A stretch of 64,000 nt of DNA from Octopus sinensis (Eukaryota): NCBI RefSeq assembly GCF_006345805.1, contig NC_043001.1:24366001-24430000 (forward strand), given 5' to 3'. The notes beneath the pieces are model-generated. The model saw only the letters and a program-made list of their open reading frames with translations. It was not told the DNA's origin and did no database searches. Within the stretch, counting starts at the first letter, position 1, and every line of letters starts with the position of its first letter. Positions 1-64,000 of the stretch are shown in pieces. The position numbers and the translations under genes are program-made.

Positions 1-1313
1 TCTAGCATTTGTAATTAAATCAGTGGTAAGCTTTTCACTGTCACAGCAAGATTTCTTGACTCTAGCATTTGTAATTAAATTCAGTGGTAAGCTTTCTCAC
101 TGTCACAGCAACATCCTTGACTCTAGCATTTGTAATTAAATTCAGTGGTAAGCTTTCCCACTGTCACAGCAACATTCCTTGACTAGCATTTGTAATTAAA
201 TTCAGTGGTAAGCTTTCCACTGTCACAGCAACATTCCTTGACTCTAGCATTCGTAATTAAATTCAGTGGTAAGCTTTCACACTGTCACAGCAAGATTTCT
301 TGACTCTAGCATTTGTAATTAAATTCAGTGGTAAGCTTTCTCACTGTCACAGCAACATTCCTTGACTCTAGCATTTGTAATTAAATTCAGTGGTAAGCTT
401 TCTCACTGTCACAGCAACATTCCTTGACTCTAGCATTTGTAATTAAATTCAGTGGTAAGCTTTCACACTGTCACAGCAAGATTTCTTGACTCTAGCATTT
501 GTAATTAAATTCAGTGGTAAGCTTTCTCACTGTCACAGCAACATTCCTTGACTCTAGCATTTGTAATTAAATTCAGTGGTAAGCTTTCAACTGTCACAGC
601 AAGATTCTTGACTCTAGCATTTGTAATTAAATTCAGTGGTAAGCTTTCTCACTGTCACAGCAACATTCCTTGACTCTAGCATTTGTAATTAATTCAGTGT
701 AAGCTTTCCACTGTCACAGCAACATTCCTTGACTCTAGCATTTGTAATTAAATTCAGTGGTAAGCTTTCTCACTGTCACAGCAACATTCCTTGACTCTAG
801 CATTTGTAATTAAATTCAGTGGTAAGCTTTCTCACTGTCACAGCAAGATTTCTTGACTCTAGCATTTGTAATTAAATTCAGTGGTAAGCTTTCTCACTGT
901 CACAGCAACATTCCTTGACTCTAGCATTTGTAATTTAATTCAGTGGTAAGCTTTCCCACTGTCACAGCAACATTCCTTGACTCTAGCATTTGTAATTAAA
1001 TTCAGTGGTAAGCTTTCTCACTGTCACAGCAAGATTTCTTGACTCTAGCATTTGTAATTAAATTCAGTGGTAAGCTTTCTCACTGTCACAGCAACATTCC
1101 TTGACTCTAGCATTTGTAATTAAATTCAGTGGTAAGCTTTCACACTGTCACAGCAAGATTTCTTGACTCTAGCATTTGTAATTTAATTCAGTGGTAAGCT
1201 TTCCCACTGTCACAGCAACATTCCTTGACTCTAGCATTTGTAATTTAATTCAGTGGTAAGCTTTCCACTGTCACAGCAACATTCCTTGACTCTAGCATTT
1301 GTAATGAAATTCA
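1..1313. repeat. 62-bp tandem satellite/minisatellite, about 21 full units plus a partial unit, running off the window start
   Basis: Unit TCTAGCATTTGTAATTAAATTCAGTGGTAAGCTTTCTCACTGTCACAGCAACATTCCTTGAC repeated head to tail with no spacers. Two main variants (AACATTCC vs AAGATTTC) and a few 1-2 nt indels. Confidence 0.97.
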
Positions 1314-2389
1314 GAAGGACGTTCTGATCTAGGCTCATGAAGCAATTTAAAATTGCCATGTCTGAACTCAAACTACCTCCTGCAAATTCTTTCATTGTCT
1401 TCCCTTGCGCTAGCATGGCCACAGCTCGTGAGCTGAAACTAGATAAAATAAAAATTACGCCTTCTGAACATATTTTTTTGCTGCCTTGTATTAGAACTAA
1501 ATGAAACTTGTAAAGGGTAATGTAACAGATAGCCTCTTAGCTTGGTTGTACGATGATTTTCTTTATATACAAAAATATTGTCGCTCTATAGGAATTTATC
1601 ATCACCATCATCATCATTTAACATTTTTTTTTTTTTGTGACATGGGTTAGATAGTTTCATGTCAGGAATTCTTCATGAAATGATTATGTATCAATGGACG
1701 CCACCAATACTTATAGCTTTTAGAGAACCCCACCTAGAAAACTGATTTCAACAGGTTCAAACTCATAATCGGACAGAACTTTCTATACAGCCTTCATATA
1801 TACATATACACACATATGTGTTTGCAATGACGTGCGCACACACACAAACACATACACACACACACTTGCATGTGTTGTTTTAAAATTCCTAGTTAACTTG
1901 TATATAATTTAATAACACATGACAGTATGTAAATCTGCCAGCCTCTCCTCTTTCTTATTCATGACCATCACATAACCAAGTATCTCTATTTGAAGGTGGA
2001 TGAAGATGTTATATTTCTTCTCTTCATCAATTTCCATTTTAGTTTTCTGGAAACATGTGCTTTGAATTATTTTTCACAATTATTTTTCTCATGCTTGTCT
2101 ATTTCCAAGAATTACTAACTGCTGTTCTGTTGCTGCTGTTGATACTACTACTACTAATACTACTACTACTACTAACTTTACTGACATTTTGTACTTTTAT
2201 AAATTTTTCGACACTGGGCAGTCTCTTGAAATTGCCCATTACTGCTTCTGTTACTACTGATGAGGAATTTGGTATGAGAAGACAATAATATAAAAGTGCT
2301 ACTGTCACTTTTATGGCGTTCACTGCTCTCTTACTCAATAATAATAATAATAATAATGATAATAAGAAGAATAATGATGGACTCTCCTG

Positions 2390-2680
2390 TCGGAGATGAC
2401 ATATGAGTGTTTAGCTTTTGCTGAATGACCTGCACAAATGATTTGTTTATTGTGATCAAATGTTCGTGCAGCACATTATTTCACTCTCTCCATCAAGTTG
2501 ACTGAACAGGTATATGACGTACCATACATCAAGTATTGAAGTGATCATACATCAAGTATTGAAGTGAACATGAGACGATGTGTTTTGCTCAAGAACACAA
2601 CACACCACCTGGTCTAGGAATCAAAATTATGGTTGCTAGATATTGAGTGCAACACTCTAACCACTAAGCCATGTACCTGC
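2390..2680 (-). mobile_element. Degenerate tRNA-derived SINE (family D)
   Basis: Reverse complement has GGTACATGGCTTAGTGGTTAGAG (A box) and GTGTTGTGTTCTTGAGCAAAACAC, matching the copies at 22680 and 23987. Confidence 0.65.
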
Positions 2681-2719
2681 ATATAATAATAATAAAAAAA
2701 AAAAATAATAATAATAATA

Positions 2720-2997
2720 TGGAGGTGCAATGGCCCAGTGGTTAGGACAGTGGACTCGCGGGCGGAGGATCGTGGTTTTGATTCCCAGACTGGGCGTTGT
2801 GTGTGTTTATTGAGCGAAAGCACCTAAAGCTCCACGAGGCTTTTGCAGGAGGTGGTGGTGACCCCTGTTGTACTCTTTCACCCCAACTTTCTCTCACTCT
2901 CTCTTCCAGCCGAGGGGAACACATACTCCACAGAAACCAGGAAACCGGGCCCATGAGCCTGGCTAGGCTTGAAAAGGGTGCATAAATAAATAAATAA
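2720..2997 (+). mobile_element. tRNA-derived SINE (family C)
   Basis: TGGCCCAGTGGTTAGG A box, B-box-like GGTTTTGATTCCC and (AAAT)n tail; near-identical to 28771-29120. Confidence 0.85.
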
Positions 2998-3249
2998 AAT
3001 GCACTAAAATATGATATTGTACTGTACTTTGAGAAGCAACAATCCATTTTAGAAAGAAACTTTCTTTCTTTCACAGGCAATTAATTAACACAAATTAGTA
3101 CAAATTCTCTGTACTCTAATTAACAATACATTTTCCTTTCTTTTTTATGTGGCACCATAACCAGTGCTTTTTACGTGGCACCAGCACTGATATCAATTCT
3201 TCTGTGGTGGATGGGTATTCTTGAATACAGCAAGGTGCCAAATGTCTTG

Positions 3250-3530
3250 ATTTTTTTGTCATCTCTTTTGTACGGCTCAGTGTCTTGAGATTGGCTTTCA
3301 GGACTTTGTCCCATGTCTTCCTGGGTTTCCATTTTCCACAAGTTCCATCTGCTTCAAGCTATAGGCACTTCTGTATAAAACTATCCATATTCATATGCAT
3401 CACATGACCAAACCAGCACAGTCTTCTCTCTTGCATACTGCATCTAATTTCTGTTATACCTAACTTTTCTCTTAATACACCAGCACTGTATCACACATGT
3501 ACACTGACATTACACACCCATCAGAGTTTC
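3250..3530 (-). mobile_element. RTE-clade LINE 3' ORF remnant
   Basis: Minus strand reads ...LREKLGITEIRCSMQERRLCWFGHVMHM...GKWKPRKTWDKVLKANLK, the RTE C-terminal RLRWFGHV/GRPRKTW signature, with stop codons. Confidence 0.8.
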
Positions 3531-4714
3531 CTTCTTTCGAAACTTTTTACCTTCCTTGGTGCTACTTGTGATTTTTCACTGCTCTGCAGCATCTATTTGC
3601 TTTCCATCATCTTGCAACAATGTGCAGGATAAGGTACTACAATGGAGGCAATCCTTGACTTCCTTGTCGGTGGCTTTTGGCAATGAGAACAAAATGAATC
3701 TTTCACCTGTCTTCAGAACTATGACTGGTGTTGTAGTTTCTGAGGTCAGCAGTTGTTTCTTCTAGTCTTCCAACTTCCCTGGTCAGTGAGCCTTCAACCA
3801 CTTCTTACTACCACTTGTATAGTAACTGGATTTTCTGCTCTGTATCCTTTCACCATTCATTGTGGTGTATTGCTCTGGAATATTCCTGTAGTCTTTGAAG
3901 GCCATTAGGACTTAGATGGCTATGCAGACCCCCATCACCACTCCACTTCTGATCATGTGTAATTTCTAGTTACTTTGAGGCTCATCACTTACCTGTACTA
4001 AGTTCCGAAGGTGATGGACCAAGTATTAATCTCACTACCAATTTCAGTATTCTATGTATGGCACCACAGTCTGTGGAGGGATTTATGATGCACCAGTTCT
4101 GCTTGTTACCTTGATCTATTCTGAGTCTTAAGGACCAGGTATGTGCTACCATATGCTGTACACAGGCATCTTTACATACTCTGACCAAAGCTTCTTCTCA
4201 CTCTTCTTTTGTGTTCATATGGAAGTCCATTCCAATTTTAGTTAAGTATAGGCGTATTACTTTTACCCTTGTTCATTCTTGGGTGTATTGCTTGAGCAAG
4301 AAAGCACTGGCCTATATAACACTCCTCTCCTATGATTTTTTTGTTCATTCTGAAACAGTAGCTTTCATCCATCATTTTTTTGTAGCTCACCCCATGAGGG
4401 AAAATGTTATTGAAATGTGTTTTTTAATGTTCTATAAACATCCAGTCCCTGTGCATGTATCAATAATCTTTGTGTGTCTAATTAAGAGTTTGGAAGTATA
4501 CTTGTTTTCATTTAGTGCTACCAGCTTTGTGAGAATTTCCTCCTCTGACAGCCACCTAAATGGATGTCACTTCAAAGCTATTGAAAATGGGAAGGAGAAA
4601 TCTATTTTATATGTCATGAAAAGAAATTATTATTTCAAATAATTCTAGGTAAATCATTTTGGAAGACAATAAATATTCTGTTACTTCTTTATTGATAGAT
4701 ATATATATATACAT

Positions 4715-5010
4715 ATATTATGTGAAATAGAAAGATGAATAATCTTGTTGCAGATTAATCAAAAGTTTAACCGATACCTTGGTAGCAAAAATCACAGCAG
4801 AAGACAGCACGGTTGGAGGTACAACCATATGGTGTTGCAACCGTGCGTTGGTGCGGATAATTGAATTTTAATATTATTATTGAATTGAAGAAATGGAATT
4901 GAACGAAGATTGAACAGAAATCGTTTTATTTCATTCTACACGTGTTTCGAAAGGCACAATTTACCAAATTCCGATTGAATAATGAGACCATATTGTGTCT
5001 TTCTCTTCAT
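4715..5010 (-). mobile_element. Penelope-like element (PLE) terminal-repeat remnant with a truncated minimal hammerhead core, between (TA)n tracts
   Basis: Minus strand TGAAGAG-AAAGACACAAT...ATTGTGCCTTT-CGAAACACGTGTA followed by AATAAA. Confidence 0.6.
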
Positions 5011-5027
5011 ATGTATATACATATATG

Positions 5028-5104
<77 letters not shown>

Positions 5105-5191
5105 AATAAGGATAATATCGATATTTGAATATCAATATTATCAAGTGGCCAGCATGGGAAAAAATACCATACAAAGGTAATAATTTTTTAC

Positions 5192-5371
5192 AACTAAAAA
5201 TAAGGGTGTCTGAGAGACACCACCATGCCGAAATAGCAGTCAAATCCCTGACTCTAAAAACCTCTGTCTTATCTCATGGTGCGATATGAACATTTAAGGT
5301 GGTTTTTAGAGTCAGGGATTTGACTGCTATTTCAGCATGGTGGTATCTCTCAGATACCCTTATTTTTAGTT
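5192..5371. repeat. Long inverted repeat (71-bp arms, 38-nt loop, 3 mismatches)
   Basis: 5192-5262 AACTAAAAATAAGGG...CTCTAAAAACC is the reverse complement of 5301-5371. Confidence 0.95.
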
Positions 5372-5492
5372 ATATATATATGTATGTGTATATATATATG
5401 TATGTATATATGCATGTATATATATATGCATATATATATGTATGCATATATATATATATGTGTATGTATATATATATGCATATATATATGTA

Positions 5493-5545
<53 letters not shown>

Positions 5546-5583
5546 GCATATATATGCATATATATATGCATATATATATATGC

Positions 5584-5624
<41 letters not shown>

Positions 5625-5690
5625 TATACATATATACATGTACATATACATATATATATATACATACATATATGTATATATATATATATA
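5372..5690. repeat. Compound (TA)n/(TATG)n microsatellite
   Basis: Directly visible; source of the YI-repeat pseudo-ORFs. Confidence 0.97.
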
Positions 5691-7074
5691 ATTTTAAAGA
5701 TATGGAGAGAAATGTGCAGTATGTAGTAAACAGCAGTTCAGCCTTTTTGCCCTGTACATATTTTAGATAAATTGTTTTCATGGACCTTATAGCTTTTATC
5801 ATCAGTGTACTTTTGTCTTGATTTAATAATCTGATAAAGAAATTAACATATCCTTTGCATTAGGTAAGTTTTACGCTGTTTTCTTTTTATCTGATACTCA
5901 GGTAATAAAGGAGGTAGTAACCATAACTGACCATGGTCCTTCTGTTCCAGAAGGTTTACGGCATGGTGATAAATTGAGATTGTGTGCACAAAAATTTTGC
6001 TCAATATGTTTAAACTTAGAAGTTAGCAAGACTGCATGGATAGATAGTGGTTTGTCAGAGAAATGTGCTTTGGTGATGGCTTTATTGCATATTTTTGAGA
6101 CATTGATTTTGCTAAGAAAACAACAGAGAGAAAATATTGGTACAGCATGAAGTTTTGCATCTGAATTACAGTTTTATCAAAGATGAAAGGAAAAAAAAAT
6201 CATGATTTGTCTGGAATTAGTAATTGATTATATTATTTTTAAGTAATAACAGTATGTGTTTTTAAATATTGTATTTGAAGAAATATTTGAACAGGTTTTA
6301 AATGGTATGTCTTTAAATATATTCGAACTAGAATCATTGCTTTAAATTTTGCTTTTAAAAGAAATGAAAGAGAACCTATGAAATCTATTGTTGATGTTAA
6401 ACTATTTTATTACAACCAAGACATCCTTAAATTTATCTGTTATAAAACCCATTAAACTGAGAGATACGTAAATATTCACATTTTAAAACAAAACAGAAGG
6501 TGCAGATATAAAAATGAATTCATATGAGAGTGAATAAAATTTGAGTGCTCAGTCAGATTTATAATCAGAATTTCTTGTTTAGTCAAAAGCTAACCCTGAT
6601 CAAAATCGCTTCAATCATGATCATCTCACCTTATTTTTCAGGTTAGTATAGCCAGACTACATTTATCTCATATCTCATTCTTTACTTTTAAGATACTAAT
6701 ATATGGTTAAGGGAAATTTAGTTGCTATTTCTAGAAGAGTCTTCCACATTAACTTGGTTTTACCTTGTTATTTCATTATTAACAAGAATTCTGAATATTC
6801 TTATTCTCATATGTACTTTTGATATCTGCACAATTTGCTTTTGTTATTACTGTAAAATTACATTATAGAGAAAGTGTTCGAATGTCATTCTATCTAGATG
6901 TGTTATGTATGGAGTAGAGAACAAATTTATTCTTTCATAACTAATATCGACTGGGAATTAGAAATTCATTCACCATGTATAAGACGACCATATTAGTTTA
7001 CATGCCCATACTCACCTACACACACACATATACTCATGAACTTTTATATATCATCTTTTTTACATAGCATCACC

Positions 7075-7467
7075 ATCATTTAACATCTTCTTTTCCATGT
7101 TTGAGTTCCTATGGTCAGATGCCCTTCCGGTCATCAACCCATACCTGTTTCCAAGTAAGGTAATATTTCCTTGTAGCTGAGCATGTTTTTTTTTTTACAG
7201 AAGATTGGAAATCAACAACTTCACTTCTATGACAATGATGCTTTACAAACATTATGTGATATCTAAACAAAAATACACAAACACCCATCCAAACATACAC
7301 ACACATGCACACACACATGCACTCACATATATGACAGGCTTCCGTCAGTTTCTCTCCACCAAGTCCACTCATAACACTTTAGTTGGCCTGAGCTTATATG
7401 CCCAAAGAGCCACACAGTGGACTGAACACAAGATCACATGGTTGAGAAACAAGCTTCTTAACCACAG
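7075..7467 (-). mobile_element. Old SINE with a family-A-like head and an RTE-like (CAT)n tail
   Basis: Degenerate match to the family A head (CAGTTTC...CCACTCA...CCACACAGTGGACTGAAC) plus the GATGCCCTTCC and TTTAACATC...TTCCATG tail motifs. Confidence 0.55.
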
Positions 7468-8308
7468 AATTACATCAGTGTCTGTATATGAGAATAAGAA
7501 TTATTAATCTACTTTGTCAAATCCTTTATTGACAAAATTGATAAACTTTAAGATCATAATATCCAAAAAGGAAACAAAATCATGCAATTAATCAGTCATT
7601 GTTAGGTTTTCAATGAATTAAATTTGAATAATTTTGTTTTTGGATTTGAGAGTCAAGACTATTGAAAAGGTTGCAAGACACAACGAAAATTTTAGGAAAA
7701 TAAAAATAAGAAATAAGTGGAAATTTTACTGGTGAGTGTGTTCGATTATAAGGTACAAAAAAAAATGACTCTCCCCAAACACAGCAAAATTTGAATAAGC
7801 AAATTTAAAATTGAAGTGTGATTCTAAAAACTAAAAGATTCATAGAAAGCAAAGATTTTTAAAACAATTGCATAAAAAAAATTTGAAAAATATTTGTAAA
7901 AGCATTTTTCAAAATTGAAAGAAATTAAAAAAAAGAAAGAACAGGACAACAGTAAAGTTTTCTTTCAAGATACTGGTAGTATTGTTTGAAAACCAGTATA
8001 TCTGGAAACCATAACCATGGGTGATTTACCATTTAACTATGACTTGAAATATCAAAATGAATCTTCCCATCTTCATCATCCCATTCACTAGCATCATCAA
8101 CATTTCATTTATCATTGTTAAACTGAAATGTCATTTACTAACTCTAGAAAAAAATTAACTGATATCTTTGAAGAGAAAATATGAGTGAATGTTCGAAGAT
8201 CAGTCTAATTTCTCTGATATTTAGACTTACTACATGTCTGGTTATAGCGATTTGCTAGTTGATAAATGGTATATTGCAAGTTTTCATGTTTTCACTGTAT
8301 TCTTACAG

Positions 8309-8356
8309 TCCGTCTCCTGAAGTAAAAGATATTCAACCTCCAGATAGTCCTTGCAG
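8309..8356 (+). CDS. Predicted internal exon, 48 nt, phase 2-2: xPSPEVKDIQPPDSPC(R)
   Basis: Acceptor ttttcactgtattcttacag, donor gttagt, length divisible by 3, open frame compatible with the downstream exons. Confidence 0.7.
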
Positions 8357-8399
8357 GTTAGTAAGATTGTGTGTATACTCAAATAAAAGGTTTTGTCTC

Positions 8400-8438
<39 letters not shown>

Positions 8439-9556
8439 TATGCATGCGTGTGTGTGTGTGTGTGTGTGTGAGTAATGCATTTTTTATAAACTAAAAGCTT
8501 TTCCTGTCCATTTAACCACAATCAGTTTAATACTAAAATCATGTCTTACTAAAAATATTTGTTCCTCTACTAAAAAGAATTTTTTTACTAAAACCTTTAA
8601 TTTTATTCAAAACCTTCCTTAATAATCTCATTTATTAAAAAAATACATTACTTTAGGAAATAAAACAAGAGTTAATTTCATTGTATTACAAAGACAGTCC
8701 TGATCAAATTTGAAATTCAGTCTGTTCTTAAGCCTGAAATATACACTAAAAATTATATTTATAGTGTTGATTTATACTTTAACTATAATCAAATTTTCAA
8801 ACATTACAAATCTACACAATATGATTCTAATAATTGAATGTGCATACATATATGCATACAGACCCACCCACAAAATACAAATTCTCTCTCTCTCGCTCTC
8901 TCCAAACACACAAACACACACAAATATTTGAAATAATTACTTTTACAAGAATTGTGCAGTGTCCCTCACTTTGGAATCTGTCTAAGATTATTTGATTATG
9001 TTAATGTGGATAAGGCAATTGTTATTGACTGAAGAGACACAATCATGTTAAAACACTGGCGTCTCAAAGTCTTCCTACATCCCTGAAATGTGTATGTTTT
9101 GTCAGTACACATCAGTACACATTGTCTGAAAGGAAATATTGTTCTCCAAAGGTGAGCTACAACACCGATTAGAATATTCTTATTCATATCCATTGGAATA
9201 TGTTACAAATCAATATCTACAAATTCTTTAAATTTCTTCTCTCTTACATGCTTATGATAACTGGCAGACATCAACATATACCAGCAAATAATTTGTTTTG
9301 CTGAATTCTATAAACAAGTACAGCCATTCATGTGTAGATTTAGAGACCTGAGGTTAGCTTTAACTGTAGAGATACAATCACACTGAAGCACCAGTCATCC
9401 TACATTGCTAGATTGTGTCTGTTGCTAACAGGCATCATCTAAAAGGGGAAATTGTTTTCTTATAAGGTGAAATACAATAATGATTAGTATATTCATAGTC
9501 ATATTTGCTGGGTCATGTTAAAATTGAATATGCACGTTATTGTTTTCATTCTTACT

Positions 9557-10257
9557 CAGGGTTGGCCGCCCTGAGGCCCGTGGGGCACATGCAGCCTGCT
9601 TGATACTTTTTTGAAATGGATTTATTTAAAAAAACGTTTTAAAAATGTTATCAAAAACTAACAGTATCGCCTGGCGTTACTCGGGTTTGTTTCGACCCTT
9701 TAGAATTGGAATTTTTGAAAAGTAAAAATTTTGCATTATGTAGCTTGTTATTCTCTTTAAGTGAACATTTTTCTGGTTGAAATACACCGAAAAATGGCGA
9801 CACAGCAGTCAAAAAATCATTAAAAAATAGGGATTTTCATAGAAAAAAGCACCTTTTTGATGTAAATAATTTTTGGTGTTAGCATTGTCCAATTTGAATT
9901 TTTCTTCTATGGAATGAAGAGCAAGCCTTCTTTTATCATACTTTCAATTTTGGTCAACTTGCGCCACAGGGTCTCGGAGGAGATAGTGTTAGTTGAAGGC
10001 TACCAAACCTGCCATTCACAGACAACTTCAGCTTTATATAGAGAGAGATTAAAGATTTTAATGAAAAGTAAAACAAGGAAGCTACTACTGTTTTTGCAAC
10101 GATAATATTTTATGTTGAATCAATGATCATTCATTCATTATTGTAATAATAGCATGAGAAAGCAAAATGCTTTCAATTCTGTCAGCATACAAGTGGCTCT
10201 CAAATGTCTTTTTGTGATTAAAGTGGCCTGCAATGTAATTCGAGTTGGCCAGGCCTG
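9557..10257. mobile_element. hAT-type MITE interrupted by a Helitron-like element
   Basis: Imperfect TIRs CAGGGTTGGCC...GGCCAGGCCTG; perfect 8-bp TSD TTCTTACT (9549-9556 and 10258-10265). Confidence 0.85.
9658..10048 (-). mobile_element. Non-autonomous Helitron-like element
   Basis: Minus strand starts TCTCTCTATATAAAGCTG and ends with a CCCGAG...CCAGG hairpin plus TTAG (CTAG in the 32290 copy). Three copies in the window. Confidence 0.75.
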
Positions 10258-10636
10258 TTCTTACTGTGTGTGGGTTCATTATAATTTAAGATTAAAAAAC
10301 AATTTATTTTAAAGTTCATGAGAAGACATAAAAAAAAATTTGCTTAATATTAACCAAAGATTTTTAAAAATGCAACGAAGATACAATTTTTAATTTTGAA
10401 GTAAAAAATATTATGTACCATAAAATATTTTGAGTTTTGGACAAACTGCTTCTCAATAAGCATTCTTTTCTTTCTCCCCTCAATGCTTTTTATCAGTCTG
10501 TGTTTCTCTCTTTCTGGATGAAATCAGGTATTATCAGATCTGGAAAGAGAGAGAGAGAGAGAGGGGGCCGAGAGAGAGAGGGATAGAGAGAGAGAGAGAG
10601 GAAAAAGAGAGAGAGACTCGTCTGGACATATAGTGT

Positions 10637-11003
10637 ACCAGCAGTATCGCCCGGTGTTGCTTGGGTTTGTTTCGACCCTTTAGAATTGGAATTTTTGAAA
10701 AGTAAAACTTTAAGTGAACATTTTTCTGGTTGAAATACACCGAAAAATGGCGACACAGCAGTCAAAAAATCATTAAAAAATAGGGATTTTCATAGGAAAA
10801 AAGCACCTTTTTGATGTAAATAATTTTTGGCGTTAACATGGTCCGATTTGAATTTTTTCTTCTATGGAAGGAAGAGCAAGCCTTCTTCTATCATACTCTC
10901 AATTTTGGTCAACTTGTGCCGCAGGGTCTTGGAGGAGATAGTGTTAGTTGAAGGCTACCAAATCTGCCATACACAGGCAACTTCAGCTTTATATATAGAG
11001 AGA
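10637..11003 (-). mobile_element. Non-autonomous Helitron-like element (same family as 9658)
   Basis: Closely matches 9658-10048 apart from a short internal deletion. Confidence 0.75.
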
Positions 11004-11887
11004 TTTATATATAAAGGAATATATAAATGTGGAACAGAAATGCTTCCAAATTTGAAACTCAGAATGACAATGATAGAAGTTTCACCAGGTGTCTGTGTGT
11101 GTGCGTCTGTGTGATTTTTATCTGATGTGTTAATCTATATGATTGAGTATAAGCACGTTTTAATCATTGTTACTAGTTTGTGTGAACATTTCTATAAGTG
11201 TCTTTAAATATACTAATAATTTTAGATGAAGGCGAGAATCTTAGTTCCATATCAAAATAAATGTTTTCTCCATCTTTTTTTACTGCTTGCTTTGATTGAA
11301 TGATTGATTAATTGACTGACTGATTGATTGATTTTTAAATATAATTTATTGATATGAAATGAACTGATAGCTTAGCAGTGTTCTTAATTAATATTCAAAT
11401 TAAAGGTGTCAACCAAGTTCTTGATTTGTGCTCTAGTTCCAGCTGCTCTCCCATATAATGTACATTGCAATTGCTTCCATGTTGATTTCTTCTTAAAGTC
11501 TTACTGTGCTATTTGTTTGTTTTTTTCTTTTTAAATCAGAAAATTTCAATTAATTAAATAATTTCGATCAATGTTACACGGATTTCTGATGGGAAAATAG
11601 ATTATGATCTCCAAGTGAATTTGAAGTGAGGAGATATTGGAACAAACACTTTCCAGTAATAAGTTCTGAGCCCAAAGCTATTGCTGGGATGAATAAACTG
11701 GTTTAAGAAGTTTTGGACAATTTCTATATTAAATATTGTTATAGATATCAAAGAAAACTTCTCTGAAGGATAATTCATTATTAAAATAACAGAAACTTGT
11801 TAAATGAATCACAATTCACTGCTATAGGAAACAATGTGAACATAATAGAAGTTGAGGAACATATTACTTATAGTTTATGAAAGCTCC

Positions 11888-12264
11888 TCTCTTTTACTGT
11901 TTTATTTGTTTCAGTCATTTGACTGTGACCATGCTGGAGCACTGCCTTTAGTCGAGCAAATCAACCCCAGGACTTATTCTTTGTAAGCCTAGTACTTATT
12001 CTATCAGTCTCTTTTGCTGAACCGCTAAGTTACGGAGATGTAAACACACCAGAAACAGTTGTCAAGCGATGTTGGGGTGACAAACACACACACATATACA
12101 TATATACGATGGGCTTCTTTCAGTTTCCATCTACCAAATCCACTTACAAGGCTTTGGTCAGCCCGAGGCTATAGTAGAAGACACTTGCCCTAGGTGCCAC
12201 ACAGTGGAACTGAACTCAGAACCATGTGATCGGTAAGCAAGCTACTTACCACACAGCCACTCTT
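11888..12264 (-). mobile_element. tRNA-derived SINE family A (most abundant; internal CA/TA tract, GTAAAAGA tail)
   Basis: Head GAGTGGCTGTGTGGTAAG, B-box-like GTTCAGTTCC, tail CCAGCATGG.CACAGTCAAATGACTGAAAC; about 11 copies in the window. Confidence 0.9.
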
Positions 12265-13439
12265 GTGTTGTATATTTTACTGAAGATATTCTTTTAAGTA
12301 TCTTTTTAGTTGACAGCAAGTAAGAAAAATTTTTTGTAGATTTTAGAATAGTTTTGGTGCCAATATAGAATTGAACCATAATAGATTGAATTAATAAGGG
12401 AAAAAAGATATTTACTAGGAGGTAATAGAACATAACTCTTTGAAAGAACAACATCAAACTTATTGATTTGACTGACTGTAATTTATTATGAAAATTATTT
12501 TTGGAAGCTTGAATTAACTTATCAATAACACTTCTGATATATTATTTAACAATATTCCTACCTTCATGTATCACATGAGATTTGATCAGTTTTTTTTCCT
12601 TCATGGCTTCTTTAAAATTTAATTCATGTTTTCCTCATAATTTTACTTCCCCTTGTTTGTTTATTCCTTGTAAAGATCGACTAATTATAGTAAAAGAATT
12701 TCAATTTATAAATTGGACTTATTCTGATTCATATATTATTCGCCATTTGGCTATGTTTTTAAAATTGCATGTTTGCATGTATATGAATACAATAATGCAG
12801 AAATTACACAGGAAATGACTACTGAAACTTATTTTAAACAAGAACAATATTTTCCATTAGCAATCCATTAATTATATTACATTTTTGAACTTTGAAGAAA
12901 ATGAACTCAAACTAATTGAATTTGTATATATTTATAATGAAATATTGAATGAACTTAAAGATCATCATCTAATTATTTAAACTAAGCATAACTCACATAC
13001 CTGGCTGAAGCACTTGAGTGCTGGCTTACTGGCTGAAGGGTCGGTAGTTCATATCCTGGCACTGATGCTGTACTGTAGCCATAACTAAATAATTTAACTA
13101 CAAATGTTTCAGTTCATTTGAATTAAATAGATATCATTGAGAGTAATTAAGGAGTATTTTGTGACTTTGGAATGCAATGCTCAAATTTTCCATGAAAATC
13201 ACTTTATTAATTTCAATATGCTCAAAACTGCCACTAGTTCTGATGTATAAAGCTTTTCATTTATATCTAAATTAAAGCCTTCCATATGAATTTTATATTA
13301 AATATACTTTAGAATGACAAATTTAGTTATTTTACAAAATCACTTGAAATTCTTAATAATTTTTAAAATTTACTAAAACATAAATGCAATATATTTATCG
13401 GAAATACAGTCACAAAAGGTTCCTGTGTATTCTCTTTAA

Positions 13440-13659
13440 CCTTTTTGTTACCAACCCGGCTGAAACCAACTCTGGCTTGGAGTACAAATGTCTTGTTTTC
13501 ATAAGTTTTGAATTAAAATCTTCCACTAAACCTTAGTCACAATTTATGTTCCTGACACTAGCTGAATGATAACTAAGTTATTTTACTAAATTCTTTGTTA
13601 TATTTAAAGTAATTGAAATAAATACACAGCATCTCTAAATATATACGGTAATGGAAGGG
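13440..13659. mobile_element. piggyBac-like MITE
   Basis: TTAA on both sides and imperfect TIR CCTTTTTGTTACC...GGTAATGGAAGGG. Related degenerate copies near 13220-13420 and 47743-47957. Confidence 0.75.
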
Positions 13660-16600
13660 TTAATCATTACAAGAAGATTAAATTTTCAATGGTGCAGCAA
13701 TGTACTAATAGGCTGCACTAGTAATAAATATCTGCTTCTCAATATATGTATCATGTCATATATAAAGGCATATAAATTGCTAAATATTACTAAAATTTCA
13801 AAAACATTAGGAAACTAATGTTTTTGAAACTAATCAAATTTCTAAATATTTAATTGCATTTTCAATTTTTTCCTCATTAGTTATAGAGACCACCTCTGGC
13901 CCTTTAGTTTTGAAAGTGAGAAGGTGATCTTACTAGTACTAGTGCCACAAAACAAAGGCATCCAGTTCAATCTGCAAAGTGGCTGTCATTAGGAAATTGT
14001 ATTAGTGAAGCATGTTTTCACTAAGTCTTACTAATACTAATGAAAAAGTTTAATTTGTAAATAATATTTAATTAAAGCTCTAGTGTTTACAAGTCTGTTG
14101 TTTCTCATAATGTTGACTAGTATTCCATAATACTTCACAGTTTAAAATGTATTCAATTAGTAGATAATGTTTTACAATATCTAACAGTTTGAATTTAACC
14201 TTTTCTTAGTTAGAAGTAGATAACAATATAACAATGCTGTGTTTTTTTTAAATGCTATGTATTCTTTGAAAATGCTATCTAAAGTCACAATGGCATTTGG
14301 AGGTGGGGTTGTGAATAATAAATTTGTCTCATCTTGACATACATAAACTCTTGTTATTGTCATTACAAATATTAATAAAATTTTTTCCTCATAAATCAAA
14401 TCAATAACTAGTTTCAGGTAATCTTTATGAAACTGAAATAGAAATCTGATTTTATTATGTTGGTTAAATTTAGAAAAAATTCTAAAGCAATATTGTGCTT
14501 CTTTTATCTCTTTGACAAGGCATTTCTTATAATTCCAGCGTCTCTTCAAGGACAACCATTGAGAGTCCTCAGCGGTGTGTATCACTTTCAAAGTCTTCTC
14601 TAATTTCAAACATCTACTAATATCTAACCTGACATTGAAGTAGTGATTATAATCTCTTAGATGTTTTTCATAGAACCTCTGCTCATCGAGATTTGTCTTT
14701 AGAAATTATGGATCCTTATATCTTAAGCTGATCAAATGTACTGCAGTAATACATTACCATTACACCATGCAGGTTTCCAAATGTCTTCTAGTATTATCAA
14801 TAATGGATTTTTCTAGAGCTTCTAGTAAGAAAATAATGGAGCATTTGAAAACATGTAAAATTATATACAAGAAAAAGAAAAGTATAGAAAATGAAACTGC
14901 TAAAATAAGATGTCTTACTTTTCTTTTTCAAACTTTCAAAAAAAACAAAAAAACTATAAGATATTCTCATTTGTGTAGGAAGGAATGTCTGTGTGTTAAC
15001 TTCGCATAATAGCTAGAATTTTACTATTGAATATCTTCATAAATGGTTTTTATGGATTATTAGTATAACATTTATATGTAAAGTCATAGACTAGACACAT
15101 ATCTGGTAATAAAAATATAGATCAATAGATTAATAAATCAACTACTCAACTATTTATAAATTAAGTTATACGTTCTGCTATGAGAAGGTTATACCAGTTA
15201 GTAATGTAAATAATAGCTAAATAGGATCTGCAACAACTAGCTGAACACAATAGTCTTGTGAGACAGTCACCAAATTGCATAGTAAACCAAGTAATAAAAT
15301 AATTATTGAAATTATCCCCATTGCTCCCCACCCCCTATTATCCTATCTCCCCTCCTCTTTGTCCATATTTATCAAGGTCTAGAAGTACTTGGAATGGTTT
15401 TCTTTTTATGTTGTTTCAGATAGTCTATGGCACAAATATTTTCAACTCAGTATTTACAATGATTTACCTCTGTATATAACAGTTTGTATTTTATTGGTTT
15501 TAGACAAATGAAAATGAAAGTAACTTTGACAACACTTCAACATAGTACAATTATATCATGACCTTTCGAACAGCTAATTAATTATATTCTTGACACGTAT
15601 TCTACATCTTTCCTTTAAGTCTTATATGCTAAGTTTCATTACTCATTCTTTTTCTATTAACTTTCTCTGGGTGATTACTCGCTGATGTATCTTAAAATAC
15701 TTGTTTGTTGAAGATGTTCTCCTTGGTATTATGGTTAGGAATTTGCAATTTCTTAAGTAATTTATTTGACAGATTTAGCTGTAGTGCTAATAGGTCATCA
15801 AACCTTCTAATTGGCTCTTCATTTTCTTCCTTACTTTAAATTTTATCAAAATGTTACAGTACAAATCTCTTTTATTGCAATGAAATGAAGCCAAGTGATA
15901 AAGTAAAGAAATAGAATTTGTAAAAGTCAAATAAATGTTCATTTCAGTATGTTTAGATCAATGTAAAATGTTTCTGTAAATGTTTTTCAGATTGAACTGA
16001 AATTTATATAATCTAGTTAATTCTTATAAACTCAACAATTTCAAGTGACTTTGCTTCAATAATTACTTAACAACATATATTATTAGCATTTATTAGCTGT
16101 ACAAATAAAAATTCAGATTTAATATTCTGCAAAAGCTGTCATAATTTTTCTTATAAATTTTCATATAGAAATAAAAATACCTTTTAACCTCTAGGTAAAC
16201 GAAATAAACTTTTTCAGAATCACTTAGTTTTCCTTATTATTCCATTTATTTTCCTCTCAATAACTAAACATATTTTCTTCTATAAAGCTTTTAAAATACA
16301 TATTAATTCCCATGTTTATAAATATATTCCAGTGCAAAACATTTTGCATGGAAATCTGATAGAGCAATTAAAATAAAAATTTAAAATTCTCTTTAGAACA
16401 TTAACTGTTCTGATGAACTATTAACATAATGGTTTTTGCCATTGAATCAAAGAAACACATAAAAAATATATAATAGTGCATAAATTTTAAATTATTCTAA
16501 GTTTTCTCTTCTTTAAGTATTTTATGATTTCACTTTAATTTAAAAATTAGGTTAATTACAATTAATCTTTCATAAAATTCTTTATCGATTAAATATAGTA

Positions 16601-16661
16601 AGCATTTTTAAGGAATTTATCCTCAACCAGGTTTATAACTCATATAGTCACTGTTTTGCAG

Positions 16662-16727
16662 AACTTATTCCAGCAAGCAATCGCTGGAAAGACGTACAAG
16701 TATCAGCTCTTCTTTTAAAAAATTCAG
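16662..16727 (+). CDS. Predicted internal exon, 66 nt, phase 2-2: (R)TYSSKQSLERRTSISSSFKKF(R)
   Basis: Acceptor ctgttttgcag, donor AG|gtttgt, symmetric length, inside a ~3.7-kb stretch without recognisable TEs. Confidence 0.7.
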
Positions 16728-17453
16728 GTTTGTGATTATCAGTTATTTGTCTACTACATAATGGTATATTAAACCAGCTAATCAACTGACAACATGTGCA
16801 CCAAAATAATATACTAATTTTAAATACGTTGGCGTAATTTCTAACAGGCAATAAACAAAGATTAACAGAAAAAATGCAAAATATTTAAAATTTAATGTTA
16901 TATCAATCAAGGAAAGCTGACAAACTAACAAAAGCTTCAACCAATATAATTAACTTTGCGTAAAAATACATTTGTTCAATTAAACCGTGTTACTTTTTAA
17001 TTCTAAATTACTAATGACTGGTAGTTCAATTAATAAAATTCTCTTACACAACAAATACTGAAATCCATGATATTTAGTGAAGATTATTGTAAATGTCACC
17101 AGACAGAAATATAAGAACTGATCATACTATTTTTAGAAGTTTGTCTGACATCACATGAAGTCTTCTTTTTGCGTTGGTTCTCGGAAACTTTAACTCATAT
17201 AAATTATTGCAGTGTAATAAAAATAGTGTATGAATTTCTTAAGAGCTATCTTTGATTAACATTTTGTTCACCTAATTTTATTCAGTTTATCAATTTTTCT
17301 CAAATTTTCCTTCCTTATCCACACTGATTTTAGTATGTTCACTCAGAACCAACAAAATTTTATGATATTCTACCTATCATTGACATTGAAAACAAATTTT
17401 GAAAATATTATATATAATTATTAGAAGTGAATAAGCCTTTTATAATCATAAAC

Positions 17454-17497
<44 letters not shown>

Positions 17498-17499
<2 letters not shown>

Positions 17500-17620
17500 T
17501 TGAGTTTACGGAAAAAAACAAAAGACGAAGACAGGTGGTGTACAAAACAAACAGATGTATTAGTATAACGCTCAGGAATAGAAAAAGTCTTTTACGTTTC
17601 GAGCCTACGCTCTTCTAACG
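17498..17620 (-). mobile_element. PLE-like terminal fragment next to (TA)n
   Basis: Minus strand AGAAGAGCGTAGGCTCGAAACGTA, a hammerhead-like stem II/GAAAC/GTA motif. Confidence 0.5.
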
Positions 17621-18104
17621 AACCAGATTCTATCAAACCATTTATAGCTGGTTTGATAGAATCTGCATCATGATAGGACTACATCATAATAGGACATGAC
17701 TGCATCATGATAGGACAGAATCTGCATCATTGATAGGACTGCATCATGTTCACATGTCTGTTTTAACATGCTATGGCCAGATGCTCTTTCTCATGCCAAC
17801 CACTTTACAGAGTCTACATGATCTTTTTGTTTTTCCATGCCACCACTCTAAGGAGGTTACCATGCAACTTGCAAGGAGGTTACCATGTAACTTTCAACAG
17901 ACTGCTGCTACAGTAAAGAAAGTTGTGGTTTTATGCTAAAAGATGAGTGGTTGAAATATGAAAGAAGGTACCAATTTCCTGTTATTGAGGAGCTACATGT
18001 CTGTTCACATAATAAAAGAGTCAGTGGATGTAACCAAGGTCGAGCTAGGAGGAGAGATAAAATAGTGAAGAGGAGTTATAGTGGACCCTCAAAGTACGAG
18101 AAGT

Positions 18105-18672
18105 TTAATGTCCGTTTTCCATGCTAGCATGGGGTGGACTGTTCAACCAGGGTCTGGGAAGCCAGGAGGCTGCGCGAGGCTCCAGTCTGATCTGGCAGTG
18201 TTTCTACAGCTGAATGCCCTTCCTAATGCCAATCACTCCGTGAGTGTAGTGGGTGTTTTTTTACATGCCACCGGCACAGGGGCCAGAGGTGGCAGTCAAA
18301 TGGCCATGGTCGGATGGTGCTTTTAACATGCCACCGGCATGGGTATCACAACTACAATTTCCATTTTATTTTTATTTTGATGCTGATGTACTTGACTTAA
18401 TAGGTCTCCTCAAGCACAACGGGTCACCCTACGATCCAAGGTTAGCAAAGCAGGCCATCATGTGAGCCATGAACTCACTTCATTTGTTGGGTCTTCACAG
18501 TCACAGCATATCTCCAGAGGTCTCGGACTTTCGTCATAGCCTCTGTGAATCCCAACGTTCGAAGGTCATGCTTGACCACCTCATCCTACGTCTTCCTGGG
18601 TCTACCTCTACCCCAGATTCCTTCAACAGTTTGGGAGCGGCACTTCTTCACACATCTCTCCTCATCCATCCG
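18105..18672 (-). mobile_element. 5'-truncated RTE-clade LINE: ORF C-terminus plus 3' UTR (source of the family B tail repeat)
   Basis: RMDEERCVKKCRSQTVEGIWGRGRPRKT*DEVVKHDL...DLWRYAV on the minus strand, followed by AGGAAGGGCATTCAGCTGTAGAAAC...CCATGCTAGCATGGAAAACGGACATTAAA. Confidence 0.85.
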
Positions 18673-19542
18673 TAAATATAAGTGAAAAACAAAGGTTGAA
18701 CAGTTGTAGATGATAAACACATGTTGGAGAGAAAGTAGGTGATGACTGACTGAACAGAAAAGGATAGTATAGATTCTTAACAGAGAAGAGGCTGTGGACA
18801 TTATCTTTGTGGTCTTGAGAATATCTTCATAATTTGATTATAAAGAAAACATTTGTAAATTTTTACAATTATAGATCTTTATTTTTAATTTATAAACATA
18901 TTGCAATATTTAGGATTTATTTTCTTAAATAAGCTCACATGATGGATATTCAAATTCAATAATAAACATTGCTTTATGTATTTGAATGAGATGAATTAAA
19001 TCTTTTCATGTTATCAGCTATGATGTATATATGTTAAAAGGGAAGCTAGATGAAATTTGTGTATTCAAAGCGGAAGAATAATTACAATAAATAATTGCCC
19101 CTCATCAGAACTGTTGAATTTCTGACCAAATAAAAGTGGATGAATTTGTGAATTTAATAGTTAAAATCATAATGGCATCACAAATTTGAAACATTATTTT
19201 ACTCAATTTAAAAGATGATAAACCCCTGTGGTGTATAATATATCAACTCCATAAATAGAGTATTTCTATCTTTGTTAATATATGTGTATAACAAATATTT
19301 GTAATTTTCAATAAATTCATTGAAGCATGAAATAACCTTGAATTCAGAAACTTATTCTGTTTCATTACTTCAAACAGTCCGACTAAAACACTTTGCATGA
19401 AAATCACATTTCAACATTAAGTGTTCATTATACAAACACTAAAAAGGTGTGATATTTTCATAATTTTATGACAGCATAAATATTTATTCAGTTTGGTGTG
19501 CTAACTATTTATTCACAGACGACTAATTCAAGTTAACACATA

Positions 19543-19943
19543 CTCTTTTAATCGTTTCAGTCATTTGACTGTGGCCATACTGGAGCACCGCCTTATGGTC
19601 GAGCAAATCGACCCCAGGACTTATTCTTTGGAAGCCTAGTACTTATTCTATCAGCCTTTTTTGCCAAACTGCTAAGTTACAGGGACGTAAACACACCACA
19701 GTTGGTTGTCAAGCCAGTTGGTTGTCAAGCGATGTTGGTGGGACAAACACAGATACCCAACATATACACACACATACATATATACGACGGGCTTCTTTCA
19801 GTTTCTGTCTACCAAATCCACTCACAAGGCTTTGGTCAGCCCGAGGCTATAGTAGAAGACATTTGCCCAAAGTGCCACACTGTAGGAATGAACCTGGAAC
19901 CATGTGGTTGGTAAGCAAGCTACTTACCACACAGCCACTCCTG
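19543..19943 (-). mobile_element. SINE family A
   Basis: Full-length match to family A with a small internal duplication (CAGTTGGTTGTCAAGC x2). Confidence 0.9.
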
Positions 19944-20358
19944 TACCAATGAAAATAACTGAATCTTAACTTTCACTTGGTTTAAAACCGCCACATGGTA
20001 TTTCGGGTGACTTTAGCAGAGCCTACTCTGTTGCAAGTCTCTGGTTTGCAATACCTTCTTCCCCACTCCCACCAGTCTTCGAGGCCCAAGACTGTAAAAG
20101 GTTATGAGCACTGTTTTCCCTCCTGACTAAAATATATATAAAAAATAAATACTTGTTTCAATAGTTGAAATGTTAAAAAAGTATCCTACCACAGCTTTAT
20201 GTCCTCCTGATATATGGAGATACGCAATGCCTTAAGAGTAGTGAACTACAGATGAAAAAGTACATATCTGGATTAAAAAAGTAAGTACAAAGATTTAAGT
20301 GGAGATTTAACCAAATAGAAATACAATATGATCATTTACTGAAAATTTATCTTTTCAG

Positions 20359-20394
20359 TTCATATTATTCCAGGGTCAATTTGAGTTTAGACAA
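20359..20394 (+). CDS. Possible cassette exon, 36 nt, phase 2-2: SYYSRVNLSLD(K)
   Basis: Acceptor atttatcttttcag, donor gtgaga, symmetric and open; could be chance. Confidence 0.25.
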
Positions 20395-20787
20395 GTGAGA
20401 GGAGACATAAAACTGAAATGTTTAAAAAAAGTAAACAGATATTTAGAAATTAATTCAATATGAGAGTTTCAGTATTTTGAGACATTACTCATTGCATATG
20501 CATAAATTTGTTGGTCTATCTACCCAACATCTCACCAGATGAAAATGAAAATGACGTTGATGGGAAATGGAAAAGAAACCAATAAATCTTAAATTAATCT
20601 CTAATAACATCTCTAATAAGAAAAAAAAAAAGAAAAACAAAACTTATTTCAATTATTTGTCAGATGTTTAGAATATTTAGAATATTTATGGTATTTGTAG
20701 GTCTTGGATCAAAGTCTTGGATTGTTAAATATTAGGAATGTTTTTATTGTCATATGTAAGCTTTTATTTTTTTATTTGTTGATTCAG

Positions 20788-20829
20788 AATGGCAAATGTG
20801 AGACAGTTGATTAAGATGTCTACAATTTG
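20788..20829 (+). CDS. Possible cassette exon, 42 nt, phase 2-2: MANVRQLIKMSTI
   Basis: Acceptor ttttatttgttgattcag, donor gtaatt. Its terminal TG plus the first A of exon 21643 would form TGA, so it is either a poison exon or not real. Confidence 0.2.
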
Positions 20830-21009
20830 GTAATTTTTTTAATTCTTGGAGTGAAAAGTTTGGTTAATTTTAGTAAAGAATACAGGTGTTACATGAAATT
20901 AAGGATAATGCCTTAAACAGAGACTGTCTGTTGAGCTTTATTTGAAGTTTTCTGTGTGATAAAAGAAAGAAGCTTAAAAGAAAATGCATCTTTTGTGAGA
21001 TAGACTTAA

Positions 21010-21200
21010 ACCTTTCAAATTTTGGCACCAGGCCAGTAGTTTCAGAAGGAAGGGGTTAGTTGATTATATTGGTTCAAGTACTTGATTGGTACCTATTTCA
21101 GCAATCTCCAAATGAGGAAAGGAAAAGTTGACCCCAGAAGGATTTGAACTCGATAAAAAACTTGAATAAAATGGTGTTAAGCATTTTGTTCAATGTGCTA
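21010..21200 (-). mobile_element. Degenerate SINE family E (Meta-domain-like)
   Basis: Reverse complement has GAGTTCAAATCC...GTCAACTTTTCCTTTCCTC...GTACC and the tail GGCC..GTGCCAAAATTTGAAA. Confidence 0.55.
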
Positions 21201-21642
21201 AAATATGGTGATTGTAGGAAAAGAGAATAGAAGACTCTTATAATTAATATCTATGAACTGTGAAAAAAAAAATAATTGAGAAAATTGCTGTGCTGTTTAG
21301 ATATATATTAATTTGATTACAATTCTGAAGAATAATTAAAGAAAGGAAAAGTGTGTTGGTTGACAAATTATTTAAGATGTAAGGTGCAAATGAATTTTTG
21401 TGCAGAGCTTCACAATTATAGATGCAATAGTTTTGGAAAATTTCCATGAAATCCACTTTTTGCCATTATTGCAATTCATGATAAATAAGAATAAAAGGTG
21501 TAACATATCAAATATTATTATTGTGGTTGCTTAGCAATTCATGGTAGTTAATTTGGAAAGCTGTACATGGGTGAACGAGCGTGACCAGTTTGCTTCATCT
21601 GTTATGTATGAAAATCTGAATTGTTTGCTAATATTCTTACAG

Positions 21643-21705
21643 AAGCTTCTCACGAGAAGTATCAACTGATGCTGAAAGTGAGAGTTCATCACACCGCAAA
21701 GTGAG
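21643..21705 (+). CDS. Predicted internal exon, 63 nt, phase 2-2: (R)SFSREVSTDAESESSSHRKV(R)
   Basis: Acceptor tgtttgctaatattcttacag with branch-point-like CTAAT, consensus donor AG|gtgagt, symmetric open frame. Confidence 0.8.
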
Positions 21706-22679
21706 GTGAGTGACATTTGTCACATCATTTTCATTTCTTTGTTGGTTTGTGTGTGAAACCTTTGACCACCCAATTAACCATAATTAACATACCCCACTTC
21801 AGTTGTACATGTTTCTGTCAATCTCATGTACAAGACCTAAGAGCCTTCAACACTAAAAATATATTCAGTTGACTAACCTATAGTTGACTAACCTAATTTT
21901 TATTTGTCCTTACTGTTTATGCTTGCATCCTTTGCTTTCATTTACATTATCATCAGTTTTTAAATGCATTTTATATTTAACCTCACCCAACTGTCATCTG
22001 TTCTAAATCTGAATGCAACTTGTATTTAGATTTGATTATAATATAAGTATGTAACTGTTAACTAATGTCTAAAATCTGTGAGATAATATAACTGACTTAT
22101 TTCATAATTGAAATCCATAAAGAAGGACATATTTAGTTTTGTTATTGACAATGATAAGATTTAAACATCAATAACTTATTTTCAGAAGTCATCATTCTTC
22201 TCTTGTGTTGAATGTTTTAATATAAGGACAATATAATTTAAATTATTAAATCATATAGTAATTAGTCTCACCAGCTATACTTCTGTTATTCATTTAGTTG
22301 GCCACAAGGGTGTTACAAAGAAAGGAAGTTGCAGGCTGGACACGGACATAATGAGATGGAATGATTAACAATATGATAATAATGAGGGCAACAACAATGC
22401 CCGATGATTGCTGTTTACCCGAGCACATTGTTCTTTTATAAAACATTTTGAGGCAACAAACCTCTTACATGATAACACATTAAGGAGGCAATACACCTCT
22501 TACATTAACGACATACAAAGCCATTTTGCAGCAATAAACCTCTACCAGCTGTACTTCTAGATTACTAAACATAGATGATCCTTCCATGAGCCATCTAATC
22601 TCTTGTCTACACTTATTTATAAGGCTAGTATCACAGTTCTAATCTTATGTCTAATCTTATGAGTAGATAGATATTTGTG

Positions 22680-23015
22680 AAGGCGCATGGCTCAATGGTT
22701 AGAGCGTCGAGCTTACGATCGTGAGGTTGTGAGCTCGTATCCCAGACCGGGCTGTGTGTTGTGTTCTTGAGCAAGACACTTTATTTCATGTTGCTCCAGT
22801 TCACTCAGCTGTAGAAATGAGTTGCGATATCACAGGTGCCAAGCTGTATCGGCCTTTACTTTCACCTTGGATAACACTGGTGGTGTGGAGAGGGAAGGCC
22901 AGTATGCATGGGCGACTACTGGTCTTCCATAAACAACCTTGCCTAGACTTGCACATAGGAGGATAACTTTCTAGGTGCAATCCCATGGTCAGTGTTGTGA
23001 CCGAAGCAGGGTCTC
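22680..23015 (+). mobile_element. tRNA-derived SINE family D (central motif resembles CORE)
   Basis: GGCGCATGGCTCAATGGTTAGAGC head and TTGAGCAAGACACTTTATTTC...CAGTTCACTCAGCTG; a second copy lies at 23987. Confidence 0.85.
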
Positions 23016-23773
23016 AGATAGATGTTTATATCAATTTTCCTTATGTTACTCATTCTGAGACTATATGTCAAAAACATTGTAAGCATTGTAATGCAGTTTT
23101 AAGATGGCTCAAGTGTTAAACGAAGGCTTTATTATTACTGACGTTGTTATTTAGGTACAATTTCTGAAATAACTTTTGTTAATCTCTTGTAGGGTTTTCC
23201 TTTGACTTCATTTAAGATGGTATTATTATCTGCTCAAGTATGATAAAAATATTTTGTTTAGTTGAGAGACGTCAACGATCTGTCAACTAAACATTTCAAG
23301 CTACCTTGTTAGAAGCATGCTCAAATGAATAACATCAAATAAACACTAACAAACACAAATACGCATGCACTACTAGAGATGTACATAAGTGAATTTGCTC
23401 AACTCTGTGGCTGTCTACATGCATCTGCTTAATTTCATTATGATAAGCATGTGTGAATACATATGTGTGTGTGAGCACTCATGTGTGTGAGGTTTCTATT
23501 GCAAATTGTATTTTGTTTTCATGCCATTAACTTATTCAGGAGCTTTTACCTTGTCAGATATTATCTATCTATTTACTTACTCGTTTATTGCATTCAGCCA
23601 TTAGACACTGGTCAAGCTGGAGTCACACCTTCAAGAGTTTAATCAATCATGTTGGATCCTATTAATCAAATTTGACATTAAGAGACACAACATTAAGTTA
23701 TATTGGTAAACATGAACAAGGCCATAGTAAAACACACATATACATACATACATACATACATATACATACATAC

Positions 23774-23806
<33 letters not shown>

Positions 23807-23986
23807 ATATATATATATAATATATATATATATATAAAATGGAGGTGGAAATAGCAAAGAAAGTAAGTCTAAGGCATTTCAGTTCGAGACGGGGGCCTAC
23901 TTGCTAGATGAACTGATTACTAGACTTCACTCAATATTTTTCTAGCCATTGTTCATTGTATGTATACATACATATCTGTTTCAGGG

Positions 23987-24317
23987 AAGGCACATGGCTC
24001 AGTGGTTAGAGCATCGAGCTTTTGATCATGAGTTTGTGAGTTCAATTCCCGGACCAAGCTGCGTGTTGTGTTCATGAGCAAGACACTTTATTTCATGTTG
24101 CTCCAGTTAATTCAGCTGCAGGAATGAGTTGTGACATCACTGATGCCAAGCTGTAATGGCCTTTGCCTTTCCCAAAGATAACACTGGTGGCCTGGAGAGG
24201 GGAGTCTGGTATGCATGGGTGACTGCTGGCCTTCTACAAACAACCTTGCCCAGACTTGTGCCTTGGAGGGTAACTTTCTAGGTGCAATCCCATGGTTATT
24301 CATGACCGAAGGGGTCT
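23987..24317 (+). mobile_element. tRNA-derived SINE family D
   Basis: Colinear match to 22680-23015. Confidence 0.85.
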
Positions 24318-25721
24318 CCTCCTCATATCTCTTTCAACACACAATTTCACATCAGGAGTCTTGCAACACAGATTCATAAACATACACACACACACACATA
24401 TATATATATACATACATTTATGCATGTATCTGTGTGTTTGTTTACATTTTGCTTCTATGAAAGTTGTGATATACAGGCAGTATGGTTGTTATGAGTTCTT
24501 TTATAAAGAAATCATCTGCCTACTTCATACTTTCAGAGCCATTTGGAATAGGAAATCTCTTACTTGAAAAACAGGTGAAGGTTAGCAACTGGAGGGGCTT
24601 CTGACAATAACACAATGTCATAATTGCATATTCATCTGACCCATGCAAGCATGGAAAAACTAGCGTAAAAACGAAATGAATGAATTAGCTTTCAATTGTT
24701 ATTTAGTTCTATGTGAGCCCTGACTGAGCAAGCATTGAGCATAAGAGATTCCAGCCACATCCATCCTTTTTTTTTTAAATATAGGACTACATTGTCCAAT
24801 GAATCCTGCCTTTATTAAGATAGTGGGTATGATGATAGTGGTTGAGATTTGACTGCTATCTCTAGTAGTCCAAGTGAACATGTAGAAGCTGCCTTGTTTG
24901 TACTTTTCTGTTTTGTGTATATGATTATTCATATTTTAAAGAATAATTTTGTGAAGACTACTGATTATTCCAATGTTTACACATAACAGTGATCACCATA
25001 ATCACAAATTATGACTACCCATGAGAAATACTTAAATTAAGTTAATTTATTACTAACATTTTCATTTCTTGGATTATGCTGTTTTTTGCAATTTTTGTAG
25101 TTTTAAAGGATTTCTTGATTTTATTGATTTCTTTTCTTTTTTCTTTTTTTCTTTTTTTTCTTTTTTTTTTTGAAGTAACTCCAAGATTTTGATAAATTTT
25201 GATTCATTGAAATCTCAAGAAATGTGTAAAATAGAGATTAATACAAATCAAATTTTAAACCAAGAATTTTGCATTAACAGGAAAAAAAATTACCATTAAA
25301 TAACATTATTCATCATTACAAGGCAATTTTCAAGCTGTTAGCAAGATTAGTGTTCCCATGTTTAATGCAGAAACCGTCAAAAAGCTAACTAGAAATAATA
25401 TGCAGAGAGGAAAATGCTGATATTAGCCAAACATAATGTAATTTTAACTAAAATACAAGGGATGATTGTGGACATGTTTAAGGTTTTCTCTAACTTTACT
25501 CATGAAGCATAAACTATTGGTTCCAAGTCTAATTCCTTACACCAATAAATTTGCTATGATGTATATAGTTACATATGTAGGTAAATATAGTTACTTAGTG
25601 AATCAATATTCACTATTCAGTGATTATTGAATCACTAAACTTGTTGATATAAGGAATTAGAACTAGAAGTAATAATAATCAGGGGTATTGTCCTCAGAAT
25701 TTTAGTCTTATTATCTTAAAC

Positions 25722-26031
25722 AAGTGGTTCCCAAAGTGGGCAGTATTGATCCCCTAGTGGGGGTGGAAATTTCCAAAGGGGTGTTGAAGAAAAGTGGCGT
25801 GATAATAGAGTAATGATTCATACAAAAATTGAGGTGATAATGAGGTGGTGATTCATGTAAAAACAACAAAATAATGAGTTCATTAGGTTAAGTTTTATTT
25901 ATGAAATACAGTTGCTTTGAATTTGCTTCAGAAAGAGTCCTGTGTTTGTCAAGGTTATTTGGAGTGGGAGCACTAGGAATGTGGCCTGGGTGTTATGAGG
26001 GCAGCAGCCTGAAAAAGTTTGGGAACCACTG
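25722..26031. mobile_element. hAT-type MITE
   Basis: TIR AGTGGTTCCCAAA...TTTGGGAACCACTG; TSD TCTTAAAC/CCTTAAAC (7 of 8). Confidence 0.8.
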
Positions 26032-26566
26032 CCTTAAACTATGCTTTTTTAGAACTGAAATATTCAACTATAGCATTTCACATTTTAGCAAGTTATAAAA
26101 GAATTAAAAGCTCTTAAGTTTGTTTTTATAAAATCTGAAACCTTACAAAAGACCAATCAGTTCAGTTGTTTTTTTTTTTTTGGCTTTTGCTACTTGACAT
26201 TTTAAAGTAATCAAGTTCTTGAAATAACAGTTCCTACATGTTGTTCCGATGTCTGCTCTAATTTGTTGATAAAATTTGTTGTTTTTAGAAATGGCTTGAC
26301 AAGCTTTATTATACTCATAATTATTTCCATCTTAGAAATATTTATTAAAAGAAGGGACAACTAAAACAATCCTGGTGTATTGTAGAGTTTTATTTTATCA
26401 GCTTCAGAAGAATATTGCAATATTGAGGCAGTGAACTAAATATCATCAGCTTGTCTCATCATCACCCAAACTAAAAATGAAGGTAATTAACCAAAACCAT
26501 AATTGTATCTCATGCTGAATTAGGAAGTTGCCATAAAGTGTTTCATAATACAGACATATTCTAATG

Positions 26567-26733
26567 CGGCGTTTCCCAACTGGGGTTCCGTGGAACCCTA
26601 AGGTTCTGCAATACATTCCTAGGGGTTCCCCGAGAAAGTGTGAGATAAGCTAATGCTAATTTCATGATCGTAATATTACTATACATGCACAACATATTAT
26701 TAGTTATTTGTAATATTAGTTATTGTAATATTA

Positions 26734-26771
<38 letters not shown>

Positions 26772-26903
26772 ATATTTACCGCATGAACTACAATGAAAAA
26801 ATATGAAAGATATGGTATATCATTTTTTTTTTGTACAAGGGTTCCTTGAGACATGTAATTTATTTTAAGGGTTACGCTAGGGTAAAAATGTTGAGAAAAA
26901 CTG
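26567..26903. mobile_element. hAT-type MITE
   Basis: Imperfect TIR CGGCGTTTCCCAAC...GTTGAGAAAAACTG; TSD TTCTAATG/CTCTAATG (7 of 8). Confidence 0.75.
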
Positions 26904-27106
26904 CTCTAATGCTATGGCAGAAATAAGCTGACCTTGAATGAGCGAGTGACAAATATTTCATATTCCAATGATTGCTGCAATATTGTTTTGAATTACTGAG
27001 TAATTTATCTTTTCTCCTTTACTATAATCCTACTTCTGTCATATTTTATACCTATCAAATAATTTATTGGGTCTCTCCATAAATATGAATTTACTCCAAA
27101 CAATAA

Positions 27107-27293
27107 GGCACGTAAAAGGCACCCACTACACTCTCAGAGTGGTTGGTGTTAGGAAGGGCATCCAGCTGTGGAAACTCTGCCAGATCAGATTGGGGTCTGG
27201 TGCAGCCATCTTGTTCGCCAGACCTCAGTCATTCGTCCAACCCATGCTAGCATGGAAAGCGGACGTTAAACGATGATGATGATGATGATGATG
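27107..27293 (+). mobile_element. RTE 3'-tail element (family B) with (GAT)n tail
   Basis: GGCACGTAAAAGGCACCCACTACACTCTC...GCATGGAAAGCGGACGTTAAACGATGATGAT. Confidence 0.85.
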
Positions 27294-27419
27294 AATAATT
27301 TTTGAGTTTAGCTTTATTTCCAAAGCCAATTGACACCATTAGAACAATGCAGGGTCATTTTTGTAATGGGATGAACTGGTTTTGATTCTCTTGAAATCTG
27401 TGTAACAGTTACATATTAT

Positions 27420-27610
27420 TGGTTTCAAATTTTAGCACAAAACCTGCAATTTTAGCGGGAGGGTTTAAGTTGATTACAGTGATCAACTGGTACTTATTTT
27501 ATTGACCCTGAAAGGATGAAAGGCAAAGTAGACTCTGGCAGAATTTGAACTCAGAACGTAAAGATTTTTGCTGCTAAGAATTTTGCCCAGCATGCTAACA
27601 ATTCTGCTTT
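27420..27610 (-). mobile_element. Degenerate SINE family E
   Basis: Reverse complement has TCTGAGTTCAAATTCTGCC...ACTTTGCCTTTCATCCTTTCAGGGTCAATAAAATAAGTACCAG. Confidence 0.7.
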
Positions 27611-27783
27611 AACTTTCTACAAACTTTCTCACAAAGTTTCATTGATAGTAAAGGTTCATAGTTAATTCTCATTCTACTTTTCATATGTAATATTCTAAAT
27701 ACTTCAGATTATAATCTCCTCCATTAATCATGGACCAAATACTTTGTAAATAGTAGCTATAGTTTCAGTTGATGTGTTCACAG

Positions 27784-27846
27784 GTCAAATTCAGCAAAGC
27801 GGCTGGATTTTATATCTCAAGAAATGCAATTACAAAGAAGACTGAG
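27784..27846 (+). CDS. Predicted internal exon, 63 nt, phase 2-2: (R)SNSAKRLDFISQEMQLQRRL(S/R)
   Basis: Acceptor gatgtgttcacag, donor AG|gttagt, symmetric open frame continuing from exon 21643. Confidence 0.72.
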
Positions 27847-28770
27847 GTTAGTTTTTAGTTTCATCTCTTCTCTTATGAATCCTGCTATTTCATAACTAAC
27901 CCATCGACTTTTAACACTTACTATGATATGGTTTTGGAATTGAAACTTGCAAGGGTATTTAAATTTTGATTTTGAATCCTAATGCTTATAATGACTAGAT
28001 TTCCCATATTAACTTGTGTTACTAACAAAGCATGTTTTCAGTAATAATTCCTGTTTATTTTATCGAAGCAACTTTATTTGTAGTAAAATACTGATTCTGG
28101 ATTACAGTTAGAACCTATGTATATAATCAACTGGCATGTGTTGATTTTAAGTGATATGGTGAACTTATTTCTCTTGCTTTTTGAGAATAATCACGACAGT
28201 GAAGCAATGAAGAACTTAACTCTAGCCTACTACAGTTATTGTTGCATTTTCATTTCTTCTGGGTGAAAACAAATCCCAGTTGCACAATTAAGTATGACAT
28301 CCTCATCATCATTTAATGTTTGTTTTCCAAGCTGGCATGAGTGAGATGGTCTGACAGGAACCAAAGTTTGTCAAACCAGAAGGCTGCAACAAGTTCCAAT
28401 GTCTGCTTTGGTATGATTTTTATGGTTGAATGCCTTTCCAAATTCTAACCTTTTACAGTATGTACTGGATGCTTTTTATGTGGCTGCAACAGCTTACAAT
28501 TAACTAAATTTGCAAAAACTTATCTAAAACGTATTAAAGTTGCTCTCCTATAGAGAAACAAAACTAACATAATTATAAGTGTAATACTTAAATATTAAAA
28601 TGCTTTGTTGTTTTAAACTTTAGTGAGGAATTCCTAAAAGGGACACTCTAGCATATTTTAGATAACTAATAAAAAATATCTCATTGTTATGCTTAGAAAA
28701 TTATATATAAAATATTTTTTTTTAATATAGTAACTACTTGTAATTTAACAATATCCTAAGCTATGATACA

Positions 28771-29120
28771 TGGAGGTGCAATGGCCCAGTGGTTAGGGCA
28801 CCCAGTGGTTAGGCGCAATGGCCCAGCGGACTTGCGGTTGGAGGATGGCAGTTTCAATCCCCAGACCGGGCGATATGTGTGTTTATTGAGCGAAAATACC
28901 TAAAGCTCCATGAGGCTCTGGCGGGGGGTGGGGATGCCAACCCCTGTTGTACTCTTTCACCCCAACTTTCTCTCACTCTTTCTTCCTGTTTCTTGGGTAA
29001 TGCTACGATGGACTAGCATCCCGTCCAGCTGGGGGGAACACATATGCCACAGAAACTGGGAAACCGGGCCCATGAGCCTGGCTAGGTTTCAGAAAGGGTG
29101 CATAAATAAATGAAAATAAA
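28771..29120 (+). mobile_element. tRNA-derived SINE family C (duplicated A-box segment)
   Basis: Matches 2720-2997; CCCAGTGGTTAGG occurs twice. Confidence 0.85.
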
Positions 29121-29319
29121 TAAGCTATGATACATTATGCATAGCAGAAAGTACCTTTCTGCAAAGTCTACCAGTTGAAGTATATTACTTTTATGAACTG
29201 ATTGTATATTTCTATGGACTCAGAGAAATAATTCATTTTTATCTAAAACTCAGCCATCCAAAAAGATTTCAGGAGCATAAAAAAAAAATCAACAAAAACT
29301 GCAACAACCAACAGAAGTA

Positions 29320-29655
29320 CAGTAATCCCTCGCCATATCATTATTCACCTATCGCAGTTTATTATTTAAGCTTACATCGATTCCTCTGTGGTGTTGTTCT
29401 GCATTTATAATAAACTAAATATGTACAAATTATAAAAATAATATTAAAAAATATACAGTATAATATAAAAAAATATGCAATATAGGCGCAGGAGTGGCTG
29501 TGTGGTAAGTAGCTTGCTTACCAACCACATGGTTCCGGGTTCAGTCCCACTGTGTGGCACCTTGGGCAAGTGTCTTCTACTATAGCCTCAGGCTGACCAA
29601 AGCCTTCTGAGTGGTTTTGGTAGACAGAAACTGAAAGAAGCCCATCATATATATG

Positions 29656-29704
<49 letters not shown>

Positions 29705-29998
29705 TGTGTGTGTGTGTCTATGTTTGTGTTTGTTCCCCCAACATTGCTTGACAACCGATGCTGGTGTGTTTATGTCCCCATAACTTAGCAGTTCGGCAAA
29801 AGAGACTGATAGAATAAGTACTAGGCTTCCAAAGAATAAGTCCTGGGTCGATTTGCTGGACTAAAGGTGGTGCTCCAGCATGGCCACAGTCAAATGACTG
29901 AAACAAGTAAAAGAGTACAATACTGTTGCTACTTCGTGGATTTTCCCCTATCGTGGTAGTTGGGGAACATAACACCCACTATAGTTGAGGGATTATTG
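29320..29998. mobile_element. pogo/Tigger-like MITE interrupted by a family A SINE
   Basis: TA|CAGTAATCCCTC...GAGGGATTATTG|TA. Confidence 0.75.
29485..29916 (+). mobile_element. SINE family A
   Basis: Full length from GGCGCAGGAGTGGCTG to AAACAAGTAAAAGAG. Confidence 0.9.
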
Positions 29999-30552
29999 TA
30001 AACAGTTATGAATTTTATGCTGCAAGGAAGAAGTACGGGGAAGTTCAACATTTCAAACTGTGGGCTTTTGCCAAAAGGCTAAGATAAAAGAAACGAAGAA
30101 AATTATTTAAAATGTTTGGTATAGATTAATCTTTAGGATTTTTTTAGGTTCTACAGTAGTCAAATCATTGACTTATAATTTTTAATATTTGATATTGATA
30201 TGAAAAATTTATTGTTGTTACTGCTTGCCCCAATTCAGCTCTGATTACAGGTGTTCCAGCCATGATCATCTAACCTTAAATTACCCAATACATCTTTTAC
30301 TTTTTTCTTAGACAGTGAAATGTAATTTAAGATTGGGCTTCGTAGAGGTTTTCATAGTTGGAGCAATCAAAACTGAAAGTATTAATTTTTAATAGTTAAC
30401 AAGGTTGCCATCAAATCAGCTGCTAAGTATTTTAGCATTTTATGTATGCCACATCTATTGGGATATTTCATTAAAATCTCATTAAAGATATGTTTCTATC
30501 TTCATTTTATCAGCCAGTGAAGGTTTTAACCATAAAAAATGATGTATCTTAT

Positions 30553-30858
30553 TGTTTGTTCCTTCTCAAGCCACGCCTGGCTCATAAGGGCCGGTTTCTC
30601 AGTTTCCTTGGTGTATAGGTTTCCCACCTGGACAGGATGCCAGTCTGTCGCAGGTGAGCTGCAAGATAAAGGACGAAAGAGTGAGAGAAAGTTGTGGCGA
30701 AAGAGTCAGCATTACCTTCTGCCGGAGCTGTGTAGAACTTAGGTGTTTCACTTAGGTGTTTTGCTCATAAACACACACATCGCCTGGTCTGAGATTCAAA
30801 CCCGCAATCCCTTGACTACGAGTCCACTGCTCTAACCACTAGGCCATGAGCCTCCACT
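30553..30858 (-). mobile_element. tRNA-derived SINE family C (subfamily with an AAGGAACAAAC tail)
   Basis: Reverse-complement match to 34748-35052. Confidence 0.85.
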
Positions 30859-31549
30859 TGTATCGTATTAAGTGAGAGATTAAAAAAATTATTTTTATCA
30901 AATGTAGTCATGTTATTAAATATAAACTTTCTGTTAATTTTTCCTGCAACACTAGTATATTTATTCTGAAAGCATTACAGTTAAACTTATAAGTAATTTT
31001 ATAACATAAATACTATTTTTAGTTTACTAATACTTTACATCCCAATCTTCTAAATATAATGTTCAAACTCATTTTGCAAATGGAGAAAGTGCTTATATTG
31101 ATTAAATGTCTAAATGCTTGAGATAGGTTACTATTAATAAAATTACTACAGGTTATCAGACAATTAACCTCATCTATGCAGGTATAACATTTCAAAATAT
31201 TTACATCTTCACTGTTTCAATTGGTTTAAACTCCAGCCATCAACAAGTGTCTTATTTCTAACAGCATTCATAACATCAAACTGAATTAAAAGTTGTAAAC
31301 TATTTCTCAACTAAGGCTGGTATTTCATAAACCCAGTCTGATACTAAGTACACCTTCTTATCATGACAAGAACTGTATAGTGGAAATGTAACAGCTTATC
31401 AAATCATAGAGATGTAATCTTAGTAATATCCAGAATTATAATAGTACTACTGTATACTAATTGCTATTATTCATAGTTATATTTTTTAACAGCAGTAAAA
31501 TGAAGAAAAAAATCAAATTTCTCCTTTAAAAAAATTCATCAGGATAAAT

Positions 31550-31707
31550 ACAGGAGTGGCTGTGTGGTAAGTAGTTTGCTTACGAACCACATGGTTCCAG
31601 GTTCAGTCCCACTGCGTGGCACATTGGGCAAGTGTCTTCTACTATAGTCTCAGGCCGACCAAAGCTTTGTAATTGGATTTGGTAGACGGAAACTGAAAGA
31701 AGCCATC

Positions 31708-31775
<68 letters not shown>

Positions 31776-31822
31776 ATGTATGTGTGTGTATATGTTTGTG
31801 TGTTTGTATATATATACGTACA

Positions 31823-31905
<83 letters not shown>

Positions 31906-32137
31906 TTATGTATGTATGTGTGTGTGTATATGTTTGTGTGTTTGTCTTCCCAACATCGTTTGACAATGCTGGTGTGTTTACGTGCCCTGTAACTTAGCGG
32001 TTCAGCAAAAAGAGACCGATAGAATAAGTACTAAGCTTACAAAGAATAAGTCTTGGGGTAGATTTCCTCGATCGACTAAAGGCGGTGCTCCAGCATGGCC
32101 ATGGTCAAATGACTGAAACAAGTAAAAGAGTAAAAGA
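31550..32137 (+). mobile_element. SINE family A with an expanded internal microsatellite
   Basis: Family A head and tail around a ~220-bp TA/TG tract. Confidence 0.9.
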
Positions 32138-32289
32138 ATTCTAGCTCAAAATATAAGGAATAATGCAATTGATGTATTTGCAGGCTGCTTACTTATTTAT
32201 TGTGCAACAATTTTTGCTGTGAAATACATTATGAAAATATTGTCAAGATGAAGTAAAGTTAAATATACTCTGCTTGTATATTCATATAT

Positions 32290-32689
32290 TTATATATATA
32301 TAAAGCTGAAGTTGTCTATGTATGGCAGGTTTGGTAGCCTTCAACTAACGCTATCTCCTCCAAGATCCTGCGGCACAAGTTGACCAAAATTGAGAGTATG
32401 ATAGAAGAAGGCTTGCTCTTCCTTCCATAGAAGAAAAAGTTCAAATCGGACCATGTTAACACCAAAAGTTATTTACGTCAAAAAGATGCTTTTTTTCTAT
32501 GAAAATCCCTATTTTTTACGATTTTTTTACTGCTGTATCGCCATTTTTCAGTGTATTTCAACCAGAAAAATTTCACTTAAAGAGAATAACAAGCTACTTT
32601 TCACTTAAAGAGAATAACACGTTACTTTTCAAAAATTCCAGTTCTAAACGGTCGAAAACAAACCGAGTAATGCCAGGCAATACTGCTAG
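32290..32689 (+). mobile_element. Non-autonomous Helitron-like element (same family as 9658)
   Basis: Reverse complement of the 9658 and 10637 copies; ends in a hairpin plus CTAG|T. Confidence 0.8.
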
Positions 32690-32989
32690 TATATGGATAT
32701 ATAATTGATTGACAGAATTAAGGCATCAAACGAAATGTCATGTAGCTCTTTATATTCTTAATTCAAATCTTAGAGAGGGCAATTCTGCTGTCCATTCTCA
32801 GGTCACAAACAAATACTAGGTCTTAGTTTAATCAGCTATAACCTTCCCGGAAACGTGTAGCCCTTATGCTTATATTACAAATCAATCTATTGAAAAAGTT
32901 GGAAGGATCTTAATTCATTTCCTGTTAGTTTATTGTTTCTTTGTCTAAAAACTGTTATGTCAAGGGTCTCTTTATACTTTCAAGTCATT

Positions 32990-33382
32990 TACTCTTTTAT
33001 TTGTTTCAGTCATTTGACTGTGGTCATGCTGGAGCACCACCTTTAGTCGAGCAAATTGACCCCAGGACTTATTCTTTGTAAGCCTATCACTTATTTTATC
33101 AGTCCCTTTTGCCAAACTGCTAAGTTATGAGGACGTAAACACACCAGCATCAGTTGTCAAGCGATGTTGGGGGGACATAAACAGACACACAAACACACAC
33201 ACCACGCACACACACACACACACACACATATACAATGGGCTTCTTTCAGTTTCTGCCTACCAAATCCACTCACAAGGCTTTGGTCGGCCCGAAGTTATAG
33301 TAGAAGACACTTGCCCAAGGTTCGCAGTGGGACTGAATCCGGAACCATGTGGTTGGTAAGCAAGCTACTTACCACACAGCCG
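32990..33382 (-). mobile_element. SINE family A
   Basis: Near full-length match to family A. Confidence 0.9.
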
Positions 33383-33438
33383 CTCAAGAAAGATTATAAG
33401 TGACTATCTATGAATAGTTTGTGATCTCATAACTTTTA

Positions 33439-33737
33439 CAGTGGAACCTGTGTTCTCATCTCAAACAAATCAGTTTATGAACAATTTTTCAAACGGAAAA
33501 CATCTCAAGTGATGAATGGTGTCTTGAGTAAGGAACATACAAGCCGGCAATAACAGCTGGTAATATGAGTGGGAAAATGTCAGTTACTGTCTAGCTTTCA
33601 TTCAGTGCATGGCCTTGCTCGAATTCACTTTGCCTTCTTTTGAATTTCCTATGAGGAAAATAGTTTTGATTTACAGACATTTTAGGTGATGAATGGCCTT
33701 CAGGAATGAATTAAATTTGTAACCCGGGGTTCGACTG
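33439..33737. mobile_element. Degenerate pogo/Tigger-like MITE
   Basis: TA|CAGTGGAACC...GGTTCGACTG. Confidence 0.55.
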
Positions 33738-33793
33738 CATCTGTGTGTTTCAAATCCTCTCTCATGGGATTTTCAGTATTCATATATTTAAAA

Positions 33794-34152
33794 TTAGCAC
33801 TATGACCCGGCAGTGCTAGTGCATACATATACAGCTGCATGCGTGCACACATACACACAAGTACTGTCCAAATCTCTGACCAATCACATACAGCTAGCTG
33901 GCATTCAATTGGCATATCAAGTTTCGGGCATTTTGATTGGGTTTTGGATAGAAAATTCACAAAAAAGTCACCTCTATTGATTTTTTAATGGCTTTGCGGG
34001 GTGACTGGGGAAATGTAAAGATGTGTGCGACCACCCTTGGACGGTTTTGAATGACCATAGAAAGTGTGAGCCCTCTAACAGAAAAATTGTGGATTTGTAT
34101 AAAGGACATGCACACACAGACAGACATTTTGCCAATTATATATAGAGAGAGA
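33794..34152 (-). mobile_element. Second Helitron-like family
   Basis: Minus strand starts TCTCTCTCTATATATAA and ends ...GCCGGGTCATAGTGCTAAT, the same terminal layout as the 9658 family. Confidence 0.45.
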
Positions 34153-34747
34153 TTACATTTGGTGAACAATAGTGTCAGTGGTTACAAGTCCCTAGTACAT
34201 CAACCACCGGTGGTTCTCTGCATTTCTGAAGGTTAGAGTGCCAAGGGTGTCTCAGTAATTTAGTGTACAACATATATTCCAAAAGGCTTCATTTAAAGAA
34301 TACACCAGATTTTCAGTTTTCCCACTAACATCTTTATACACACATATGCACACAGTCATACATACAAACACACACACACATGGGTTTCTGCACAGTTTCC
34401 ATCAACCTCATTCTCTCACAGGATATTTGCCATCCATTGATATTCAAACCTTCATTCAAATGGTTATAATTTAACTGATGCAACTGCATAACAAAATCTA
34501 TCAATGCTGTTTGATGGATTTATTGTTTCATAGGCCATTACATATTCATTATAATCAGTTTGTATTTCAAACAGGAAAGAGCAATAATAAGTTGTAGTAT
34601 ATTTTCTATTAATTATGCATAGATAATTGCAATTGAAATTTCAGAAGGGTCAACATATATGAAAGTGTGTAGTTTTCAACAACTCATGATCAATATTATC
34701 TGGTAACTCAACGTAAATGATTTAGAGTTTACTATGTATATTCTTTG

Positions 34748-35052
34748 TGGAGGCATATGGCCTAGTGGTTAGAGCAGCGGATTCACGGTCGAGAGATCGC
34801 GGGTTCGAATCTCAGACCCGGCAATGTGTGTGTTTATGAGCGAAACACCTAAAGCGCCACGCAGCTCCGGCAGAAGGTAATGGCGAACTTCTGCTGGTTC
34901 TTTCGCCACAACTTTCTCTCACTCTTTCCTCCTGCATCTTGCAGCTCACCTGCAACAGACTGGTGTCCCATCCAGGTGGGGAACCTATATGCCAAGGAAA
35001 CCAGAAAACCAGCCATTATGAACCAGGCATGGCTCAAGAAGGAACAAAGAAC
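34748..35052 (+). mobile_element. tRNA-derived SINE family C
   Basis: TGGCCTAGTGGTTAGAGC A box and GGTTCGAATCTC B box. Confidence 0.88.
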
Positions 35053-37196
35053 AATGTATATTCTTTATCAACCAAAAAAATGTGTGTGTTATGAAATTCT
35101 TGGTTTTTTGTCATATAACAAATCCACCTAAAGTTACAAATCCAACACCTGGCTTCTCTGAAAAGTTTCCTTTTTCCATAAGATTATTGATTTTATATTA
35201 AAACCCCAGGTCATCTTTTCTAGTTTATCCATGTAAAGAGTATTTTCTTCCCATTTTTAGATTTTATACAAAACTGATGAAAACTATCAGCTTGTCTATG
35301 TCAGTATCTTTGTGTTTCTTGCATATAGTTGGACTGCTTTAAATGGTGTTGACATTATGACTATCAACCTTTCCAATATTACTATTTCTGACAACTATGT
35401 CATGCAAGTGGATATGATTTTACTTTCCTTGTTTCAGTCATTTGACTGTGGCCATGCTGAAACAATTAAAAGAGTAAAAGAGTAAATTGATGTGCATTTT
35501 AGAGGGTGTGTGGAATACATTTTGCTATGCCACTAGCATTAGAGAGATTGTCCCATATAAGGACGTCTAAAGGTCGTCACTCTTCCCTGTGTCAGTTCTT
35601 ATTCAGAGTTATTCTCCTGTAATACCAAGCACTTTTGTTGTCACTAGGCTAAGAGCTTTTATCAGCTATTTCCTGCGGAGGAAAATGGGGTTGAACTAGT
35701 GGAGCTAGACTGAGGGTACAGTAAAAGGCTTGATTGTGTGACAATTTCCTATTCCGTGGTGGTAGGCCTGCCCCCTCATCTGGGATACCACATGTTCTGA
35801 CACTTTCTCCAGTGGCAACTTGGTGTGTTCAGCTTCCAGCCTGATGCTTGTCAGGCTGAGAAAAGCAAACTCTCCAAAGTACTGGTCAAGCCTGTGGCGA
35901 TGAAGACCTCCAACGTTCTCAGCCCTCAGACCATATCCCTGCCCACTGCAGTCATGACAGAGATGGCTATCTGCAAGTGTAAGCCCCTTGAGTCAGAATA
36001 GCTCCTCCAGTGCATTTCAGTTGCCATCCTCCAGAGCAATACCTTTTCTATTTAGGTTCTCTGTGTTATGTTAAGACAGAGATCCTACTGTGGTGGCCTC
36101 ACATTGTCACCATGGCACTAAGTGTAGGTGTGTTTAGTTAGCAGGAAACTCAGGCTGTTACCATGGTGTAAGGTGGTGGGGGTGTATTTAATTAACAAGG
36201 GGATAATTATCATGTTGACTGCTGAACCCAAATGTGGCTTATAGACTAATAGCACCATCTCCTATGTTGTTAAGTGAGAAACTGGGATGTAAGGGGAGGA
36301 CTGGTTCAGGAAGCAAGAAAGAGAGAGACAGACAAAGAGACAGACTGACAGGCAAAGACAGAGTTTAAAAATATTGATAGAGATTTCAAATCAGAAATAT
36401 TAGATTAAATTGACGTTTTAAAAATTGCTCTGACATTTTGTTGAATGGTTCATTAGAAAGATGTACGGGTGAACTCAGAGCTGTTTGCCATCCATTTGAA
36501 TTCATATGGTGACTGTGAAGACACACCTCTCTCAGATAACTTTATATGACTTTGTGAGCATGTGCATATCACCATGAAGGTGAGAGAGAGAGAGAGAGAG
36601 AACTCTCAGCATTCAAAAGCTCATGTGTCTTAGGAGTCAAAATATCCAATCAATCAGAAGAGATTGATGATTAAGCTATCCTCATTGTCAGAATCAGCAC
36701 ACTGTAATCATCGTAATTATTGCCTCCTCCACAACTATTAACATCACCTCCGCCGCTGCTAGTGCCACCACCACCACTACCACCACCAACAACAACAATA
36801 TCATCATATTCATCATCATTTTCACTATAATCATATCTGATTTTTCAGGGCTGGCACAAGTAAAACAGCTTTACACAATTACATATTTCCATATATTTCA
36901 AACTAAGTGCTAGTAAAATACAGAAGCCAATATCTCTCATGTCCATTTAGATTGTTTTTTTTTTTTTTTTTTTCAACTCAAGTTGTTTTTCAAGTCCCCA
37001 AAATCATTCATCATCATCCTGCTTTTTGTCTGTTCACAATAGCCCTTTGCTTTCATTATGCATCTTCAAGTAGAATGTTGTAAAAAACCACTCAGAACTC
37101 TTATGTATTTAGCGATGTATTAAGTAATAGTTAAACCACACTTGTTAAATCCGATATTGTGCAATTCATTTCCACTTCTGACAGATTATTTTTAGA

Positions 37197-37411
37197 AGGC
37201 GGCGAGCTGGCAGAAACGTTAGCACGCCGGGCGAAATACTTAGCAGCATTTCGTCTGCCGCTACGATCTGAGTTCAAATTCCACCAAGGTCGACTTTGCC
37301 TTTCATCCTTTCGGGGTTGATAAATTAAGTACCAGTTATTCCCTGGGATTGATTAATCGACTTAATCCATTTGTCCTCGTTTGTCCCCTCTATGTTTAAC
37401 CCCCTGTGGGC
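37197..37411 (+). mobile_element. SINE family E (Meta-domain-like)
   Basis: GAGTTCAAATTCC B box, then GACTTTGCCTTTCATCCTTTCGGGGTTGATAAATTAAGTACCAG, resembling the MetaSINE central domain as recalled. Confidence 0.8.
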
Positions 37412-37442
37412 AATATATATATATATATATATATATATTGCC

Positions 37443-37486
<44 letters not shown>

Positions 37487-37488
<2 letters not shown>

Positions 37489-37964
37489 ACGTGGTATGAG
37501 AATACTACAGAAGGCGTCACCGAAAATGAGAATTGCAAAATCCTGTGGGATGCAATGATCCAGTGCAATCACCCAACCAGACATTGTTGTGGTGAATAAA
37601 AAAGAAAGAACATGCATATTAATTGACATAGTATGCCCCGGTGACAACAGGATCAATAGGAAAGAAGTAAAAATAAACAACTATGATGATTTGAAGCAGG
37701 AAATAGAAAAGTTGTGGTCAATGAGAAGAGTAGATGTGATACCAACAGTAAATGGTATCAGCACCCAACTACCAGCATGGCTGAAAAAGATTGGTGCAAG
37801 TGTGAAGGCAGAACACCTACAAAAATCAGCATTGCTTGGAACTGCAAGAATTCTTCACATGGTTCTTGAAGCATGACCAGTGTCACCTTAGTCTGCTAGC
37901 TGTGGAAAACTGATACTTTCCATCATAGCCAGCAAAATAAGCTGTGAGTTTTCACATAATAATA

Positions 37965-38012
<48 letters not shown>

Positions 38013-38017
38013 TAATA
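37487..38017 (+). mobile_element. 5'-truncated R4/Dong-clade non-LTR retrotransposon (restriction-like endonuclease domain remnant) with a (TAA)n tail
   Basis: WYENTTEGVTENENCKILWDAMIQC, a frameshift, then PDIVVVNKKERTCILIDIVCPGD...YDDLKQEIEKLW...VIP...LQKSALLGTARILHMVLEA*. This is the PD..D RLE signature. Confidence 0.85.
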
Positions 38018-38270
38018 ATGCCGGTGGCACGTAAAAAGCATCATCTGATCGTGGCCATTTGCCAGCCTCGTCTGGCACCTGTGCCGGTGGCATGTAAAAA
38101 GCACCCACTACACTCATGGCGGGTGGTTGGCGTTAGGAAGGGCATCCAGCCGTAGAAACATTGCCAGATCAGACTGGGCCTGGTGCAGCTTTCTGGCTTC
38201 CCAGACCCCAGTTGAACCGTCCAACCCATGCTAGCATGGAAAGCAGACGCTAAACGATGATGATGATGAT
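38018..38270 (+). mobile_element. RTE 3'-tail element (family B)
   Basis: Two GTGCCGGTGGCAC-type modules, then the family B tail and (GAT)n. Confidence 0.85.
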
Positions 38271-39153
38271 GAATGCCCTGATGTAGTACCAGGCAGTGGC
38301 TCTCATGGTTCCTCATCTTAACTGATTGGAAGTGTTATCATATACATTGTTTTGCCTTGGTATAAAAGATGGGCTACAGCAAATATTTTGCTCAATACCA
38401 CAGATTTGTTTGTCAGTTGTTTGACCTTAACCAGTTGAGCATGTCTCTTAATGGCTGACAATATGTGCATCGCTGATCATGAGCAGAAGCAGTACGGGAG
38501 CATCATAGTCATGTGTTGAGAAGAATTCTTTGGGGGTTTGGATAATTCACCCCTGGAAACATGGGTGTTTCGTTCAACATCCTTAAACAACCCTTATTCA
38601 GGGACCTTTTGAGCAGGATGGGTTACTCGACCAGAAGAAAATTCTAACTGGGCCCCACCTGCAAGGTCATGTGCTATTTATCTTGATATGAGATCAACAT
38701 GTTGCGCACATATGGTTATGATGCATGTGCTTGGTGTACCCGTATTGAACGAGTAGTCATGATGGCATGCACTGTTTTCTGACTCAATAATAATAATAAT
38801 AATAATAATAATTATAATAAGCTGAAGGAGTGGATAGAAAAGTTTGGCTTGCAAAGGCACATAGAATACATACAACTAACCTGCTTGTTAGGAATGGCAA
38901 AGACCTTTTATAAGTCCTTGGATGGCTGAGGTCACAGGTGACGTATTGCAAGATTCGTGGCAGCTTCAGTAGTGCTGGTGCCCACAAATGAAAGCTCCCA
39001 GTACTTTCTGTAAAGAGGTTGTCATTTGGGAGGGAATCAAACCATAGAGACATGCTGAAACAAACAGTGCAGCACGATGTAGTCCTTAAACTCATCAGAT
39101 TCTGTCAAACCACCAAACTTACATCAGAATTGAAGATAGACATTAAGAGATAT

Positions 39154-39190
39154 TGTTGTTGATGATGACAACGATGATGATGTTGATGAC

Positions 39191-39222
<32 letters not shown>

Positions 39223-39490
39223 CGATGACAATGATGATGATGATGATGACGATGACGACGATGTTGATGATGATGATGACGATGATGATGTTGATGATGA
39301 TGACGATGATGACAATGATGTTGATGATGATGATGACGATGATGATGATAATGACAATGACAATGATGATGACGATGATGATGACGATGATGATGAGGAT
39401 GATGATGATGATGATGACGACGACGATAATGATGTTGATGATGACGATGACGATGATGATGTTGATGATGGTGATGTTGATGATGATGAT
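39154..39490. repeat. Imperfect (GAT)n trinucleotide microsatellite
   Basis: Directly visible; source of the poly-H/S/I/M pseudo-ORFs. Confidence 0.97.
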
Positions 39491-40162
39491 ATATTTGAGA
39501 CAAATAATATTAACGTGTTCCAACATTCTAAGCTACGCTAGCATATGTTGAATAGTTTCTCACCTGTATGTACTGAATGATTTAGAAGTCAATGTTTTAC
39601 TGTTGGATGCATTTTTGTAATATGAATCAATCAACTGTGAAATGGAATTGATACCAAACCTACACACTACGTTTCAGTTAGTAGTCAAGCTATCTCACAG
39701 CATGAAGACTTATTCATGAGAAACAAAATATTCAGTCAGTCAATGAACTGAAATTTGATGGTTACATATCTAGCTGGTTAGCGCTTGCCTGAGAGGAAGC
39801 ATTCAGTAGAAACCTGCTAGGTGAAAGAATTAATGAATTAGACTAATTCAGAAAATATCATGTATTTTGCATCTGAACAAAAAAATATAATCTACTTGCC
39901 TCAATCAATCAATGCTCAGAAATAGAAATAAGTTTCACTGAATCATTTAAGAGAACTGAATTTTTATGTCTGGATCTGCAGGCTTACTGGTTGTGTGCAA
40001 AAATGATACTAAATGATGCAGCTGATGTCCTGTCAGTATTTGCTTAGATATTTTGTTATCTAATTAATCTTATCACGAAGAAAAATGATTTAATTTTGTT
40101 TTTTAAATAACGTTGATATTTTGGTGTAGTTTGTGGTCTATCTTGTTTTAATATTTTTTTAG

Positions 40163-40182
40163 CTCTTCTCAGTGTCAAGTAG
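40163..40182 (+). CDS. Predicted microexon with two donors: 16 nt (SSSQCQ, ends phase 0) or 20 nt (SSSQCQV, ends phase 1)
   Basis: Strong acceptor tcttgttttaatatttttttag; donors CAA|gtaggt (after 40178) and TAG|gttgtg (after 40182). Both join exon 27784 to open frames of exon 45945. Confidence 0.5.
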
Positions 40183-40644
40183 GTTGTGTGTTTTGAAAAT
40201 AACCACACTAAGATTTGTCTGAGTTTTCAAATGATTTATTTATGTCTTGCTAAGTTTATAGAGGTGCCTTCAATAAATTAATATTGTGAAAGTGGTACAG
40301 AGCATATAAATAACTGCATAAATAGTCATTGGTTGACACAACCAGTTAAGTCTTGTGAATAGGCAAGAAAGATGAGAGATTACCACAGGAAAAAATTTAC
40401 CAACCTGTACAAATCATGAAATAGCTCACTCTAATTTGAATTAGCTTGCCATTAAGTAACTGTTAGCCCAGAAGATTCTAGAGTCTATGTGGCAGGAAAA
40501 CTTGTATGCTTCCTCTGAAGTTACTGCTTCAGCCATAAATAAGTCAACCAATGTAGATAGATTCATGTAGGTGTTAATACATTTTATAGTAATTCTGTTC
40601 CTTTTATGGAAATATATTAGATCGTGATTTTAGACTGAGACAGT

Positions 40645-40866
40645 CTCTTTTACTCTTTTACATGTTTCAGTCATTTGACTGTGGCCAAGCTGGAGCACCG
40701 CCATTTAGTCGAGCAAATTGACCCCAGGACTTATTCTTTGTAAGCCTAGTATTTATTCTATCAGTCTCTTTTGCCGAACTGCTAAGTTATGGGGATGTAA
40801 CACACCAATATCGGTTTGGGGGACAAACACAGACACACAAACATATACATACATACATATATACAT

Positions 40867-40932
<66 letters not shown>

Positions 40933-41086
40933 TATACATACATATATATGGTGGGCTTCCTTCAGTTTCAGTCCACCAAATCCACTCACAAGGCTTTGGT
41001 CGGCCGAGGCTATAGTAGAAGACACTTGCCCAAGGTGCCACACAGTGGGACTGAACTCGGAACCATGTGATTGGTAAGCAAGCTAC
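40645..41086 (-). mobile_element. SINE family A
   Basis: Match to family A with an internal (TA)n tract. Confidence 0.9.
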
Positions 41087-42072
41087 AAATCTCAGCTGTA
41101 TATTTAAGATTTCTAATTTTGAAAGAGCCAATATCAAAATAGCCATCAATCATGACCTTGAAATATATCCTTGTTTCAGATGTACTCTGTAATTAAAAAA
41201 ACCTTTGTGCTAGAAAGAACATCTGAATGTAATGCATTGCTTCAGAAAATCTGTGAAACCCATGCTAACAGAGTAAAGTGAAAAGAAAATGATATAAAAT
41301 ATATTTTCTAAACAAGAATTTCTATTACAGAGAAGACACAATGTTATATTAGCAGTCAAGAAGAGATAAAGCTGTTTTCTTTAAATCGATGTTAGATGAG
41401 ATAGATTATGTGGCAAAAAATTGTATAAATATTTATTCTATAATTTCATGTACAAATATTTCTGTTTGAAAAAATAATTTTTTCGTTTGTTGAAATACAA
41501 TGAATCCTGTAGGAAATAATAGAATTAATTTATCAGTTATTGATTTGAGAGTTAAGGTCAATATTTGAGAATTCTTTAGAGATTTCCATTTTATTGACTT
41601 AGTCTTATGTTTTAAGGAGTTTTTAAACCATATTAATAAACACTAAGCTTTAAGTTGTTATCACAGAAAGCAATCAATGTTTATCTCAGTGATTCAATCA
41701 TTGAAGCAAGATGGTAATTAGTTTTGTCATCTTGTTCTTTAAAACGATATCTAGTGTTTTCCAAAATATGTAAACATTATTTTTCTTAGCAAAACTTTTG
41801 AGGTAAATTACTGTCAGTCAAGGTAAATGTTTTCCAAATGCTATCTTTCGCTTGTATGTGATTTAATAAAACTCAACATGTTTTGATAGTTTAATCTCTA
41901 CTTGTTATAAGGTAGTGTGTTGTAACATCTATGTGCTTCAGCTGGTTCTAAACTTATGAACAATCTTTTTTTTATTTTGTCTTAAGGGGTTTTTAATATA
42001 GAGCAATTAACCAAATTCATAAATTTTATATATCTCCATAATTAGCGACTTGCTTTAATGGTAACAAAATTT

Positions 42073-42481
42073 GGATCTTTTCGGTTTGAACGGCAGTTTT
42101 TTCTAGCGGTTACATATGAAATTGTCACCCATAATTATGACCCTAGTATCGATCTATTGCATTTCAATCTGTTTTAGGGTAAGGGGTGGGGAGAAGGGTA
42201 TCTTTTTTTCTTCAGAAATGTAAATTAACCCAATCTGTTTCTTAAACGAGGGACACATTCATACGGCACAGAATGTTTTCATCTCAATAGACGTCATTGA
42301 TTGGTTGAAATTGCAGAAATTTAAGAAAAAAAAACAAATATCTTACAAACTATAGAATTTTATCAAATAAGCCAAGAGAAAAATACGTTTTATAAACACA
42401 TTCTACCAGTATACGAAGTTTAAAGGTGTTTAGTTACGTGGGAATTATATTAAAAAACTGCCGTTCTAATCGAAAAGATCC
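42073..42481. mobile_element. MITE with ~29-bp TIRs and ~8-bp TSD (GG...CC termini; superfamily uncertain, possibly Merlin-like)
   Basis: GGATCTTTTCGGTTTGAACGGCAGTTTTT ... AAAAACTGCCGTTCTAATCGAAAAGATCC; flanks CAAAATTT/CAAAATTC. Confidence 0.8.
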
Positions 42482-45400
42482 CAAAATTCTTTATCTGATC
42501 TCAAGCTGATAAGTAAATAAGACGTTTTGTGGGAATTTAGAGGTGACCTTGTGTTTAGTTCTTTCAATTTTAATACATTAAAACATACTAATTGCATTGG
42601 TTTCTTACGTAAATCCAAGTCCACAAAGAACAAACAATAGAAGAGATTATTATGGCATTTATACCTTTCTCGAATGTATTAGTAGTTTAAGTGAAGGGAA
42701 GTGGCTTCAATTGACAAAACCTAATTACATTATTTTGTTCCCTGGGAATTCACTTCCTACCTGTATTCATCAAAATACTCAATGCTATCAATAACAATAT
42801 TTTTACTGTCTTTCACACTTTAACATACATTAATATTTTTCTTTCAGATTAATCTTTCTTTATTCTCACTAAATGTTACTTTACATTTAAATACTGCCTC
42901 GAATGTGCTATACATTTGAATAGTGTACCTTATAATTAAGTAGAAATCTATAATACATCACTTCAAGGTATCCATGAGAAACGAAATTTCCTTTGTTATA
43001 AACAAGTGTAGTAATAGAGACTATTCATGAGAAAGTTTTTATTACTCTTTTTCTTAGAGCACTTTTCTTTACATAGAATCTAATTTATAATGACTCTGTT
43101 AGCAATTTATTGATCCCAGCTAGATGTATTTTAATTACCATCTTAATCCACTATTCAAATAGATATCTGTTATGATTGGTAATAATTAGTGGAATCCATT
43201 TCGCTAGTCTTGCTTTTAAACATTCTCAAATGTAGCTAACTTATTTTATTCGTTTCATTATGGTAACTGTTTTAGCAAAGCTAATTGCATTAGTGCTTTA
43301 GTGTGAATAATAGCTGCAACATTAACTCAGTGATACAGTTTGTAATCATAAATTTTAAGTTGTTACATGTAGGCTATTCACTTCTGGGAGTAAGCATTGA
43401 CATTGCACACTGTACATTCAATATGGAAATGAATAGCCTTTTGAAGGCACAGAGAATTCATCATTTTGTTTAGATTGTTATCTTTTTCATTCTTAAAATA
43501 ATACCAAGCACATACTGCGAAATTTGTTACCAAAGTTGACCATATCTAGTCACTTCTTATACTATATCGGGAACTTCATTAAACATGATTTTGTACTATT
43601 TGTAGTCATTTTAAGATTTGGCAGTCGATAATGGTTACACTATATTTTGCAGATATGATTTAATAAGACCAAAACATGTTTGGACTTGTCACTGTGTTAT
43701 TCAAGATCAAACCTATTATTCACTACATTTAAACTTTAATTAATTTAAACTTTGTGGTTGTCTCACCCTGCTTTTCTTGACCAGAATTAATCATTAAGGT
43801 AATGATTTCACCCACTTCTTACAAAAAGCATTAATTCAATTAATCAAATTTCTTAGCTCACTACATTAAAAATATTAGCACCAACTTACTATTAGTGTAG
43901 GAAGCAGTTTGTCAATGTGGAGAACATTGAATAGAGCTATCCTAAAAAACATGTCAGCCATTTTTGAGGTCAGTAAATTATTTTCTTTGTCTCGATGTCT
44001 AGAACCCAAAATAGTTGGGAGGAAGAACTAATGAGGCTTGCAATAAGACTGAAAATCCAGCTGAAAAAAGTTGTACCTTGATGCTATTGATACAACCCAA
44101 ACCCACCCCAAATCTCCTAAACTCACACCAGAGAGTATAGCAACACACCATCATAAGCACGCTCAATCAATAACTTTAGTGTGGCTCCTGTATTGTTTTC
44201 CGAGGTGTTATGGCTCATGTTCTAATATTCCTCATTACCACCATAACGATAATGAGCTATTATCTAACTATCTTGTCTTACCTTTTAAAGATACATACCT
44301 TAGTATATTAAAACACAAACAATACCTTTGGTGGGTCTCTACGTTTTTCTAGGTATTATGGCTAAAATATGCAAAGTGATACACCTTTTTGTAGTACCAG
44401 TATATTCTACAAAATGAGAAATACACAATCATTGTTTCATCTTTCAGATGCATACATAAATAAATAATTTTTCATTGGTTGAATTAGAGGAGGTCTTCAC
44501 AATCATTTTAAGACCAAAACCAGTTTCCCAACTTCATTCCTTGCCAAAATATCGCATTCTGAAAGTCACAAAACTTTGACTGTGTTTTCTTAGGTTTTTA
44601 AGTTGTGGCACTTACAACGGTCTGTTACTAAATGCCTCATTTGTAATTGTTAAAAAATCATGTAAAAAATTTTTGAATGTCTTCTAGTTGACATGTCCTT
44701 TGGAAAAATAAAACAAAAGAAAGAAAAAGCCTGATTCGATTTATGCTTCAAACAACATCAATGAAACATTAGCAGCATTGTATAATTTATCATTGTAGGG
44801 AAAAATCATACTTTAGCACTATGCCAACAGTACCTGCCATGTGTGATAGTGTAGCAACTTTTTTGTAGCTACTCATAAAAAAACAACTGCTTTTATTTTC
44901 AAGACAGAATCACTACATCATAGGATTGATTATATCATATTTAGCAACTTCTGCCAGCAGAAACATCACAGATCACAAAGTTCTTTCATTTAAAGAACAT
45001 TTGAATGACTAAATATTGGGAATGGATTTTTCAGCAACAGATGACAGCAGTGATAGTAATCATTATAATGATTTTTCCTTATGTTTAATAATGATGTTCA
45101 TATTGTATATGTTAGTTTACCTTTAATTATTTGATCAATTATTTTCATATCATTTGCATGTTGGCCTTAATTAAAGAACAAAAGTTGTTTGATTTTCTAC
45201 TTCACTGAGAATATCTAATAAGAATGAAACACATCCCTTGATTCTATTGGTTTTAAGAACAAGATCCACTCCCATCAGTACCATCTTCATTTTAAGCATC
45301 TCAAGAAGTTTCTGTTTACATGCAGTATCAGTGATCTCAGCAAAGTTTTACAGCTCACTATAATAGATGTGCAAGAGCCTTTAGTGTCTGATTTAAGCTT

Positions 45401-45944
45401 CAAACCCTGCATGTTCATTTGGTCAACAAGAACAGAGATAAAAAAGACCTTTCTTGCATACAGCTTTTATTTTAATATTGAAGCATTTTAAAGAAATGGC
45501 ATAGATTTTATATAAAATTATTGATGTAGTTATAAAGATTTCAAATGTTTTCTCTATCCTTTGAATTTTTACATTTCAGTAGAGAAGAGGAAAGGGAATA
45601 AATTAGAATATTGACCAACAATAGTTGTTAGTGAAGAAAATAATGTCATGAAATAATTAACAGAACATAAAAAAGACTTTCATCTTAATTACCTTTTATT
45701 GCAACCAATAAATAATCTTAAGTAAAACAAATCACTTCCTACAAAAGTGACACTCTCCAGCTCTGTCTAAAAAAACATTTGATAATAATGATACTAAATT
45801 ATTCAGTAAAATAATTTGGGTATTTAACCCACAATATCGTGCTTATGTGTCTGCCAGCAAATGTATTTCTTGTTCAACGTTGATGGAGTTCATCAGTTTC
45901 AGTATTGTTAATAATCTGAGTTCTTTTTGTTGTTTGGTGACTAG

Positions 45945-46000
45945 ACCTTAGAAAGTCTAAAGTTGAAAGACGAAGAATAGTGAAAACAAGCGCCTTATAA
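45945..46000 (+). CDS. Predicted terminal coding exon: TLESLKLKDEE* (stop ends 45980) or (D)LRKSKVERRRIVKTSAL* (stop ends 46000)
   Basis: Acceptor ttctttttgttgtttggtgactag, two open frames, then a TE-poor AT-rich tract with AATAAA at 46071, 46865, ~47297 and 47522. Confidence 0.55.
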
Positions 46001-49000
46001 AGAGTTATGGTAGCTCAAACGAAGCCTCCTATCCAAAGGTCGTGATCGGTTGCTTTTCACTCTGGCGTGAAATAAATAGGGAGACAAACCGCGCTAGATG
46101 CCAACCAATCAGATCAGTGGACACAACAAGGTCAAACCAACCAAAGATGGCTGTAATATCAAACAAGATCATTCTTATTGTGTTTCTCAAACAGTGAAGA
46201 TATCAGATACACTACAAATCATTTTATAGCAAGACTAAATATACATTCTTATGCAGAGCTAATCCATTTGCTGTATGATGTATTTCCTTATCATTGAAAT
46301 TGTATTCACTTGTCGAATTTAGAAGAAAAACCACCAGATACCTATATAATGGTTATTCTCTGACCAGAGAATATACAATATATTCATAGTAATATCAAGT
46401 TATATATATATATATATATATATACGTCATAGTTATATCAAGCTGATAAAATCCAGTAACATTGAAATTGCAATACTTTTGTTAAAATGATATTGTGTGC
46501 TTACTGTAGAGGTTTTCATCTGAACATTATTTTACACTAAATCTCTTATATGGAACTAATTCTGCTATTTGCTGTGTAGTGTATTACGTAAATACTTGTT
46601 TTATTTGTTAGTTACAATGAACTCCTCATTAAAATAGATTCCATCTGAAGGAGTCAAATAAATAGGCTTAATGCAAATTATTGTTAATTAACCCAACTTT
46701 CTAGCTTTTGTGGGGTTTTTTCCTTTGCATATATCCTCTTAGAATGTCAATTTCTTCCACGTTTTTTTCATTAACTTATAATATTATTATATTTAAACCT
46801 TCTTTAAGACCAGGTTTTTCTTTCTTTTTTTTTTTTGCATGGTTGCAGTCTAATGACTGAAACAAATAAAAAAATAAACTATATTTCCTACATATTATCA
46901 TTTATCCAGGTGCTAAGCTTATAAAGATAATAATTAAGATATTTTTATTTGAGGTTAAATAACATTAAATTGGAGAGACTCAATGTATTAACATTTTTCA
47001 GTCAGTCAGTTCACCTTTGATATAATTAAAAGCACAGAATACAAAACACCTCCACATTAACTTTCCTACTATTTTCTCAGGCAATTTCTCTATTTATCAG
47101 TGATAGAATTTGCTTTTAGGGTAATTTCTCTATATTTATCTGACTGAATTTGCTTTAGGAAAATTTACATTTCTCTTTTTTAAATCATGTTCATGTTTTG
47201 TCTGGAGGTGTTTTCACATTCATAAGTTTTATAATGAAGTCTTTGATTGCTGTTCTGCTTCTGTCACTTGAAGTATGTTTCTGCATTGTAAACTAGAATA
47301 AATATTTAAAATTTAATTTCTTATTAGTAACTCAAGTTTCTCTCATGCACTTTTCTTTCTTACTAATCATTGAAAAAAGAATGTACTAAAAAAGTATCGT
47401 TGTGAGATAAAATTATATCGATGTTCTTGACTATTGATCAACACAGCAACACTGGAGTATATCAGTATCTTAACATGTAATTCATAATTTTGACAAAACA
47501 AGCTATCCTCTAAACTATGATAATAAATAAAAGAAAATCATGGAGTCAACAAAATTTTAAATTTATGAGATGTCAAATACAGAAATCAACGAGGATATTT
47601 CCCAAGATATTGTTGTCATAGATGTATTGCAAAACTGCCGGATTAAATTTTAAAAACAAGTAAGCCATTTTGCAATATTTTAATATGAAGTTGAAATGTT
47701 GGGAAATATTTAATGATTCCAAATGAATATAACAGTGGTTAACCTTTTTGTTACCAACTCATCTCTGACTGGCCTTGGTTCTATGATATAAACTTTCAAT
47801 TTTAAAGTGGTCTAAATTAAAACCTTTTATCAATATTTCATGTTAATTTATGTTCCAAGATTTAGCTTAAGTGACAAAGCTATTTTACTACAGTCTTCAT
47901 TGTTTTTAAAATTAATTTGCTACCCTATTACATCAGAAATATGGTAGCAAAAAGGACTATACCATGTTTCCACCTAACTTGAGATCTGTAATTTTATATT
48001 GCTTCATTTGTCCTTCCTTGTCAAGCATCATTGCTGTGCTAAGAGTTGACAAAGTTATAGTAATATCTACATTGGATTGATGTTCACATGCTCACTGCTA
48101 CACAGATCAATATCCTGCAAATCATTATAAGATAACCATATGACTGTTCAACAAACAACCACTAACTCACAGATTTGTTATTTTACCTCTCTGCTTTTTC
48201 TATCATTACTACAATGGTCTCTGTCTCAGACACTCTTAATTCAAAACTGTCAAATGCATCTGTTTCTTCTCTTGTCATTCCTGAGTTGTAGACTTAGTCT
48301 GTCACCCAATTTAACACAACCAAGTTGCTCTCACCTTAAGTACCTTAAGTGGAAACTACTTTTTTGGAAAAGTTAAAACAAGATTTCTGGTTTGAATATG
48401 CTTTTCTCTGTCCCTCTCTCTCTCTTTCTACCTCCTGCTAGTCTCAGAGGTGCTTAAAGGGTCAGGAGAATTGGCCTCCTGCCTAGAAGATTATGCATTT
48501 AGCACCTTCCTAGACATTACTCTCCAGAACTAGCCCCTTCTAGAATTCCCTACCATTTCTCATTTTACTTCAGATATCAGATTGCAGATGTCTTATTCTG
48601 AACCTTAGCTGCATTGATCATTGATCTCACTAGTCTTGGAGAGTCAGTAGAGTTCATAGACACTTCTTCATCCGAAAAAAAAAAAAAAACCAAAGAAAAC
48701 AGAAAGATAGAAAGAAAAGTTCATTTTCCTCATACTAATTAATTCATTTCCATTTTCTGACGCTGGCTTATGATGGATATCTCTGTAGAATACTATATTC
48801 AAAACACTGTAATGTCTACGTTATTTTGGCAGTGTTTTGCAGACAGGTATGCACTAATAAGAAAAAAATGTGTGTGGACATGTGCGTTTATGAATGTGTG
48901 TATATTCAGATTATGAGAGTCAATATGTTTATGCCTATGTATATGCATGCATATTTGCGTCGATATATGTGAATGCGTTTATCTTGCATCAGTGTATGTT

Positions 49001-49396
49001 TGTATGAAAAAGTGTTTGAAGCTATACATTAGGGATAAACATCATTTGCAATGGTATATTAGTATGTAAATAATAGATGTTGTTCAAACTTAGAAATTTT
49101 GCTAACATTTTACATAACTCTGATCAATACTTGTGTTTGCATTCTTTCATGTGCATATTGGCATATTCTGAGTGATTGCGTCTGGAGTCAGCATATATGT
49201 ATATGTGTGTGTCTGTATGTGTGTGTGTGTGTAAGATGGTTACTCTGTATGTAATATGTTTGGTTATCAATTGGTGCCACTCCTACATCATAGCTGAGTG
49301 AATATATAAATGTATAGACATATCCAAAATCCAAGACTGGCTCTTAGGTTTCCAAAGCTAATGGAACCATTCTAAAATGGAATATATATATATATA

Positions 49397-50158
<762 letters not shown>

Positions 50159-50324
50159 TATATATATATATATATATATATATAACAGTGTTATAAAAGA
50201 GCAGAAATGACAACAATGGGGCGGGAGACAAATGTGGTTAAAAGGGAAGAACAAATAAGACAGGGTCAGTAGTAAGAAAAGGTAAGGTAGAGTGGACAAA
50301 AAGGGAAAATAGTATATGTGTGTG

Positions 50325-51012
50325 TGGAGGCACATGGCCTAGTGGTTAGAGCAGTTTATTCACAGTCGAGGGACCGTGGGTTCGAATCTCAGACCGGGCA
50401 ATATGTGTTGTGTTTATGAGTGAAACACCTAAGCTCCATGCAGCTTTGGCAGAAGGTAATGGTGAACTTCTCTTTACTCTTTTACTTGTTTCAGTCATGT
50501 GACTGTGGCCATGCTGGAGCACCGCCTTTAGTCAAGCAAACCGACCCCAGGACTTATTCTTTGTAAGCCTAGTACTTATTCTATTGGTCTCTTTTGCTGA
50601 ACCGCTAAGTTACAGGGACATAAACACACCAGCATCGGTTGTCAAGCAATGTTTTGGGGACAAACACAGACACACAAACATACACACACATACATATATA
50701 TATTCAAATATACGATGGGCTTCTTTCAGTTTCCGTCTACCAAATCCACTCACAAGGCTTTGGTCGGCCCAAGGCTACAGTAGAAGATACTTGCCCAAGA
50801 TGCCACACAGTGGGACTGAACCCAGAACCCTGTGGTTCATAAGCAAGCTACTTACCACACAGGCACTTTTGCCACGACTTTCCCTCACTCTTTCTTCCTG
50901 CATCTAGCAGGTCACATGTGACAGACCAGCATCTCATCCAGGTGGGGAACCTATATGGCAATGAAACCAAGAAACTGGCCTTTATGAGCCAGGCATGGCT
51001 CAGGAAGGAACA
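50325..51012 (+). mobile_element. SINE family C interrupted by an antisense family A SINE
   Basis: Head 50325-50471 and body 50864-51012 are colinear with the 34748 copy. Confidence 0.85.
50472..50863 (-). mobile_element. SINE family A (nested)
   Basis: Match to family A. Confidence 0.9.
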
Positions 51013-51279
51013 GAAAAAAAATATGTGTATATTATCTATCTATCTATATTTGTCATTCTGTCTGTTATAACAACGTGGCACAGGGAGATGACAAAGGAGG
51101 ATATGAACAATCAGGAGAAATATAATAGATGCAGACATGCTCAGTCCCTCATCAGTTATTGATCAAATATCATTGCAATTTTGACACACATGCACACTCA
51201 TCCATATATATATATATATATATATATAATAAATATTAGGGAATATTAGGTTTTGTCTCTAATAATATTTTATATATAT

Positions 51280-51347
<68 letters not shown>

Positions 51348-51377
51348 TATATATATATATATACACATATACATACA

Positions 51378-51685
51378 TGGTGGCGCAATGGCCCAGTGGT
51401 TAGGGCAGTGGACTCACAGTTGTAGGATCGCGCTTTCGATTCCCAGACCGGGCGTTGTGAGTGTTTATTGAGCGAAAACACCTAAAGCTCCATTAGGCTC
51501 CAGCAGGGGGTGGTGGCAATCCCTGCTGTACTCTTTCACCACAACTTTCTCTCACTCTTTCTTCTGTTGGCCTGCTCACTTAGCTAGCAAGGTAGTGTCA
51601 TTTGAAGGCTAAAACAATGCGAAGCGCATTGTGACCAGCAATGTGTAGCAACATCTGATAGCCTGATCAGTCACAGTGATCACAG
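51378..51685 (+). mobile_element. SINE with a family C head and a different 3' region
   Basis: Matches 2720/28771 up to CTTTCTCTCACTCTTTCTTC, then diverges. Confidence 0.75.
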
Positions 51686-52484
51686 ATATATACACACACA
51701 CACACACACACATATGTACACACATACACACACACACACATATAAGGCCTGATTATCAAACTCTTTAATTGAATGCTTTTAAGTTCACCAATCAGTCACC
51801 CCAGAATAGTCGATCCATCATAATGCTGGTGACAAAAAGTCAGGGTAATTCTGTATTTAGTAACGATAATGACCAATATATTCTCTTCTGAAAATCTTTA
51901 TTACTTATAATATTTTCAACATTATTATGCAAATAGAATAATATTTTTTAAACTCAAAGCATTTAAATAGTCAAATTTTAAACATTGTCTAGTTTTTAAG
52001 TTGTTTTAATTCTTTTAATGGTATCATTTTAATATTCATATATAGCAGATACCGACATGTACTGACAGATACAAAGCAGATTAAAGAATGACATTTTGCA
52101 AAAAATCAACATAATCTTAATATGTTCTACCTTTCGCTAATAAAAATGTATTTTGGAATGAATATATTACCATATTTATTTCCTGGAACATTAAATAGCT
52201 CATTACACATCCATTGCACATATGTGAAAAGCTACGCATTAATTCAATAGATACTTCAGGTTTCTCTCATCATCGTCATCATCCTCATCATAATTACTAT
52301 TTAACATCTGCTTTTCATGCTGGCATGGGTTGAATGGTTTGACAAGATCTAGTGATCTAAAGGGCTGCATCAAGCTCTAGTATCATCTTTGTCATGGTTT
52401 CTATGGCTGGATGCCCTTCCTAATGTCGACCACTTTACAGCATGTAGTGGGTGTATCTTCCATGTCACTGGTATTGCAATGTGA

Positions 52485-52884
52485 TGAGCTGGCAGAAGTG
52501 ATAGCACACTGGGCGAAATGCCTAGCGGTATTTCATCTGCCGTTACATTCTGAGTTCAAATTCTGCCGAGGTTGACTTTGCCTTTCATCTTTTTGGGGTC
52601 GATTAAATAAGTACCAGTTACACACTGGGGTCGATATAATCGACTTAATCCGTTTGTCTGTCCTTGTTTGTTCCCTCTGTGTTTAGCCCCTTGTGGGTAG
52701 TAAAGAAATAGGTATTTCAGCTGCTGTTACGTTCTAAGTTCAAATTCTGCTGAGGTCAACTTTACCTTTCATCCTTTCAGGGTCGATTAAATAAGTACCA
52801 ATTAATCACTGGGGTCGATGTAATCGACTTAATCCCTTTGTTTGTCCAAACCATGTTTAGCCCCCTGTGGGTAATAAAGAAATA
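52485..52884 (+). mobile_element. Dimeric SINE family E
   Basis: Two tandem bodies, each with GTTCAAATTC and the Meta-like domain and each ending TAAAGAAATA. Confidence 0.85.
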
Positions 52885-52979
52885 AATGTGAAATAAATAA
52901 GTGCTTTTGCTAAAATATTTCCAATGTGAGATAGAGTTCATGAATTAAAAGTTGGTCATTAATATTATATTATTTAATA

Positions 52980-53200
52980 AAGTGGCAAGCACAGAGGGTG
53001 GAATGCTTAGTGGCATTTCGTCTATCTTACATTCTGAGTTCAAATTCTGCTGAGGCTGACTTTGTCTTTCATCCTTTTGGTGGTGGGTGGTGGTGGGGGG
53101 GGAGGGGTCAATTAAATAATTACCAATTGAGCACTGGGGATGATATAATTAACTTACACCCTCCCCCAAAACTGCTGGCCTTGTACCAAAATTTGAAACC
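52980..53200 (+). mobile_element. SINE family E variant (GGCCTTGTACCAAAATTTGAAACC tail)
   Basis: Shares head and Meta-like domain; tail as in the 21010 and 27420 copies. Confidence 0.7.
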
Positions 53201-53676
53201 AATGTTACATTATTCAAAACCAAAGCAAACTATTTATTTAAACAAAACTCACCACATCATAAAGAAAGACACCAGCTTCAAGAATTCATGTGGCCTAATG
53301 ATTAGGGTGCTGCAGTCATGATCGTCAGATCGTGGGTTCAATTCCCAGACAGGGTGGTGTGTTGTATTCTTGAGCAAAATACTTCATCTCACATTGCTCT
53401 AGTGCTGTGTGGGGACCAACATACCAAAGAATAGACCCAATATTTCTTCTGCATGTTATAAAAGTGACTAATAGAGATTAAGATAGGATTTGCACTCAGA
53501 CATCATAAAACCCTCACCAGCAATGACAACCCAAACAGGCCCATGTGTTCGAGGGTTGTATCCTGGATGGTACAAAGGTGTCATCTGCCAGGAATCACCA
53601 ACAAATGGTAGATGCAGCAATGTGCTGTTACAGCATATAACTGCTTTATAACCCCCCCCCCATGTAAAAAAAATAG

Positions 53677-53927
53677 ATGTTCCTTCTTGAGCCATGTCAG
53701 GCTTATAAGGGCCGGTTTCCTGGTTTTAGTTGTGTAGAAATTCCCCACCTGAACAGGATGCTGGTCCGCCAATGGATTACTCATTTTTGCCAGCTGAGTG
53801 GACTGGAGCAACGTGAAAATGAGGTGGTTTGCTCAAGAACACAATGCATCGCCCGGTTCAGGAATTGAAACCACAACCTTACGATCACGAGTTCAACACC
53901 CTAACCACTAAGCCACGTGCCTCCACC
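53677..53927 (-). mobile_element. Mosaic SINE: family D head and core with a family C tail
   Basis: Head GGAGGCACGTGGCTTAGTGG plus GTTGCTCCAGTCCACTCAGCTG; tail matches 30553-30640. Confidence 0.8.
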
Positions 53928-54091
53928 TCTCCCATGTTACTTGCTTCTAAAATCTGTTTTGAATATTAAATTACATAATTCATTTCTATTTTAGCTATCT
54001 AATAATTAATTATCTAATTATTTATTTCAGCATAGAATAACAGACAAGATAAACATAATTATATTTTTCCTGATTTGTTGCCTGCTATTAA

Positions 54092-54284
54092 CCCTTTAGC
54101 ATTTTAACTTGTTTTGAGTTCCAACCGATAAGATCTGGCCTCTCATACCTACTCAGCAATGTCATTCTAAAAATAAATAATCGCACCACTGAAATCTTGA
54201 AGCAATGAGATAATGCATGATTGATCCCAAACATTATAAATCAACAAATATTACATTTGACAGAGCAATCTGAATGCTAAAGGG
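54092..54284. mobile_element. piggyBac-like MITE
   Basis: TTAA|CCCTTTAGCATT...AATGCTAAAGGG|TTAA. Confidence 0.88.
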
Positions 54285-54782
54285 TTAATAAAGAATGGAA
54301 AATAACAATATTTCATTAATCACATTTTTGCTCTAGGTTGATTATATTGAGCTATTTTGCATGATTAATGCTTTCATTTTTAGAGATCTAACAACCACAT
54401 TGCTGTTAGTCACAAGACTGAGTCTTTAATCACTATAAAAAAAGCACTAAAAGCTAATGGTTTTCATTTTTGTTTTCCATGCATTTACTGATAAAAATAA
54501 TCTTACGTTATGGGAAAAAAAATGATAATGTAAGATAATCTTGAATGGTTAATTGTACACTTTTTACTCTTCATTTTTTTGTTTAGTCACTGGACTGTAG
54601 CCATGCTTGAGCAACATTTTGAAGAATCTTATCCATCATATCAACTCTTTTCTTTTTCCATCACACTATGTGATGAGGCATAAACACTGGCAGTTTTTTT
54701 TTCAAATAGTGTTAAAACAACAACTGACATATAGGCAGATATACTCAAACAGGAACAAGCACAAATACACACACACACATAT

Positions 54783-55153
54783 TTACTCTCTTTTACTCTT
54801 TTACTTGTTTCAGTCATTTGACTGCAGCCATGCTGGAGCACCGCCTTTAGTCGAGCAAATCGACCCCAGAACTTATTCTTTGTAAGCCCAGTACTTATTC
54901 TATCGGTCTCTTTTGCCGAACCGCTAAGTGACGGGGACGTAAACACCCAGCATCGGTTGTCAAGCAATGCTAGGGGGACAAACACAGACACACTTATATA
55001 TATATACATATATACGACAGGCTTCTTTCAGTTTCCGTCTACCAAATCCACTCACAAGGCATTGGTCGGCCCGGGGCTATAGCAGAAGACACTTGCCCAA
55101 GATGCCACGCAGTGGGACTGAACCCAGAACCATGTGGTTGGTTAGCAAGCTAC
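54783..55153 (-). mobile_element. SINE family A
   Basis: Full-length, low-divergence copy. Confidence 0.92.
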
Positions 55154-55329
55154 TTACCACACAGCCACTCCTGTATATATGATCATCATCGCTTAACATC
55201 TGCCTTCGTACTGGCATGGGTGGAACGGTTTGACAGGAGCCAACAAAGCAAAACCTGCACTAGACTTATGCAACTGTTTTGGCAAGATTTTTACAGCTGG
55301 ATGCCCTTCCTAACAACAACCATTCAGCA

Positions 55330-55560
55330 GAGTTGACTGGCAGAAATGTTAGCACTCCGGGTGAAATGCTTAGTGGTATTTCGTCTACAGCTAGGTTCTG
55401 AGTTCAAATTCCAGCAATGTCGACTTTGCCTTTTGTCCTTTCGGGGTCGATTAAATAAGTACCAGTTAATCACTGGGGTCGATATAATCGACTTAATCCA
55501 TTTGTCTGTCCTTGTTTGTCCCCTCTGTGTGTGGCGCCTTGTGGGCAGTAAAGAAATAAG
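55330..55560 (+). mobile_element. SINE family E inserted in an old antisense family B element
   Basis: Family E match; family B motifs at 55180-55320 and 55560-55680. Confidence 0.75.
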
Positions 55561-56049
55561 AGTGGACCTATTGCTTTTTATGTGGTACAAGCACAGGCGA
55601 GATCAGTTTTGGCAAGGTTTTTACAGCTGAATCCAAATGCCAACCCCTTTACAGTGTGAACTGAGTGCCTTTAAGTGGCACCTGCACTGGCCTGGTCGAC
55701 AAGTACTTACAAGAAGAAGAGGTACAAGGTTACCTGGCTGGAGACATCAGGAATGTGAGGGGTTAGCCATGTGTCTCCACTACTGCAGGACACTTGTTTC
55801 TGTCCCTCTGTCATGCTTTAACCTGTCATTACCTGGCATTACAGCTACCTCCATCAATATTACATCCCACTCATTTGAGGGGGTCTTTTCTTGTAAGTTA
55901 CTTGGCGACCTCACTAGTGCCACTGCCACCTAAAATGTATTTAGTACATTCTATAAAGTGGTTGGCATTAGGAAGGGCTTCCAGCCATAGAAATTATGGC
56001 ACAGCAGACACTGGAGATTGACACACTCCTCTGGTTCATCAGCCCTTTT

Positions 56050-56480
56050 CAAATAGGTAGTGTGAACATCAACAGGCTACTAATGCAAATGGTATCATTC
56101 TCATTGCCAAAATCACAAACCAGCTGCAGACCATGTTGACAGAGCTGGACATGCATAGCTTAGTTGTAGTCCTTAAAACAAACCACATGTAAACAAAATA
56201 CAAATGGTCTGAAGATGCTGCACCTGGCTGAATACAGGTGAGAAGCAAAGAAACCTAGGAATTAAAAGGAGGTCTGTTTAGAGCATACAAAGAAATATGC
56301 ACTGAGACATGGTTGTTGAAATCTCATGGAGAATAAGGGTAAGATGGAAGGCATTTACCTCAATATGAGATGGGCTCAAAGCAAAACTAGACAAAACCCT
56401 CTGTGCTAGTCTCTTCTCTCTCTCTATCATACAAGCAATGTTGCTTGTTTTGCAATCTTGCAAATATGTCTGGACTAAGA
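56050..56480 (+). mobile_element. Degenerate RTE-like reverse transcriptase fragment
   Basis: ANGIILIAKITNQLQTMLTELDMHSLVVVLKTN (ADDI..LQ.ML..L...GLKIN-like) and EISWRIRVRWKAFTSI*DGLKAKLDKTLCASLF, with stops and frameshifts. Confidence 0.7.
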
Positions 56481-56490
56481 TAGAATATTA

Positions 56491-57055
56491 TTGGGTTGTC
56501 CAGAAAGTTTGTGCTGATTTTTAAAGGAAAGAGAAAGGTCAATAAATACTTGCCATTACATTTTTAATCAACCAAATATGAACCATTTTGTTGCACAATG
56601 CATCTCATCTTTCCTTTAACTTGAAAATACCCGCTTCCCAGAATTGAGGTGGTTTCATGGCAAAGAATTCATCAAGGTATCTTTTTACGTCATCCAAGGA
56701 ACTGAAATTTTTACCTTTAAGACTATTCTGCAGAGACCTGAATAAGTGGAAATCCGAAGGAGCAATAACTAGCAAATATGCAGGGCGGGGTAACACATTC
56801 TAGCTGAGCTGTAGCAATTTTCGTCTGGTTCCCAAAGCATCAAGTGCCGAAAATGAACTTTCTTATCTTCCATTTTAAAGGGTTACAGAATTAACACAGG
56901 TTATAGGAACATAAACCTTCTTCCATGAAAAGATAGCTTAAACTGTGCTCTAAATGGAGGTGTAGTCAAATCCTATTTTATGGACCCAAATATGTTCTAA
57001 AATAAGTTAAAATGTAAGCTACTATAAATTGGTACGAACTTTCCAGACAACCTAA
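56491..57055 (-). mobile_element. Internally deleted mariner transposon (both TIRs, TA TSD)
   Basis: TA|TTGGGTTGTCCAGAAAGTT...AACTTTCCAGACAACCTAA|TA. Minus strand MEDKKVHFRHLMLWE (ATG at 56873) abuts TRRKLLQL...LPRPAY...IAPSDFHLFRSLQNSL...GIFKLKER, the mariner YSPDLAPSD region. Confidence 0.92.
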
Positions 57056-57457
57056 TACTTTGCTGGAAAACAGGTAAGCATTGGCAATAGGAAGAGCCTC
57101 TGGCCATAACAATCTTATCCGATAAATCCTTCTTGAACCATGCAAACATGTTAAAATGACCAGAACAACAATGGCAGTGATACAATTGATGCTGATGTGA
57201 GGACAATGATGATAATGACAGTAATATTGATGATGATGGTGACAATCATAATGCTGATGACATTAGTGATGACAACAATGATTACAATGTAAAGGTCTGC
57301 TTGACTAATCTCCTCTTATGCTAATGACCGTTTGCCTTTTGTATTTGACAAGAACAATGAAATTAGCAGTAGTGGGATTCAATACAGTAAAAACAAACTT
57401 CTTCAAAGTGATGCCTAAGCGAGGTTACTGACCAATAACTGAAACAACAAAAATAAT

Positions 57458-57493
<36 letters not shown>

Positions 57494-57494
<1 letters not shown>

Positions 57495-57893
57495 GCATAG
57501 GAGTGGATGTGTGGTAAGTAGCTTGCTTACCAACAACATGGTTCTGCGTTCAGTCCCATGGCGTGGCACCTTGGGCAAATGTCTTCTATTATAGCCTTGG
57601 GTGACCAAAGCCATGTGAGTGGATTTGGTAAATGGAAACTGAAAGAAGCCCGTCGTATATATGTATATATATATGTTTGTGTGTATGTGTATGTTTGTAT
57701 GTCTGTGTTTGTCCCCCCAACATTGCTTGACAACTGATGCTGGTGTGTCTACGTCCCCATAACTTAGCAGTTTGGCAAAAGCGACCGATAGAATAAGTAC
57801 TAGGCTTACAAAGAATAAGTCCTGGGGTTGATTCGTTCGACTAAAAGCCGTGCTCCAGCATGGCCGCAGTCAAATGACTGAAACTAGCAAAAC
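57494..57893 (+). mobile_element. SINE family A
   Basis: Full-length match. Confidence 0.9.
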
Positions 57894-58355
57894 AATAATT
57901 GCATGGTCATAGTTGGATTCCCAAGCTGGGAATTTTGAGTAAAACACTTCATTTCATATTGCTTCCGTCCACTCAGCTGCAAATGAGCAACTCTGTGATG
58001 GACTGTCATCCCATTCAAGGAGAATGTTGAGTTCTCAGTCATTTATCTGCTGTGGAAACTAGGTAACCAGCAGCTATGAGTCCTAGAACTTGAGATAGTG
58101 TTTCATTTATTCTTTTATTCTTTTACTTGTTTCAGTCATTTGGCTGTGGCCATGCTGAAGCACCGCCTTTAATCAAATGAATCAACCCAACTTATTCTTT
58201 GTAAGCCTAGTACTTATCCTATCAGTTTCTTTTGCTGAACTGCTAAGTTACAGGGACATAAACACACCAACATTGGTTGTCGAGCGATGGTGTGGGGGAA
58301 CAAACATAGACACACAAATGTATAAATATGTATGTATATATATGTATATATATAT

Positions 58356-58482
58356 ATCTGTAAATATAATATGTGACAATTATTCGGTAACCATGATAAA
58401 ACTCCAAGTTTCCATCCCGACATCCGGAGCTCGGAGTTTTATCATGGCTACTGAATAACTGTCACATATTATATTTACAGAT
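58356..58482. repeat. Inverted repeat (50-bp arms, 27-nt loop, 3 mismatches), PLE-like
   Basis: 58356-58405 is the reverse complement of 58433-58482. Confidence 0.92.
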
Positions 58483-58549
58483 AAATTCCACTGTTTACAT
58501 AATATTGCGGTCTCTGTCTATCTCTTGTTGTCTTACCATTTCTATTAAT

Positions 58550-58727
58550 ATAGTTAGTTAGTTAGTCAGTTAATTTTGGGGCTCAAAAAGCAAAAAGCAA
58601 AGCCATGTAGGGGGACATGGAGTTATGTACAGGGTGGTGCTCATGTAAAGAGTTCAGGCCACTTGAGGTCAAGGGAGACTTTGAACCGAGCGGTTGTCGG
58701 CATCTTCACCATCTCATCTGGCAGCTT
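58550..58727 (-). mobile_element. CR1-clade LINE 3' end with a (TAAC)n tail
   Basis: Minus strand KLPDEMVKMPTTARFKVSLDLKWPELFT* (the CR1 LP..VV.....FK..LD terminus), a short UTR, then TAACTAACT. Confidence 0.75.
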
Positions 58728-58920
58728 CACAATGGCTTACTGTTATTTTAATTCTAATATATATATATATATATATATATAATTAATAATATCAGGTAAG
58801 AGAAAATTTTAGATATTTTTACTACAAGTGGCCTAGCATGTAGAAAAATTAGTCAATAGACTATATATTATTCATATAAATGCTGGATTGCTCGTAATTA
58901 TATGTTTAATCTTAGCGTAA

Positions 58921-58988
58921 CTGTTGATGAAGACTCCGCCTAGCAAATTATTTTATTTGCTAATATAGAACCAGAAACCATGGTCCAG
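58921..58988 (+). ncRNA. Near-complete minimal (PLE-type) hammerhead ribozyme motif, probably inactive (C3>T)
   Basis: CTG-TTGATGA-[region containing the TAGCAAAT/ATTTGCTA hairpin]-GAA-ACCATGGT-C-CAG: palindromic stem III, GUC triplet, CTG/CAG stem I. Confidence 0.5.
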
Positions 58989-60179
58989 GAGATTGATGGT
59001 AAATGTTTTTTTTATTTTTCATTCCCTTCGAAATTTATCCCTAATAGTGGTTTGGGTTTTGGCTATTCCTTCTAGCATGCCAGGTATCCAATGATGGTAA
59101 CTTCTTATGTGTTTAAATGTACACTGTATTTATATATATATATTATATGTATATATATATATATGACAGGCTTTTTTCAGTTCCCGTTAACCAAATGAAC
59201 TCACAAGGCTTTGGATGGCCTGAGGCTACAGTAGAAGATACTTGCCCAAAGTGTCACACAGTGGGACTGAACCTGGAACCATGTGGTTGGGAAGCAGGTT
59301 TCTTACCACACAGCCACTCCTGTGCCTATGGTAAAAAAATATTTACCTGCAAGTCATTTCTGATTGAGCAGACCTATGATCAAAGACATTCCAGTCATGA
59401 CCATATCGTCTTTTTTGGAGATGTCTGAAACAATATAATATAGTATAATATATACTTTCTTTTTAAGATTGTAGAGCCTAATCTGATTTGAGGGAAATTT
59501 GCCTAATATTTCTGGCATCACCAGTAACAACATAGTGGCTCACTCATTCACTTGTCAAAAGGGAGTTGTACACTAATTATTTGAAGCACAGTATGTACAT
59601 GCAATTTTTACTGTAAAGCTTAGAAAGGAAAGCACAAGCTTGATAGCTTGCTGTAGCAAATTCAAAGCAGGGTGGTGAGTACCCATTGTGTATAGTATAA
59701 AAGAATAGAACTTAACCAAGAGGGTTTCAGAGCATAATGGTTGCCAATGAAGGAGGATTTGCTAGCTACGCTAATGCTATCTTTTGAATATGGTACCAAC
59801 TGGGAAGGATTAAAAGAGATATACCATTAATAATCTATTGGGAAATACAATTTAGTTAGCCCAGTGGAGCATTTTCATTAGCTTATGGCTGAAGTAATTA
59901 GTCCTACTTTGCTCAGAAGTTTGAGCATTGTCACTTTGATGCAGTTTTGATTATGACATGAAGGTTTCAGTAGGAGACAGTGGGAGGAAGGAAGGAAGAA
60001 AGAAAGAAAGGAAGGAAGGAAGAAAGAAAGAAAGACTGAGAAAGAAAGGAAAAAAGATGGAAAACAGACATAGAAAGAATCAGAATTTACTTTTTGCAGG
60101 AAATATTTATTTTTTTATTTACTTATGTGTCAACCCAAAGGTGGGGCCATACTGGTGCAGCACCATTATTTGAGGTGCA

Positions 60180-60578
60180 GGCACAGGAGTAGCTGTGGGG
60201 TAAGTAGCTTGCTTACCAACCACATGGTTCCAGGTTCATTCCCACTGCGTGGCACCTTGGGCAAGTGTCTTCTACTATAGCCTCGAGCTGACCAAAGCCT
60301 TGTGAATGGATCTGGTAAAAGAAACTGAAAGAAGCCCGTCGTATATATGTATACATATATGTGTGTGTGTATGTGTTTGTGTGTCTGTGTTTGTCCCCCC
60401 AACATCGCTTGACAACCGATGCTGGCGTGTTTATGTCCCTGTAACTTAGTGGTTCGGCAAAAGAGACCGATAGAATGTGTACTAAGCTTACAGAGAATAA
60501 GTCCTGGGGTCGATTTGCTCGACTAAAGGCGGTGCTCCAGCATGGCCACAGTCAAATGACTGAAACAAGTAAAAGAAG
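60180..60578 (+). mobile_element. SINE family A
   Basis: Full-length match. Confidence 0.92.
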
Positions 60579-61171
60579 GAGAGAGTAATTCTAAATTGAT
60601 AAATCTTCCCAAAAGAATTAAAGAATTAGATGTTGAAAAGATTATCTATTTTCTATATTTTATATAACTTTGGGAATAGAGTTAATCTTTGATACTGAAA
60701 TATAAACTAAAATATGTTTTTATAAAACCATGTGGATTGAGCGCTAACTAGATTTTAATGTCACAATCTTAATCAATGTATGTGTATTCTGAGGAATATA
60801 TTGTTTTTCTTTAACAGGATAGAAAGGGAGAGAGGGGAGAGTGAGAGAGAGACAGTGACTGACTGAAAGATAGTCAGAAAGAGATTCATAAAGTTGTCAC
60901 TTTGCAACATTCATCAGTTGCACAAACAGTCATTCCTGTCATCTCTTTCCTTGTGGTGTCTGCATTATCGTTGTTGCTGCATCAGTCACTTGTATGCTAT
61001 CATCACACTGTCGGGAGTCACTACAACAGTTGCAGAAAACCATAACAATCAGCTGTGGAAAAAAAATAGCAGATCTAAAAAGAACAATAATTACTACAAA
61101 TTTATTCCTATCCGCAATTTCAATTTATTAAACGTTACACACTTTAGTAACACACTCATACACTTACTTAA

Positions 61172-61229
<58 letters not shown>

Positions 61230-61496
61230 ACGTACATACATAAATGCATACAAATTTTCACATATACACATATATAGTACACACATAAAATTGTGCATAA
61301 AAATATACATATAAAGTTATATTTATCATATTACAAAGTCAAATATAAATACACACATACAAACAGACACATCTGTTTAAACTCCTTTTTTAAAATTAAT
61401 ACCTTCTATTTTTTAAAAAAGTTTTAGTCATTTCCATTTCAAATTCAATTAACTTTATTCATTCCGGGATTGTTTTCAACTTCAAAATGATACTAG

Positions 61497-61507
61497 GACG
61501 TCCGAAG
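61497..61507 (+). CDS. Possible 11-nt microexon (DVR-R), or the 3' end of an alternative first exon (MILGRPK from ATG 61487)
   Basis: tag|GACGTCCGAAG|gtaagc with a strong donor; an 81-nt intron to exon 61589 keeps frame for the 11-nt form. caaaATG context upstream. Confidence 0.4.
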
Positions 61508-61588
61508 GTAAGCCACCTTTTTCTATAAATACCCTATCTTACTTTTATATATGTTTTTTTTTTCTCTCTCTCTTGTGGCTCATTGCAG

Positions 61589-61700
61589 GAATCTAGCAAA
61601 CCATTTGTATGCCAAAGTATATGAAACACAAGAGGATATGTGTCGGAAAAGAAATGAAATAAGATTAGCTAATATTCAATTGGCAGCAGTTCGGGCTCAG
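61589..61700 (+). CDS. Internal exon, 112 nt, phase 2-0: (R)NLANHLYAKVYETQEDMCRKRNEIRLANIQLAAVRAQ; coiled coil, tentatively from a Stac-like (BAR-C1-SH3) protein
   Basis: Long polypyrimidine tract plus cattgcag acceptor, CAG|gtaggg donor, heptad-like peptide. Similarity to invertebrate Stac-like proteins is from memory and unverified. Confidence 0.8.
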
Positions 61701-62355
61701 GTAGGGAAATATGTGATCCAATTTTGTTGACTGGAAATGGTTAACTTGGTGTGTTCTTTTAAACCCTGACAATTTTTTTTCTAAGACTTCTTCAAAGAGA
61801 AAAAAACAAATTTGACATTTAACATATCTGGCAAAGAATTAACATCATAAAAAATGTTAATAAGATAGGTGTATTCCATTTAGCAGACAGGATAAAAAAA
61901 AAAAAAACCATCATAAAAGAATGCATCTCTACTCTGACCACAAAAATGTAATCTATGTAATTACTTCAAACTAACACAAGACCACTTGCATGTTTGGTGG
62001 TGGTGGTGGTGGGGCTTTTTGCTTCTTTTTTTTTCTTCGCTTGTTGCTTATTTGTTTGTTTTTGCAGGAGATGGATCAAGTTTTTCATTTATGCTTTACT
62101 TTTTTTCCTTTGAATTAGGTTTTGTTCTCAGTTGACAATGTGTCTTAATGAACAGGATGTCCGAATTTATATTCATGCATTCACACAATATAACACTGGC
62201 ATATAAAGATATACATAACTGCATTCAAACACAGACACACATAGATATATATCTTTACATATGTATATGCGTGTGTATATACATGTGCCTGTGTTTGTAT
62301 AAATAGATACACACACACACACACATATATATATGTATGTATGTATATATATATA

Positions 62356-62587
62356 ACTTAGAGTTTCACGCTCCCGTTCATCGGACACTTTTATTAAAAT
62401 AGAACAGAAATAACGATATCATTATTTCTGTTCTATTTTAACAAAACTGTCCGAACGGTAACGTGAGACTCTGAGTAACAGCTTTTGTTATATTTCTGCT
62501 GCTTTTAAATAAAGCATATTACTCTACCTCTGGTATTTGAGTACTCTTTTTTCCACCTTGTTTCACATTTATGTGCTTACTCCGGTA
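62356..62587 (+). mobile_element. PLE-like terminal fragment with a fold-back (palindrome 62356-62476 centred on GATATC) inside (TA)n
   Basis: Arms ACTTAGAGTTTCACG...TTAAAATAGAACAGAAATAA and TTATTTCTGTTCTATTTTAA...CGTGAGACTCTGAGT, then AATAAA. Confidence 0.65.
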
Positions 62588-63180
62588 CATATATATATAT
62601 ATATATAAATTGAGTCTTGTTTTAAAACTAGATTAAGGATAACAAAAAAGTATTTTAATAGAGGTTTGTTGTGAAGTTTGTCTTAAATGGGACTTTTTGC
62701 ACAGCTGACACAAGTTCCAGTCACCATGTCCTGGTCACTATGAACTTAGCAATAATATATATAAAATCACTCTGGAAATTTCCCAACATAGCTTTCTGCA
62801 TGAAGAACATAGAGATAAGTGCCAGTTGGTCAACTGGAATTTTGTAAGTTCTCTCCCTTGTCCTCTTTTAGGATAAATTTTCATTAATGCTGATGGCCTT
62901 GCCCTCTCAGTACGGTTATAAATGAAATGGTTTACAAGTTACTTTCAGCTGACTTACATCAGTGTGTGTGTGTGTGTGCGTGTGTGTGTGTACGAGTGTT
63001 TGGAATTACAACCAAAAAGACTACACAATATATCATGTAAAGTTTGTTTATATGTATTAGGAACGATAGGAAGTAAAATGATTATTTGCTACTCATAGTT
63101 TTCTGTTACGTGAGTGTATTACAAACACACACATACATATATATATACATGTATGTGTGTGTGAGTGTGTATATATGCAC

Positions 63181-63211
<31 letters not shown>

Positions 63212-63265
63212 TGTACATAGATACAGATACACACCCGTATCTATTTAGATATATGTTGACTCAAG

Positions 63266-63304
<39 letters not shown>

Positions 63305-63315
63305 TTATATATAAA

Positions 63316-63746
63316 TCAAACCAAATCAAAATCGATGAACATCAATGGAATTTGTATTTTTGTGGTACCAGTGCCGGTGGCACATAAGAAAACCATCCGA
63401 ACGTGGCCGTAGCCAGTACCGCATCGACTGGCCTCCGTGCTGTGGGCACGTAACAAACACCATCTGATCGTGGCCGTGCCAGCCCCGCCTGGCCTCTGTG
63501 CCGGTGGCACGTAAAATAAACCATCCGAGCGTGGCCATTCGCCATCCTCGTCTGGCACCTGTGTCGGTGGCACATAAAAAGCACCCACTACACTCACGGA
63601 GTGGTTGGCGTTAGGAAGGGCATCCAGCTGTAGAAACACTGCCAGATCTGACAGGCCTGGTGCAGCCTTCGGGCTTCCCAGACCCCAGTTGAACTGTCCA
63701 ACCCATGCTAGCATGGAAAGCGGACGTTAAACGATGATGATGATGA
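63316..63746 (+). mobile_element. RTE 3'-UTR element (family B) with four internal ~62-bp hairpin modules
   Basis: GTGCCGGTGGCAC-type units at 63371, 63437, 63498 and 63561; family B tail and (GAT)n. Confidence 0.88.
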
Positions 63747-63907
63747 TATACATATTCGTACACATGCGTATGTGTGTGAGTGTGCACATATGTATGCATA
63801 AATAATATAATATAAATATATATATATATACATTATCATCATCAGTTACTGTCTGTCTTCCATGTTATCCATGCCATCATGAAAAGTGACATTACATGAT
63901 GATGATG

Positions 63908-63954
<47 letters not shown>

Positions 63955-64000
63955 GATATATATATTAATCAAAGTATACAATATTGTAGATCCATTATAG

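What the first reader, a model, noticed from the sequence alone, without database searches (positions are those of the whole stretch)
8309..46000. Hidden chain of small frame-symmetric phase-2 exons across 38 kb encoding a Ser/Arg-rich tail
Seen: four exon candidates (48, 66, 63, 63 nt) are all multiples of 3, all open in phase 2 and all end in AG before a GT donor. They join to xPSPEVKDIQPPDSPCRTYSSKQSLERRTSISSSFKKFRSFSREVSTDAESESSSHRKVRSNSAKRLDFISQEMQLQRRL and continue through microexon 40163 to a stop in exon 45945. Inference: any subset can be skipped without frameshift, giving a combinatorial, probably disordered tail. The ORF track shows none of this.
Basis: partly seen in the sequence, partly recalled or inferred. 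Interest (0 to 1): 0.75.

Follow-up and report, generated by a model that had tools for sequence, protein, structure and literature searches.

The report
Optional exons inside octopus STAC-like gene
These are real, already machine-annotated small exons of an octopus gene related to the calcium-channel adaptor STAC; they add an optional serine/arginine-rich loop in the middle of the protein rather than a tail, were seen only in octopus and cuttlefish-type relatives among the sequences compared, and are likely switched on by a Quaking-type splicing protein.

Summary
A spliced contig joins 21705 to 27784 and 27846 to exon 61589-61700, skipping the proposed pieces 40163 and 45945; the gene ends about 600 kb further on. 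The host is an F-BAR + helical hairpin + tandem-SH3 protein related to STAC/Dstac but without a C1 domain. The six cassettes (108 residues) sit at the tip of the predicted hairpin; five are predicted disordered, the last helical. Public Octopus bimaculoides models already show 8 skip patterns. The insert occurs in 11 of 76 homologous proteins, all octopus or cuttlefish-type. New here: ACTAA, the Quaking motif, is the top 5-mer behind the cassettes (15 seen, about 2 expected; 6 of 6 cassettes, 2 of 17 other exons), which suggests coordinated Quaking activation; a held-out exon gave only weak support. Tissue and function are untested. Verdict: ordinary alternative splicing with a lineage-specific, testable twist.

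The parts
8309..8356 (+). Cassette B, 48 nt, phase 2-2 (16 codons, Pro/Ser-rich). Cassette A (45 nt) lies before the window at G000:C5:24361118-24361162, and the constitutive exon that ends hairpin helix 1 at G000:C5:24350913-24351064.
   Evidence: absent from 5 of 9 O. bimaculoides models; run X3 has depth 24 at 8342
8490..8591 (+). Five ACTAA sites 134-231 nt behind cassette B (partly a short repeat, so not five independent sites); candidate Quaking sites
14539..14574 (+).
   Evidence: in 10 of 10 insert-bearing octopus models; X3 bin depth fits 38 letters at depth 24
16662..16727 (+). Cassette D, 66 nt, phase 2-2; the best conserved cassette in cuttlefish-type proteins
   Evidence: 64% identity over 25 residues to P0001; absent from 3 of 9 O. 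bimaculoides models
16813..17014 (+). Three ACTAA sites behind cassette D
21643..21705 (+). Cassette E, 63 nt, phase 2-2
   Evidence: its end is the loose end in front of cassette F in the spliced contig; in 10 of 10 insert-bearing octopus models
21852..21891 (+). Three ACTAA sites behind cassette E (two inside a 15-nt tandem duplication)
27784..27846 (+). Cassette F, 63 nt, phase 2-2; predicted to extend hairpin helix 2 by about 21 residues
   Evidence: (spliced contig covers exactly this exon); absent from 1 of 9 O. bimaculoides models
27895..28025 (+). Two ACTAAC sites behind cassette F
61589..61700 (+). Constitutive exon G, 112 nt, phase 2-0; hairpin helix 2, conserved from molluscs to mosquitoes; the true continuation of the chain
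40163..40182 (+).
45945..46000 (+).

Best explanation
Six small frame-preserving exons insert up to 108 Ser/Arg-rich residues into the middle of an octopus F-BAR and tandem-SH3 protein related to STAC, at the tip of a predicted helical hairpin behind the F-BAR domain; their inclusion is likely promoted by a Quaking-type protein binding ACUAA sites behind each exon, and the loop would likely tune membrane or partner binding of this presumed calcium-channel adaptor. Shown: the exons, their frames, the E-F-G junctions in one spliced contig, annotated skip patterns, the gene's domain order, and the absence of the insert in the non-coleoid homologues compared. Predicted: hairpin-tip position, disorder of A-E, helix of F. 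Inferred from motif position and known Quaking rules: activation of inclusion, probably tissue-biased (muscle somewhat more likely than nervous tissue). Inferred only by analogy: that the hairpin acts like the SRGAP2/FES Fx extension, and that a basic loop with five RxxS/T and five S/T-P sites changes lipid or partner binding under kinase control. Odds by step: internal optional insert about 0.95; Quaking-type control about 0.6; functional tuning of membrane or channel coupling about 0.3.
For: Junctions and continuation. Isoform patterns: (A, B, D, F variable; C, E constant; 8 patterns in 9 O. bimaculoides models). Skip-all forms: three unnamed proteins encoded on short continuous contigs (P0005, P0026, P0028) in a cluster with a cuttlefish-named member, against P0006 with a 208-residue insert at the same site. 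Host: best solved relatives are STAC3, STAC1 and STAC2 tandem SH3 (E 3e-21); Foldseek ranks STAC SH3 pairs first, then SRGAP2 F-BARx and FES; colinear with F-BAR + C1 + SH3 protein P0068. Structure: helix 303-343, turn 344-346, helix 347-381 with the junction at R340 in the skip form; with the insert, residues 324-345 and 347-407 have pLDDT under 50 and F joins helix 405-469. Lineage: 11 of 76 proteins covering both helices have an insert, all octopus or cuttlefish-type. Motif: ACTAA ranks first of 1024 5-mers in the 250 nt behind the six exons (15 against 1.8 expected; ACTAAY 8 against 0.8; 1 upstream; reverse complement 3 against 1.8; all six windows positive in 0.017% of random donor-like draws); 2 of 17 other internal exons of the gene have one (Fisher p 3e-4). 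A Quaking-type STAR dimer exon is in the genome. Downstream ACUAAY marks QKI-activated exons in mouse heart (PMC10202634, passages).
Against: Only one contig from one run shows the junctions, and its tissue is unknown. Skip patterns come from automated models whose read support I could not see; P0017 may be this gene's own annotation and is not independent. No octopus transcript that skips all six was seen (P0044 and P0004 are predictions). The motif was first spotted among a handful that I counted and then ranked; sites behind B and E are partly repeats (p falls to 2e-4 when collapsed). ACTAA is common here: of 13 clusters of three or more in the host span only 3 follow a cassette, and four lie 0.5-1.6 kb before exon C. 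The held-out alternative exon near the SH3 end has only 1 site in 250 nt and 2 in 400 nt. Motif conservation in other cephalopods could not be tested. Loop genes including Quaking B are described as upregulated in neural tissues of a squid (PMC13652810, passages), which weakens the muscle guess. The protein lacks the C1 domain. The hairpin's packing was not reproduced (rmsd over 50 A to F-BARx in a monomer model with pTM 0.43).
Confidence: 0.6

Rival explanations
1. Tolerated exon gain: the phase-2 intron at a surface hairpin tip accepts any frame-preserving exon, so inserts accumulated with little function, and ACTAA sites are incidental or only keep weak exons included.
For: Insert length and sequence differ strongly between octopus (108 residues) and cuttlefish-type P0006 (208 residues, His-rich); the site is a predicted helix end beside a turn; ACTAA clusters also occur away from exons; all junction codons are harmless by construction.
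Against: Cassettes D, E, F and part of B are recognisably kept between octopus and cuttlefish-type proteins, the two Octopus species differ at only a few residues of 108, and the motif excess is strand- and side-specific.
Confidence: 0.2
2. A free combinatorial code: the six exons are chosen independently, cell by cell (for example in neurons), giving up to 64 loop variants.
For: 64 of 64 subsets are open; four exons vary in annotation; neural tissue is the most splice-regulated in bilaterians (bioRxiv 10.64898/2026.09.05.749416, passages).
Against: C and E are in 10 of 10 insert-bearing models, 8 patterns are annotated, and cuttlefish-type transcripts seen are all-in or all-out; one shared motif behind all six suggests joint control; lengths and acceptors do not fit the neural microexon programme.
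Confidence: 0.12
3. One reading: a minor isoform runs from cassette F through 40163 to a stop at 45945 and yields an F-BAR-only protein with a Ser/Arg tail (a possible dominant negative, as SRGAP2C is).
For: The path is open to a stop; an AATAAA lies at 46071; contigs drop rare variants, so a minor form is not excluded.
Against: Poor donor, 20-nt length, chance-level frequency of such pairs; absent from all held proteins; the spliced contig goes F to G.
Confidence: 0.04

Closest known systems
Drosophila Dstac and other invertebrate Stac proteins (CaV1 adaptor)
   Same: N-terminal BAR-type domain, helical hairpin, following amphipathic motif and tandem SH3 in the same order; invertebrate Stacs have a putative BAR domain of unknown function and Dstac is alternatively spliced (PMC7573238, passages).
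   Different: No C1 domain in this gene or in 49 lophotrochozoan rows; no insert at the hairpin in the C1-bearing homologues; channel binding untested.
Vertebrate STAC1-3
   Same: Tandem SH3 is the best sequence and fold match; a DPVY-centred stretch resembles the U-domain core whose KVD, PVY and ETL triplets suppress CaV1 inactivation (PMC6156082, passages).
   Different: Vertebrate STACs have C1 and no BAR; here BAR and no C1.
SRGAP2 F-BARx and FES F-BAR-FX
   Same: F-BAR followed by a linker and a two-helix extension; in SRGAP2 the Fx packs on the partner protomer and raises liposome binding by about 25% (PMC5435084, section 6 and passages).
   Different: 14-15% identity, no RhoGAP or kinase; packing not reproduced in the monomer model; the optional loop at the hairpin tip is the new element here.
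Quaking/How/ASD-2-regulated alternative exons
   Same: ACUAA(Y) sites within about 250 nt behind the exon, the position that marks QKI activation (PMC10202634); the worm homologue ASD-2 binds CUAAC repeats in muscle-specific splicing (PMC3469465, abstract).
   Different: A run of six lineage-specific exons spread over 33 kb, each with its own sites; dependence on Quaking not shown.

Membership tests
STAC family (C1 + tandem SH3) | Tandem SH3 domains of STAC type | tested here: met
STAC family (C1 + tandem SH3) | C1 (cysteine-rich) domain | tested here: not met
   No PF00130 in P0017 or P0045; 0 of 49 lophotrochozoan rows and no hit in the fetched introns where it should lie (profile from only 2 sequences); none of 150 scored genome matches (of 8657 candidates) falls in the gene. 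Hence 'STAC-related', not filed as a STAC member.
STAC family (C1 + tandem SH3) | U-domain core that modulates CaV1 | tested here: inconclusive
   DPVY stretch conserved in molluscs and nemerteans, similar to the core named in PMC6156082; function not testable
STAC family (C1 + tandem SH3) | Binds and regulates an L-type calcium channel | not testable with these tools
   needs electrophysiology or binding assays
Invertebrate Stac (Dstac type) | N-terminal BAR domain colinear with Dstac-type proteins | tested here: met
   FCH E 1e-4; 30% identity over 317 residues to P0068; no tree was built
Extended F-BAR (F-BARx / FX) | F-BAR fold followed by a two-helix coiled extension | tested here: met
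   (target TM about 0.7 to CIP4, FBP17, PSTPIP1; 390-442 aligned columns with SRGAP2 F-BARx and FES)
Extended F-BAR (F-BARx / FX) | Extension packs against the partner protomer and aids membrane binding | not tested
   monomer models only; no dimer job was run
Quaking-activated cassette exons | ACUAA(Y) enriched in the proximal downstream intron, not upstream | tested here: met
   weakened and by the held-out exon
Quaking-activated cassette exons | Quaking-type STAR gene in the genome | tested here: met
   PF16544 E 3.8e-13 at G000:C19:45913846; only the dimerisation exon was examined
Quaking-activated cassette exons | Inclusion falls when Quaking is lost | not testable with these tools
   needs knock-down or a minigene
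Neural microexons (eMIC/SRRM4 programme; criteria recalled) | Length up to about 27 nt and UGC close to the 3' splice site | tested here: not met
   36-66 nt; TGC at -30..-5 in 1 of 6
   a rare form cannot be excluded by contigs

The most novel reading that the evidence does not exclude
Coleoid cephalopods built a Quaking-controlled splice module of six or more new exons into the F-BAR extension of their STAC-like calcium-channel adaptor, giving one cell type (fast muscle, or a neural or glial class) a basic, phosphorylatable loop plus a helix extension that switches how the adaptor shapes membrane and places L-type channels; it would be a natural handle on the unknown role of the invertebrate Stac BAR domain, in a lineage whose Stac has also lost C1.
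Probability: 0.25. Interest if true: 0.6.

Novelty: new variant of a known kind. Interest (0 to 1): 0.35.

Why it matters
The exons themselves are already in automated annotation under an 'uncharacterized protein'. What is added is their identity and context: a STAC-related gene, an insert at the predicted tip of its F-BAR extension that was seen only in coleoid-type sequences, and a shared Quaking-type motif. The function of the BAR domain of invertebrate Stac proteins is stated to be unknown (PMC7573238), and natural with/without-insert isoforms make it testable. It would also be a concrete case of lineage-specific exons joining an old splicing programme in cephalopods. No paper on this locus turned up in six full-text searches; subscription journals are not covered, and the closed supplements of bioRxiv 10.64898/2026.09.05.749416, which includes O. 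bimaculoides tissue-specific exons, may list these exons.

Tried and rejected
Pfam on single exons: nothing useful. Run search: no RNA holder listed; the runs are RNA by guess only. Laying four runs on 8250-27950 was swamped by repeats and listed no splice joint; only depth arithmetic could be used, and the bin of exon D was not diagnostic. Runs X6, X11 and X2 laid nothing on exon F: no evidence either way. Search with the insert alone among proteins under 465 residues: 0 of 47 candidates scored. Origin of the cassettes by tandem duplication: pairs A/C and B/E have the most similar acceptors (13 of 20 nt), but one constitutive pair ties and local scores do not exceed background, so not supported. 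Weaker splice sites at cassettes: not significant (three boundary positions in that comparison were off by a few bases). Rbfox sites: no excess. Octopus counterparts of the His-rich cuttlefish-type cassettes or of the short GRGRH segment: only low-complexity hits. Other phase-2 symmetric candidates (7119, 20374, 30636, 35766, 40765) lie in repeats or have no protein support. Internal promoter at 45945-46200: no CpG peak, dropped. Rfam: 0 matches. Earlier scan findings: none. No dimer prediction was run, since a pass would follow from likeness to solved F-BAR dimers.
Full report
Observation. The window is 34% G+C, repeat-rich intronic DNA (36% is repeated within the DNA I held). With rough splice matrices of my own, three of them exceed anything on the opposite strand (top cut: 3 phase-2 candidates on +, 0 on -), while at a loose cut the counts are 6 and 3. 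The ending AG|GT is the ordinary donor consensus.

The gene. The window lies at G000:C5:24366001-24430000. Exons found in the 100 kb upstream led to an octopus protein family. Public model P0017 (847 residues) tiles letter for letter on the held DNA from 76 kb before the window to C5:25037856, about 750 kb in all; it may be this gene's own annotation, so I do not count it as independent. It shows six phase 2-2 exons between a constitutive exon that ends in phase 2 (15 kb before the window) and exon 61589: A 45 nt (before the window), B 48, C 36 (14539-14574, missed), D 66, E 63, F 63. All 64 subsets stay open and junction codons are always Ser or Arg. Nine O. bimaculoides models carry 8 different patterns; A, B, D and F vary, C and E are always present.

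RNA. No run was on record as RNA. On 27625-28290 one of four runs laid one contig: 1536 letters, depth 24, matching 27782-27847 without a difference; its loose ends are the last 30 letters of exon E and the first 30 of exon 61589. This shows splicing E-F-G and skipping of 40163 and 45945 in that run. In the repeat-swamped first lay, the same run has depth 24 at 8342 and bin depths that equal 38 and 64 letters at depth 24 in the bins of C and E, so the contig probably also holds B and C; this is arithmetic, not a listed joint. The other three runs laid nothing.

Host protein. Pfam gives a weak FCH and SH3. The best solved relatives are the tandem SH3 domains of STAC3, STAC1 and STAC2. Anopheles proteins, one named as a Stac3 by its source, match the N-terminal part and carry C1; P0068 has F-BAR, C1 and SH3 and is colinear with P0017. 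PMC7573238 (passages) states that invertebrate Stacs have a putative BAR domain of unknown function and that Dstac is needed for normal CaV1 levels in muscle. The octopus gene and 49 of 49 lophotrochozoan rows lack C1, so it fails the C1 test: it is STAC-related and may work like Dstac, but I do not file it as a STAC member. A DPVY stretch resembles the U-domain core (PMC6156082, passages).

Where the insert sits. AlphaFold2 of the insert-free form P0026 (24 rows, mean pLDDT 64, pTM 0.43) gives an F-BAR, a linker, then helix 303-343, a three-residue turn and helix 347-381 at pLDDT 83-94; the exon junction is R340. Foldseek places STAC SH3 pairs first, then SRGAP2 F-BARx and FES, then plain F-BARs; the large rmsd shows that the hairpin's packing is not modelled. 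With the insert (P0017), residues 324-345 and 347-407 fall under pLDDT 50, and cassette F becomes the start of a longer second helix (405-469; about 70 over F). In SRGAP2 the equivalent extension packs on the other protomer and adds about 25% liposome binding (PMC5435084, section 6 and passages). The insert is 27% Ser, net +4, with five RxxS/T and five S/T-P sites.

Distribution. Of 76 held proteins that cover both helices, 65 have one residue between them and 11 have 55-208. Ten of the 11 are named Octopus; the eleventh (P0006, unnamed) closely matches cuttlefish-named P0001. The 65 include five coleoid-type skip forms (P0004, P0005, P0026, P0028, P0044); the others are named bivalves, gastropods, a chiton, nemerteans and mosquitoes, plus unnamed representatives. 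Rows are not species: many are isoforms. No row was named Nautilus. D, E, F and part of B are recognisable in the cuttlefish-type insert, which adds His-rich segments not found in this window.

Regulation. While counting a few motifs I saw ACTAA behind every cassette. In an unbiased ranking it is first of 1024 5-mers in the 250 nt behind the six donors: 15 against 1.8 expected (2, 5, 1, 2, 3, 2), 1 upstream, reverse complement not enriched, 0 behind 8 constitutive exons and 2 behind 9 more; presence 6 of 6 against 2 of 17, p 3e-4; without B p 4e-5; with repeats collapsed p 2e-4. ACUAAY downstream marks QKI-activated exons in mouse heart (PMC10202634, passages), worm ASD-2 uses CUAAC in muscle (PMC3469465, abstract), and the genome has a Quaking-type exon. 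Against: 10 of 13 ACTAA clusters in the span are not behind a cassette (3 of 13 against about 0.4 expected, p near 0.01 by hand), and the held-out alternative exon at C5:24877535 has only 1 site in 250 nt. Squid Quaking B lies among genes upregulated in neural tissue (PMC13652810, passages), so the tissue is open.

Verdict. Clusters of symmetric cassettes in disordered loops are ordinary. The coleoid-limited insert in a hairpin that is otherwise gap-free from molluscs to mosquitoes, the shared Quaking-type motif and the lost C1 are the parts worth following. Searches found no paper on this locus; I saw listings only for papers not cited above, and did not read Hsu et al. 2018, which is cited through PMC7573238. 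Interest 0.35.

Noticed in passing
whole gene; proteins P0002-P0063: The lophotrochozoan STAC-like proteins held (49 of 49 rows) lack the C1 domain that mosquito-type homologues carry, but keep a DPVY stretch like the vertebrate U-domain core.
   Followed up: partly
G000:C5:24877535-24877585 and P0005/P0006/P0026/P0028: Two further optional segments track the insert in cuttlefish-type proteins: the 51-nt KQKEK exon is present with the insert and absent without it, and a short GRGRH segment shows the reverse (1 against 3 sequences); this hints at two coordinated isoform programmes.
   Followed up: partly
window 12911-14036: Four ACTAA clusters 0.5-1.6 kb before exon C, with a weak non-symmetric exon candidate at 13881-13915/13923; unexplained.
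   Followed up: partly
G000:C5 between 24427700 and 24792916: The intron after exon 61589-61700 is about 365 kb long; the gene spans about 750 kb.
   Followed up: no
window 1-1314: 62-bp minisatellite, 21 copies at 95% match, continuing before the window.
   Followed up: no
window 39160-39490: 330-bp degenerate (TGA)n tract giving long poly-Asp, poly-Met and poly-His frames; a source of false low-complexity hits.
   Followed up: partly
window 49382-50338: A 221-bp unit (repeat fragment plus AT tract) duplicated in tandem at 99%, with a third copy of the same frame near 50338; recent duplication or assembly artefact.
   Followed up: no
window 37559-37873 (+): 105-residue frame that looks, from recall, like the C-terminal endonuclease part of a non-LTR retrotransposon; Pfam gave no convincing family.
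   Followed up: partly
G000:C8845, C7755, C9497, C10215: Four further STAR-dimer matches on small contigs besides the C19 gene; may be extra STAR genes, retrocopies or foreign DNA.
   Followed up: no
G000:C5:24361088-24361162: Cassette A has a second in-frame acceptor 30 nt upstream (75-nt form) with a similar weak score.
   Followed up: no
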